A stretch of 64,000 nucleotides of DNA, taken from Fimbriosthenelais zetlandica (lineage: Eukaryota). Within the stretch, counting starts at the first letter, position 1; each line of letters begins with the position of its first letter. Position numbers and translations under genes: made by a program. Below are positions 1 through 64,000 of this stretch, piece after piece. The stretch lies in NCBI GenBank assembly GCA_977030845.1, contig OZ365113.1, positions 31,186,001-31,250,000 of the forward strand. Direction: 5' to 3'. The notes beneath the pieces are model-generated. The model was given only the letters and a program-made list of their open reading frames with translations. It was not told the DNA's origin and ran no database searches.

Positions 1-3000
1 GGAGCTTGACTGACAAATGAACCAATATTGTGCTTCTGGCCAAAGATGATTGTGGCCAGGGCGACGCCAATGTCAAAATGCTTCAGCCTCCGGTCACCAC
101 CCCTTAAAACGGACTCACGGGAGCCAAAAAAAGAAAGGCTCTGACCAGGCAAGGGAAAAAAGTGAACATTAACATCTCCAGCCGGGTAAAACGACGCCAT
201 GTCAGACTTATTAATCTCCGCCAAGATTACATTGGCAATTTTGGCCAGTTTGGGGGTTGAGTTTTTCTGTCTGATTGCCCTGTGTTCTGAGGCGGAGGCT
301 GTTCCAACTGACTGGGCAATCAATGACCAAAGTTCTAGGCATATTAACATCTTAGCCCAACTGTCACGGCCCGCAAGCCTCCCCGTAATGGGAAATTAGG
401 TCCGCTTCACTTGCCTGAAACACAGAGCTGCAAGATGTCAAAGGATGTCATTTATAATAGAGGTTTAGGGCCAGGGCCCCATCGGATCGCATTGTCTGCC
501 GTGGTCCTAATGTGAGTGGCCTCCCTTGTGTAGTGGGCATAACAGAGAATGACTGACGCTGGAAAAGAAGAAGTCATAATATGAAGCCAGGCGAAGAGAA
601 TGGAGGCACGGCTATATATATCTCACAGACCGGTGATATAAAAGTCAGGCCGCATGAGTTCACTTGTGTGTCACCGATGGGAATTCCAAACTGAAATGAC
701 AATGCGTACCTTCCCAGGAACACTTTTCCTTGAGAATAATGCTTAATTATTTAGTTATCCCGAATTAAATGAATCACGAAACTTAAGATTTCATGTACGG
801 CAACGAAATATAAAGCTGAATATTCTCTGCTAAGATTCTCTATAGAGTGGTGCATACAGATCTATATTAAATGGGGACAAAACTAATGTAAGGACAAATG
901 ACAGTGAAAACAATTGGATGCCCTGTGCCATGACACCCTTCCAATGCACATTACCCATTAGTGTTAAAATAGAAAAAGTAGAGTGAGAAAGGTTGAGGAA
1001 ATATTTGGCCATCCAATATATGCTAATCTGGCTGACACATCATGAGATGGGAGAGGACCTTGTCGGCCTTATGACTATGATAAGCTGAATGAGGGGGGAC
1101 ATCAGTGGTGGGGTGGTGGGAGGGTGGATGAGACTCATATATGCAGCATTACTGAATCATGAAAGCTACAAGCCTTTGCCCAGGTCAATAAGCAATTCTG
1201 GGCGGCCATCGGATGAGGGCGTAGCTAATTATTGTCCTTCAGTCACCGCTTGATCCAGGCAGATCAGAAGTTGTCATCACAAGTTATAGGGCGCCAGTAT
1301 CTGATGCAAGGGAGCGCCAACTGCTGACGGCCTGTTTCATCAACGGCGTCAGTAAGGGTATGAAAAAACAACTGTTTTAACAAACATGGGGTTTACACCT
1401 ACACGACTGCTTGAATCACCTTCAGGAGCTTCTAACAGAAGACGATCTGAGGTATTTCGACACAAGGAACAGTATTAGTGACTAGCCAAGACATCTTCAA
1501 TAGGACATCCGGTATATATATGAGGGCTAATTCAAAGCTTACAAAAGAATATGAAAGTTGGATTAAAATTGCAAAATACAAATGCAAAGCCTAGGTTGGA
1601 GTCAGGAAAAGTGTATGGCCTATAGCCAAACCACATGGACTTTTTCCAGGTCCATATCATAGACTGTAGAACTGTGAAAGTGACTCTCTCTGCTGGGCAG
1701 ATTGCAATTACTTGAAGCAATTACATGCATACATTGCATTGCTCATATCATAGGAAGGCTCCATGCAATGCATAGTAAATCGGAGTGGTATGTGTCAAAT
1801 GCATAGGGTATGTTAATACTGAGGATAATTAGTATTAAGGCATTAGACCATCCAATAATACTTAACAACGGTATGACCAAAATGTAGTATGATAGAGAGA
1901 CCAACTTTTCGGCAGTTAAAGCTCAGATGATATAATGGACATTGTAATGCATGTTTGAGGCACTTCGTTAGTTGGACGATCAGTGAGTGGATATAGATAT
2001 GATAGTGAAACTGGGTGTTGGATGAGCAGCCATTAGCTGGAGATACCAGTCTCATCCCAATGGCACAGGGCCCTGACACTGACTGGCCTTGTCTGGGAGA
2101 GACCAGCCTACATCTATAAGCATCTTGATGACTCTGACCTTAGCTAACTAAGTGTAGGCTGAGGGTGATCCGTATTTTCAGGTTGAATTCCCAAGAGACA
2201 GAAGTGACACCTAAAAGTTTAACTTTTGGCCTCCCCCCATCTCCCTGAATTACATGCAAACTGGCGGGTAAATGAATAGGCGCTCCTTGGTGGTTTCTTT
2301 GGGAATATTTTTAATGCATAAAAGAAAAGCTCTATTAATGAGAACTAAAGGTTGTGATGGAAAACGCCTCGAAAATAGTCAATTATATTATAAGATTTTG
2401 CATATTTTTCTTATAGGAACGACCAAATTATCAGTAGTGGCTGATGCAGTAAACCACCGAAACGGTCTGGACCCAAATTAATAGACATTTGCTCTGAGCT
2501 GAAATACTGCATTCCAAGAGCGACCAATACATGAATTTCCAGTGAAATTCAAAGAGCACACAATATTTATAGAGGCACACCTAGAAGAGCTGGCACCTGT
2601 GTCGTGAGGGCGTTAATGCCCTGTGATGAAACACGAGGTCACAGTGAGTAAGGCCCTCAGCACATGCCCTTCTACCACCTCAGGCCCTCCAGAGATCCCC
2701 ACCTCCATCACTCAACATCTAAACCACAGCAGCTAAGACCGCCATTAAGGAAGAGACCGTGAAGTTAATGGCTCTACATCTTAGAATTTATTTGATATGA
2801 ACATGAAAATATTATATTTCACAAGGTGCTTTGGTTCACAGCATAATGTTTTACAAATGAGTGAGAAATTCGAAATTCAACAGGGACCGTGAAAAGATAA
2901 TATATATGTTGCAGATTTACCAGTACATCATACCACCGCATGGGGTAAACAGTGTTCTTGTGTTTGGGCACTGATGCACAGAGTTAATTAGATCGCCATT

Positions 3001-5368
3001 AAGAGATTCAATACTTTTAACAACTTGGGAACCTTTGAACATGCTAACCTGTGTATGACCCATGAAAACATGGGCGGTGGCTGTAATCATTGAAGAGTTT
3101 ACCTTGGATATTAATTGTCTGAGAATTGTCTCAACCTTTCTAAAGAAAGTGTGGGTAAATCCAATGGTGAATTAATTACTCGAGGAAGGAAGCATGGGAA
3201 ATTGGACTGGCGAAGACGAACGGACGCCAAGTAGTGCCAAGTACTGTCCTTTCCAAGGCCCTGACTTGAATAATGATGACTTAAAGGGGGAGCTAATTCA
3301 TATAGCTTCAATCATTAAGGTATTAGATCAGCCTTGGGGGGGTCCAGGGTACGTTCCCATCATATACATAGACAATGAAAGCCATCAGGGCCTCGGAGCA
3401 ATTAAATTAATTAAGAGAGGTAGAAAGAGTCTGTCAGCAATGAAATATCATCATAATGTCTCATTTACATGCATGCCTCTCATTAGTGCCCTGTCGCTGA
3501 GCATGTAACAGCGCGAGACAAAAGGTAACATGATTCAAATGATTCACCATGTTAAGGAGGTTAATGAATTAAATGGGCTTTGAGGCCATTAAAAGAGGAG
3601 GGAGGAGCGCCAGAGAAAAGCTGCTCTGTGAGGTGGGGGACGGGGGCTCTACCATAATTTGTCAACTGAAGAACCCCATTTATTCAGTCGGTCATATGGA
3701 CATATAGATGCATTTACGAAGCTTAATTAAAAGGGAAATAATAATGGACACTCTTTAACCTAGTAAAGGCACAACATATACTGTTTTTGCTATGGGTTAC
3801 CATTGCCTTATTATTATCTTAATAGAGTGCACCCCTTTTCATACGCATCCTAAGACTGGAGGGTGGACTCTCCTACTTCTGCCAGGATGCCACCTACCAA
3901 GCACGCCACAAACTACAATAGGTATCCACTTACTTTGAAGTATGATTCCTACTTTTTCTGCTGTTTATAAAAATGGGAATATGGAAACGCTAACCGAGCT
4001 TTTAAACAAAGATAATTGCCCATCCCTGGTCGCTGTTTTATCTCGGCTTGGCAAGAGTAAAGTGCAGATGAGATGTAAGGGAAACCGTAGGCCATTAACA
4101 TCAAAACAATCCACTATATTATGGTCCATTGTTCTGTAGGAGAAATCCAAGATAATGCACCGATTTAGTTGATAAAACCTATAACTATAGCACTCCCACG
4201 CTACATGCATCTAAATGATTAACTTGAATACCACGGCAATCCAGATGAGAAGTCATTACTTCAGGTACAAAAAAAAACGAATTAATAGCTTGGATGAAAT
4301 CAGATCTATGTGCAAAATGATTCTCTAAAAGCTAGTGCTTCAGAATGTTTCTTTCGGTGATATACATGCAGGTAATTAGCAATTACCAGTGTGGTCCTAT
4401 GTATAAATGCCTAGAGTTCAACAGCCCATTGAAAAGAGAGTATGAGAGAGAACTGGGCATTAAGTAATGGCTACTGGCAAGTGTCAGTAGTATATGGAGA
4501 TGGGTCTTTGATTCAGGCAATCACAGATATGGCCTACATATTGAAGTATAAAGGTTACTAGTAAGAACATTGTATGAGGCCTATATATTATAAATCTATG
4601 TCTTAACTAATTCTGAGAACTATTCCCTATCGGGTACACAGGTATTATAGATTTAACTACCAGCAACCAGTGTGTGGGGATTCACAGGGAAACAGCCTTG
4701 TCTGGACAAAGGCCATGGGAACACATTGACTGAGTATTTTTTTTGCCTACAAAGCTGGAGGTAGGGGATAGTAACGCTGATACTAGTATTCCTGTCATGC
4801 TGTCGCCCCAATGTAGTACTATACCGTAGTAATCGTAGTAGTCCCCAGCCAAAGCAACCACCGGTCCAGTCAATGGAAACAACCCCCTCCTCCCTCCTAC
4901 CTACCCAACCTCTCCATTCACTCCAGTCACTGCCAACAGGTTATCTTCGCGAAGGGAAATATTCGCGGATGGTCCCCCGTGAGGCAAACCTGATTGGGCA
5001 TTTTTCACAGACTCAAAATTGTACTGAGGAATAAATTAAAATTCATCGTTCCAACACTTATTGCGCTGAAAATTGCCATAAAAAAACCCAGAAAAAATAG
5101 ATCATACATAATATTTTATTTGTTATGCAATCATGGAATGCATCAGGGTAGGGGAGATGCGAGGTATCGATCTGCACATTGGAGCTTAGAGTTTTTGGTG
5201 GGGTGCAAATATTTCAGGCAGTGAAGATTTCATGGGGGGACATGACTGGGTTCCTTTGATGCAGCGAATGTTTGGTATTGGGGACACGTCACAGGTCACG
5301 TGGTCAGAGGTAGGGGTGTTTATCGTGAGGGGTGGGCGTGGCTATCGTAACGATGGGATGTAATAGAA

Positions 5369-5385
5369 GGGGGGGGGGGGGGGGG
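5369..5385 (+). repeat. poly-G run (G17)
   Basis: Direct reading. Similar runs at 5553-5563, 19250-19266, 23036-23053, 27840-27853, 32283-32296, and a C21 run at 11220-11240. Confidence 0.95.
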
Positions 5386-5884
5386 ACGGGGAGAGGTGCA
5401 CGCACGGGGGGATAAGGTATGGGACAGGAATAAGGAGTAAAATGGGGGATGGTGGGGGATGAGGGAAGGGGGGCCAAAATTGGTGGGTAAGAGAAGGAGC
5501 AGGAACAGAAGAATTAGACAGAATAGAAGCTATAAGTAGACGTAAGAAAGGTGGGGGGGGGGGCTGAAGCAGTACCAGCCTTTCTAATATTACACCAAAT
5601 AAAAGATTAATCCAACCTAACCAACCATCAATGATAAACTGTATATATGACAATTCCCCCTGCATGCCATATACCAAGGATCTTATAGAAGATGTGATAG
5701 AAAAACACACATTGATTCTTGTCTTCCAGATGATATACTTGCTGTCAGATCCTTTGATAAACAGGCAAACACAGGGACAGCGATGGAACTTCAGACCCAC
5801 TCATGATTCTCATGCAGAAATAGTCATAACTGCAGATCGCATAAGAGCGAAAAAAGGAATCACGCATCATGAGATCCTAAAACA

Positions 5885-6070
5885 GGGGCCTGTTTCACTA
5901 AAATGCAACATGCCCTTTAAAACCTAGGGATAGTTAAAATATGCATTAATCGAAAAAAAACTTTCAATTAAGTTTCTTTTTCATGTTCACTTCCAGTGCC
6001 AGCAGAGTAGCCTACTTGTATCGCTCAGTGCGGTTATGATGGTCTCCAAATATGTTCTGAAACAGACCCT
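5885..6070. mobile_element. degenerate MITE-like element (~186 bp), PIF/Harbinger(Tourist)-like termini
   Basis: Left end GGGGCCTGTTTCA (5885-5897); right end TGAAACAGACCCT (6058-6070), whose reverse complement matches 11/13. The same left terminus recurs at 36355. No clean TSD seen. Confidence 0.4.
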
Positions 6071-9000
6071 ATAATGAATATACAAAGGGAAGGAGGGATG
6101 GATACATGCATGTAAGAGCATGGTAAGAAGATGAGCAGATATGTACATCTCATCCGTTTTCCTGGGAAATGCAGACATTAAAGACATCCTGTGACATGCA
6201 GTTCAATGATGCATGACATGAGACATATGTGCATACACACCTGGATTATAAAGAAGGGCATTTTACCTGTTAAAGTATTGGGGAACAAACAGGGTGGTAA
6301 CGAGACAAAGGGAAGGGGAGATTTGGCATGAAGCCAGGTATAATTAATGTGCGTGATGCCTCTCATATGCTCCTGTATTAATAGACATAAAAGGTGCATC
6401 TCATCTTATGATTCCTATATGACTAAAGCCGGCCACAAACCGTCTTATCAAGGACTTATACAAGGACAGGCGTAATATATCTTTATATCTAATTAAGGTA
6501 TTGATCTATCAATGGTGTTTTGACCTTCTATTCATCTATATACATTTTTGTCTATATTATATTTCAATGAGCTCTTCTAAAAATGACCCAACCATGCACT
6601 GGGGGCCCCAATTGATTTCGAAAATTGCTGAAATTATCACCATTCTCAAATCACTTGTAGGAATTCATATCAAACAATTATAATTCCCCATGTAAAGTGA
6701 TTTTTTGCCCCTATTTAAGAACAACATATCGTTGATAATTGCCTCTTCATCCATCCATAGTATCCATCAACATTCACGAGACTTCACTGTTTACAAATCT
6801 GCTGTTTTCCCAGATTTTTTCTCATACACTAATTAACCTTGCCATGATCCCCTTTCAAGCTTATGTGGTATGGCTTGTCTCTAATTACATAGGATAAAAA
6901 CCATCATTAAAGATCCGGAGGTATCAGCCTCACAACAGCAGCAGCAGATCCCTGCCTGCAGCGCCCTCACACCCGGGCCTATACAAGTCTTGGCGCTCTT
7001 CCCTTTTAATTAGCTCCTGCCTCGTTAATCCCACACTGATTCGGGTTGGGAGACAGCGGCTGTGTTCGTCTTCCCTCTCTCATCTAATTTCCCCGCCATC
7101 AATCCCACCCAATTCCTCTCTGATTAAAACGTGGCTTGATTTAATGAAGTGGGAAACGAACGCTACCATACGTGTTTGTATGTGTAAGGTTGTTTTTCAT
7201 TAAGCGCGGGATTGGGAGGTGGATCATATGCGTTGACTTGAGGCATACGTTGCCTATCACATACCTGTATTGTATGGCCTGTGGGTGAATAATTACCTGA
7301 GGAACCCATCACTTACAATTACCACTAAATTGATATAAACGCGGGCCTTGGTAATTGAAATGCCTCCATGGAAAGCATTCTATCGGGAGACAATACCGCG
7401 GCGCATCACAATTAATTTTTTTACCCTGTCGGCAATTAATAGGCAGCACAATGAGATTGCTATAGGATCTCCTCGTTCATGGAGCAGCTCCACAAAATGG
7501 CTCGGTTAATACCCTGGCAAAAAGAGTGACTCCACCGCGATATTCACTATATTAATTTGCACACAAAACGTATGGAAGAAGAAGACCTTTTGATTGCCAT
7601 TTAATCACTGGCCTTCAAGCAAATATTTAATTGCCATTTAGGGCCGAGCTCTTATATACCTTCTCCCATAAAATACACCTTTTCTTCGTGTACTATTAAT
7701 CATGGGGAAATGGCAATTAGTAAGTCTGCATACAATATGGGAAATTTAATTAAACGCTCTTGCTTGAGGCATTGGCTGGGGAATATTGCGTATCAAAAAG
7801 AGAGGAAAAACCACGGGATTATGAATTTCAATTAGGAAAAAGAGGTAAAAAGGGGGTATTGGCATCCTCAGCACTAATCTGGCTAATGAACAAAAACAAG
7901 AAGTGGAGAAGAAGTGATATTGCTTAAATCAGCAGCAGATGCAAATGCAATGAACGCCTTGAAGCCTTAAAGGCTTCGCTAAGGGAGATAAGGGGAGGCG
8001 GGCTTGTAAGGTGCATTTGCTCAATTTCAAGAATTTAATTGATAACAATTGATCACATATTCTGTTTTATAAACACAGGTTACAATTATCAAACTTCCTC
8101 AATTAATTTATAGTAGTTATTGTGTAAGATCCAATCACAGACAACAGGGCAAAGTGCATGTCTTAATATTGGAACCCTCACAATTATGACGAAATATAAT
8201 TGACCTGCTTAGATTGTACAGTACATAACTCTTCATTGTTCAAAATAGATCTTGCTAGGGAACAAAATTCTATAAAAATTACCTAGCTTTATATATTAGG
8301 GCCTATACATGTAAATTAAGGAATTCCAGCATATTTTACCTTTAGCTATATTTCTTATCATCATTTTTTTCAGACATCTAGAGTCTGGTCCTGCCCCAGC
8401 CCCGAGCTTGGTAGCAGATGGCGAGTTGTGCGTTGAGATAGCACTTTAAGGAGAGAGGCCGTCTTTAACAGAGCAGAAGGGATCTAATTAAGATACTGGT
8501 TGCCCGGAGGCCTGGCTGGCATCTCATAAGACGAGGGCCAGTAACGTTAACTAGCCAACCACCCATACCCTACCTCACACACAGAGGTAACCCACCCACA
8601 TGCCTACACACCCACCCACCCACCCACCAGGCTGACCATACCAACCATATCCCCACTCATGGAATGGAAAATTCAATTACAAACGCATAATATAAAATAC
8701 TTCACACATCGCTAATCCCACTCCTCCATAATACGCATTTAGAATCATTACCACATAATAGTGGATTCTGTGGGTTTTTCTATAGATTTGGCATAAACAA
8801 ATATTAACATTTCCACATATAAAAGCATAGGAAATACTTTTCCAATCCACTAGTCCATATAGGAAACTGAAATTAATTCCTCATAAGTGGATTATTTGGG
8901 GTTATAATGACTACAACTCTTCTTCATAGCCCCCCACTTAAAGCGGTAACATAGACTGTCTTGAGGCCGATGTGAATTAGATTCATTCACCATGTAAGTA

Positions 9001-11333
9001 CGTCAATTAATTACCAGTCTCACGCCGGTTAATGAAGTAATTGACAATCAGCTAATCACCACCTTTGGAGACACCAAGTGAGGAGAGTCAACTCCTTTGC
9101 TTGTCAGAGGAGAATATAAATCTGACGCTAACACTCCTCCTGGCCTATCTTTAATGTATGAGCCCGATCCTTTTATGTCATTAATTAGTAAGCAAGGTGG
9201 ATTAACAATGCAATTAATTGACTTTTTGCTGGCTTATTATGGGTCTTGGGCGTGCCATACGGAGCACATGCCATCTACATGCCTTCATTAGGTCTCTTCA
9301 TTAAGCCTTCAATGGAGGGGATTGAATAATGAGTCATTATTCATTTTCTTGCCTTTATATATCGATGAATGTCATGCATTGCTGTAATCAATAGCATAGC
9401 TCACTGGAAGGCCGTATATAAAAAGTGTTGTCACGTAAAGGGGATTGACTCTTTCTATGTCTCTCTATTAATGGGTTGTTTGCTATCAGGCTACTTCCTA
9501 CGTATTGATTTGGGGCTCAATATATTGGGGCTCAATAGATGAAGGTCTGGCATATAGAGATCGTGACCATTCATTCATTTGTGCACTTGGATAATATATA
9601 TTCATACAATCCAGACAACTAAAAACTGCACATTCCTATAAACTTGAAAAATAATTCAAGTTAAATACTATTTTCAAAGATGTAACTTCGCATTGTTTCA
9701 AACAGGTGGAGGGATTGCTTATCAACATTCAGAGAATTGCAAAATGGTTCTGTGGTATTTACTATTGTCTATTTCAATGCCGAATTCCAATATCGAACGA
9801 TTTCTTGCGGGAATGGTTTAGATGGCGAATTGCTTGCCTATTGCCACATTTCAACGTAATTACATTCGATTGTTAGAATACGATGAGGACTGTTCCAAAA
9901 GGACGCCCGCCTGTAACAACTAATGACAGAAACGTCACATTGCGTGGACTTAGACATAGCCATTTTAAGTTGTCACAAAACATAATTAATCAATACATCT
10001 CCCCTCCACCCAGCCTGGTCCCGGCCCATATTCCCAGCCATAGGAATCATTACAAATACTCTAATTCCATAGCCATAGAAAAGTCCAACTCTGGGGATAA
10101 AATGAACTATTTGAACAGGCGTGCACGTCATTTTCTTGCTGTATTTTCATCTTGGACATTGTATGCCTGGGACTAAACACGAGAGGTGGTCCCTTCCACC
10201 CTATACTAAATCTCGAGAGGGATCAGAATGCTGATAATTCGGTCAAAACCAATCAATATGGGCACGACTGCCTCGCCTGCGAGCACTGTCATTGCATTGA
10301 GCAATTGTCTTGGCCAGGACAATGGGAGGCAATGGCCTCCCTCCCTCCCTTAGACACTAATCCTCCCCTCTGTGTCCCAACCTCGCCCGGCCAGCATGAC
10401 TTAACAGGATTCCGAGGTTCACAGCGCGACCCCAATGTCTGCCAAAATTTCCAGTTTGCTGAGTTTTTTTACAGGCTCCAAATATAATAATGCCCGGCAC
10501 CGGGCCTCGCTCCTTAGGGCTGTCAGAATGGCCCTGGTTTGACATAATTCCTTCGCGAAGGTTCGAGCCCCGCTGGGGGGAAAGAGAGAGAGGCACAAAT
10601 ATTGATGTTCGAGTTAGAGGCAGACCCAAACAAGGGCTGGGTCCTGGCCCCTGGTCCAAACCTGCCACTCTCAGGACACATTTGCATATTAATCTTCACG
10701 GTGAAATTCTGCGCATATTGCATGGGAAGAGGAGCGGTGCGAAATGGCAGTGAATTAGCTGGGAATATTATTGATTACTACTGCGGTTTGGGCGTGTGGG
10801 GACCTGATTGCGCCCAATTTGGACTTTTGGATGTTTGGGGCTTTGATGAAAGTCCAGGTTATAGTCTGAGTCCTAGTATTTTACAGGGTATAGACGCAAG
10901 TCTCAGGTACACTGGAGCACTATTGGGGTGGTCCACTTGTATGGGAAGGATGCATCTCTCCCATATCAAGTGTAAGTTAGAGTTTCAGGCAAGAGAGTGC
11001 CAGAATATGCGAGGTCTCAGGTTCTATTCCCCAAGCATTCTCCAGATTTACCGATGCCCATTGTCGCTACAAAAGAACATCGTGTTCTGTCAATATTCTT
11101 AGATCCTTGCAATCTTAGATTTGTTCTCCTTTTCTTGACACTCTTCTTTTTCCACATTATACCCATTATCCCGGGGTTTTTTTTTATGGAAAAAGATGCC
11201 CTCTGCCTTTCTGTTCGAACCCCCCCCCCCCCCCCCCCCCTTAGACGAAGTTTCAGTTTTCATTCCTGACTCAATCAGATCTTTCACCCACAGATTATGT
11301 TCCCATTGGAAACGGGGGTCCGCTCGTTAACTC

Positions 11334-11369
11334 AGTTGCAAGTTTTAGTTGCAAGTATTAGTTGCAAGT
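11334..11369 (+). repeat. short tandem repeat, 3 x AGTTGCAAGT, period 13
   Basis: Copies start at 11334, 11347 and 11360. Confidence 0.9.
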
Positions 11370-14300
11370 GGTGATTTTTGGGGAGACATGCAGTTACATC
11401 CCCTGCAAAAAAGTGAGAGAGGGACTATAGGGGTGGTGGCTGGCTTGCAATGCTAACAAGGCAGCAATGTGAAGGCTGCTAACAAAATGGCAGGCTGCTG
11501 ACAAGGCTGCCTTACCTACAAAAGCCCAGGAGCAGTTGGCTAATTAAGAGTGAAGAAGTTGGTAACTGGGCAGAGGGTCAGGTGTTGGTCCACTTAATTC
11601 AGGTGTTAATGAATTTTGGACATCCCCTCACCTGTCACTCTGTCCTAATGATGAGGATGGGGGCTCCAGGGTATACATGCTGATAACACTTCTCCTATCA
11701 CTGTGGTATACCTTATATTGATTATACAAGGTTTAAACATGGATAAAATGGAAAATGGGTGAGCAATGATTTAGTAATAACTTCCTGGGAAATATCTCAA
11801 TTCTCAATACTGGGTTTATTAATCCCAGGTTAAGTCTATCGGAAAATTTATCGAGGAAACTGTAAAGTTCTACTGAACAAAAATGAACACTCAAATATAC
11901 ATTTATATACAATAGAAAAGCGAGAGCAGGCGTAGGAGTTGAGAGGATAACCATGGCATTTTTTTTAATGAAATGCAATACACCTATATTTCACTAAACT
12001 CAGGTGGACTGAAGTGAAAAAATCAGTTTACTAGTATTGTTTGATACTTCACAGAATCAGCTTTCATTGCTTTAAGGTGAATCATGTATTATTTTAATGA
12101 AGACCTTCTCGAACAATTGAGAAGGGAAAAAAAGAAATGACTCAATAAATGAGTTGTTATGTGGATCCCTTTAGCGGGGGCTATCATTAGAGGTGTTTGC
12201 TAGAATGGGGTTACTGTCGTGAGGTATTAAGTTGCTCCCCCAGGTTCCCTTCTCTTGGCCTATTAACTGGCAAGAAACTGTGGTTAAATATCAGTCATCA
12301 TAAGCAGCATCTCTTTGAATAGAAATATAAAATTCAGAAACGTATTCAATTAAAACTTTCAAAGCTGAAGGCTTCAATTAGAGAGAGTAATGACATTTGA
12401 TGGGTAGGGTAGAAGACGTATGTCCTCTACCATTATTTAACAAAATGTCAAGCGTGTCCTTTTCAAAATATGACAAACATCTGAAAAATTATTTCCTGGG
12501 GGTGCTCGGCAGCTACTTAAGAACCGTAGCATAAATACTTTGCTGGATAATATATTTACGATAGATCTCAAAATAATTTATTTAATTTTAAACTTTAGCT
12601 TGGAAGTGATCTCAATCACCTGATATAAATTATAGCATACCTTCCATTCCAATCACACTATAGGACCAAGGCTATCTTGTTTTTCTGACCACTTGTTGAA
12701 CTAGAGCAATTCCAAATATGCCATAAAACCAATACAACCATTGTAACAGCGATCCCAAGTAGGTGTTCTGTTCTTTATGAGTCCTTTGACTTGTCATGCA
12801 TCCATTTGAGTCATTGCGAGTGGAAGGAGAGAAGCGAGGCCAGATGGCCCAGGTTGGTGACATGCACAGATGGGCCGGTGCATTGTCAGTTTTTCCAAGA
12901 TGCATATTTATAAACATATAAATTAACATAGAAATATTTGAGGGATTTTCTCACGCAATGAGTAACAGTAGCATGATGGGATTCATTTTGAGTACATTTC
13001 CACGGACAGGAACATAACATCTGTGTCTACTTCAGAGTACTTTCAAAACTACTTCTCCCAAGTAGTCTTCTAGACTGTAGGCCTACATGTAGGCCCTATC
13101 AGGAATTCCCAAATATGATGTATTCGTGAATATAGGCACCAAATTCCATTAACTGAAAATACAGAACATCCAGTTCTGTAGGCTATATTTGGTGGCAGAA
13201 CAAAAGGATGTTCCATAGTTGTTGTTATGAATATCTTTCATTTCAATTGTTGAGAATTAATGGGGATCGGTTAAGGAACTGGGTAAGTGTGACCTGGACT
13301 CGCACCAAGAGGCGGTCAGAGGGAGTGGAAGGCCAGAGCCTGACAGGTAGGAAGTGGAGATGACTGGGATGAATTGGTGTGTCAGTAGAGTTCCTTCTGA
13401 ATCAAAAGGTCAGGTCGTCTTCAACCTGGTGACAACCCATCTCTGTCAGAATGTGGAACAAAGTCAAGTTGACTTATAATCCCAATATTGAGATTTATAA
13501 CCACCCTATATACACTCCAAACACCCGGAATATTCCCCAACCAGAATGATATTTGTTCTCATGAAGTAACATTGACTGTGGTATAACATTTTGTCTTATG
13601 GCATGTTACTATAACATAGACAGAACTCCGATTGGAGAAAACTTATTCAGCAGCCTACGCAGATACTAGACAAGTTAAGCCTATATCATATGCCAATTAC
13701 GAATTGGCCATGTGCTACGGCTTGGGTCACTAAGGGAATTAAACACGTATTGAGCTAATTTAATTTCTATTATAAAAAGTTCATAACTTTATAATGCATT
13801 CACTGGATGGAAATACTTTCCTCTCCATAATGAATATAGCCAACATCCTGTATATTGTCACAAAATGAATCTACCGATTCCCTAGTATTTCGCAATTATA
13901 AAATACTTCTCCAATTACCACGTGAAATTGGAACACAATGGTATCTCACATTTCTTCGGGAAGGGACAGTTTCATTTTTGACAGCCATTTTAATTAGGCT
14001 TAAGCAATTCCTTGAATCTAGCCAGTATCTTTCTAAAGGAAAAACATCAATATGTAACCAGTTATTCATATAATCAGGTTTCCACATTTGCCTAACTTAG
14101 CCCTACATTTCAATTACTTACAAGTACATGGAGGCTGATGACAGTAATTGTAAGCTTAAAGACCTGGGATGCAAGCATACCAGACTTATTAATTTAAAAT
14201 TTAATGGAAAAAAAGAATGGATTTCACTATTTAATAGAGCTCATTGTTTCACCTTTTTAATCAAGACAATAAGGATCCAGGCACACTACAGGCGATGAAT

Positions 14301-16788
14301 TTGTGGGTGGATTAATAACCACTAAAAACCACTGATCACTTTTATTTCAACCTTAATTAAAGGAGAATGATACGCTGAGATCACCTGAACATAATGCCCA
14401 TCAACTTAGACAATGACCTCTCAAAAAACCGTATAACATTGGGAGATATTATGTTTCAGATTAACAATGGTATGGACCATTATTTTAGAAATATCTCAGC
14501 AAGACCCAGACAACAATTCCAACTTAAAAACAAGTGCAACGCAGAAGGAAGAATACGGTGGGAAATAGTGCATCATAAGATTGCAAATTGGGTATTTGTT
14601 AGGGGAAGTCCCTCCCCAATCAGCAGTACAATTGTTATATTCTGACAGGACACCCTGACCTTAATTACATGTCCTGGCCGCATCCATTTTAACATAGGGA
14701 GCACTTTATTGAATATTTAACAAATGCATTTTCGAATCCAAATGAAATATGGATAATTAACATTGGAGAAAAAATGGAAGAGATACTGTCGGGAGGACAT
14801 AGGCCTACTTTTCAATTAAGGTGTTGAAACTGCAGATGAAATCATTCAGGAATCATTCATGCTTCGTCATTGCTCGACAAATGATGTGTAAAGCTTGACT
14901 CCCCATTTTACTAAACATACTTCAAATATTGATTAATTTTGGCCATGTATATGAACAGACCCCATTGATTTTCCTTCTATTGATTCGTCTTTTATCCTTA
15001 GAAGCATGGCATAATGCAAGAACTTCATATTCATGATAGTCGAAAGAGAGGCTCCGACACAAATAAATTCAATTTCAAACGTTTTAGGGAAATTGCCATT
15101 TCCATTTACTTGTCACCATAACTTCAATTTACTCACAAATTAATTAAAATTCCAGGTTAATACGTTTCTTTGGGCTCACAGGGGAGAGGAGGAAAAAATG
15201 TCCACCCCGCAAATTCTATTCCTTCCTGACAAAAGGAGAAGCTAAATAAATTAATTGACCGATATTAAGCACTATCAGTCAGGCGAAGTCAACTTTATGA
15301 AACGCATGGCAAATGATCTTTCAAATACAAGTTTTAGAATCGGAAAATAATTCTTATTGCTGCATGAAGTGAGATTAATTTAATTATCCGAGAGGAAGTA
15401 GTGTTATTATAGTTGAACAAGGGCTCAACGGGAGGTTTTTTAAAAAGATCTCATTTCCATTTCCGAGGGCAGCCCGCGCACAATTACATCAATATTTTCC
15501 CGCCCCAAGTCAAAATTTGAAAAATCTAGAAACATTTTGTTTGCTTGCGCTCGCTTGCTTTCTGAGCGACTTAAAACACAATGCGATAATTTGAGCACAA
15601 ATAAAATATCTATTATGTTTATATCAAGTGAGCTTCAGCGGGCGATTGGACTCAAATTCACGAGCACATTAAGGGAGCAGCTCATCAAGTGTCCTGATTG
15701 TGAGTTTTGGGAAAAATACACTTTTCTGCAGGGAGGTGGGGCTAAAAACGAGGGCCTTTCATTTGTGAGAAAGAGAGAACAAAAGCTATTATTGGCCATT
15801 GTTGATGAACGGAAGGATCGCATTGATAATAACGGGCGTTGAAATTAACCTGACGCCAATTACCATAAGAGCTTTTGCATTAGGCTTGAAAAACATACAG
15901 TTTGAAAGTTAAAATGAAATCCAATACGACATGGATTGTCATCGGAATAATTAGCCGAGGCCCTATTGAAATTGGCAAGTGTGGCTTGAAGGCGAGGCCA
16001 TGATACCATCCACAAATACATTAATGGTTGGGATATTATTATTTCCTTTTGAACTGTTGAAACCCGGCAATTTATGTAACTTCCTTGAATGAAAAGCAAC
16101 TGCCCTTTGAATTGTGCGTCAAACATTCAATAAATAAGAGTTTCGCAGTTTCGTTTCAATCCTGAAAATGAATCAAATGTCCGGCAATGCAATGGCTTCT
16201 TTCATATGTTTTCGTCAGATCTTTCACCAAACTTTAATTAGTTTTCAATAAAAGAAGAGCATTAAAGCTTTGAAAGGTAATATGGAAATCGTGATCTCAC
16301 CTGACAGGTATAAATGAGAGGCAGGCACGTTTGATCCTTTGCCATTAGTAATTGTAGACAAAGGATGGATATAACAGTCTTTGCATCCTCATGGCCTCTT
16401 AAGTGATGGTACAGGCCATTCAATTTTAAAAAGTGGGGATGCAGCTTAAGGGGGGACAGACGAACAATGGACTTCCCTCCATGAAAACATGGGATTCCAA
16501 TATAATATAGATCTTAATATTTCTTCATTAACAAAATAAAACAAGCAGACTTCAAAGCAAAATGTGTTACTCTGAAATCTCCGATATCTTTGTGTGTCTC
16601 CAGCTGAAATTGCTTAAGTAAAACAGAAGAGTATGTAACTAAAGGCACTTACATTGCAGGGTCCAACACCAGCTCTTAAGTAATAATTTCTTAAGTAATA
16701 ACTTAACCCTAACGATTCTTATGCTAAGCTTACTTGGATCATTTCTGGTCACAACCGCGAGAGCTTACCTATAGGATCTCACACATAC

Positions 16789-17356
16789 CTAATTTAATAG
16801 AAAGAGCATCTATTTCTTCTAATGACTTGGTCACCTCCTCTTCGCTAGTGACCACTTTCTCAATTTCGCCGATTTTGAAGCCGAAATCTGCCTCGTCCAG
16901 GTCGATCGTCAGCTGCTCCAGTTTGTAGCTGGCTCTCTTTGTGGCAAACCGTGCAAACTCTTTGATTTCAAACTGAGCCAGTACTTCACTCATTGTGTGT
17001 TGCTTCTCTTTGGCATTGTCAGGCAAGAAGAAATGGTGGAGCATTGCTATGATGTCACTCTCTTTTTCTGTCTCAATATACTGGCCCGCAGTGAGGCTGT
17101 CAAACTTGTTGGCTGGTGGGCTTTTCAACTGCCAGCAGCCATCTCTTTGGCGTAGCCAATGATCGGCTAAGGTCAGCGTATGAGATGCTACGTCATAGTA
17201 AGCATCAGTGAAGGTCTTTGTCTGTAAATGTGTAGCTCCCAGCTTCCCAAGTTTCTCTGTAATGTCATCCGGATAAAGAAACTTCCTCTCTACTTCGATG
17301 ACCCTGGGTTTTTTCACTTCCTGTGCTGCCATGCTCAATATGATTCTTCTCCACAT
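16789..17356 (-). CDS. THTPA: Thiamine-triphosphatase (CYTH-domain), first coding exon; CDS incomplete at the 3' end
   Basis: Translation has the CYTH ExExK motif (IEVERKF), then FTDAYYD, LADHWLRQR, WQLK, FATKRASYKL, IDLDEADFGFKIGEIE and ends ..SIKLG, collinear with vertebrate THTPA as recalled (IEVERKF, ADHWLR, VDLDTADFG, ..SMLG). Phase-1 donor TTAG|GTATGT at 16789/16788 falls where the vertebrate coding intron is recalled to be. An in-frame TGA at 17425-17423 limits the start to ATG 17356 or ATG 17332. Confidence 0.95.
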
Positions 17357-17429
17357 CAAGAGGTTAAATTCTGACCCCGGCCTTGCAACGTGGGTGTCCG
17401 GGGTTAGAATGGGTCCAACGGGTCAGGCT
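17357..17429 (-). other. 5'-UTR part of the thtpa exon with upstream splice acceptor
   Basis: Minus strand TTTTCTCATATTATTTTCAG|AGCCTGA: polypyrimidine tract and CAG ending at 17430. Implies at least one upstream non-coding exon. Confidence 0.75.
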
Positions 17430-18004
17430 CTGAAAATAATATGAGAAAAGTCAAATTGGTGGACAGAAATATCAGTGGCTAAATCAGGAAGGAAAACCAT
17501 TCTTGAGAACGATGCATGCATGATTGGGCCTCATTACTGGATGCATAAGAATGCAAGAAGTATTGAATCGAGAACTGCACTACAATGTCCTATATATTTT
17601 CATATTCAAGTACGCTGCAACCATAAGGAAAAATAAAACACTTCACCACAGGAAATGGAGTCTTTGTCTTGCTGATTGCCAAGAAATTTCCACTTTCTTG
17701 TCTGATACCAATGGTAGATGAATTCATGAATATCATATTGGTGATATCTATTTAGAAAGACATGTACCATGTGTAAATAGTAGAGAAAATGACATACCAC
17801 CGAGTATCCATCAGCCATTGTCTCCCAAAAATAGATCCACATTTTGTTGCCAATATGAGCAAAAGTAGGCGAATAACATGGATAGTGTTTACTTTATGTT
17901 ATGCCTTACAAGAACCTATTGCCTGGTAAATACCGGTAAGGACTTCCAGAACGGCTCGGGGGCATGTATAGACAATGATAATATGTGAAGATGCCTCACA
18001 ATCA

Positions 18005-18018
18005 ATTACCATGGCAAC
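18005..18018 (-). promoter_or_regulatory. RFX X-box-like site
   Basis: Minus strand GTTGCCATGGTAAT versus consensus GTTNCCATGGNAAC (one mismatch). Confidence 0.4.
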
Positions 18019-21000
18019 AATTGAAGTGATGACACAATGATATTTTGGAGGCACCACCTGCCAGAGGTGCAAGAGATGGGGGCAGGGACCAGGTGGATTG
18101 GGGCAGGGTGGGGGTCAGTGGCGACAAACCTATGAGGAAATCTAGGTGTACTTGATATAAGGAAAACGTGCATGGAATTACGCTGTTACATTCATGTAGA
18201 TCACATTCATATGGGAACATTGTTCAGACCGATTCATTTCACCTTATGACATAGGTATGGTAATTTTCTACGCAGTTTCTCCCGGGGTACTGGTGCATCA
18301 AAGAGCTCAGAGTTATTTGGTCTGTGACTTTTTGGCTGCCCCCTATTCACCCTGAAAAACTCCCAACGCGAAATGAGAATGAAAAGATTTAGAGCAAATT
18401 AATATTTAATCTTTCTTATTTCTATGGCCGGATAGACAGGCCTCGAGAGATCAAAGGGTGTGTGTAAATTGCGAAACAAATTATTTATTTTAATATTGCA
18501 ACACTCTGCTTCTATTTATCCAATGTAATAGGTTGGTAATATAGAAGTTTGTGAGAGTAGCTGGCAATGAATAGGTGCTGGAACTGTGTAAATATGCCAT
18601 GTCAGCAACAAGGGGGAAATCTTGCTATTTTTTACCATCTGGTTCAACAAGCTCTCGGCCGAATAATTGCTAATGTATACAGATGTGATGCCAACAAAGT
18701 ACACATTTTCAAGCTTATCCATTGAAACGTCTGTAACAAACCTGACTGTAATAGAGGCCTATGTACACTAAGCCTTGCAAATACTTGTTCAACAAAGCTC
18801 AACATTGACTACACCTCACAAGAAAAAAAAAGCACAATGCAAGACACAAGTGCTTTGCCCACTCTACATTGGTTTTGTGAGAGTGTAGACTCCATATATG
18901 AACATAAAGACTTGCTTGATTTGAGAACGCTTCACTCTCAGTTGTCCCATACATACATTCCAAAGGCTACACCTTGAGCCCACAGAAAAGTCTAATTGCC
19001 CTTTTTGATAGAGCCACATTCTGAGCAATGTTTGCATGAGCTTGAGAGAAGGTCCACAAGAACTCGCAGCGCAAATTGTGGATTGTTCCTTATACAAACA
19101 GGCCTTGGTGATGGAGTAAAGGGTATGAGGAGAAATGCTAAACTGTTCTTGATAAACTTATTACACAAATCAGAGGGGAGGATGGGCGAGGGGGGATTGT
19201 TTGATGAGGGTCAGACTGAGAAGATCTATTGATGGGGGAGGGGGTGGGAGGGGGGGGGGGGGGGGGTCTTATGATCCTATGACACTGGTGGAGGCATTGA
19301 ACATAATGGCTGGATTGTGTAGAGCTTTATGTACCTCTACTTTCTTGACCTGTCCTTCACTTAATCTAGACTATAGACAAATCCACTGCATCCTCTTACC
19401 ACACCATGAGTCACCTACATTTAGATTTGCTGGCTTTAATCCTTTCTAAAAATACTGTGTCAATCATTCTGCAACTCTTTCTTACTTTAACTCAACTTAT
19501 TTAAACCATGTTTGTATATGTGTATAGACTATGGATACACATATTAGTCATTAGTACGGTGTACATGTATGACACTTGTTTCACTCGAAGATCTTAACTT
19601 TGTTCTAATATAGCGTTCGGACGAATCTCAAAGGATTCTTTGAGGGGATGTCTATTTGTATAACTTGCTTCTAATCATGCTGGGGAATACTCACTCGGGG
19701 ATATCCTGTCACTTAACTTTGCAAGGTGCATGTCCCAGGCTAAGTCAATAGATTGGTACATGTCAGTAATAATGGCTGTCCGGACGTCATCAAATACAGA
19801 CAGTGAAGAGCCTTATCTTCAGGCCCTGCGGCTAAATACACTGGTATGGGTCGGCCCAGTTCAAACCAACAAAATAATGAGTAACCAAATCTTTTTGCCG
19901 GGCACTCACAGATCTCTTCAACTTCTAATGTTTTTTTTTTGGTGGGAAATACTTGGAATCTATTCAGGATTAAAGGGATTATTTTTAATGCCTAACACAT
20001 GTGGTGGCGGTTATATATGTTTGTGTCCATGCCAAAGGTGCATGGACAGGACATTTCATAATGGGGACATGACATTTTGAGTAGAATGATTGAAATTCCC
20101 ATGCATAATGATGTAGGGTCAGAGACTTGATATCTTTGCCACAGAAATGTTCAGTATAAATTTCCTGGGTCAATAATTAACTGACATTCGATGCCATTCT
20201 GTTCATGAAAAGGTACATGTAACCAATCTGGGTAAAATCTTTAATCATTGAAATTCCGATGGAAAATACAGCACCAGACTCGATATCTTCACTGGAATAA
20301 ATTAACTTATATGGGACAAAAAACAATTGCTAAAATTTAATAGCAGTGCCACGGGAGGAATCAAACTAAGACAATGCTGGAGGGCATGTACATAACGTGG
20401 TCATGTCCCAGCCCGGATATTTTCAATGTAGCAAGTATTCCTGACCCCATTCCACCAGCTTTCCATCAAACAACAAGAAAGCTACCTTTGTGACAGCCCA
20501 ACTCATTTCCTTTCTTCAGAGGTTGTGTAGCTCGCTAGTTCGAGGCCCTCCTTGGGTCAACTTACAAAGGATGCAGCTCGCTGAGGGTAATTAAGCATTG
20601 TGACCTCATTGACCCTGCCAGTGGTAATGATGCTGAGAGTGTGGCTAGCATGGTGACCTGCTCTGAGAAAGGGTCAGTCCATTAGATGCTACCGTAACAC
20701 CGCCATAATGAATGAGGCCAGGACCTGGTGAAAGCAGGCCAATGTAGGCTGCAGCCAATACGCCAGCTTCATTAGCAGAAACAACAGTCACAATACTATA
20801 TGGAAGAGTAATGAGGCAGAAATCAGGCAGCTGCGCAATAGATTGTCATGACCTTAGCAAAGGTTTACCTGATTCTCAAACTAAGGGGTCAATGAGACGT
20901 CGGGGCTCTGGATCCAGCAAGACAAAGAAAACCGTTTAAGGTCAGCGGGGAAAAGTAAGGCATAATGAATGGGTGGAATACTTCTATCCGTCCACCAGAG

Positions 21001-22590
21001 CTGGCTGTGATTGAATGAGGCTGCTCAGTTTAATTAGTGGTGTAAACAAGGCCTCAAGTTCCTTTGATGGGAAATAATTGATTCTAGATTGAAAAGTGGA
21101 AGTGGCTGTTAGCAACGTAAAGTGTATGAGGTAGGGACCAAGTTTTTAAAGGTTGAACAATGCGTGACCATTAGGCCTACCAAATTCCTTTAATATAATA
21201 TAACGATGTATTTATTAGTCTATACACCAATGCAAGCATTAGGCCTATATTCTCTATGCCCTGTCATGAAGTCATGCAAGGCACTTTTTGGGATTGGGGC
21301 AGGCGAATTTACGTAATCTACTTCTGAGAGTAGATTCTAATGGATATTTCCTGGTCAAAATACTGGTGAAAAAGTGACATGCAGCTACAAGGGCGTAAAG
21401 GGCATCATACTAGGCCTATAGGTCATTATCTAGAGGCAAAGATAAGGGGTGTGGACACAGTTCAGCATGGTTCACGTCTGAGCCCCTCCCCTCTGGAATT
21501 GCTTATCAGTATATTATACTGATAACGATTTTAAACCACACTGATTTAAAATTAAATTAACTAAAAGATTAAAACAATTCATAGAAGAACTTAAGTCAGT
21601 CCTAAAAAAGAAATAGTTCTGATTGAATTTCGACTGACAACTGCTATAAATTAATGAGTTGAATGTAATACCTAATAGGAATATATATATGGTTGATGGG
21701 TCATATCATAAGTGAGAGCATTATTGTTAGGAATAAGTGGGTGTAAGGCAATTAGAGCAATTAAACGCATGATAGTTAATATAAGATAGCTCAATTATAA
21801 TTGATATAATTATACATTAAATGCTCAGTCGACATTACACATTTCACTTAAGAGCTTTCAGGAGCATCCGAGTCCATATCGATAATGATAATGACTTCCA
21901 TAACTAATGGGCAACAGAGAATCCTTTAAATGAAATATTAGAAGTAATACAATTAGCCTATCATTAAATTTGGAAACTGATGAATTTATTGCATTACTGA
22001 AAATTAATAATTGTATTATTAAGCAATATAAATGATTCCTGGTCTTAATTTTCAAGTACCGTTAATATTTATGAGACATTTGATATTATAAGATGTTTTG
22101 AATTGGATGAACCATTTCCATCCAGTAAGACCACCCATTCAATGATCCTGCACCTCTTTCATGCCCTTAACCCACCCCACCTCTCCCCTTCACCCCCTCA
22201 GGGCTTCCCCTTGTATGGAGGGACTGAGTGATGGTAGTGGTATAGAATGTGTTTTCCTGTTTTAACTCGGGTCTATATTTCCCCCTGGAGGTGGCGACAC
22301 CTCGACCATATGTGTTTTCCTTGTCTCCCCTCTGGCCCTTTCACCTGCTCCGGCTGCCGTGAGATGACCACGGCCAGAATTAATGCCCGCTATTCCGCTC
22401 ATTAATCATATCCCCGCAGTGGCCGCCTAATCAATTCTCTACACCACAGACCCCTTGGTCAGTCCCATCCATTACGGCCACACTGACCGCTTCTAATCAC
22501 CCCCCACCCTTGGCCAATATCATATTTGGGCCCTGGCTTCCTTCCCCGGCGCTGGTGCCTTGATTAGTACGGGCCTGACAATGTCAAATT

Positions 22591-22870
22591 GGGGAGGGCT
22601 GGGGTGGAGGAAGAGGTGGGGAAGAAAGGGGAGGAGAGGTGAAGGGGAGGAGGAGGAGAGGGGAGGGGGTAAGTAGGTTTTTTCTTGACAGGATAAAGGT
22701 GTGGGGGGGGGGTGAGAGAGGGGAAATGGGAGGGATGAGTGAGATGAGAATGAGAGAGTGGAAAGGAAAGAGGGGGAGAGGAAGAGACAGTAGGAGAGAG
22801 GGAGAGAAAGAGGGGGGAGAGAGGAAGGGAGGGAGATCAAGGTAATGAAGAGAAATAATGAAGGAAAGAA
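22591..22870 (+). repeat. purine-rich (GA) low-complexity tract
   Basis: About 280 bp that is overwhelmingly G/A on the plus strand. It generates spurious Pro/Ser/Leu and Gly/Arg/Glu ORFs. Confidence 0.9.
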
Positions 22871-23284
22871 AGATATTTATATATTGGGGAATGGAGATTA
22901 TGAGGTAGGAAGAGCTGCGGAATGAAGGAATGTTCGTAGAAGAGCTTCGCTTTCAAGAAGAAAGCATTAATTGCCAGCTCTGAATTACAATGAAGCCATA
23001 TAGCTATCATGTGTAGAGGATTAAGCGCATGAGGAGGGGGGGGGGGGGGGGGGTGTGGCTTCACTCTGTGTAGTGACATATCACTCATAACACACCCCAG
23101 ACAACACCCTCTCACCCCTACACCTCTACACCCACTGACACAAGTGTCACCCCCAGCTCCTTCTTCCCTCTCCCCACCAAGAAAACAAACGCAACCCTTA
23201 ACCTCCTTATCCCGGGGCAAATACATATACACATGTACACGGGTCCTGATTGGCATCCTCCTCTACCTGGCCAAGAACAATGGT

Positions 23285-23320
23285 CAAGCGCCCGGATTCG
23301 AACTCTGACCCCTCTGGGTC
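23285..23320 (-). mobile_element. possible tRNA-derived SINE fragment (B-box only)
   Basis: Minus strand CAGAGGGGTCAGAGTTCGAATCCGGG contains GTTCGAATC. No convincing A-box or cloverleaf. Confidence 0.25.
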
Positions 23321-25334
23321 ATTGCCCTAAGGAGGGTGGAAGGAGGAAGGGCTGGGAATCTTGCCCCTTAGGGCCTCCCATGTGAAGCTATGTATAGGAG
23401 GTCACTAAGACAGTCATGTATGGGAGAGGCAAGGAAGGACAATCGATCGCCATATAATACAGGCCCTATCTGTCATTCTGAATGAAATATAAAGCGTTAA
23501 AGCCTTCTAATAATTCATACTGACCTCTTTCAACCCAGCCTTAGAAAATTCATGAGGGAGGAGTGAGGGTGACTAAGGGAGTTAATTCAAGTAAGTGGCG
23601 CCATATTTCTGAGGGCTTTAGGAATAATATGTGTGCATAAATACCTTGGTCGAAATCTTTCAAAAACAATATTTATCTTTACTTCATGTGCTCAAATTTC
23701 AGAATGTAAACATTTTTTGCAAAGTAAATTCTAGGCTCTAATGGAAATAATACTGTAATTGATACTAGAGAAAGATGGTAAAGTCTGTGCAATACAAGAC
23801 TTGGCTAAGACTATGCAATCCTAATATACTTTACACAGGGAGGGTGTGGAGGCTGAGAGCGATATGGCATCAGTGACTTGAATGAAAAGAGAAAAGGATC
23901 CAATAATTGCAGCAATATACAAGAGAAGTCCATTCATAACACGCCAATTATTCGCCCATCCATCACTCACAAGGCAACTTCATTCTGACAATAGAATATT
24001 TGCGCTTCACGCGGCTATCATTTTCTCTTTGCTTCTTAATGAATTGTTCATGTTTATCCGCAGCCTGAGTGGGGGTGTTCACTAGAACAGAGTGGCAGCT
24101 CCTTGTAGTCAGTGAGTGCTTGCCTCAGATCTCATTTCTAATTGCCTTCAGAACTTCCGAAATTAACCTAAATTTTATATTTTTTCCACTACATAGATTG
24201 TATATAATGCACAGAGCTTAAGGTATCTATAATACATATTATTTTACTTTTACTTTACTGGGGCCCACTTACAGAACTTTATTTTCACCAGAGCTCCCTT
24301 TTTTAATTATAAAAATGAACCCCGATTAAAAATATTATAAAACTGGGCTAAACATGCCTGGAAACCCGGGAGGGTATTTTGTAGGAAAAACAACAGTCGT
24401 GGGACTACTGCATCCCATTTGATTAAAACATGTTCTCAGGTAGCTCATTGATTTGGGAAAATGACCGATAATTGTCATGAACTAATTATTGCGAATTTTT
24501 CCTCTGTCTTCCTGTCACTCAAACTGCCTGGGCCCACGTCCGTTTGGGGCATTAGTAGGGGCCTCCTAATCAGAGGGGATTACCAGAGCGCCGTATCCAA
24601 GGCAATGGAAATTAACAAGCTTATATAAGGCCGGGTCGCCAGATTCCCATCCATCCTAATTTCACATGCTACCTGCCCATTCATCATCGTCATAAAACGC
24701 GAGCCTGAGACAAGGAAACAGAGCAGGGCGAGAGAGAAAAAAGTGTGACGAACCCGAAACATGTCTGATGGGTGAAACGTATAGATTTCAATGATATAAA
24801 CGCTGCCAGGTTGATTATCACAGAACCCCGCTAATAAATGAGACGAATGATACACCTCATCTCATTATATGAGACGCATCTCTCAATCGCAACAAAATGC
24901 TGATTAAGATTTTTAAACATAAGGCGATGTCATCTTTAGTTTCTTCTTGCATGTTATGGATGGAGCGAGTGGGAAGGCGTGATACAATTACTACGTGTAA
25001 AATATTCCATTTTGTTGAATTCTACTCCAGAAATACAAGAGGGTTTCATTTTGTTATCAAATTATCTTTTGTTATCAAATTGTTCATCACCTACTAATGG
25101 TGATTACTTGGAAATCCTGGATGTAATCAGAATCCTGTACTCTGATCGACAACTTCAAGAATTATTTCTCATTGGCATTCAAGATAAAATTCTACTCTCG
25201 AATAAATTTTCCTACAGTCAAATTTTAATCGGAGGAATATTGAAATTAATTTAAAAGTTCAAAAATGTACCTATTAAGGATTAACAAGGGTGGAGACAGG
25301 CTGACTGATAATGATTTTTTCATTGCCTTTCAGG

Positions 25335-25364
25335 TCTCTCCTCCCAGGACTGGGATAAACCGCG
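25335..25364 (+). other. candidate 30-nt microexon of an unidentified plus-strand transcript
   Basis: CTGAC branch at 25301-25305, TTTTTTCATTGCCTTTTCAG acceptor ending 25334, donor CGC|GTGAGT at 25365. Length is a multiple of 3. Confidence 0.3.
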
Positions 25365-28300
25365 TGAGTGGGTGGTCATCAATGTTCAAATCACATAGCA
25401 ACATGAATTATTCTAAATGATACCAAAATAGCGACAGGCATTATTTTGATGTATACCACAAATGCGACAGAGGTCTACGTCAGATGCATTTCTTACGCCA
25501 AAACTGTAGACAGCCCGAGGCCTTTCTCTGCCCGAAATGATTGTTTAGAGGGTCGATCAATTACATGTCAAAACACATCATTGGTAAACTAGTTGGATCC
25601 AAACATAGACAAATGTATATATTAAGGAAATGAGAACGTTTGCCATAAATACCGCAAGAATGATACTTTTTTCCTAAAAAAAAGTTCTGGGGAGAAACAT
25701 AATAAATATCATGTTAAAATGGACTCATCCTGACGTTGGATTTAGTGAAATGACATAGGGACAGATAGGTTTGTCATTGTCACTTAGTTGGAAGTCGATT
25801 TTGAAACCTACAGGAAAAAAATAAACTGAAAGATGATTTACAGGGGCTATCATGCATGAAGGACCTAGAATATTCATGTGTTAATTTCCAAAGCATGAAA
25901 AATTCAATATTTTTATATTAATGTAACATTATCCAATTAGTATATAATGTTTTTATTATCAAGTATGCAATTATTGAATCTAGAATTCATTATAATGGTA
26001 GTAATGACAAATGATTTAGGAGTGTTAAATGTCATATGGAAATTATACTTAATTGTCCCCATGCAAGTATAATACCATTAGAGTACTGATTACATTTTAC
26101 AATGTACATTCATTTCATTTCCAACCTAAATTACAGTATAGTTGTTCATTTCAAAGTAAATTATGCCCGGGGCCATCTCCAATCGACATTAAATGGAAAT
26201 TACACTCGTTGTTTATGAAATGCATGGCGGCGGGGGCTATACCTTCCATTTTAATGAAGCTAGCAAAAAAAGGCATTCAATCTAGAGGCCGACTGGCTAT
26301 AATGATAAACCTATGATGTACACTTGGCTGTCAGTCTCTTTAGGGACACCATTCCCTTATAATGGTTTGTAATTTCCGCCTTCAATTGATCTCTTGGCCC
26401 CGCCTCTAATCATTGTGTTATCTGGCGTAATCCGGGTGATTAAATGGGACAATCAACCAAGCATTGGATTGAGGCTGATTGGTATTTAAAGGAGTGGTGC
26501 AGGGAGTTAATTGGAGTCTGTAATGAAGCGATACATACATAGGGATGTGTAATGAGTTGCTCGCCGAGCATCTCCTGCTCGTGATTTATGATTACTTAAG
26601 GCCTGTTGTCTATGTGGCCATCTCCCTTCACACAAACCCAAAGTCTGAGAGAAGAAAGCCATAGACGGCTCACTCAGGAACCAATATGTCATCCCTCCAC
26701 CAATTAACCATTGTATATGAAACTCAACAATCAATTATTGCAATTACCCGAGGAGGATCATTTCTTAAGGATAAAAAGTCCCTTTATTTACTACACGCAA
26801 AGAGTAATCAACGTGGATAAAAAGCTCCCTGGCTCATTTCCTTAATTACATCTTAATTACTATTTTTCAATGTAATTTTGTAATGGGGAGAGGAGCATCA
26901 CATGGCACGAGAAGAGATTGCCTGCCTTTCCTGTAGTGAAAGATCATTAATGAAGAACTATAAGAGCGTGGAAATCCATACAAATTGATTCAATTTTAAT
27001 TACCTTAATAGCATTGTCTCCTTATAGGAAGGCCATTTAGTCTTAGCTAAGTCTTTAGCTGGGGGATCTTCTTCATAAAGCACACTTGAAAAAACACTGG
27101 AGGGACTGATTAAAAATAGTATATGAAGTGGAGAAGCGAGAGGAGGATACATATTGGAAATGAGAGCTTTTTTCATCAGTTCTCTCCGGTATTAAGTGAG
27201 GCTGTAGATAAATTGTGATTGTTTTGCCATGGGTCTCATCATGGTAATGGTATTAAAACATCACTTCTCAATTTCCAGCATATCAAAGCCATATGATTAT
27301 GATACTCATATATAGGATTTTCTCAGTCTTATTATAGGGAGGTAGTCCTTCATAAACCTAATGCTGGTTCCCAAGCAAGGCCGCCTTCCCCATACTTAAA
27401 CATTGCACGACTCTTGCACGAGTTCTGTGTAATTGCCTACTTGGAATAACACCAGAAATTGATTGAGTTTTGTGCCTCCATGTGCAAATTGCTTTTATAT
27501 AAAGCTTAATGTAACATCATGTGTAATAACATCTGATGGCATCATTATTAAACATAACTGATTAGAACACCGATAGGACAGGATAGAATACCATAATGGT
27601 ATAGTTACATTCTTGATCATTAAGTTAAAGAAAATGCTCTATAACTGCAACTATTCAAAACCGGAAATATAAGACATAGATGACATATTGCATGGTCACT
27701 TTAACATGTATATATGTCAGTTAAAAGCAAGTTTATATTTATCATTTGGATTTCCAAAGAGCATTAAAAGTAAAATGGACTGTTTCCTGAAGGTTCTATT
27801 TATATACAAGATGTTGTAGGGGGAGGGGAGAGAACTGGTGGGGGGGGGGGGGGTGCAATGACACACAGCAACACAGAACAAGCAGGGAGAGAGAGAGCCA
27901 CAAATAAATACAGTAACTAATACATAATTCATACAATTCCCCTTTTTCCAAAAGCCAACTTCCACCTGACTACATAATAATATTCTCTGGAATTTATTCA
28001 CCAAATGAAAGACTACCTACCTACCTACCTCCCCCAGACCAGTCAGAGCTCCCAAATACTGCCAAACCTTAACTCGGGGCCAATTCAATTTACTGTCCTC
28101 CACAAAGAACATTTGTAGCGTTTTGCTGCCAAGTTACAATTAATTCTCAGGCCTTGGGTAAATACAGTAGCCGTCAGTCAGCTGTCACTACGGCCAAACC
28201 CAATACCCCAAGGGTTGGTGAACTTTAGTTAGGCGTTAGCCGCCGAGTTTACCATTGTGGGGGTTTAATATACTTGTCTATATGTATACTACACTAAAGG

Positions 28301-31300
28301 ATGCTCTCCTTGAATGTCATTTGGTACTTTTAAGCAGAGATGTGTGTTCACACTCAAATGATTACATTTGGAGACACATTCACAAGGGAAATGTTAATAA
28401 TCGAAGAGTAAATCCTTGTGTTGAGATACCAAGTGCAATGCAAAGGACTTCCTTGATACAGGTGTAATTGTATGGAAATAGCACAGACACAACAGAAAAT
28501 CCCGCATGGACTTGTAATTACCTTAAGGTATAAGGCGAAAGATGTAGGTCAGTTGGTGGAATAAAAAGTCCTACCCTGGGGTTATCTGGACCTAATGAAT
28601 TACACATGGATTAACTCGGGGATTATCTCCTGGAATCAAAGATTCTAAAGCATCAGTCTAGATCAAGATAAGGATTTAAAAAAATGTTTTTGTAACTTTC
28701 AAATAAGATGCTGTGGACGGAGTGGCATACGTGATTGTATATTTGTTCATTGGAATTTTACATACGTTTGGTTTCGTGATATTAGAGCATTTTCAAAAGT
28801 TACCACTAGTTAAATCCAATGGTTAATTAACAAAAATGAGTCATTCAAATTAAATGGAGGTAAAGTACATTGACTATTATACCTCCCTGATGCAATAACT
28901 CATGAACATACATAACTAGCTCAGATCATGCTCTGGGGGTAAAACGATGTGGCTAAATTCATTGTGTGATATTTATCATTAAAACAATAGATATTCATGA
29001 AGATTTATTACTTCTAATGTACTAACAGACCTCTTGATGGGAAGTCACGATATGAAAATATTGGATGGATATATTTCATACTAGTTGATTTATAATCTCG
29101 TTAGTGTGGGAGAGAATTTGGGTGGGTTGTTTGGCTGGATGTTTATTAAGAGAAAGAGAGTAATGGGGAAAGTGACGAGGCATGCCCAACCATTAATCAA
29201 GATCATAATTTTGTGGTATATATTATATTGAAAATATATTATTTGGATTCAGACCAGGTCAGGTATACTGGCCATACCATATATCAGTGTGGGTGTTCAT
29301 TCTTTTTGACAACGATAAAGAATGGTCCGATTCATTTTTTAAAAACTAAATGTTTCAAGGGTGATCTTCAATCTTAGATTTGAATAACTGTTTGAAGTCC
29401 AGTCAGCGACGCTTCTCGGGACAAGAGAGAAAAAAACTTCATGAAGGGAATTATAAGTCAGTTGCAGCAAGGATCATATTATATGAAAACAGACCATGCG
29501 ACAATGCATCGTGATTCAAAACTAGAATCAGTGGAGGCAGAGGAACATGCAGAAGTCACGCAGTAATAAGCGGGATATAATCTGCATAAAATGTACCTGA
29601 AGGGCATGGGTTAATGGCAGATCAAAGACCTGGTAGACAAAGCCCCGCTTCCCGTGACAATGATGAGTAATGCCATGGTTTTTGCATGCTCCTTTTTTCC
29701 TCACATATCCCTGCTTGGCACGACATTATCCTTTCCTCTCACTCACTAAAAAGGATGGTTTTGATCAGGAATGAAACTGGTGCCACCGCATGTATAGATG
29801 ATCCACCTGAGGAGGAGAATCATATACGTCGACCTGATCCAAATCATACGCCTGTGAGGAGAGGTTTGGGATCCATGTATGTATATATACATAATCCAGA
29901 GGAAAATAGAAGTCAGGAAATATGACTCAGTAAATCTACTAAGGAACTTCAAAGCCAAAACTTCAGCCACCAATCTTTCACATTTCGATGAAATTTCAAC
30001 CACAGATTCAATAATTTTTCTAAAATATATGATGAGAATTTCATTGGATTTTTCTCTATTTAGTCTGGGTTGGTACTTACATACCGAGACATATGGGTAA
30101 CATCATTAGTCAAGAGAAGGATTTTGGACTGTATACATCTGTGTATAGATATAGCACTACAGTTAAGTTTATTATCAGAGTTTAACATAAGCAGCTTAAG
30201 ACCTCTTCAGTTTGCATGACGCGCAGTCTGACGTTTGGAATTCCATATTTCCTAATCTAGAGGACACACGAGGAAACAAGGAAGCCTTTATGGAGTGGCT
30301 AAGGAGATAAGTTGCTACAGCAGACTTCCAAGCTACTCCCGGTACTGTATTTACACAAATCTCCTTTCAACTGGATCTACCTGTTTCACTGTCTTTTCCC
30401 GCAACCGTAAAGCATCTAATAAGCACCTCATCCTAAAGTATTAAAATTGAGCAGGAAAGGCTTGCAGGTAACAGGGAATCGGGGGATAATAGGTGTCCTT
30501 CATAAAATGTTGGGAAAATATCAATTGCTTACAAATGTATGTCATAATGAAATGGCATACAAAATATGGAAGTGCAACATATATACAAGCCCAATAACAT
30601 ACTCCTGGCAGTTGCTCTGCCGAGGAAAGGATTTGAAATGAGCAATGGCTTTAGAATGAATACAACGATCATTCCTCCATTCCTCCTCGACGACAGACGC
30701 CAAAAAGAAACAATTTCATAGAAAAGATTTGAAACCTGATCAAAATCCGACCTGCGTTTAACCGCGGTAACAAAATCCATAATGTGGTTGGCCACCTTTC
30801 GCGGAATTTGGCAATTGAATGTCTCGAGAAAATCCCGAAACATTCTGAAGAAGACGTGAGAAAAGTGGAAGTTCTAACAAACGAAATGAGTTTAGAAAAG
30901 AATACCACTTAAGTAGGGTATGTATATCATCTCATGAAATATAGGCCTAGGCTATCCCTATATAATATGCTTCATTTTGCCATAACATTCAGCATCTTCA
31001 AATATGTCACTAAATTGGCAATATCCACTAGAGACATGCAAATTTGAACATTATATATAGCACTTGTGATTATGGAATCTACCAAGCGCATGCATGCAAG
31101 TAAACCAAAACCCTTCAAGTTTCTTGCCACTTCCACACCGACCAACCAGCCAAACATCCAACCCACCAGCCAGCCTCATTAACAACCCTCATCCCCCTGC
31201 CACACACAGACTTGTATATTAATGCCTCGGCCTTCATCAGCCACCAAAAACACAGCATTTACGTGTAAGCCCGCCCAGCCCGGCTCCAAGTCAAAAGCCC

Positions 31301-34300
31301 CCAAATTATTGCCACCATTTGCATACCATCTACATTGGCGCGTATGGCTTTTCTCATGTCGCGGGCTAATGAGTATGCCGCACTGTGAGCGCATTGACTT
31401 TGCCAACGACAGTGATGTATACCAGATACGAAAAGCCGAACGAAGCTGATGAAAAAGGCACAGGCAATGAATAATTCATCAAATTATGAATTGTACATTG
31501 CATCTCTCATATAGAAAGAGAGGAGGGGTATTAGTGATGGCTACATACATGGATAAAAGCCCATTCTCCAGCGTTAATCCTTCCTTTGTGGCTGTATGTA
31601 ACGCTCGAGCGAGTAAATGAATGGCGTATCATTCCATATCGGAATTAATCAGGGAAATATTCCCTCCTCATGAAATAAACGTAAGGTTCCCATGAGCATT
31701 TTTGTATCAGTATATGCCATCAGAAACTCAGACGACTGGCGCCAATACACCTTCAGCAGCTGACATTGTTGAATCAGCAATTAATTTCTATAACTGAAAC
31801 ATAGTGTAGGCCTATATATTTGTAATTAGATTTGTTTTGTAATTATTTCATATATCACAAAGTTGTTGAGCTGCCATCTGTTTCATTATGACATTATTTT
31901 AGAGGATACTGGCTAAGCTAGGTCTTGCCCGAGCTCGTGCCAGTTGAGCGACTGACTGAGGCAGTCATAGATTGAGCAGCTCGCCTATAGTGGGCTATAG
32001 GGCCTGGACGTGCTGTTCTCCTCCCTTCTTCACTCTTCATTCATCCCACCACTAATTGTCATGAATAGCCAGTATAATTGCTCCTATAATTATCAGCCTG
32101 TCCCTGATTGCTCTCCCTCAATAGCACATAACGTCCAACTGGAATGGGCCGAGGGAAGCTGGAAAGGCCTTCCAAGGGGTCATTTTCTTACAGATTAATT
32201 ACCCAATCGTTCTATCATAGCACCAATGGAACTTAGGGCGGGGTGATTGTGACTCGATACGGAATAGATAGGAAATGGGGGAGGGGGGGGGGGGGGAGAA
32301 GGAAAGGGCTGAGACAGAACTGAGACAGTGGAAGGAAAGGCAGTTGGAAGGGGTGGTGGGGGAGGGGGTGGGAATTGGGACGGGGTGAAATGAGGAGAAA
32401 TGATGTTGTTTTCTTATCATTCAGGCCCAATGATGAATTGGCAATCGCGAAAATCAGATAGACACTTATTGCCCAAAGCTTGGGGGTGCAGAGCGTAGGA
32501 ATTTGGCAAAAATTCTGCATGGCTTGTGGATTAATTGGCAAGTTATTCTATTATGATATGATAGATGGACTCGGGGTATCATCTTGGAAAGGCAGTGAGG
32601 CGTGTGGCTCTGCTTTCTTCACACTCACTGCCTTCAACAGACATTCTCGCTTTCCATTACAAAAAAGAGCCCGCCAAGACAAATTTCCTCTGCTCCGGCA
32701 AGAAAAAAACACGCCAGTTTTTGAAGAAAAGATGCCAACAGATCTGGTGACAAATTCCACCAAGATGCTGTTAATTAACGCCATTGAATGTAATCAATTA
32801 TCATCTCCCAACTTTAATGTGGATCTCATTCCTCAAATCCCCTGACCTTAATATCTCCTCTCAATTATCCCTTAAAGGACATGGCACTTTTTTTGAGAGT
32901 GGCAAGTGTTCAAGGCCTCATGCGCTGGTGATCAGCCTGGGGGTAGCAAAACGCTGATTTATCGACGCCAGCGAGGGTCACAAATTACGCTGAAGAAATG
33001 TGTCGAAGAAATCCTCCTGCTGGACATTACGGTTTGTCATAATCGATAGCAGACGAATGTGTCAAGTGTGCGCGGGCCGGGACAGTTTAATTGTGGCGGC
33101 CATGGCGCGGCGCCTCCCCCTCCTCCTACCTCTCTCTTGCTTCTTTATCAGACCAACTCAACTCAGGCCGGGTGCCATCAGTTTTCCCCAACACTCACCA
33201 GCCAGGCGAAATCATTACAGGCTTCCCCAAATTTGACACGTTCATGTCAAAAATAAAGGAGCCCCCGCTCCAGCAAATGGACAATTTATGGCGCTCCATT
33301 ATTGCTGCTCCCATTCTGACCGCTGGTGATTACAATGTTTTCTCTCACTCTTTCACCCCCTCCCTCTCTCTATTCCCCCTCCCACTCTCTCAATGCCTCT
33401 TCTCTCTCAACCTCTCTTCTCTCTCATACTCCCTCCCAATGGGGAATCAATGGGGAAATATCTGTGCTCTTCATCCCAAATTTGACAGCATGCACTTCGT
33501 ATACAATTCATACAAAAAAGAGTTGTATATGCCATATAGATCTATGTGCGATATTGTTTATAATCTGGAAAATGTATTTGAAATTGTAACTTAATAATAG
33601 AAAATTAAAAGCATGAACCGATAAGGGAGATATCATCATGGATGTAATAGCTTCCACATGTTTTCCAGTTCTCCCAACGGTTTTCCAAGCACACATGACG
33701 AGTCAAAGCTTGTTAATTTGAAAAAGATGGGCTAAAATACAGAAATTATACCAGCATATACGATCATCTTCCTTAGACCAATAACTAAATAAAGGGATCA
33801 CGATCGTGTGTAACATTGCAATTGAAAGTGGCTTCCCAGATGGCTTCAGATTAGAATACATGAAATGGCTTGAAGACTTTCTCAAAAGGGCTTCTTCTAT
33901 GTCTGATTAGTGTCCTGTTGACACTCAAACTGGGATACTTTGCACAAGTCCACAATGGAAACGAATAGTGATTTTGCCAATGTATGGTCCAATTTATATG
34001 TCATAGTATGGAAATAGGCCTAGGCCTATACACTTATGGATGAATTCAATCCATTAGAAATTAGTACAAGGAGCATGGGACGGAGGGCATGGGACGGAGG
34101 GCATATTGTTATTGTGGATATTGGAGGTTGATATTATGGATATACTAACATGTCACCGTGTATGGCTTTTTCTCCATGGTATGGACCAATCAATAATTCT
34201 TATTTTTCGCAGCTTCATCACCGCCATCTTTCCAGTCAAGAGCAGCTCTCAAGGTCAGCTCACCGCGGTCGACCAGGACCAGGCCCCAGTGGTGCTTGAC

Positions 34301-34454
34301 CAAGCTTTGCATCAGAAATGACAAATCTATTGCTTCAAGAAAAATGCCTCCAATGGCTGTGGAGGTTTTTGATGAAATGTCATTTGGCCGCGGAACCATA
34401 ATTGGGTAGAGACGCTGCCTACAAATGTTTTCCCAATTTGCCGTGGTCTGTGGT

Positions 34455-34472
34455 GGCGTCACCTAGTGGTCA
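34455..34472 (-). promoter_or_regulatory. CTCF-like motif in a CpG-rich block
   Basis: Minus strand TGACCACTAGGTGACGCC versus core CCACYAGRKGGCGC (one mismatch). Confidence 0.4.
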
Positions 34473-35312
34473 TTACGAGAGCGAGGTCAGAGCACAAGGA
34501 CCCGGATGCCGAGCGGGCAGATGAAGCGGGCGCAATATTGCACGAAATATTCATCTAAGATGGCATGTTTACCAGGCCAGATCAACTCAAGCATAATCCG
34601 TAATCGGCGCTGGTCGGCACACTATTGACGTTTTTCTCATTACCTTTAGGCCTCATCTTATCCCCTGCCCGACCCTGGCCCGGCCGAGCCATCAGAAAGG
34701 GCGGCGGGCAAGGCAGGAATGAGCCCTTTTCCTAGCCGGACTTATCAAACATTTCATATGCAATATAATGTATAATATCCATGGGCAGGAGACAGGCGGG
34801 GCTGACCGGGGTGCTCGCAGGCCTTCCCGGGTGAGAATTAATTATTTAAACTCTGACAAGAGCACGTTGCCAGAGCCACCCTTGGGATATGATGGCTGTA
34901 TACATAATGAACTATGGCCTGGTGAAATGGGGGATCCTCCTCAGGAATAAAGATGGCCATACTTATTCCACCTTATTATGACGTAAATACAATGTCCTTG
35001 GAAGGCAGGCTGGGCTGGGGAGGTCAGTGACAGGCTACTTCCAACTCTGACCTCCTACATCTTAGCCACATTAATAATGCACGCCCTCAGCTTTTGTTCT
35101 GGCTGGAATCTGATGTGGCAACAGATTTAGGAGAATTGTTCCCGCAGACTGACTCCAGCAGATTATCTTTATGGTCTAATATATATGGCTGCCTACAATT
35201 ATGATTCATGGAATCCGAGCCATGAATGGATGGTCGGATGCTTAGTGGATGTTTAGTGGCTCTGCGGATGGGTGAAATTTCTAGGTGGATGGATGAGTGG
35301 GAGAAAGTCAGG

Positions 35313-35575
35313 AACTGTCAAAAAGGGGCAAGAAAGGAAACCTGATATGACAACATGAAGCCAGAGGTCTTTTTTAACATCAGCCATTTTGCTAATTTCC
35401 AAATATTTCCAATGGGCCTTTAGTCATTATCAGTTATTATAAGCCATGCTTAAAGCACCCAACTGTCAAAAAGGGTAAAAGAAACCATATAGGTGCCCTA
35501 TGATATCAAGAAGTCAGGGGTTTGCAAATTCTGCTAATTTCCAAATATTTTCCTGAGGCCTTTCAAATCATTTAT
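35313..35575 (+). repeat. diverged tandem duplication, ~145-bp unit x2
   Basis: AACTGTCAAAAAGGG at 35313 and 35461; GCTAATTTCCAAATATTT at 35391 and 35533. Confidence 0.8.
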
Positions 35576-36354
35576 TATACTAGGTAAGGTTAAAACACTC
35601 AAGCATTCTGAGTGGAGGATACATGTGAGCAGAATGGATCGAGATTCCCAAAGCTTGTTTTGTATTGATGTTTCCAGTTTGCTCTATTATTTATAACCAG
35701 GGGTTTAGAATAATAGACGGTAGGGCAGTGTTAGGCATCATGATGGGCGATGTGCCTCTGTTTTGAGTTCTCAATGCTTCCTGCCAGCACTAGGTAATGA
35801 ATCCAACCCATCAACTTACATATACTCACTAGACATATATTTCTTACTCCCAGGTGTTGCCAGGACCTACGTCAAAATTACATAAAGATCCAGGGCACAC
35901 ATCACTTTTTTGCCAGCCAATATCATCTGAATATATTAGAACATTAGTTAAGATCATCTGTTATTTCTGACTGAGAAAGGTATACATTTCCACACTTAGA
36001 TTGGAAAAAAGAGTGGTCACTGTTTACGTGACAATAATGATCTGAATATTAGACAAAGTCATCTGGCCACACTTAGATTGAGAAGAAATGCGAAGACACT
36101 CAAATGATTGCATCATCTGCATTTTTCTTGAAAAAAAAATTAATAATTGTCTATGCAAAAAAATGGAAATAGTGTCTACATTGTAATTTATTACTCTCCC
36201 TTTCCTACCCACTGCAATCAGCTCCAATTGTAAGAGAGAGTGTCATTTTCTTTGTTCTGTTTAAGTTGGGTCACTTTATAAGCAACCTGAAGTTGCTCAC
36301 TTAGCAAGCATATCAATTTCTTTAACAGTATACTTTCTCACGGAAGCATGATCA

Positions 36355-36428
36355 GGGGCCTGTTTCAAAGGGAATAATGCTAAGTCTATGTCGTCTATGT
36401 CTATAATATTCGTTTTGAAGCAGGCTCC
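36355..36428. mobile_element. 74-bp mini-MITE with 22-bp imperfect terminal inverted repeats
   Basis: Left GGGGCCTGTTTCAAAGGGAATA versus reverse complement of right end GGAGCCTGCTTCAAAACGAATA (18/22). Terminus shared with the 5885 element. No TSD identified. Confidence 0.55.
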
Positions 36429-39373
36429 AGAAGTCACCCGTTGAGGCAAACCAAAGTCATTTCTCAGAAAAGACAGTGCTAAAAACTAAAGGCAATATTG
36501 CTGATAAAAAACGAGTGAAAGGAGCGGGAGAAGTTGATGAAAGGGCGAGTGGAAGGTGAGGGGATCCGTCAGTTTATATCTGATGGTAGGGTAGTGAGGA
36601 AAGGGGTTGGTGGAGAAGAAAGGGCACATATGGGGGGCACTGGAGAAATGGAAATGCATGCATACATTTGTAATTACTTTACATTCCCTGTATTGGAATA
36701 TAGATATCAAAAAAAGAGGGGATATATTTCACAAAGGTAGGCTTTCATATAAATCACCCAAAAGGTTAGAATACAATCTGACATAGTATTTAAATACCAG
36801 AATATTGAGACATTAAGTAATTTAAATGGAGAAAAAAAAAAGAAATTTAAGTGGGTTGGAACAAAAGCCCCAAAATAGAGAACCTCCCCCTGGAGAAGAA
36901 AATCATCATGAGCGGTGAGATCCAGCCAGGTTACTCCTCAAAGATGACTGGTGGTGATGCTTAGTGTGAGATACAAATGTGTTATATAAACAAAAGGGTG
37001 TATATTTGGCATGAGTCATGGGGAAAGAGTTGCTAGTGAAAGGCCCTACCCACCGGGCCTACTGCACACCTTCACCTCGATGGTTGAAACCTAACACCTC
37101 CTTCTCATCAAGATCACGAGCCTCCCCACCCCCCGACACCCCACCACCCCCAAGGCTCACCCCTCAGTTTTCACCCCTTATTTTTTCAACACTTCAAATA
37201 CATTAAAAGCCTTCCCTTCAATTATCCCTATACAGACATTTAAATCAAAACTGACAGACAAAATCAAACAAAAATCTTGAAAATTCACCTTCAAAAAGAC
37301 CAATCAGAAGAATTGGGGTTTTCGGTGTAATGGACTAAGAATGTGGGGGTTTTTTTTGGTGTTGGGAAGTGATGGTGAAATTGGCCGGTGGCCTGGTGTT
37401 TGAAATGGGCCAGTCCAGATTGGGTTATGCATCAGTTATGTGTTGTATGCGCTGATTTCCGGCTAAATGTTTGGCAGGTCGAGGCCAAACAGTCGCCATG
37501 TAATTGTTGCTGGCTTTTATGTAAATAATTTGGTCTTGTGTCTCGGGGAGAGCGCTGAATTTCTGATTCATTTCGCGGAGTGATAAAATGTGTGTAGGTG
37601 TTAAGTGCGAGTCCTCGGGTGGGAGGGGGTATGAAGTGTAGGGGAACATTGTCAAACACTCTTACCCTATTTTACATAAATGAGGAAAACATTTCCCCCA
37701 ACATTAATATTTCCATATGACGTTTTTGAAAAATTTCAATATGCACGCGTTTCGAATGAACATAAGGTACCTGGTAAGGAATAATTAAGAGCTAACAAAA
37801 CCTCAGGTGATGGCTGAACATCTCCTTAATATGACACAGCATGTAAGAAGTGATATGGGATAAAAGGAAAGCAAATAAGACATTGAGAAAGAGAACAAAA
37901 GGGAAGTTCAAAAGAAAAGGTAGGCAGCCAATCCACTCCCCACACACCCACCCCGCGGGTATTATTTCCTGAAATAACAGTCAATACTTAGTAACTCTAT
38001 ACGCTCTGAACTTATTAACTTACCAACAATAAAAAAACAGGGCCACCCCCGTGCCCCGAGAAATTCCTGGCCTCCTCTCCCGTCTGCCTTTCTGAGTCAG
38101 AGCTTTCGAGCGGCACGATTCTCACTGTCTCCTCTTTTCTCTCCCCTTTGCTGCACAAAGAAAAAAAGACATCATTAGTGCCCAACCCTAAATGGCTAAA
38201 AACAAAAGATTGCTGTTATGAACGTGCCTCTACCATGTCTTTGGATGTCTTTGATAAGGTTCATACGTTGTTATATGCACAGGTTGCTGAGCTATTTTTT
38301 TTAATCTCTTACAATCACAGTTGCACGCATGAGCATCGTAACCTCCTTTGTGATCATTCCCACAGATTTCTTTTCAGGGGATTGGGAGATGTGTTTCATA
38401 TTCTTGATGACTCGGGAGGAAATGGCATTAGTTTCATCGTGTATCCGTCATAAATTACATGAGAAATTCATATTTCTTATACAACATTGAATGTTGTAAC
38501 AAACCCATAAATCAAATGTTTACAAAAGCTATAATTTCATAAGTTTGTCAAATTGCACATTTCAAAAAAGGAATGTTTTCAGGAAATCGTTTCATACAAT
38601 TTCACATAAGTGTCATACATTAAGGATCTAGTGGGTAATATTATATTAATTTTCACATAACTCATATAACCCGTCACATAAAATTATATTCTCTGGGAAG
38701 GGAATCCTGTAGATAAATCTCATAGGGTGACATGGTGGTGAAACTTATCTGATAGGCTAAGGCAACTGTAGGTTGGGAGGAGGCTGCACCAGTACGCCCC
38801 CTAGATGCAGTTATGTGGGTTAATGAGCGGGAGAAAAAAGCACGGAGGAGGCGAGTGATGGAAGGTGTCTGACATCTTATCTCAAAATACATGATGTATA
38901 CATGTATGCCATTCTGGCTATAAGGGTTACAATATTGCAAAAAAAATATACTGAAATTAATTACTAAAGAAATGAGAAAACGGTAATATATTTGAGATAT
39001 GAAATCTGTAATTTTCATTCTTAATCATGATATTTCAAAAGATTTTGGTTTAAGAAAATATTATTCACAGATACAGAAGGTCCCAGAGAGTAACAAAGTG
39101 GGGTGAGAGGTATAGGCAAGATGGCGCAGTGGACTTTTTCGGTCACATGAGGTTCTTATGAGTACAAAAGAGTTTGGTTTAGAGGCAGTAGTTTGGGAGA
39201 TGAGGACAAGTGGGCCACTCTTGGAGGCTTCTAACTGGGTTAGGCGCCATCACTAAAGATGTTAAACACAGGGGGTGCTGATGGGGGCAAAGTGAGGGGG
39301 AGACATTCCAACACATCAATGATGGTTGTATTCTATCAGGGGGTGAACTCATTCTCTCAGCTATTGTTTCTCT

Positions 39374-39497
39374 ACTCATTCACACTCTCTCTCTGTCACT
39401 CATTCACTCACTGTGTCACTCACTCAGTCACTCACTCGATCTCAGTGAGTCAGTCACTCGTCCATTGTCAAACAGTCACTTACTCAGTCAGTCACTC
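39374..39497 (+). repeat. degenerate (TCAC/TCAG)n microsatellite
   Basis: Repeated CACT/CAGT tetramers read directly. Confidence 0.8.
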
Positions 39498-41001
39498 CTA
39501 AATTGCCAGTCACCTAGCTATTCCCTCATTCTCCCATCACACTGTATACTATATTGCAATTTCTATCTCTCAAACTCTGTTACATTTCATTTGTCTCTCC
39601 CCTGCTCTCCAGTCAGATAAGAGACACTGTGATAGTCCCTTCCCTTCCTACTTCCCTTCCTATCAATTCCATCCACCCTCCACTCTTCCATGCACCTATT
39701 CAGATCCTCCCATATCTCTCCACCGACACTTTCCCTCCCAGTGTGTGTGCCTATCAGCCAATTAACAAGAGGCCTGAGTTAGAAGCCACACGATCACAGC
39801 CAACACAACACAAGACTAGATTCCGCGAGCAGCTCCCAGATAGGTCTCACAACGGTAAATCACCCAGCTGTTAAAACAAACCGCTGAGCAGTTGAGGCAG
39901 TTGGGGGGTCAGGGTCTGGACCCCAGGCCATGGAGCAGGACCGAGCAATATCTGAGCTGAACAACACCCATCTGGCTGGCTGATGGGGCTGTATAGGGCA
40001 GTGACCCTAGATAACCGATACAGGAGGATTATAGAGACCCGTGACAAGTCTAACCACCTACTACTACTACAGATAACAGCTGATGATACCCGCTCCCTGG
40101 TCCAGGTGTGAAGCAAATCTCGAGGTATTTCCCCCAACATAAAAGTCACTGATATGTCGGTATCGTTCAGGTTAAAAACATTGATCCATACTGAGTTCTG
40201 TAGGATAAATAGCAAGGAGTTTCAGAATGGAAATCAAACGCACTTATAATCAATTTAACAACCGCAACACATCCAAGATACCCATGGATATTTTTAAATA
40301 ATGGGTGGTAGGGGTGATTAAATGTTAATTTTCATTATTACTAACCACCATGTATATCAGAACCAATGAAAGAATTGATGAATTACACCATACCATCAAT
40401 GGTACTAATTCCACCATATACTTTGTCTCCTTTGATTACAGACCAGAAATGACTTCCAGAACAAAGAAAAATTGTTCATTTCTCCCTCGTTAAAAGGACC
40501 TTGGGCACGTCGAGTGACCTCTCTGCTCTAATCAAACACACCTCATCCTATCAGAGGAAAATAAGCCGGGGGGAGTACATACCTATGCTTGGCCTATCAG
40601 ACAGCATCATCTGCTCACGTGATGCACAACACATGTTCATGAGCCACTCTGGCCACTATTTATAACATTTCTCTCCTTCCCATACAGTTCCTTACTTTCC
40701 TCTTGACCTAAATTTGAGGGCCCATCAAATGCTTTATGCACGACCTTATAAGTATAAAGAAAGGCTATAGGGGCGGGGACGACTGTCTATTCTACCATTC
40801 TGTTTTTCATTTCCTCCACTGTTCAGATGGGGTCGCTAATGGAGCCCGCCATGTGGGGTGAGAGATGGGGGTGTTGTTTGCAATATTCTTTTCGATCATG
40901 AACATTAAGGAAGTCAGTGTGTCTTTTAACTTGTGTTGTAACAACTTCTGTGTCCCATGAGTATTTAAGACTGTAATGGCTATGCCATATCTTATCCCAA
41001 A

Positions 41002-41221
41002 GACAAGCAATCTACATGAATACAGTAATGGCCACGCCAGTGACAAGTAATTTATATGAATACAGTAATGGCCACGCCAGTGACAAGCCAATTTATATGA
41101 ATACAGTAATGGCCACGCCAATGACAAGCGATTTATATGAATACAGTAATGGCCACGCCAGTGAATACAGTAATGACCAGGGACAAGCAATCGAAATGAA
41201 TACAGTAATGGCAGCGCCAGA
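41002..41221 (+). repeat. minisatellite, 40-41-bp unit, ~5.5 copies
   Basis: Unit GACAAGTAATTTATATGAATACAGTAATGGCCACGCCAGT at 41002, 41042, 41082 and 41123, a partial copy at 41163 and a diverged copy at 41182. Confidence 0.95.
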
Positions 41222-44200
41222 TACAGGAAATTTAAAATTGACCGTTATGCCTAGGCTATATGCAGATTTAAAGTTGGTATTGAGTAAAGAATTGAGAAAG
41301 TATCCTTTATAGGACATTCATGATTCCTTCAAGAAGGTCATGTGCGACTATTTAGTCAACAAACAAGACGGTTAGACATTAGCCACCGCAGATAACGCCT
41401 CCAGCCTGTATCTAAAGTTGCATGCACCTCCTCACCTTGGCCAACTTTTCATGAAAGTCAAACATGAAACAATGGCACGGTACCACCAAGCAACCAGCAG
41501 ATCGCATTACAAGCCTATAACCAATAGGGAAAAAACCTCAATGCCTACAAAAAGCTAGTCCTATTGACATATGAGGTGGGAGAGTGGGAGGGGGTGGGAT
41601 CTGTGGGTCGGGAGATCGGGTTAGGGTTGATGGCTGGAAAGAATCTTTTTACCACCAGACGACATTTAGCCACGATGTGCCCGCCATACCTGTTGAACTG
41701 AGCCGAGATGACACAGAAGAAGGCAGGGAATTTGCACACAAAAACGAGATGAACAACAAAGGGCAAGATTTCTTTTGTAGCACCTGCATGGGGGAGTGGG
41801 GTTGGGTGGGGGTTGAGGCGGGGGGGTGCAGGAAGAGAGAGTGGAAGGTATAGAGGGGTAAGAGAAGTAGGTATAAGGCGGTCCGATCTGATGTCTCGGT
41901 TTCTTTGTAATTTGGATCCCGCCTTTAGTATTTCTTTGTTATTTTGGCCTGGATTGGAGGGACTAGTGAACAGGATGGGCGTGCGGGAGAGGAGCTGTAG
42001 GGCTGCCTTGGTTTTGTTTTGATAACCTGATCGCATTAGAAGCTGGGCCTTGAATAGCAGAGCTTGGCTTATCAAGAGTACTCCGACATCCACAGAGGTT
42101 ATACATGCCTCCAGAGAAAGGAATTAGTCCAAACAGTCGACTTAAACATCAAGTCTTAGTTATTACTATAGAAATTCTTTCCCAAAAGGATGGGTATGAT
42201 AAAGGTTTTCGTTATCGAATCGAGTAGTAGTTATTCGATGTATGACAAAGGGATTAATATCCAAAAAGGGACGAAATGATCTCAACAACAAAAAGTATTT
42301 CAACGACACAAATGGGAAAAAAATCGCAAAGTGAAATTTCTGATTAATTTAAACGTAATAATAATAATAATAAAACATATTAATTTCAAATCAAATAATG
42401 TCCAAAGATGTAAAAACAGAATAAATCATACAATTTTGCGGTTTGGTGTTTCTCTCGTGACTTCTATTCAGGCTGCAGTTCAAGAGTCCAAATCCTGCAT
42501 GCAATAAGAGACATAACAAATTAGATTCATCAAAAGAGTTGATTGCCTTTTTTTAATTTGAAATTAAATACATTTAGGAAAACCCTTAAATGCCAAGAAA
42601 AAACTAAGTGATATGAGGAGGAAAAACGTTATTGGGTTGATTGTACAAAAAACAGAGCTCCACGCTGTGGCTTCAGTTTGATCCCAAAGCTTATAGGCGT
42701 GCCATACATAGTAGAAGTATATCCTTTTTAATCACTGTAATAGAGAAAATTGTATGGTTAATCCCAATTGACAAGCATAAAAGCCATCATGCACGCTGCA
42801 GTGGGGAGGGATAAGGCAAAGCTTTAATGACTCAACCCACCAATGTGAGGAAGGTCCTCCACCCATCCGACATTGTATTAATATCAACTCCATGCCTTCA
42901 CTAATTACATTCGTTCTATACGCTTCATTTTTCATCCAGCCATGCTATCGTATAAGCGCTTCGGATGGATAATTAAGATAAAACCGTCTCTAAGGAGAAA
43001 CCCACACAGACAGAGGGAGAAAAAAAATGGGATGGTCCTCGTGATGAAAAAAAGACCTCCGATTAACAGATAGATCTCATCACACGAAAAAAGTCCATTT
43101 AATGCAGACATGATTTGAGATAAAGGTTGGAAATGGCAACCTTTCTATAGCCGGAGCGCCTCTCCCATTTAAATACCTCATGTTTACATGTTTTGCCTCC
43201 TCTCCGTGGTTTCGGCCGATGCCAAAAATTATATTTTGATTGTTTGACTGTCGATATTTATACTTTTTAATGGTGAATCCCGTCCTGCATTATGATCTCT
43301 ACTATATAAATTGTGTGCTATAAAATTTTTGACTTTTGGTGCTTTTATACCTTTTTCTCACATGTATACACTTGTGTCAAATTCACCACCTGAATGGGAA
43401 AAGTTTAGAAACTTTTAATGACAATTTTGTTGAAACTGATGAGTGGTGTCTGAAGCATGGGTAATTAGAATATTCAATAGCCCATGCATCTTTCGTGCCT
43501 CCATCTCCCACGCCTCGCCACAAAATGGGACACAATGAGATATTTAATGTTAGTGCCCCGCCCAAAGTTTCATACATAAATCGAAATGAATAACATTCCG
43601 ACGATATCTAGATCTATATACTCTATCATTTACTCAATACCCCATGCCGGGAATTAGGAATAATGTTTCGGCGGATTCTACATCATGAGATCTATTTCAC
43701 AGCAAGGGAAACTACAATATCTGGGTAATCAGTCAGAATTTGCAAATATTAATTCCTAAAATAGCAGAATCACGAGCATATATTCCAACAAACAATATGT
43801 TTGATGGTATATCAATATTTATCAGCTGTCCATTATAACATATATAGTCAATTAATCTAATGTTAATCCATAACCATTTCACCTATACAAATCAATGTAT
43901 GTTTCAGTATTCATGTGTTTATACATAGACATGTTCTTCAACAAAGAATAATGTATATTTGAATATTTTAGTAATTAATTCTTGTCTATGAAAGGAACTA
44001 TATTTCTCAAATCCCGAAAGGCCTATTTATTCCACCTTATACCAGAATGAAGCAGCATCTTTGACCTCCCATATCTCCTATTTATTCTGTCATCAGAGGA
44101 AAGGTGCAACATTTGGCCTAATTGTCATCAATAGTGTATATACATAGATAGAAGCCAAGGGAAATCTAGAAGGAATAATGCATAAAGGAATGCATCTGCC

Positions 44201-47200
44201 TAAAAGCATATGGTTCATTAATGTATCTACTGGAGGTCATTAATATCAAGATGGGAGGGGCATGCGCAGTGGAACCCTCTGATAGAGTGATAAGCACGGT
44301 ATGAAGTAAAAGAGAGGGGAGAGAGTGATCGGGGCACTCCGTATTCCAATATTAAAAGCACATGGGTACTTTTGCTGACAGCTAGGGTATTACCAACGGT
44401 TCACAGGGGCCCATCAATCAATGACAATTTCGGCAATTAGCAAAGAGGGCCAGGCCTGTTGAAAGTGAAATAACAGCGGGCAAAGAATTAATCTGCCCAG
44501 AGCCCAGGTCCAGTAAGTGGTAGGCCCGCTCCGTGATTAAAGGAACGCACTTAAAATGCATTTCCCTCCCGCGACATGGTACACATCGATCCCAAATCAG
44601 TTTGACACCTCGCCAAAGTGCGCATGCTCGCTGACCCTCAGAGGTCAGGTGAGCTGGTGGTGGCTTTGGTGGTGGGCGGAGGTTGGGTCCATTTTTCCTT
44701 ATTGTTTTCAGGGCGCAGCTGAGAAAGGCCCTCTCTCATTAAGTGACCCAACCGCCAGGCGGCTATAGTGTGCTGCTTCAATCTCATTGGCTACTCCCTT
44801 CAGATTAATGCAGATGGCTTTTATAATCTATTCATAACTGAAACCATTCTACATTGCTGATCCATTAGCCAAGTGGAACGACCAATTTGTCTTGGATATT
44901 TTTTTCGCCCACGATACTGGTGCTAGGTATATATATATACGCTCTGTGATAGGCCTACACTCACAAAATGTCGTCAGCTGCAGTGGGAAGTCATGGTGGC
45001 GAGTAGGGGTCTGGCAATGAGACTTTCACATGGCCAGGGAGATGCAATGTGGGTGGGATGGAAGGCTCTAAAGGGATTACTTGTTCCTGTACAAAATGAA
45101 ATAACCTAGGAGTTGATCCCACTAGCAATCCTGATCACGATACCAAATTAATATCAATGCTGCAGCATTATGAGAAAATCAAAATTAAGTGAAAACAATA
45201 TGATCATACGATGTACATTGACTATTAAAATACAATGTCCTGTTGGGAAAATAGGGGCGAAAATAAATGTTTTTCCAAATTGAAGTGGATAACATTTGAT
45301 GTTTATCTGGTTTTAAAGACGAGTTGGGGAGGGGCAACGAACGGATGATAATCATGAAGCTAGGACACACTAATCAGATAGGCTGATGTGTACTTTTCCC
45401 GTTGGATACAATAGGAAAATATGGAAGCTGACTATGGGATTAGTGTGCGCCCAGCTTAAGTGACCAAACGTCAAACAATCTGTTGTACAGTGGATCAGTG
45501 GTATTATGAGAGACTGGGAAACGCTCTCATCAACATAGCACCGGGTTATCTTTTCCAATCAGGCCGCCACAAGGCATGAGACTTAATGTAATCTGCATGG
45601 CAAACTCCCAGGAGAAAGAAGCAGATTAATGAAATTAATACTAACGGTCTGCTCTGTATAATTCTGACTGCAAGTGACAGTGACAGTGATGGGAGTCGTC
45701 CTTGTGGTGTTTTCTCCCTCGCTCAGCCATAGCTTAGATCAGCACCTTGGCAAATAATCAATTATGCATGAAAACATAGTGAAAGATTAATCCCTCTTAA
45801 TAATGAATACTGATGGGCAAACTCGGAAAGACATCTGGAAAAAGTAATGTTCATTGCATAATGTCTCCATAACTAGGAACCCGAGGGATAAATATTGATC
45901 AATATCTGGAATAATACTTTTGAATATTCCCCTCCCTATTTATTCTCTCCATGGCCCAGTTAAGGATATACACAGCAGGTAGGATGAAGTCAAATATGGG
46001 AAAGGACTCATGTTTCCAAAGCATTAAATGATACCACAAAAGGGTAAACATGACTTGGTTTCCAAGGGAAGCATATTTTTGGGAGAAGCCTGTCTTCTCG
46101 CCCTAATGATATGACCAGGCCAAATGAGTGGGTCAGGAGGAGAGTAACCCCCCTGGGTCATTTCCCCGCTTTGTGAAGCATGCATTCTGTCGCCTCGCCT
46201 TAGCACTCCTCGGTCCTTTGAGGGGGGCCACACCTCGGGGAGTGAGGGGGGAGGGGGTTAGAGAGGGGGGAAGCCAAGGAGAAGCCATCTATAGCTTGGT
46301 TTCAGTACCAAGCACACGCCCGTGGCTTCCCCCTGACCCCGCCCCAAATCATGCGAAATAATTAACCAAACAGACATGCTTGCCGCCCGCGTTTTAGTCA
46401 TGAACTGGTCCTCCAAAGTGGTGACTTCTCTCACCTATCCTGTGCCACCAACACTCCCCACCACCACCCATACTTTTGTCACCACCCTTTTCCTATATGG
46501 AATCACAAAGTCGTCTCTCTCTTTTCTCTTTCTCTCTGGTGTTCTGCTCCTATAAGTGACTCAATACAAGCATTATGAGCAGCTCGGGCGCCAACATCAA
46601 AGGCGAGGCGATGTCCGGTGTGCCTTTTGTGTCTTTGCCTCTGTGGGCATGTATTTTAGGACGGCTGGCTGCTAATTATCATGATTATGACAGGCCAGAA
46701 TGTAGGAGCTCTGACGCCTATATGTACCAATGACGCTATACCCTTCGCCAAGACACTTTACACCGAAATAGTCCGGTACATTCCATTCTCAGCATTCTGC
46801 TTAACTGTAGCACAAAACTTAGAATTACCTGGAATGGGAAAAAGGCCTTTACCTCAAAGAGGGTCATGGGCAACTGGACTAAATTGGTGACCGGATTTTT
46901 AAATTTGAAATTTCACATTTTTTCACAGTTCCATTGCATGTATCATGTCCATATGAGATAATCAAAGTCTAAACTTTTGGGCAATTTGTGTCTTTCGCAA
47001 AGTAGTTGGATGGCGTTTCATGAAGTATAAATTGCTCCGGCACTAACTATAGTTGGAGCAGCTCACCCCCATCCCCCACACCCAACCCACCACTGTAATG
47101 AGCGCCTCAGAGCAGTAGCGGCCATGGCGCGAATGTTGAAGCCATTTTGAGCACACCACAGCACCCCTTTCATTATGAGGCCAATTCCACTCGCTGTCTG

Positions 47201-50200
47201 GGTCCAGCCTCCAGAAAAGAAAATGGAAATCAAACAAACATTAATATATCGATTTGGCCAGGGAGGGAGAAGGGTAGGAGGGGAGAGAGGGTTGATCCAA
47301 GCGCGAGACTCTGAGCCTTCGTCATGCTTGTCGCCCCCCACAGACAAACCTTCTCCAAGGAAGATTATTGTAACGCAGCTTTCACAAATGATGTTTTTGT
47401 TATATTTCGGCGCCAATAGTGCAAGCGGTCCCCACAGGGTCTCTGTCATAGAAGGAAGCGCCAACACTATAGTCCTTTTCATTTCTTTTCAGCACCAGCA
47501 GCAGACAAAGAAGTTTTCTTTTCGAGTTTGTCAAGATATTACTGAAGATTATTAAACATGAAATAAAAATACTTTGTATGCAAAACTGACATCTGTTACA
47601 ATTCAACATAATTTCAATGGTCATTGAAGACAAAGGGCATGAAAACAAGATCCAGTCATATGATGTAATTTGTAAGGGATCCATCCAAACTTAAGCCTTG
47701 AAACTTAGATTTCTTTCGAGCACGCTATCTGACTAAAGTATACATAGACAATGAAATGCAAGCTCAGATGTGGGCTGGGGAGCGCCATGACTCGAGCTAA
47801 TCACAGGTAATCAGGCACGAGTGGGGTCAATGGATCCTATAGGGAAAGCGGGGTGTGCAGGGTGGGGGCTCAAGCCCCTGCAACTACAATGCTCGTTACG
47901 CCAGCCACACAGTGGGTGTTGGGTGACAACAGCACCCGAAACCCTAGCCTGGCGCCACGCTTTAGGCCAATTAATAATTTTCGGCTCTGGGGGTATATCC
48001 ACACACAGTGGGGGAGCGTGGCGACTTATGCATATATATGGGAATGGGGGTGTGGGTGGGGGTGGGGGTGGGGGTGGGGTGGGGAAAGTGGAAGAGAAAG
48101 AAGTGAAGGGGGGTTTGCTTGCTTGCTTGCTGCCACCAGCGATTGCAGGCTGATCTTGTTTCGCCCTGTTCTGACTGGTGTCTGAGAAAATAATTGATGG
48201 CATGAGTTCCCATATAGGATGGGGGTGGACGCGCCCCCGACGCGGGATCAGCTCGCCAACGACTCACAGCGACTCGTACATTGTGATTCCCGCTATGTAT
48301 TGATGACATATTGATGGCTTGCTTTGTCTAGTCGGCCCTGCTCCTCCAAGGCAATTCTATACGGCTAGGCGATCCTGATATATAGAAATCTTGGCGTCAA
48401 TAATTTGAGAAGGGAGAGAGGGGAAGGACGAGGAGGAGAAGCAGGAAGTGGAAGGAGAGAAGGGTCTGGTGTGGGGGAGAGTTGGTATATTGGGGCGTTT
48501 TTGTGAGACTCGAAGGTATGTATATATGTTTATCATCCAAGGAAGTGAAATGAACTTTCATTCCTTCAGGGAATATTCAGAAAAAATATGGTCTTATAAT
48601 TGGCCTATATAGATAGAGAAATGTTTAAAAAAAATTAACACAACATTTTTTTTTTTTTAAACTCAAGGGTATATATGTTGGTATGTTCGATCTCCTGTCC
48701 CTTTATGAATGTGTCTATCAAACTCCACCTGTCTATCTATCCTCGTAACCTTATAACACCATCTCTGGCTTTGTCTCTCATTCTCTCTGACATGCTGCCT
48801 CTGTGTGTGTGTGTAACATAAGGTTTTATTTTGGTATTGTACTCCCTCCTTCCTCCCCCTCCCCTACCACCCACACCTCCCCACCCCCTCCACCACCCCC
48901 ACCCCCCGAGCGACAGGAGACCTTGATGAGAGAATATAGGTCACCTGCATGTTCATAGGAATGAACCCCGATATTAGTACATCACGTCAGTTGTCCTGCT
49001 GCTGACCTCTCGCTCCTGTCGCCCTCTGTTGGAGCAGTTTCATTAACAGCTGCTGACTCACCCATTAACACTTAACAAATCACTCTCCAATTATCACTTC
49101 AACACCAACACTTATCACTGACATTTTTTTGTAAAATATATATTTAAAAGAGAAATATATTTTTCTTCTTGTATCCATTTATCAATGGAATGAATTAAGC
49201 AATGGTGACGTAACCTTATATAATATAGGCCTATATTCATAAAGTTCCACGGAGTAGTTTATACGTAAAACCTATTATGAAATAAGTACTAATTCCCCAT
49301 TATCTTAGAGGCAATCAAGTTGAGATTATGGCTCTGGACTGCGGTATATACAAGTTACCATCTTCCATATACTACTATACCGTCGGGTAATACGGTACCC
49401 GAGTAAGTAGTATAGGAAATTGTCACAACTTATGAAATCGTATTTTCCTCACAAAGTTCGATTATCTAAATGACAGGACAGTGAACTGTCGATGACTCTA
49501 AAATGAATTATTTCCAGGAAGAAAGCTCTCAGAGAAAAATAGTTTTTTTCCAGGTAAGAAATTATTTCTGTCCAGAAAAAGAAACCACTGATGGTAGAAT
49601 GTTATGAAAATATCGAGCGGAGGAAGGAGAGACAAGGCTTCATTGGTAGACACTGGTCTGGACTTTAGTGGGGCTTTTTCTTTGGCGATAATTATGGTCA
49701 TGAACATTTTTGGCAGACCACCCAGTATTCCTTCCATTTATCTCGCCGTATATACCTGACTGAGTTTCATCTATGATCATATCATTTTTTGTGATAAAAG
49801 CAATCTTTTGTGCTCATATAATAATAAACTGTCTTTGGTGAAACAGACTGGGACAAGCTATGTGAGAGAGGGTTTTGACAATAGCCAGGAAGACTGTTCA
49901 GTGGAGGCTTGTCTCTGCCTCCAGCCGAAGCCTTAATCAGGTCCGATATCGTGCCTGTCTGTGGAGAAAAGACCAAGCCTCTGTCCTAATTATCGCTTGG
50001 TAATTAAGTTGACTGGAGGTGAAGCCAGCCGCCATCTTGGACAACTACCCCTGTCCACCAGAAGAGGGCAGGTCAGTCTGCCGAGCTGGAGCGCCTTATT
50101 AAGAGCTCCTCCCAGCCTTATTTCTGACGTCTCCCCATGTCAAACCACTACACAAGCCCTGATCATATCAGAGACTTGCTTAATTACACCAGATATTAGT

Positions 50201-51960
50201 TCGTATTATGAATGCAAATGAGTCCACATCCATCTCTTAAGCCTTATCATCAGCGGGTCCCTCTCTTTTTTCCCTTTCATGACTTGTGCCTGATCATATC
50301 CCAAAAGGACATGCAATCTTCTGTGGTAGAAAGTACCTTTGGCTGGAGGGGTGCTAGCATCTATAGATGATAATTAGGGTAATCATAACCATAAATATTC
50401 CCCTGGAAAAATCCATCTCATTTTTTTCCCTCTACTCCTTTTAAGATGTCGTCTGTGGCTTGGACTATGGCTAATGATATGTATATAAGCACTAATGGAA
50501 GGAAATGGTCTGAGGTCACAAATGGACGTTGGACCTGCTTAATACTACACTATCAAATGTATTACACAGCCTGCGCTTGGCCTTGGCCTCTTAAGGATCA
50601 AAACCCAAGGCAATACCCTATCACGCATCTCATTATTTATATCACAAAGCTGGCGAGGTAATTAATATGGTGTGTAGGGGGTTGGGGCGCCAGCAGAAGA
50701 AAGTCAATGAGGCTGGAACGCAAGGGCTTTGGCGCTGGTTGGTGGGCTATATAGGGGGGAGTGTGGGCTCGCCTTATGGATCTATATGATGTTGTGGCCT
50801 CCTTCCAGTTGTTTTGGATCTGGGTACTGGAGAACAGAGCCGTCTGATCAATCAACGCCTAAAAGGACAACCTGGCGCTTTATGTCTAAATGTCTCTATT
50901 GATTCCTTATGTTAATTAAGAAGGACATTTCAGCAGAGGGCAAAAACCTGGCACACTGATCACTAAAGAACTCCCAAAATAAGGATCCAATTCTCTTCTC
51001 ACACTCAAGCCAACTTTACCATTGTATAATTGGATGGGATTTTAGCAACAAAGAATGAGCGATTTGCTTCACAAGGATACGTCCTTGTATATGTATATAT
51101 CAAACTGGGACAATTGGGATAGGGGCGCTTGTCGAATCAGTGATCATTTCATATGGACTCAATTTGGCAATGTGACACTGCGAATGGCAGTTCTACTGTC
51201 ACCCAGCCACTTCCTCTGATCTTTGGATGTACCAAAATCTCCTCGGAAAATCTGATATTCCCAAAGCTGAGCATGGCCAAAGATTGACCTCAGCTCATAA
51301 TTACAGGACCTGTTTCTCAAGTTCAGGTATTCGGAATTTCTTATACACACAAAGCACTGAATAGATTCATCATTTCTGCACAGAAATTCACCTTCGATAT
51401 AGAAAATTATATTTCACAAGGAGCACTCTTTAACAAAATATAGATACTTAGATACTTGGCTATAGACTAGGGCCAACATTCATTTAAGCAGCACGTTGAC
51501 CATAGTCCCAAGGCACCAGTGGTTCCTTATTTATTCATCGACTACACATTAGTTTTCTGACCAGCACAATAGGTCCATAATTAGAGCCAATCTATTACCG
51601 TTAGCTGCGGCAGCAATATTAATATTAATGCCAGGGTGAAACTGAGAGGTGTGAAGGCTGCTTTTAACTCATAAAAATTATATAATTCAATGCAATCAAA
51701 ATATAGGTCAATAAACGCATAAAAAATACATTTATCAAGGAAAGCCCAAGGTCACTTGGGTGTAGTCTTTGGCAAATGTCCAAGACCTCCAAGAAATTCA
51801 GACAAAAAGTTTTCCACTTGGATGTAGGTTAAAAGTGGTCAGGTTCAATCAATGAGAATAAAACAACAAGTTAACAAGTCAAAATTAATTATGATTATGG
51901 AGTATTATAGATCAGATGGGACATCAGATGGGGCACTGACAGTCATTCCTATCGCGTATA

Positions 51961-52006
51961 GTTAAAGCCATATGGGGGTTAAAGCCATCTGGGGGTTAAA
52001 GCCATT
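51961..52006 (+). repeat. 17-bp tandem repeat x2.7
   Basis: GTTAAAGCCAT(A/C)TGGGG at 51961, 51978 and 51995 (partial). Confidence 0.9.
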
Positions 52007-55000
52007 TCACACAGGTAAGGGCAATAATCACCAAAATGTATAAATTTGGGGAAATTCCAGTATTCAACTTTTTCCATATTTATTTACCTATGGTGAGGCA
52101 TTTTGAGGTGAAATGAAGAGGCAGAATATGCACAAACACATATTGCCACCTGCCTCAGTGACAACAAACACTAATGTATCTCTTTGTCTGTGCGGTTGTT
52201 GCCAAGCCAAAGTGCAATAGTCATCATAACCATAGAAGCCAGATAGAAGCCATTCTTCCCCGCCATGAAAGCTTAACCCATCCATCCACAGGGGTGTTAT
52301 TTTCTCCCCCTTTAAATCCCACAAATCTAACCTGGCCTTGATAAAAAATATATCCCCCCAAAAAACAAAGCCCTTCATCTAACCCGGGGGTTATAGGCTT
52401 ATCCCGGGTGAGGCGATGGTTGAGGATTTGGGGTGACAGGTATTGAAGGGGCAGGGATGTCGTGGTCTGGGCATGGAAAAAATGGCGGCCATGTTATGTG
52501 GCTGCTTCACCTCGGAGGCCGAGCTAATTAGAAGGCGGGCATGATGGATCAGGCCTCGCCCCTCACACTCTCACCCTCAGACGATGTGTTTCCTCTCACC
52601 ACCACAACCAGCAATCATTCCAAAGCCAATAAAAGACCATTGGAACTGTGTATGGATAAGTCATAATCTATAGACATGGATTATGATCTGTGGAGTATGT
52701 ATGAGGTTTTCGGGTGGGATTTGATCATTAAAAAAGGTTGTTGTGAGAGGTAAGAGGGGAAGAGTGAACACATAAGCATACACGACTCATGCATCGACGA
52801 GTCATCAGTGGGCAACACATCGCAATGCTGACAGGGCTTCTCAGAAAGGCCTTCTCCCCCCACTATAGCCAGGCCTGGCATGGCACATTGCTGTAACCCC
52901 ATCACTTCTCCTCCCATCTCACCTTCACCTCTCACCCTGTATAGCGGCCAAGGTCATGACATGGGTGGGGTCAAAGGTCAGCTCTAGCGAGCAGCTCCTC
53001 GTGGGAAGTACACCTGCGGTAGGAGCGGAGGAATTGCAATTAAAGCCATGTGTTTGGGTGATAATGAGTGAATCTATGGGTGGCATAGGGCAGGCGGGTA
53101 TAAAAGCTGCATGCAGCACTGTTTTAGGCTGACTTCAATCAATAAATGCCACGGCCATATCTCACACACTGCCCTCTTCCTCCTCAGGCTCATCGACTGG
53201 GAAAAAAAAGGTTGGGGGTCGAGGCATGTGTTTTGTAAATGAAAAGCAAGGGGAGAAATTCTCAGGGTGCAGGTAGAAGACCCCCCGTTGAGAGAAAGAT
53301 CAGAGACCTCATGAAACGCATGGTACCGTGACAGGAATGATTGCTGACATTCATAGACTTGTATGATGAAGGGGGGAATACAGGCAACATTAATGTTACT
53401 CAAATTCCCTGATGTTTCTAATTGTAAAATGATAAGATACAGAATGTTGGGGAGAGAATGGGAGAAAGAAATCAAATAATGTTGGGTTATTTTGAAAGGA
53501 ATCACCAACAGTTTATCATATGGTCATCGAACTATTATAATAAAAGGGTGAAGTTCCATAAGTTGTAGGAGTGTGATCTTAAGAACTTTTAAGACATGGG
53601 TTTAAGACATGATCCTAACCTTCTATGAGATTAGGAAATGTGATTGATAAAATATTATAACATTTATAGCAATAAAATATTGTTAATACCGGATTAAAGG
53701 TAAAACGGCTTCAACCAAAATGTAAAATGCAGATGGCAGATATGAATCATGGAGATAGGATTGCTTTTCCTTACACCATCTAAAACAAAAACCCCACACT
53801 ACTCTATCTCCTTAGGTAAGACCATGTTTTAAGTCGTGCTCAGAGATAGTAATTAATCATAATTATAAGCGCTATACATTTTCATAATAGCATCGAGCAG
53901 AGGAAAAAGAAGCAAGCTTTCTGATGTTGGACATATATGTGCAGGGAAAATGGAAGCACTTTCTTAATTGAATGAACCATTCAATAATTAGAGGCCTAGG
54001 GACAAAATATCATGTTGACAGAAATCAATTAGTAAATTAGTAGCATGGGCATACATGTACAAACATGCAGGCCATGGCTGCCTACATGCAGGCTTCTCAG
54101 TTACCCATATTATATATAAACATATATCTTAATCATGATGCTATATCCAACAGAATAACACATTTCATAATCACCTAAAAATCAAATTTAATAAAAATTA
54201 CTAAAAATCCAGGCCTAAAAAGTGAGATCAAAGTTGTGAAGTATTACTGTATCAAAATGATGTCAGGTTCATTAATTGCATGATAACCTATATACCTGTA
54301 TTCATACATATCTTCAATATCTATTCATCATAATTATCAGACTTCTGTGATACACCTCGATCAAAAAAATAGAATAATTTAGCTTATATCTCATAAGAAA
54401 CTGTCGTATATTACTACTTAGGTAATTTACCTCTCAGATGGAATCCAGGGCCCGCTTTGTTCTCCCACCAAAGAAAAAAGGTCGCTAAGGCAGTCTCCGA
54501 TTACCTGAAAGCGATAGGCAGTTGATTCCAGTAATTAATCTTCGCCTTTCATCAGGGAATTGCATCCTCTGTATGCGCACGTTTTTACCTTGGAATTATG
54601 ACTGGGATATGCGCCTGTACGCCCTAGAAAGAAATTAATGACATGAGCTAAAGACAGACTGTATTTGAAGGGAAAGAAAACGACAGGTAGAAGAGAAATT
54701 GAGAGATGTAATCCAACCAAATGAAGATAGACCATTCAAGTTCTAAACATGATATATCATAGGAACAATATCATTAATATCAATATCATTAACTGTATAT
54801 CAATTGTACAAAAATGTAGATTATGATACAAGTATGTGTATGGTATTTTGTGGCTTAAACTCGCAATGTTTCAATGCATAGACTGAATGTTTTACCTGTG
54901 TATATGAAATATGAGAGTAAGAAATTATCTTATGGCCTCAAGGATAATATCAATACAGCCCATATATCTTTTTTCATTATCGAGACAATTAAATTGCCAT

Positions 55001-57902
55001 GGCAAGGAGCTACGACTGAATAGAACTTTCTTCCACATTGTAATAGATCTTAGACATATACACACACCAGCACAACTTTCCAATTATACCTACTTATTAC
55101 AACATTGCATGCTATAGAATATCAAGAAGGAAGCCTAATTAGGATAGGACAATAAGGAAAGGCAATTGAGGCTAACAGCAATTCCTTGTGGTCATGGCTT
55201 TTTTAATACAAAACTCTGGGCGAGCTAAAGCAATGTGAGTAGTATATGAGATAGGCACGATAGGCTGGCAATCAGTGCATTATGTATAATGCACCTAATC
55301 CATACTTGATTGTCTCATTTGTGTGATATCTCGTATCAGTCCATTTCTGCCTTCATTTATCTCTCATCTATTCAGGGATGATTGTGGTGGGGGGTGTGGT
55401 GGTGATGGTCAAAGTGGTGGCATTGGAAAGCTATAGTTCTGGGGGCCACACCGTTTCATATATTGCCTATACCACGTACTACCCCCCACCCACTGACAAC
55501 CTATTTTTTCCAGGATGATACATACATCCCTTTCTCAATAATTAGTGTCATTCCATTTGCTCCCGGCTATTGCCTATTGTTAGAATCTTGATTGCGGCTC
55601 ATGCTTTTGTTTCACCTGTTACCATAGTGAATCATGGATTCCCAGCAGCCCAGATGAATGGCAATGACACAGTTTCCTGAGACAACAAGGGGGTTATTCC
55701 TGTCGCTTCTGCCTAGTACCGAGTTGACCTCTTCATCTCCCTCTTCTGTCAATCCACCCAACTACACCAAGCGAGGAACCATTTCCATCAATCTCTTTTT
55801 GAATGGCCAGATCCCTGAGGGAGTTTCACGGGTTTTAAGGGTGGTTTAAAAGGCTGCTTTTTCATCGCCATCTATTTCCTTTTATCTTATTTCCTTAATA
55901 CTCCCACATGTATAGGTTATTTAAGAGGCAAAATATACAAAAAGTTCCGGTGATTATCTTTTGTGATAAGCTAAGGAATTCATAAATTAGCGACTGGGCA
56001 CAAACACAAATTTCAAGATCAAAGCAGTGGGCTTGATACTACACATTTTCCCCTCCAACATTACCATGAAAGAATTCATATATTACGATCAAAGACTTGA
56101 TTTAATTAAACATAATTTTTGCATAAAAAAATCATAGATGAACTTATTCTTTGATCTTCCCAATATAACATAGAGACAATTATATAAATGTTATATTCCT
56201 TTGGATTTTTTGTCTAAACTAGACCACAGAAATAAACTAAAGTGTCATTCAGTGTGGACCTCTAATATGGCATAACAAAAATTGCTCTTTCAAATAAGTG
56301 TCAACTACAGTGGTGTTAGACTGAAGCACTCCACCCACGAGCCAGCAGGCCTGCGGACATTTTGCCAAGAGGGAACTGACACCCCAATCAATGTGTATAA
56401 TTGCCACACATTGATAATTTGGAAATTGCTTGCCCCACATAGACTTATCATAAATCCACATCTAATTGACCCAATTTCTGTATACTGGATCCATGGTCAG
56501 TCGGGGGCCGCGGGTACAATGATCTGGGTAGGTAATTAGCAAGCGTGAATTGGGTGCCTGTTTTGTGTCTCTGGTCGAGGCAATATCGTGCTGAGGTCAT
56601 GTTACCCCATTGACTTCTCCAATATGAGGGGATGGGATTCTTATGGCTGTCACTGTGCAAGGATAATTAACATCGTATTCGCACTATATATGTGATCAGA
56701 AATAAAAAAGCAAAGAAATTTCTTTTTTCTCAAAGAGAAGAGATCACATTTAGAGAGATCGTTTAGGGGCGAAATTAAAAATTAATTATATAACATTTTA
56801 CCATAATTAAGATAATTAAAAAAAGATAATTATGTTGTCTACTGGTTTACATATTTTATCATTCGTAATTCCTATTTCCAGTATAATGACTGCATGTGTG
56901 AAAGCATTAACCCAAAACAAATATATGGCACTCCCCTACTAAAGAATCTACTTGTATGGTAGTCCTAACAAGAATTAAAATTGACCTCTTATCAAAGTCT
57001 TCGCTATCTTCAACTAAACAACTTTATGCCTTCTCCCTTTCTATCCAGATCTTTACTTGTATTTAAAGTTTAAGTGAGATTAATTCTAAATTTTAATTAT
57101 CTCAGTCCCAATAAAGCTATATTAATGGGTATGTGCAACAGAGGGGCCTCCCAAAAATCTAGATTTATTTCATCTCAAAGTAACAACTCTTGCTGGTGTT
57201 GGAGGCTATCATTAAAGAGGCCTAATTCCCTGACAGCCCGCCCAGCCTCCAGGGGTCGCTATGATATAGAACAGCCTATAAACTATCGGGGCAAATTGAC
57301 ATTAATCAGACAAGCGCTAAGGATTTTTATCCTCCAAATTTGAGATAAGAGCAATAGGCTTAAGAGCAGAAGGCAAAAAGAAACAAGTCACTTTTTTGTC
57401 AATTCTTGATACAATTAATCAGTGTGTGCGGGTATAACGATGGGAATTATATTTTATAATTATAAATATAATGGGAATTGTAGGCCTAATTATGATTTAA
57501 TCATCAAGCACAATGCTCTTGCACTATAGTTGTGCAATAGGCCTACTACATTGAAAATATAGACATGAGGGCTATAGGCCTAGTTTAGACCTGAAAGAGC
57601 AGCCTCCCATTGTGAGAATTCATCCCGATATTAATAAAATTGTATGAGTAGTAACATATAGTAGCAATATGCATAATTATAGACATTCATATTTTGATAA
57701 CATGTAGGCTAGGCCTACTCATCCTGTAGGATAGGCCTACTAGGCCAAGGGCCTATAGCTTACCTGAACCGGATAAGATATTAGCACCTACCGGTAGCCT
57801 ACCTCGTCGACAGAGATATTAATTGAGAATTTATGCTCAAATCAATGCATGAGTTTAAAATAGGCCTACCATAGGCCTACGTTTTGTTCAATGGGTAACA
57901 AC

Positions 57903-57946
57903 CATAGATATATAGTCTCTCCACGTGTGGAGACTATATATCTATG
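57903..57946. mobile_element. 44-bp minimal non-autonomous DNA transposon (hAT- or P-type) with perfect TIRs and 8-bp TSD
   Basis: CATAGATATATAGTCT...AGACTATATATCTATG are perfect 16-bp TIRs with CA...TG ends. GTAACAAC flanks both sides as a direct repeat (57895-57902 and 57947-57954). Confidence 0.8.
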
Positions 57947-58389
57947 GTAACAACTGATGCAGTGACACCCAGCTGTGACAGACTATGGGAAGGCAAATGC
58001 GCACATCTACCTTACCTAGGCCGAGGTCTACATTGCGGATATCTTTCAGGCAGGCCCTATTCATGTAGTAGGCCTACATAGCCTACCAAGGTAGGCATAT
58101 TCTTTATTTCTTAACTTTGAACCAATATAGTATCATTTTTAAGTGAGGGAAATGTTCCATTGCTATAAATTAAACTGTGTAGTCTACAATACATCTGACT
58201 TTCCATAGGCTGCAGCACATGAGCAGTGCTCAATCACATGGTCGGGGAAAACAAGACCCGGCATCACTCTTTTCCAGTGTTGCACCGTAATAACATGATT
58301 TCACATCTCCTATCAAACTCGCTTCACTTCTCCATCCTCAAAATATTCCACATTCCGAATGTCGTTGACATAGATCAATTAAAACTTAC

Positions 58390-58480
58390 CCAAAATCCTA
58401 GAAAACCATGCGGTGGAGTCTCGTTCAGTAAACAGTGACGGCCATGTTGTATCCATCCATCCCATAATAGACTGCAGCCA
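58390..58480 (-). other. candidate non-coding first exon, minus strand (possibly thtpa exon 1); TSS approximate
   Basis: Donor TGG|GTAAGT at 58390/58389. YY1-like AACATGGCCG at 58448-58439 inside the exon. CpG-containing context. Confidence 0.45.
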
Positions 58481-58760
58481 GGGTCGGGTCGGTGCACCGA
58501 GAAATACACGCCCTTGATTTTCCACAGTAATTAATTTGTGAATAATTGATTGACAACCTCAAATAAATGTCTCTCATTTGAGAAGGGATTCTATAGGCAC
58601 AGTGCTAAATATCTAGAGGAATTTGAACACTTGGAAGCGGACTGATTATTTTTGGCGGAGAAGAGCGGTGAGCAGTGAGTGTGGATTGATCGTCTGCAAG
58701 TTGTGTGAGTGAGTTGACACGAGAATCACAGAGCCGCGTTCTCAACATAAGGACAAGTTT
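58430..58760. promoter_or_regulatory. candidate bidirectional promoter core
   Basis: CpG-containing block between two divergent donor-terminated segments. Contains CACGCCC (KLF/SP-like, ~58507), TGATTGACA (PBX-TALE-like, 58547-58555), TTTTGGCGG (E2F-like, 58650-58658) and a YY1-like site. Confidence 0.4.
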
Positions 58761-58767
58761 GGAGTTG
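58670..58767 (+). other. candidate non-coding first exon, plus strand; TSS approximate
   Basis: Donor TTG|GTAAGA at 58767/58768 downstream of the putative promoter core. Confidence 0.35.
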
Positions 58768-59142
58768 GTAAGAGCTATTTTCCGCTATGTCATGTTTCTG
58801 ATAATTACGAAACTGTAATTAGTCGCCATTATCATTGACTCGTGGAACGAGAAGGGTGAATGAGTGAGAGGAGGAAGCAAGGGACCATGTCAAACGCTCA
58901 GGTGGGTTCGGTGAATTCACGTGCTAATTTGGATCTCCATTAGCGGTGCCTGATGACCATTACTTTTTTGGTAGAGTCAGATGGCAGGGAGTTGGAGGGG
59001 TGAATGTGTTGGGCTCGTTCCCTAGATTTCATGTGATGCCAATGCTAACCTAGATAATCTCAGCTTCCAGACGGTCTGGCATTTTTAATTCAAGATTTTA
59101 AATCGCTTTAGTTTATCATTGATGAGCAGCTGGGGTGGGTCG

Positions 59143-59228
59143 GGGGAATCCCCAGCTGGCACGTGTCGGAACTATTTTCTCAAAGGGGTTCCCCATATAA
59201 AACGGGGGTTTCTCTTACGGAAACCCCT
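59143..59228. promoter_or_regulatory. cluster of kB-like sites
   Basis: GGGGAATCCCC (59143-59153), GGGGTTCCCC (59185-59194), GGGGTTTCTC (59205-59214) and minus-strand GGGGTTTCC (59227-59219). Confidence 0.4.
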
Positions 59229-60186
59229 CCATGCTGGCTAGGCAATTGCATCTCTGAATCAGTGAATGTAAAGGATCCCCCTTCTTTTGCCTGCTAGTGT
59301 AAACGTCAACATGGCATTGGCTAGACAGGCTAGCAAACAGGAGTTGAGGGTGGGGGGTGCTGTCTCTAGCCATCACCCCGGCTTGACCCAGTTCACCTCC
59401 CCGGGTCTTGGGCCACTCATTGCGGTCAGCGTTTGGCACTGGACTCGGAATGTTGATGGAGAGGAGCAGCATCAGCAGCAGTGAGTGGTGCGATATGGGT
59501 TTTCGGTCTGTTCCAGAAAGGCAATCGTTCCACTCGAGGCCTAACTGTAGGCCTATCGCGTTTGGGAAATGATTGCAGCAGGGCAAGAGGACCCATTCAT
59601 TCAAACTCAAAGACACGAGTGTGTGATGTCATGGCATAGGCCCCCATGCCTAGGTCTAGGCTTAGACCATTTAAAAGGTCTAGGCCTGTAGGCCTACCCC
59701 AAAAAGGGGGTGAGATATGGACCGTTTGGGTGATCACAAATGGGCGGTTCTGGACCGATCACTTCCCTAGCCTACCACACTTTACCCCCACTGCTCCTAT
59801 TCCCACTTCCCCATCCCCAGCCTCCCACGCCCCCCATCCCGCCTGCTCCTCCCACCACAGTCTAGGCTCGCCCCCGCCTTTAGTCTAGTCACTTGTCGCG
59901 CTCTCTAAGCCCATAAATACATGTCAGTCTGACAGTTTCAGACGAGTCAAACTTTTTGTGTGGTTGGAATTCAATGCCTTTCATGCTTCTTGTAACCAGT
60001 TGTAAACTTGTGGTAGGAAAACATGTATGACCTAAAGGTGTGGACACTAAAAGAAAGTGTTATTTAGGCCAATGCCTGTAGGGCCTACAGGCTACCTAGG
60101 CCTAAAATTCATCTTAGACTAGGTTAAATATTATTAGGCCTAATTATTGAAAAAAAATTGTATTCACTGTCCCTTCATTGACTTTA

Positions 60187-60210
60187 TTTTTTTTTTTTTT
60201 TTTTTTTTTT
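60187..60210 (+). repeat. poly-T run (T24)
   Basis: Direct reading. Confidence 0.95.
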
Positions 60211-61626
60211 ATTAAACCAATTTTTTTTAATGTTTTCATGACCTATCCATTGTCATTGTTTTTTAACATAAGAGTAGGGCTCCCATTTGTTTGTGAGTGC
60301 CCGGCCCGGGATGACGAGGACCTGTGGTGAATAAAATACCAGGAAGAGTCACTAGCCTTGGTTAATAGAATGAGAGAATGATTGGCTTCTTAAAGACCTT
60401 TTTATCACTGATTACCTTAGCCTGACCATTGATGACTAATGATCTTGAATTCCGATACACTCTGGCTTATTCATCCGTCGTGATTGTAAAGGAAACCTCC
60501 CAGAATTGAGTCAGGGTTCATAAGACATCTAATTCAGATTTCATTATGAGACACTTTCATTCTCATACGCCTGTAACTTATTGGTAAAATATTTCCTGAT
60601 AGGCCTAGGCCAATATTTTATATTATAATAGGCTATACAAAGTTGACACCATGCTGACATGAGTTAGGCCTAATTAATTACATGTATAAATGATTCAATT
60701 TTTCTTTCTCTTTTTTCCCCTTTTTTTCTTTTAGTAGGGGCCAAACTTTTCTACGCCTTAAGCACTGCCCCAAATTAACCCCCTCCCCTTTCTCCCACCC
60801 CACCCCCAACACACCCACCCACTCCAATTTCTTCTGCTCTGATGTATACTAAAGGGATAACGATTTATACAAAGCATCCATAAAATGGCCGACTTAGCCC
60901 ACAAGAGACAGTGTTATCAGGCCTTCCAAAGTTGGCCCAGTCGTGACGAAAGCAGCATTCCCAAGATCAGGAAGACACTGGCCATTTAGTCGTACAAAGA
61001 ACCTTCTTTACCCAGGCCTTTTTCATCAGCACTACTGTAATGACTTCGATTAATTTCCCTCTGCCTTCTATCTTGTCCCTCCTCCTTTTAATTTGCCAGG
61101 ATTTTCGCCCTCCACAGTTCGTGGCCTCAGATTCCATGCCCCACCCCCTCCCCTCCCACTCCCCAAATCTTGGTTTTGTTCCTTTTAACAAAACACTTAA
61201 GGAATGGCTGGATTTGCCACACTTTTACTTTTCATAAAAGCTCTATGGCTATTTCAATGTGTGCGTATGTATGAAGAGATAGCGGAAGGGGAGAGCGACT
61301 AAAGAATAGGAAAGAGAGGCGAAGGAAAAAAAGCGTTTCCAATCAGTGGCATTATTTTCCAGGCGTCATATGAGGAGGGGAGAGGCAAATATGAGCATAA
61401 AGCATTGACGTTTATGTATTGATTGTCTTGTGCGGTGTTGCAGGCGTCGTTAGAGGCTAGGACCGTGCTCAGCACACATGCCCCGATCAATGCAGGTAGA
61501 TCAAGTAGCCATTAGACAAATTGAAAGCGCTAGGAAAAAAAAATTGGGGGGACGAAACAATGGGCCCCTTCTGTCGACGTGTTGGTCTGCTACTGCTAAC
61601 CTTCCAACTTTGTCTTTTTCCAAAAG

Positions 61627-61803
61627 GTCACGACCTATAACGATACCACCCGGATGTGACGTCACGGGGGGAGCGACACCGCTGGTGATGGACGTTAATG
61701 AGTGATGGAGGAGAACGAATAGGAGGAAGAAAATCAGAAATAGAGGGAGGAGAGAAAATGGCGAGAATACAGTATAGAAGCAGACCCGGACCATTAGAGC
61801 GAG
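61627..61803 (+). other. candidate internal exon (177 nt) of a plus-strand gene; 5'-UTR, possibly containing the start codon at 61758
   Basis: Branch point TGCTAAC (A at 61599), polypyrimidine tract CTTCCAACTTTGTCTTTTTCC, AAG ending 61626, donor GAG|GTAAGT at 61804. All three frames contain stops, so it cannot be fully coding. AAAATGG at 61758 opens MARIQYRSRPGPLER up to the donor (phase 1). Confidence 0.55.
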
Positions 61804-61895
61804 GTAAGTAGGCTGTGACGTATGCTTCACGTCATGACACCGCGCGTCATTAATGAGAATATTGTCTTTGCGATTAGTATCGATCTCTGCCACCC

Positions 61896-61911
61896 TCGCC
61901 TGGGGGCGCTG
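61896..61911 (+). promoter_or_regulatory. CTCF-like motif
   Basis: TCGCCTGGGGGCGCTG versus CCRCCAGGGGGCGCTG (two mismatches). Confidence 0.3.
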
Positions 61912-62381
61912 ATGAGCGAGAGCATTGACAATTTGCATGGATATTATTATGCGCGGGCATGAGCCCAATATGAGTGGGGGAACAGCAGGAGTGGGCATCT
62001 AATTTGTGCCTTCTTCACTGCTCCTGGGCTATATTTCTCTATCTGTATTTTCATGTCTTTCCCTGCCCTCTGCATTTTTTATTATTTAACCTCCAATGTT
62101 GTTAACATGGAATCTCTCATAGATCTATTCTCTTTTCCCTTTGATGTAGGCTATTGATATAATGTCATACTTTTTATTGTTGATATTTTTTCAGGAGTAA
62201 TACCTTTTTCAGTAAGCCTACCGATATGCTTGACCAATGTGTGTTTTTTTTCAAGAATTTTTTTTTCTTCGGTAGTATGTTTTCTCTTGGTTTTATGTAT
62301 TCCTATGCCCAATGAATTATAGATGATGTAGGTGATGTCTCAAAGCATTATGGTTCCACTGAAAATCTTGTAGCCTATATA

Positions 62382-63030
62382 GGGGTGGGGGATGGGAGTG
62401 GGGGGTTGGTGAGCTGTTAGGGGTGTGGGTGAGGGGTGAGCTATAGTTGGGGGGTGGGGTGAGCTATTGGGAGTGGGGGGTGAGGGGGTAAATGGCTGTG
62501 CAGTGCCTGTGTTGGCCATACACCGTGTCTGGGTGACATGATCGGCAAGGCACATGCTCAGAGAATGGCTGGTGGCGAACATGCGATACCCCAAGAGAGC
62601 TAGCATTCACATTACTCATCTCACATCTGTACATTAAGGCCAATGGGGTGGAGTGGGGTGTGGTGGCGGGGTTGGTGGGTAGGTGAACTGGGGGGTGGGG
62701 GTGAGGTGGGTGGGTGGGTGGGGGAGATATGGGTTGTTGGATGGCATCTATAGTTATGTCTTATAAAGACGGTGGTTGGGTGAGTGGTGGGGGTTTGAGA
62801 GGCGATGGGGTCGGGGAAAGGTAGGGCGATGGTTAGGTAGGGAAGAGATATAACATAAAAAAAATGAAGAGGAGACGGAGGGAAGGGGGTTGGAGGAGGT
62901 TGAATGAATGGGAGTATGAAAATATTGCTGAAACAGTGATGGAAATGATGAGAGGGCCATGTGTGGGAATGAATGGGTTGGGGTGGGGGTGGGGGTTGGT
63001 AGGGGGTTGGGGTTGGTAAGGGATGGGGGT
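62382..63030 (+). repeat. G/T-skewed low-complexity tract (GGGGT/GGGTT variants)
   Basis: Dozens of G3-G6 runs on the plus strand, interrupted at about 62490-62640. It generates spurious Pro/His/Thr ORFs on the minus strand. Confidence 0.9.
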
Positions 63031-64000
63031 TGGTAGCTGTAGGGTTGAGAAGAAAGGGGACATGAGAGGTCATATGAGGGACTGACGGTGCATGCTCTGC
63101 TTTAGTACCAAGTAGATTAGTGCACATGTGAAACCCTACACTTCACCATGTCCAGAGAGGTGTCTCCAATACGAACACACACCCCTACTCAAACATAACC
63201 CAGTAGAAAATGTCCCTGAAAGAACCAACAAACCCAAATACACAGCCACCCAATACATATCAACCTACCCTAAACATACCAAATAAATATAGCTGAATGA
63301 ATGATGTGAGTAAAATAGTCTTTTGAGACATTGAATCTTTGTCAATGACAAATGCCACCTCGTGATGTTAATTAGGTGAGGAAGATGCATGTGGCTGATC
63401 ATGATAGATTGATATTACATGCGTGTTCATTGATGTTGAGAGGGTGGGTAGAAGCGAATGCAGCGTTTATGCTATGATTATTAGTACATTTATTTAGAAT
63501 ATAGTGACGTGTCCGCCCCATCCCACCCCATCCCCTCATTTGTTTCCATTTGATTGCACCTCCCTTATCCCATATAGATGGATCGATTATTGCGTTATAA
63601 TCCACGTTCCACATTATTACTTTCATGTGAATTGCCTATAAGCCCCCAACTTCTGCCTGCGATCCCCTATGCTTTCTACCAGTGGCAAATGTGTATTCAA
63701 AGAATATCCCATTAGCGCATCCGAAATAAGTGCAGCACGACTGTGTTTCTTTTTGTGATTTGATGCAGGGACGGTAGTCATAATCACTCACTATTTATCT
63801 CTTTGAAACCCCTACTCTGTCATAGACGGAAAGATAACTAAACAAGAAATATCTTTGGCACTTGTGCATTTTGTGTATTAAATGATAAATATTATGTTTT
63901 TTTTTACGCAAAGTGCTTTTCATCACTAATTCATAAAAATCTTGTGCCATATTTTAATTTATTTTGAACATATACATACATTTGACGTCTATTACTCAAT

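What the first reader, a model, noticed from the sequence alone, without database searches (positions are those of the whole stretch)
1..64000. Window looks like a genomic regulatory block with thtpa as a bystander gene head-to-head with a developmental regulator (possibly Zfhx/zfh2)
Seen: 64 kb with one coding exon, many moderately GC-rich blocks packed with TAATTA/TTAATT/TAATGG/GGATTA motifs, and no intact transposon ORFs. Established: human THTPA is a compact gene lying head-to-head with ZFHX2 at 14q11.2, and bystander genes in regulatory blocks carry inflated introns holding enhancers of the neighbour. Inference: thtpa here has introns of ~41 kb and >16.7 kb, and the divergent plus-strand transcript from ~58.7 kb may be the Zfhx orthologue, which would make this an ancient deuterostome microsynteny. 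No Zfhx coding sequence is visible in the window.
Basis: partly seen in the sequence, partly recalled or inferred. Interest (0 to 1): 0.8.

Follow-up and report, generated by a model that had tools for sequence, protein, structure and literature searches.

The report
Enzyme gene amid conserved regulatory DNA
This 64-kb stretch holds one exon of a housekeeping enzyme gene (thiamine triphosphatase) next to non-coding DNA that is better conserved than the gene itself, which fits enhancers of a neighbouring developmental gene, probably ZFHX, although that neighbour and the proposed promoter could not be checked here.

Summary
The only recognisable coding sequence is one THTPA (CYTH-domain) exon on the minus strand, with its catalytic motifs intact. 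Its splice sites on both sides are shared with a second species.

The new result is a comparison with the only relative sequence I could obtain, 6-kb Logan contigs. There THTPA is 60% identical in protein and 41% at four-fold synonymous sites. Even so, 43% of the 4.8 kb upstream of the exon aligns in the same order. Identity is 75-81% overall, up to 97% per 100 nt, with exact runs of up to 68 nt. These are true conserved non-coding elements.

TAATTA is 2.4-fold over-represented. TAATGG and GGATTA are not, and the verified conserved blocks are not TAAT-dense.

Skate and human show THTPA overlapping ZFHX2 head-to-head.

Not supported:
- The 58.7-kb site as the ZFHX promoter. No RNA runs were listed, and the published bilaterian Zfhx3/4 promoter element is absent.
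- The intron lengths.
- The "deuterostome" label. Other notes call this genome an annelid.

Verdict: a probable new member of a known kind.

The parts
16787..17431 (-). Main THTPA exon. The 3' splice site (TTATTTTCAG|) is at 17431, followed by a 75-nt 5'UTR part. The ATG is at 17356, the CDS runs to ..IKLG, and the 5' splice site G|GTATGT follows 16787. The in-frame read-through stop is at 16769-16771.
   Evidence: Pfam CYTH at 1e-19 and PDB ThTPase at 1e-31. ExExK (EVERK), WLRQR and WQLK are present (translation; residues as listed in bioRxiv 10.64898/2026.02.04.703868). The acceptor is conserved in L001. The donor is conserved in L001/L005/L006 and lies at the same codon in L002, L003 and L008.
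17749..17898 (.). Weakly conserved non-coding block (68% to the relative).
   Evidence: blastn of L001 against the window; alignment A1.
18005..19239 (.). Conserved non-coding element 1. It is 75% identical over 1,268 aligned columns. The core 18647-18746 is 97% identical, and 18656-18855 is 92%. Exact runs: 68 nt (18642-18709), 30 nt (18826-18855) and 25 nt (18722-18746).
   Evidence: No ORF and no Rfam hit. RNA fold z-scores are -0.73 and +1.85.
19704..19796 (.). Short conserved non-coding block (83% over 93 nt).
20417..20973 (.). Conserved non-coding element 2. It is 81% identical over 561 columns, with exact runs of 38, 38, 29 and 25 nt. It is dense in homeodomain, nuclear-receptor half-site, E-box, Sox/TCF and Meis-like words (16.5 per 400 nt against a window mean of 6.0).
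58385..58775 (.). It has a minus-strand donor TGG|GTAAGT at 58389 and a plus-strand donor TTG|GTAAGA at 58768. Unverified.
   Evidence: The sequence and a donor scan only. CpG o/e reaches 1.0. There is no transcript evidence, and the Zfhx3/4 promoter element is absent.
61201..62100 (+). The most CpG-island-like patch of the window (o/e up to 1.21). It has TGACGTCA and CCGGATGT motifs, AAAATGGCG, and a short ATG-started open stretch ending at the donor GAG|GTAAGT at 61804. This is a second, equally unverified promoter and first-exon candidate on the plus strand.

Best explanation
The window is one flank of a large cis-regulatory landscape (a genomic regulatory block). A small housekeeping gene, THTPA, sits in it as a bystander.

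**Shown here**
- THTPA's main coding exon is flanked by conserved splice sites.
- The DNA just upstream of that exon carries dense conserved non-coding elements. They are under much stronger constraint than the exon and show no sign of coding or of RNA structure.

**Inferred**
- These elements are enhancers of a developmental regulator, not of THTPA.
Vertebrates have the same relative arrangement, where THTPA overlaps ZFHX2 head-to-head.
- The need to keep the enhancers linked to their target would then be what has kept THTPA beside ZFHX.

**Open**
- Where THTPA and ZFHX transcription start, and how long the THTPA introns are.
For: - THTPA identity and intact catalytic motifs.
- A conserved acceptor 75 nt upstream of the ATG, and a conserved donor straight after ..KLG, at the same codon position as in hare, pearl oyster and another invertebrate.
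- The relative's contigs align to window 17749-20973 in the same order and with similar spacing. The blocks reach 75-81% identity, 97% per 100 nt at best, with exact runs of up to 68 nt.
- The exon is only 68% identical in DNA and 60% in protein, with 41% identity at four-fold sites. The DNA between the blocks does not align.
- 2,035 of 4,769 nt (43%) of the comparable stretch are conserved.
- The conserved blocks have no ORF, Pfam or Rfam signal and no RNA-structure signal.
- The window has almost no internal repeats and no transposon ORFs. TAATTA is 2.4-fold enriched.
- In skate, zinc-finger and homeodomain exons lie on the strand opposite THTPA, 6.5 kb upstream of its coding exon and inside its annotated range. 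Human shows the same overlap.
Against: - I could not read the flank, so the ZFHX neighbour rests on an unchecked AI note. Its strand, and what lies in between, are unknown.
- Conservation could be tested on only 4.8 of 64 kb and against a single relative species.
- Three attempts to fetch more of the relative found nothing, as did two metagenome scans.
- The verified elements are not TAAT-dense.
- The bilaterian Zfhx3/4 promoter element is absent from the window.
- Weak but conserved donor-like sites lie inside the conserved blocks at 18350 and 20485. Part of the blocks could therefore be a THTPA 5' exon or a non-coding RNA.
- No THTPA-ZFHX adjacency was seen within 10 kb in three invertebrate loci, which is too short a range to count against it.
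Confidence: 0.55

Rival explanations
1. The conserved blocks belong to THTPA itself, or to a non-coding RNA. They would be a proximal promoter, 5' untranslated exon(s) or a conserved lncRNA within 1-4 kb of the coding exon. In that case the nearness of ZFHX has no regulatory meaning for this window.
For: The conserved acceptor at 17431 requires an upstream exon. Donor-like sites conserved in both species lie inside the blocks on the THTPA strand, at 18350 (6.4 and 7.9 bits) and 20485 (6.0 bits). No transcript data could be obtained to exclude transcription.
Against: Exact runs of 68 nt and 97% identity per 100 nt, at a divergence where synonymous sites are saturated, are far beyond what promoters or UTRs of housekeeping enzymes usually show. 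The blocks are CpG-poor, at o/e 0.33-0.43 per kb. The 317 nt directly upstream of the acceptor are not conserved. There is no RNA-structure signal and no Rfam family. The conserved donors are weak compared with the exon's own donor, which scores 8.3 bits.
Confidence: 0.15
2. This is a regulatory block, but its target is another developmental gene. That gene could lie between the window and ZFHX, or below coordinate 1.
For: The conserved elements are real. Nothing in the window names their target. High motif density also occurs downstream of THTPA, at 8.9-9.5 kb. The Zfhx3/4 promoter element is absent.
Against: THTPA-ZFHX2 linkage in skate and human, together with a ZFHX gene reported on the matching side in this genome, makes ZFHX the most economical target. 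No other regulator is known nearby.
Confidence: 0.2
3. This is an ordinary gene-poor stretch. The TAAT excess is a genome-wide compositional habit, and the giant-intron bystander picture comes from seeing only one exon.
For: The verified conserved blocks are not TAAT-dense. One mollusc THTPA locus also shows a 2-fold TAATTA excess (L003). No genome-wide background was available.
Against: This cannot explain collinear non-coding blocks that are more conserved than the coding exon. It also cannot explain the near-absence of repeats and transposon ORFs over 64 kb.
Confidence: 0.08

Closest known systems
Genomic regulatory blocks with bystander genes (Engström et al. 2007; Irimia et al. 2012, PMC3514665; Touceda-Suárez et al. 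2020, PMC7530604)
   Same: A small, functionally unrelated housekeeping gene is embedded among dense conserved non-coding elements. Linkage to a transcription-factor gene seems to be kept over very long evolutionary time. The region is poor in genes and transposons.
   Different: The target gene, its contacts and enhancer activity are not shown here. Conservation was measurable on only 4.8 kb and against one species. I found no paper that names the THTPA-ZFHX pair as an ancient microsynteny, but the relevant supplementary tables were not readable.
Vertebrate THTPA-ZFHX2 locus (human 14q11.2; little skate contig JAMYXN010000189.1)
   Same: THTPA's upstream side faces the zinc-finger homeobox gene on the opposite strand. 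THTPA transcripts overlap ZFHX2. The intron right after the ..LG codon is at the same position.
   Different: The vertebrate genes are compact, about 2 kb in hare and snake, with ZFHX exons 6.5 kb away in skate. Here the nearest reported ZFHX sequence is about 240 kb from the THTPA exon. AP1G2, the vertebrate tail-to-tail neighbour, is not in the window.
Bilaterian-conserved Zfhx3/4 promoter element (Frith & Ni 2023, PMC10735318, Fig. S16)
   Same: It would be the expected landmark of an invertebrate Zfhx promoter. It is reported from lancelet, acorn worm, sea urchin and abalone.
   Different: It was not found in the window. Its three core motifs match only at chance level and never together. 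The element was not reported for annelids or for vertebrate ZFHX2.
Ultraconserved / highly conserved non-coding elements of vertebrates, insects and nematodes
   Same: Exact runs of 25-68 nt and at least 92% identity over 200 nt, between species whose synonymous sites are near saturation. Sox, E-box, homeodomain and nuclear-receptor-like words are present.
   Different: Only two species were compared. Depth within the clade is unknown, and no match was found in mollusc or vertebrate THTPA loci.

Membership tests
Thiamine triphosphatase (CYTH superfamily) | CYTH domain with the ExExK metal-binding motif and the basic residues that hold the triphosphate (R55, R57, K65 in mammals) | tested here: met
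   Pfam PF01928 at 71 bits. PDB 5a65, 2jmu and 3bhd match at E 1e-26 to 1e-31. EVERK, WLRQR and WQLK are visible in the translation. The residue list comes from the bioRxiv paper.
Thiamine triphosphatase (CYTH superfamily) | C-terminal helix (K-L-x-x-Y-L-x-x-x-x-P-x-x-Y) encoded by a last exon after the ..LG intron | tested here: inconclusive
   The donor is conserved. No last exon was detectable by tblastn or by a tail profile anywhere in the window.
Genomic regulatory block with bystander gene | Cluster of conserved non-coding elements spanning the region | tested here: met
   Met for the only testable stretch, 17.4-22.2 kb. There 43% lies in collinear blocks of 68-83% identity with cores at 92-97%, against 41% identity at four-fold sites. 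The other 59 kb could not be tested.
Genomic regulatory block with bystander gene | A developmental regulator (the target gene) inside or next to the block | not testable with these tools
There is no ZFHX coding sequence in the window.
Genomic regulatory block with bystander gene | Bystander-target linkage kept across distant lineages | tested here: inconclusive
   Shown for skate and human. For this genome it rests on the unchecked note. Three invertebrate loci show nothing within 10 kb, which is uninformative.
Genomic regulatory block with bystander gene | The elements act as long-range enhancers of the target and not of the bystander | not testable with these tools
   This needs reporter assays and chromatin-contact data.
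   No RNA or DNA runs were listed for this sequence. Only consensus donors are seen. A rival CpG-rich candidate lies at 61.2-62.1 kb.
Bilaterian Zfhx3/4 promoter element (Frith & Ni 2023) | YY1 site GCCATTTT, then TAATTAGCnnAAyAAA, ATATCnnnTTTTCATTT and GTTATTTTTAGC within about 90 nt | tested here: not met
   Single motifs match at chance level (3 against 2.05 expected, and 3 against 1.92). The combined patterns give 0 matches.

The most novel reading that the evidence does not exclude
THTPA-ZFHX is an unreported microsynteny dating to the bilaterian ancestor. In an annelid, as in vertebrates, THTPA lies head-to-head with the single Zfhx gene. It has been held there for more than 500 million years because Zfhx enhancers, including near-ultraconserved ones at 18.5-18.9 kb and 20.4-21.0 kb, sit inside THTPA's expanded 5' intron.
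Probability: 0.35. Interest if true: 0.55.

Novelty: new member of a known kind. Interest (0 to 1): 0.42.

Why it matters
If the ZFHX link holds, this gives a concrete and testable reason why a thiamine-metabolism gene has stayed beside a neural zinc-finger homeobox gene from worms to humans. It would also supply two sharply defined, near-ultraconserved candidate enhancers (window 18517-18855 and 20418-20973) for reporter tests in a spiralian. Highly conserved non-coding elements are, to my knowledge, much less studied in spiralians than in vertebrates and insects. The kind of arrangement, a genomic regulatory block with a bystander gene, is well known and hundreds of such pairs are published. 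The value is therefore that of a clean new example, not a new principle.

Tried and rejected
- **Transcript evidence.** Two run searches, RNA and then any kind, listed nothing, so read laying could not be used.
- **More of the relative's genome.** I used window ORFs as probes for spurious ORFs called on Logan contigs. ORFs 61501-61998(-), 33091-33594(+) and 59215-59616(-) gave no hit. Walking from L001's terminal ORF returned the same contig. The three contigs L001, L005 and L006 come from one species and all stop about 270 nt 3' of the exon.
- **Exact scans of two CNE cores in JGI metagenomes.** Both gave 0 matches.
- **DNA comparison with Pinctada, another invertebrate and skate THTPA loci.** No non-coding conservation was found.
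- **Last THTPA exon.**
  - tblastn with 18 homologues found nothing.
  - A profile of C-terminal tails gave a best hit at 16638-16570 (E 0.67). It is the polypyrimidine tract of a candidate acceptor and was rejected.
  - Three short-intron models do not match the tail profile.
- **A weak THTPA-like hit at 30432-30620.** Its translation is full of stops, so I rejected it as chance.
- **ORF 61501-61998.** It has a sub-threshold Ac81 hit (18.9 bits against a cut-off of 25) and no homologues, so I treat it as chance.
- **Vertebrate neighbours AP1G2 and JPH4.** Neither is in the window.
- **ZFHX within 10 kb of THTPA in hare, snake, Pinctada and two other invertebrate loci.** None was seen, and the range is too short to be informative.
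- **Structured-RNA reading of CNE 1.** Rejected.
- **Taxon.** I could not establish it from this window. THTPA is about 38-40% identical to both mollusc and vertebrate proteins.


Full report
**What is in the window**

The window has no N and a GC content of 41%. Its overall CpG o/e is 0.48, which fits a methylated animal genome.

Among 40 ORFs of 90 aa or more, only the minus-strand ORF 16769-17359 is recognisable. It matches the CYTH domain (E 1e-19) and the solved mouse and human thiamine triphosphatases (E 1e-31 to 1e-26). Its nearest atlas clusters are all thiamine triphosphatases.

The translation keeps ExExK (EVERK), WLRQR and WQLK. These are the metal- and triphosphate-binding residues listed for THTPA in bioRxiv 10.64898/2026.02.04.703868. 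I therefore read it as an active-type THTPA and not as a pseudoenzyme.

Nothing else in the window looks coding:
- The other 39 ORFs reach no Pfam cut-off.
- Three of them have no homologue in libraries of 5.8 and 1.8 billion proteins.
- Rfam finds nothing.
- Skate ZFHX exons, and hare and snake AP1G2/JPH4, find nothing in the window.
- Only 286 nt repeat within the window.

**Gene structure of THTPA**

The best relative is a Logan protein, P0001, at 58% identity. It comes from three runs of one species, held as contigs L001, L005 and L006.

Both species have a pyrimidine tract plus CAG about 75 nt upstream of a conserved MWRR start. Both also have TTAG|GTAKGTGT immediately after ..(K/E)LG. 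In the relative, the read-through tail after that point differs by a frameshift between individuals, so it is not coding.

Hare, pearl oyster and another invertebrate have a GT donor at exactly this codon position. In hare, the annotated protein continues from a further exon.

So the exon is internal, with an intron on each side. I could not find the last exon. tblastn with 18 homologues failed, a profile of C-terminal tails failed, and three short-intron models failed. I could not place the 5' exon either.

**The main new result: conserved non-coding elements**

L001 carries 5.1 kb upstream of its THTPA exon. It aligns to the window in the same order and with similar spacing:

| Window coordinates | Identity | Aligned length |
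|---|---|---|
| 17749-17898 | 68% | about 150 nt |
| 18005-19239 | 75% | 1,268 columns |
| 19704-19796 | 83% | 93 nt |
| 20417-20973 | 81% | 561 columns |

The cores are far tighter:
- 18647-18746 is 97% identical, and 18656-18855 is 92%.
- Exact runs in the first element reach 68, 30 and 25 nt.
- 20767-20866 is 93% identical.
- Exact runs in the second element are 38, 38, 29 and 25 nt.

The coding exon is only 68% identical in DNA and 60% in protein. Its third codon positions are 55% identical and its four-fold sites 41% (14 of 34). The sequence between the blocks does not align at all.

In total, 2,035 of the 4,769 comparable bases (43%) lie in conserved blocks. The blocks have no ORF. Folding of the first element's core gave no RNA-structure signal (z -0.73 and +1.85), and the blocks have no Rfam family. 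They are somewhat richer in GC than the gaps between them (0.415-0.47 against 0.355-0.40).

These are true conserved non-coding elements. Their density is what a regulatory block predicts.

**The motif claim**

TAATTA is truly over-represented: 91 copies against 38 expected after dinucleotide shuffling within 500-nt bins (z 7.2). It ranks first among all 36 A/T-only hexamers, followed by TATATA (1.9-fold) and by its overlapping relatives ATTAAT and AATTAA. TAATGG and GGATTA are not enriched.

Raw counts are higher in AT-rich bins (rho -0.29), but the observed/expected ratio rises with GC from 2.2 to 3.6.

The verified conserved blocks are not TAAT-dense, at 12-14 per kb against 18 for the window. 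The second element is nevertheless very rich in a mixed set of homeodomain, nuclear-receptor, E-box, Sox/TCF and Meis-like words (16.5 per 400 nt against a mean of 6.0).

The Pinctada THTPA locus shows no TAATTA excess, while another invertebrate locus shows a 2-fold excess. No genome-wide background for this species was available.

**The ZFHX neighbour**

No ZFHX coding sequence is in the window, and I could not read the flanks.

Two lines bear on the neighbour. The first is the vertebrate arrangement, now seen in tool results and not only recalled:
- In little skate, a minus-strand gene with C2H2 fingers (L004 20889-21983) and a homeodomain (13951-15636) lies inside the annotated range of plus-strand THTPA. 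The THTPA coding exon is at 28462-29184.
- In human, rs4982766 is listed as both a THTPA intron variant and ZFHX2 missense V1545A (PMC11352382).
- In hare and snake, THTPA is a 2-kb gene lying tail-to-tail with AP1G2.

The second line is an earlier follow-up of this scan, s1-189671. It describes an ORF "inside a large intron of a ZFHX gene" 179,663 nt beyond this window's end. That is the upstream side of minus-strand THTPA, the same relative position as in vertebrates. I did not and could not check that note, and its strand is not given.

**The proposed promoter**

Positions 58385-58775 do carry a minus-strand donor (TGG|GTAAGT at 58389) and a plus-strand donor (TTG|GTAAGA at 58768). CpG o/e reaches 1.0 there.

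The strongest CpG-island-like patch, however, is 61.2-62.1 kb (o/e 1.21). It has TGACGTCA, CCGGATGT, AAAATGGCG and an ATG-started stretch that ends at GAG|GTAAGT at 61804. Several other CpG-rich patches lie between 24 and 35 kb.

Frith & Ni (2023, PMC10735318, Fig. S16) describe a Zfhx3/4 promoter element conserved from human to lancelet, acorn worm, sea urchin and abalone. Its core motifs match the window only at chance level and never together.

So either the Zfhx promoter lies outside the window or the element is lost in this lineage. The element is not reported for annelids or for ZFHX2.

Weak donor-like sites conserved in both species lie inside the conserved blocks, at 18350 and 20485. 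A proximal THTPA 5' exon therefore cannot be excluded. The 317 nt directly upstream of the acceptor are unconserved and the region is CpG-poor.

**Taxon**

From this window I cannot tell, because THTPA is about equally distant from mollusc and vertebrate proteins. Several independent follow-ups on other windows of the same genome call it an annelid (unchecked). If that is right, shared THTPA-ZFHX linkage would date to the bilaterian ancestor.

**Novelty**

Genomic regulatory blocks with bystander genes are well established (PMC3514665, PMC7530604). I found no paper that names the THTPA-ZFHX pair as an ancient microsynteny, but the supplementary pair lists were not readable.

**Verdict**

This is a probable new member of a known kind. 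The conserved elements are solid. The ZFHX target is likely but unverified. The promoter and the intron sizes are open.

Noticed in passing
window 57481-58076 and 59548-60672 (also scattered: 13078, 14800, 21172-21418, 30942, 31807, 34015-34028, 44950, 49226): The palindrome TAGGCCTA occurs 25 times against 0.9 expected (z 25). Eight copies lie in 57.48-58.07 kb and six in 59.5-60.7 kb, on both sides of the candidate promoter, often as TAGGCCTAC or in tandem. I have no explanation. This is the subject of the scan's note s1-223682.
   Followed up: partly
window 61201-62100: This is the only clearly CpG-island-like patch (o/e up to 1.21). It has CRE- and ETS-like motifs, AAAATGGCG, and a short ATG-started open stretch ending at a strong donor (GAG|GTAAGT at 61804) on the plus strand.
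   Followed up: partly
window 62400-63130: G-rich low-complexity DNA on the plus strand (GC skew 0.24), with 17-35-nt GGGGTGGG-type tandem units. It produces the proline-rich minus-strand ORF 62621-63127, which has no Pfam match.
   Followed up: partly
window 41002-41164: A tandem array of a 40-nt unit (4.1 copies, 92% matches). It is the only sizeable internal repeat, and it creates the repetitive ORFs 40807-41190(-) and 41016-41312(+).
   Followed up: no
window 61501-61998 (-): A 165-aa ORF with a sub-threshold match to baculovirus Ac81 (18.9 bits, cut-off 25) over a hydrophobic stretch. It has no homologue in the 5.8-billion-protein search, so it is probably chance.
   Followed up: yes
L001 6013, L005 3360, L006 5038 (3' ends): All three contigs of the relative, from three sequencing runs, break at the same place about 270 nt downstream of the THTPA exon. 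This suggests a repeat or a heterozygous structure there.
   Followed up: no
L004 10001-29184 (little skate): The annotated THTPA gene range spans the zinc-finger and homeodomain exons of the opposite-strand ZFHX-like gene. THTPA is therefore annotated with a 5' exon lying beyond the ZFHX 5' exons, the same overlap as in human.
   Followed up: partly
L002 10985, L003 10606, L008 10549, window 16787: The intron after the first base of the Gly codon in ..(K)LG is at the same position and phase in hare, pearl oyster, another invertebrate, the relative and this genome. ORF-called invertebrate THTPA proteins that end ..KLGRYQSQL are read-throughs into this intron.
   Followed up: yes

What the first reader, a model, noticed from the sequence alone, without database searches (positions are those of the whole stretch)
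58385..58775. Candidate bidirectional promoter 41 kb upstream of the thtpa coding exon
Divergent donor-terminated segments (minus: TGG|GTAAGT at 58389; plus: TTG|GTAAGA at 58768) lie under 400 bp apart around a CpG-containing core with YY1-, KLF/SP-, PBX-TALE- and E2F-like motifs. Splicing 58390 to the acceptor at 17429 would give thtpa a 40,960-nt first intron and a leader with short uORFs (e.g. ATG GCC GTC ACT GTT TAC TGA). A housekeeping enzyme gene with such an intron is unusual and fits the regulatory-block model.
Basis: partly seen in the sequence, partly recalled or inferred. Interest (0 to 1): 0.7.

Follow-up and report, generated by a model that had tools for sequence, protein, structure and literature searches.

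The report
Likely divergent thtpa–Zfhx start zone
A small CpG-enriched stretch between a thiamine-triphosphatase gene and a large Zfhx developmental regulator gene sits where the DNA's T-versus-A strand bias flips sign, so it is probably where the two genes start in opposite directions, but no RNA data could be obtained to prove the proposed splice junctions.

Summary
The two divergent donors are not evidence on their own: they score 8.7 and 6.8 bits, and about 19 such divergent pairs are expected per window. The motif matches are short or partial.

Independent evidence still points to this place.
- The plus-strand gene is a real Zfhx gene. Its ATG-bearing exon lies about 148 kb to the right, so thtpa and Zfhx are head-to-head across a roughly 190-kb coding desert.
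- The stretch is single-copy, and its CpG obs/exp is about 0.8 against a background of 0.49.
- It is the scar-free centre of a dense TAGGCCTA field.
- The plus-strand T-A skew is negative over 1-58 kb and positive over 59-183 kb. The minimum of the cumulative curve over 254 kb is at 58,894. Control introns show T>A on the sense strand in 6 of 6 stretches.

I read this as a divergent start zone at 58-62 kb (confidence about 0.5). The exact junctions are untested, because no RNA run was listed. The plus donor at 58768 and the acceptor at 61627 are weak. A CRE-rich island at 61.55-61.95 kb with a strong donor is a better or second plus-strand promoter.

Earlier notes of this scan reported TAGGCCTA fields around gene starts on other DNA of this genome.

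The parts
58385..58775 (.).
   Evidence: Sequence read. Single copy in the genome.
58200..58950 (.). CpG-enriched single-copy island 1 (obs/exp about 0.8 against a 0.49 background; GC 0.43)
   Evidence: (windows 58251 and 58501). It holds the best single change point of the T-A skew (58,501) and the global minimum of cumulative T-A (58,894).
58384..58392 (-). Candidate donor TGG|GTAAGT (exon ends at 58390), 8.7 bits. It is the first donor of at least 8 bits to the left of the island on the minus strand.
58425..58445 (-). Short uORF (7 codons including the stop) in the putative thtpa leader exon
58765..58773 (+). Candidate donor TTG|GTAAGA, weak at 6.8 bits. Stronger neighbours are GCG|GTGAGC at 58668 (9.1 bits) and CAG|GTGGGT at 58902 (10.9 bits).
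17430..58389 (-). Proposed 40,960-nt first intron of thtpa. It has T>A on the minus strand and no detectable coding potential.
   Evidence: Plus-strand T-A skew -0.044, z -6.8. 16 of 20 2-kb bins are negative. Codon-usage scan and Pfam found nothing.
16789..17429 (-). thtpa exon: acceptor-bounded 97-nt leader, ATG at 17332, 181 codons of CYTH domain, donor TTAG|GTATGT
57481..58076 (.). Left TAGGCCTA field (8 copies)
59548..60672 (.). Right TAGGCCTA field (6 copies). The scar-free gap 58077-59547 contains island 1.
61551..61950 (+). Island 2: CpG obs/exp 0.97, and one of only two half-CRE clusters in 254 kb (includes the palindrome TGACGTCA at 61657). It is a candidate second or alternative plus-strand promoter.
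61627..61803 (+). Its acceptor is a weak AAG|G and its donor GAG|GTAAGT (intron from 61804) is strong at 11.6 bits. It is more likely the 3' part of a first exon.

Best explanation
The 58.2-58.9 kb island is the core of a divergent (bidirectional) transcription start zone shared by thtpa and a Zfhx gene. This part is inferred from sequence, not shown by RNA.

Minus-strand side:
- Transcripts begin inside the island.
- They carry a short non-coding leader with uORFs that ends at the first good donor (58390).
- They are spliced across about 41 kb to the acceptor at 17429, 97 nt before the thtpa ATG.

Plus-strand side:
- Transcripts begin a few hundred bases to the right and run towards the ATG-bearing Zfhx exon. 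Its acceptor is at L017:3046, which is window scale 207,046.
- They use one of several donors: 58668, 58768 or 58902.
- A second, CRE-type promoter at 61.55-61.95 kb, with the strong donor at 61803|61804, probably gives an alternative Zfhx leader exon.

My sub-estimates:
- A divergent start zone lies somewhere in 58-62 kb: about 0.6.
- thtpa mRNA really starts there: about 0.45.
- The donor is exactly 58390: about 0.3.
- The plus junction is 58767 to 61627: about 0.15.
For: 1. Gene arrangement.
- thtpa is on the minus strand (CYTH; 38% identity to snake THTPA).
- A 1275-codon ZFHX3-type exon is on the plus strand at window scale 207-211 kb.
- No other coding signal lies between them.

2. Both ATG exons start at acceptors.
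- thtpa has a pyrimidine tract followed by CAG|AG.
- In Zfhx all three frames are closed between the acceptor and the ATG.
- So leader exons must lie upstream of both.

3. The 2 kb just upstream of the thtpa exon is CpG-poor (obs/exp 0.13-0.5), which is unlike a promoter.

4. Strand skew (T-A)/(T+A) on the plus strand:
- -40 to 0 kb: -0.006.
- 1-16.8 kb: -0.053.
- 17.4-58.4 kb: -0.044 (z -6.8).
- 61.8-134 kb: +0.042 (z 8.6).
- 134-184 kb: +0.031.
- 25 of 29 2-kb bins are negative on the left and 48 of 62 are positive on the right.

5. Where the skew changes sign:
- The global minimum of cumulative T-A over 254 kb is at 58,894, also after masking homopolymers.
- The best single change point is 58,501.
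- The support interval is 54.25-60.0 kb, with permutation p<5e-4.

6. Controls for the skew method:
- Introns of five adaptin genes of this genome show sense-strand T>A in 6 of 6 stretches, pooled +0.064.
- Snake AP1G2 and Capitella Zfhx introns give the same sign.
- Transcription-associated skew in introns is established (PMC5786239).

7. Island 1 is single copy, and its CpG content is about the 95th percentile.

8. 14 of the 51 TAGGCCTA sites in 254 kb flank island 1, leaving a 1.5-kb scar-free core.

9. 58389 is the first donor of at least 8 bits on the minus strand to the left of the island.

10. AATAAA counts over 58.8-134 kb are 39 on the plus strand and 95 on the minus strand, against 42 and 58 expected.

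11. Human precedent: rs4982766 is annotated both as a THTPA intron variant and as a ZFHX2 missense variant (PMC11352382).
Against: - There is no transcript evidence: no RNA or DNA run was listed.
- There is no comparative evidence for the island.
- The donors are at chance frequency, and the plus donor is weak.
- The skew resolves only to about 54-62 kb.
- The skew fades over 184-207 kb, although at least part of that stretch must be Zfhx intron. So skew is an imperfect reporter.
- Replication origins at CpG islands can give the same sign change (PMC2817419).
- The minus-strand skew block continues to about 0 kb, about 17 kb beyond the thtpa exon, and the last thtpa exon was not found. The long minus-strand unit may therefore not be thtpa alone.
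- GC content of 0.43 fails classical CpG-island criteria.
- Other promoter-like islands exist at 24.5, 31.3, 34.2 and 134 kb.
Confidence: 0.5

Rival explanations
1. A real divergent start zone exists at 58-62 kb, but the minus-strand product is a long divergent non-coding RNA or another unrecognised unit. thtpa would then be embedded in it and use its own start, either a proximal one or another upstream exon. Alternatively, the true shared start is the CRE island at 61.6 kb and not island 1.
For: - The minus-sense skew runs on to about 0 kb, far past the thtpa exon.
- Two CCAAT boxes lie 25-95 nt upstream of the 17429 acceptor.
- Island 2 has higher CpG content (obs/exp 0.97, above the 99th percentile), a CRE cluster and the best donor in the region.
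- After masking, the plateau of the skew minimum spans 57,996-62,004.
Against: - The proximal region is CpG-poor and shows intron-like skew right up to the acceptor: 17430-19429 is -0.063.
- The only minus donor near island 2 is weak: 61600, AAG|GTTAGC, 6.8 bits.
- The TAGGCCTA field is centred on island 1, with a mean position of about 58,755 worked out by hand.
- The change-point support interval ends at 60.0 kb.
Confidence: 0.22
2. There is no promoter here. The donor pair and the motifs are chance matches in intergenic DNA. The skew switch reflects a replication origin, or oriented repeats, or both. The CpG enrichment is that of an enhancer or orphan island in the Zfhx regulatory landscape.
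For: - The donor pair is expected by chance.
- Earlier notes of this scan describe many promoter-like islands without genes in this genome.
- Bidirectional asymmetries also originate at replication origins in CpG islands (PMC2817419).
- The skew is absent in the 23 kb before the Zfhx exon.
Against: - The skew is step-like, with block ends near 0 and about 184 kb, rather than a long decay.
- It involves T/A only, as in the control introns of this genome, and has the same size.
- It survives homopolymer masking.
- Both genes demonstrably need upstream leader exons.
Confidence: 0.23

Closest known systems
Human and mouse THTPA-ZFHX2 head-to-head, overlapping gene pair (14q11.2)
   Same: - The same two gene families are in divergent orientation.
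- THTPA transcripts have a 5' intron that reaches into the Zfhx gene's territory: rs4982766 is annotated both as a THTPA intron variant and as a ZFHX2 missense variant (PMC11352382).
- That the two genes are head-to-head in mammals is from my own knowledge.
   Different: - Here the coding exons are about 190 kb apart and the thtpa leader intron would be 41 kb.
- The organism is a lophotrochozoan. The best named Zfhx hits are Capitella at 64% and Pinctada at 63% identity.
- I could not confirm the adjacency in snake or Capitella within the 10-kb flanks available.
CpG-island bidirectional promoters of animal genes (start sites less than 1 kb apart)
   Same: - A divergent arrangement with CpG enrichment over background.
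- Housekeeping-type motifs (E2F-like, YY1-like, KLF-like).
- Strand asymmetry that flips at the island.
   Different: - The start sites are unknown.
- GC is only 0.43.
- One partner is a tissue-restricted developmental regulator with a leader intron of about 148 kb.
Genomic regulatory blocks with bystander genes
   Same: - A large coding desert around a developmental transcription factor.
- An unrelated housekeeping gene interleaved with its regulatory landscape.
- Non-coding DNA around the Zfhx exon aligns at 74-84% identity with a related species.
   Different: - Conservation of non-coding elements across the desert, and of island 1 itself, could not be tested.
- Here the bystander would share the promoter itself, not just the neighbourhood.

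Membership tests
Bidirectional promoter | Two transcription start sites on opposite strands less than 1 kb apart | not testable with these tools
   No RNA or CAGE data. The look-up of sequencing runs listed no run, so read laying could not be used.
Bidirectional promoter | Divergent transcription units on the two sides | tested here: inconclusive
   Indirect only. The T-A skew changes sign at 58-59 kb with the polarity expected for divergent transcription, and controls give 6 of 6. A replication origin could mimic this.
Bidirectional promoter | CpG-island-like, presumably unmethylated core | tested here: inconclusive
   Obs/exp is 0.78-0.82 against 0.49 for the region, about the 95th percentile. 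GC of 0.43 is below the classical 0.5 threshold. No methylation data.
Bidirectional promoter | Both partners are real genes that need an upstream first exon | tested here: met
   thtpa: CYTH domain, with an acceptor 97 nt before the ATG. Zfhx: PF24056 domain, with an acceptor 54 nt before the ATG and all frames closed.
Spliceosomal GT-AG intron 58389-17430 (minus strand) | Consensus donor, pyrimidine tract and AG acceptor | tested here: met
   Donor TGG|GTAAGT at 8.7 bits. The acceptor is a pyrimidine-rich tract followed by CAG|AG. Use of the junction was not tested.
Spliceosomal GT-AG intron 58768-61626 (plus strand) | Consensus donor and acceptor | tested here: inconclusive
   The donor scores 6.8 bits, the weakest of 29 candidates. 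The acceptor is AAG|G, with the disfavoured A at position -3.
Genomic regulatory block with a bystander gene | A developmental regulator in a gene desert with an unrelated gene interleaved | tested here: met
Genomic regulatory block with a bystander gene | Conserved non-coding elements and conserved synteny across distant species | tested here: inconclusive
   Only the flanks of the Zfhx exon could be compared (74-84% identity to the relative). One 44-bp match to Capitella was found. The human THTPA/ZFHX2 overlap rests on PMC11352382.

The most novel reading that the evidence does not exclude
The head-to-head coupling of thiamine triphosphatase and a Zfhx gene through one shared start zone would be an ancient bilaterian arrangement, kept from lophotrochozoans to mammals (THTPA-ZFHX2). 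On this reading the small enzyme gene stays tethered by its leader exon to the regulator's promoter, even where 41 kb of intron now separates that exon from the coding sequence.
Probability: 0.3. Interest if true: 0.55.

Novelty: new member of a known kind. Interest (0 to 1): 0.4.

Why it matters
If confirmed, this would be a clear invertebrate example of a housekeeping bystander gene that shares not only the neighbourhood but the promoter of a developmental regulator. The same gene pair is found in mammals. That would help explain why this microsynteny is retained. It would also give a defined element to test for co-regulation of thtpa and Zfhx.

On method, the case shows that T/A strand skew, calibrated on a handful of introns of the same genome, can locate a divergent start zone in an unannotated genome without RNA data.

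Tried and rejected
- RNA evidence. The look-up of sequencing runs on 58200-58900 (kind rna) and on the thtpa exon (kind any) listed none (after several busy answers). Read laying was therefore impossible.
- Comparative evidence. A related species exists (Logan contig L021; the Zfhx exon is 90% identical in DNA). Its copy of the island could not be reached: ORFs next to the island found nothing. The 407-kb contig of a second relative gave no DNA.
- Synteny. The snake THTPA locus and the Capitella Zfhx locus show no partner gene within 10 kb. An adaptin neighbour as in vertebrates was not found next to the window; the nearest is 1.27 Mb away.
- Other candidate islands. The strongest CpG island of the desert (window scale 98.8-99.25 kb) is a young repeat with 100%-identical copies elsewhere, so I rejected it as a promoter. 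The 34.2-kb island has a perfect YY1 site on the minus strand but no minus donor of 5 bits or more in the roughly 700 bases downstream of that site, so I rejected it as thtpa exon 1.
- Non-coding RNA. Rfam and tRNA scans of the window were empty.
- Last thtpa exon. It was not found.
- Zfhx start codon. The small ATG ORF in 61627-61803 cannot be the Zfhx start, because stop codons close all three frames just after the Zfhx acceptor.
- More skew controls.

Full report
**What is in the sequence**

- On the minus strand, TGG|GTAAGT puts the last exon base at 58390.
- On the plus strand, TTG|GTAAGA puts the first intron base at 58768.
- The short uORF lies on the minus strand at 58445-58425.
- The thtpa exon begins at 17429, behind a pyrimidine tract and CAG. 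Its ATG is at 17332, and it runs to a donor at 16789|16788.
- This exon encodes a CYTH domain (Pfam 9e-20). Its best named relative is a snake thiamine triphosphatase at 38% identity.
- Joining 58390 to 17429 would give an intron of exactly 40,960 nt.

**Is the observation more than chance?**

No, not by itself.
- A generic donor matrix (frequencies from memory, so approximate) scores the two donors at 8.7 and 6.8 bits. The window holds 64 plus-strand and 47 minus-strand sites of at least 8 bits. About 19 divergent pairs 100-500 bp apart are expected and 24 are seen.
- For exact GGTAAG, 2 such pairs are seen against 0.75 expected.
- The named motifs exist, but the E2F and YY1 matches are partial, and picking names after reading the sequence carries no statistical weight.
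- CpG enrichment is real but modest. Obs/exp is 0.78-0.82 against a regional 0.49, about the 95th percentile, with GC 0.43.

**The surroundings**

I extended the window to 254 kb.
- The only long open frame is a 1275-codon exon on the plus strand at window scale 207,052-210,876 (L017:3052-6876). It carries the ZFHX3-type zinc finger (PF24056, 4e-16).
- It has hundreds of Zfhx relatives. The closest named ones are Capitella (64%) and Pinctada (63%), so the animal is a lophotrochozoan.
- This exon starts at an acceptor (L017:3045|3046). Stop codons close all three frames before the ATG at L017:3100, so Zfhx needs at least one non-coding leader exon upstream.
- thtpa (minus) and Zfhx (plus) are therefore head-to-head, about 190 kb apart.
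- A codon-usage scan trained on known exons of this genome recovers these two exons as its top hits and finds nothing convincing between them.
- Rfam and tRNA scans of the window are empty.

**Direct tests that failed**

- A related species is present in the protein collection. Its contig L021 is 90% identical in the Zfhx exon and 74-84% identical in patches of the flanks. Its copy of the island could not be fetched.

**Independent indirect evidence: strand skew**

The decisive indirect result is the T/A strand skew. The plus-strand (T-A)/(T+A) values are:

| Stretch (window scale) | Skew | z |
|---|---|---|
| -40 to 0 kb | -0.006 | -0.8 |
| 1 to 16.8 kb | -0.053 | -5.3 |
| proposed thtpa intron, 17,430-58,389 | -0.044 | -6.8 |
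| 58,768-61,626 | +0.069 | 2.8 |
| 61.8 to 134 kb | +0.042 | 8.6 |
| 134 to 184 kb | +0.031 | 5.3 |
| 184 to 207 kb | about 0 | 0.5 |

- 25 of 29 2-kb bins are negative on the left and 48 of 62 are positive on the right.
It stays there after masking homopolymers and simple repeats, with a flat bottom from 57,996 to 62,004.
- The best single change point is 58,501 with 500-bp bins. With 250-bp bins the support interval is 54.25-60.0 kb, and no permutation reaches the observed gain (p<5e-4).
- To calibrate, I took intron-rich stretches between matched exons of five adaptin genes of this genome. All six stretches show T>A on the sense strand, pooled +0.064.
- Introns of snake AP1G2 and of Capitella Zfhx give the same sign.
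- The size and sign of the two blocks are those of introns transcribed leftwards on the left and rightwards on the right. Such transcription-associated skews are established (PMC5786239).
- Poly(A)-signal hexamers agree for the right block: AATAAA occurs 39 times on the plus strand and 95 on the minus strand, against 42 and 58 expected. They are uninformative for the left block.

**Two further indicators at the same spot**

- Island 1 is single copy.
- It is the scar-free centre (58,077-59,547) of a dense field of the palindrome TAGGCCTA. The window has 25 copies against 0.87 expected. 14 of the 51 copies in 254 kb lie at 57.48-58.08 and 59.55-60.67 kb.
- Earlier notes of this scan report such fields around gene starts elsewhere in this genome and read them as transposon excision scars. 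I confirmed the enrichment here but not the genome-wide link to promoters.
- The 2 kb directly upstream of the thtpa exon is CpG-poor (obs/exp 0.13-0.5) and already shows intron-like skew. This argues against a proximal promoter, although two CCAAT boxes lie there.

**What weakens the specific model**

- The skew resolves only to about 54-62 kb.
- The skew vanishes in the last 23 kb before the Zfhx exon, which is at least partly intron.
- On the left, the skew continues to about 0 kb, about 17 kb beyond the thtpa exon. The last thtpa exon could not be found.
- Replication origins at CpG islands can give the same sign change (PMC2817419).
- The 61.55-61.95 kb segment has CpG obs/exp 0.97 (above the 99th percentile) and is single copy. 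It is one of only two half-CRE clusters in 254 kb, and it ends in a strong donor, GAG|GTAAGT (11.6 bits).
- The other half-CRE cluster, at window scale 133.8-134.15 kb, has the same build, with CAG|GTGAGT at 13 bits. These look like CRE-driven alternative Zfhx promoters, not internal exons.
- On the minus strand, 58389 is the first donor of at least 8 bits to the left of the island. Most other candidates nearby are GTAGGC strings created by the TAGGCCTAC scars.

**Conclusion**

- The best reading is a divergent start zone at 58-62 kb with island 1 at its core. It serves a long minus-strand unit that most simply is thtpa with a 41-kb leader intron, and a long plus-strand unit towards Zfhx.
- The CRE island probably acts as a second plus-strand promoter.
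- Overall confidence is about 0.5. The exact junctions are much less certain.
- In kind this is a known thing: a bidirectional promoter and a bystander gene in a regulatory block. It mirrors the mammalian THTPA-ZFHX2 pair, where a THTPA intron overlaps ZFHX2 coding sequence (PMC11352382).
- I found no paper describing this microsynteny.
- It is a moderately interesting new member of a known kind, pending RNA data.

Noticed in passing
window 57481-58076 and 59548-60672; also L009:6213-7385: The palindrome TAGGCCTA occurs 25 times in the window against 0.87 expected and forms dense fields. Two fields flank island 1. A third (7 copies) lies next to a young repeat at window scale 100.2-101.4 kb.
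   Followed up: partly
window 61551-61950; twin at L005:9801-10000 plus L011:1-150: These are the only two clusters of half-CRE sites (TGACG/CGTCA, at least 5 per 300 bp) in 254 kb. Each sits in a CpG island with obs/exp near 1, at or just before a very strong plus-strand donor. They look like CRE-driven alternative promoters of the Zfhx gene.
   Followed up: partly
L009:4800-5250: A CpG-rich element of about 450 bp with internal tandem repeats has at least 40 copies in the genome. Several on other chromosomes are 99-100% identical, so it is a very young and possibly active repeat family.
   Followed up: partly
window 34000-34800: A single-copy CpG island (27 CpGs, GC 0.52) with a perfect YY1 consensus (AAGATGGCGG) on the minus strand at 34221-34230, but no nearby minus-strand donor. 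Possibly an orphan promoter or an enhancer.
   Followed up: partly
window 15001-16000: A CpG-rich patch (obs/exp 0.85-0.99) just downstream of the thtpa coding exon, inside what should be its next intron. Not explained.
   Followed up: no
window 1-16788: The last coding exon of thtpa (about the last 15 positions of the CYTH profile) could not be located. The minus-sense T>A skew continues to about position 1 of the window, so the transcription unit may be much longer than the coding part suggests.
   Followed up: partly
window 17354-17356: An in-frame ATG lies 8 codons upstream of the likely thtpa start (17332). Its context is weak (T at -3), against A at -3 and G at +4 for the second ATG.
   Followed up: no
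L013/L012 boundary region, window scale 163,727-163,770: A 44-bp stretch 82% identical to DNA about 2.2 kb upstream of the Capitella Zfhx exon (L053:7762-7805; E 2e-4). Possibly a deeply conserved non-coding element.
   Followed up: no
L009:8501-9500 and L011:2501-3500: Two 1-kb low-complexity stretches with extreme T/A skew, +0.48 at window scale 102.5-103.5 kb and -0.42 at 136.5-137.5 kb. They dominate the finer segmentations of the skew profile.
   Followed up: no
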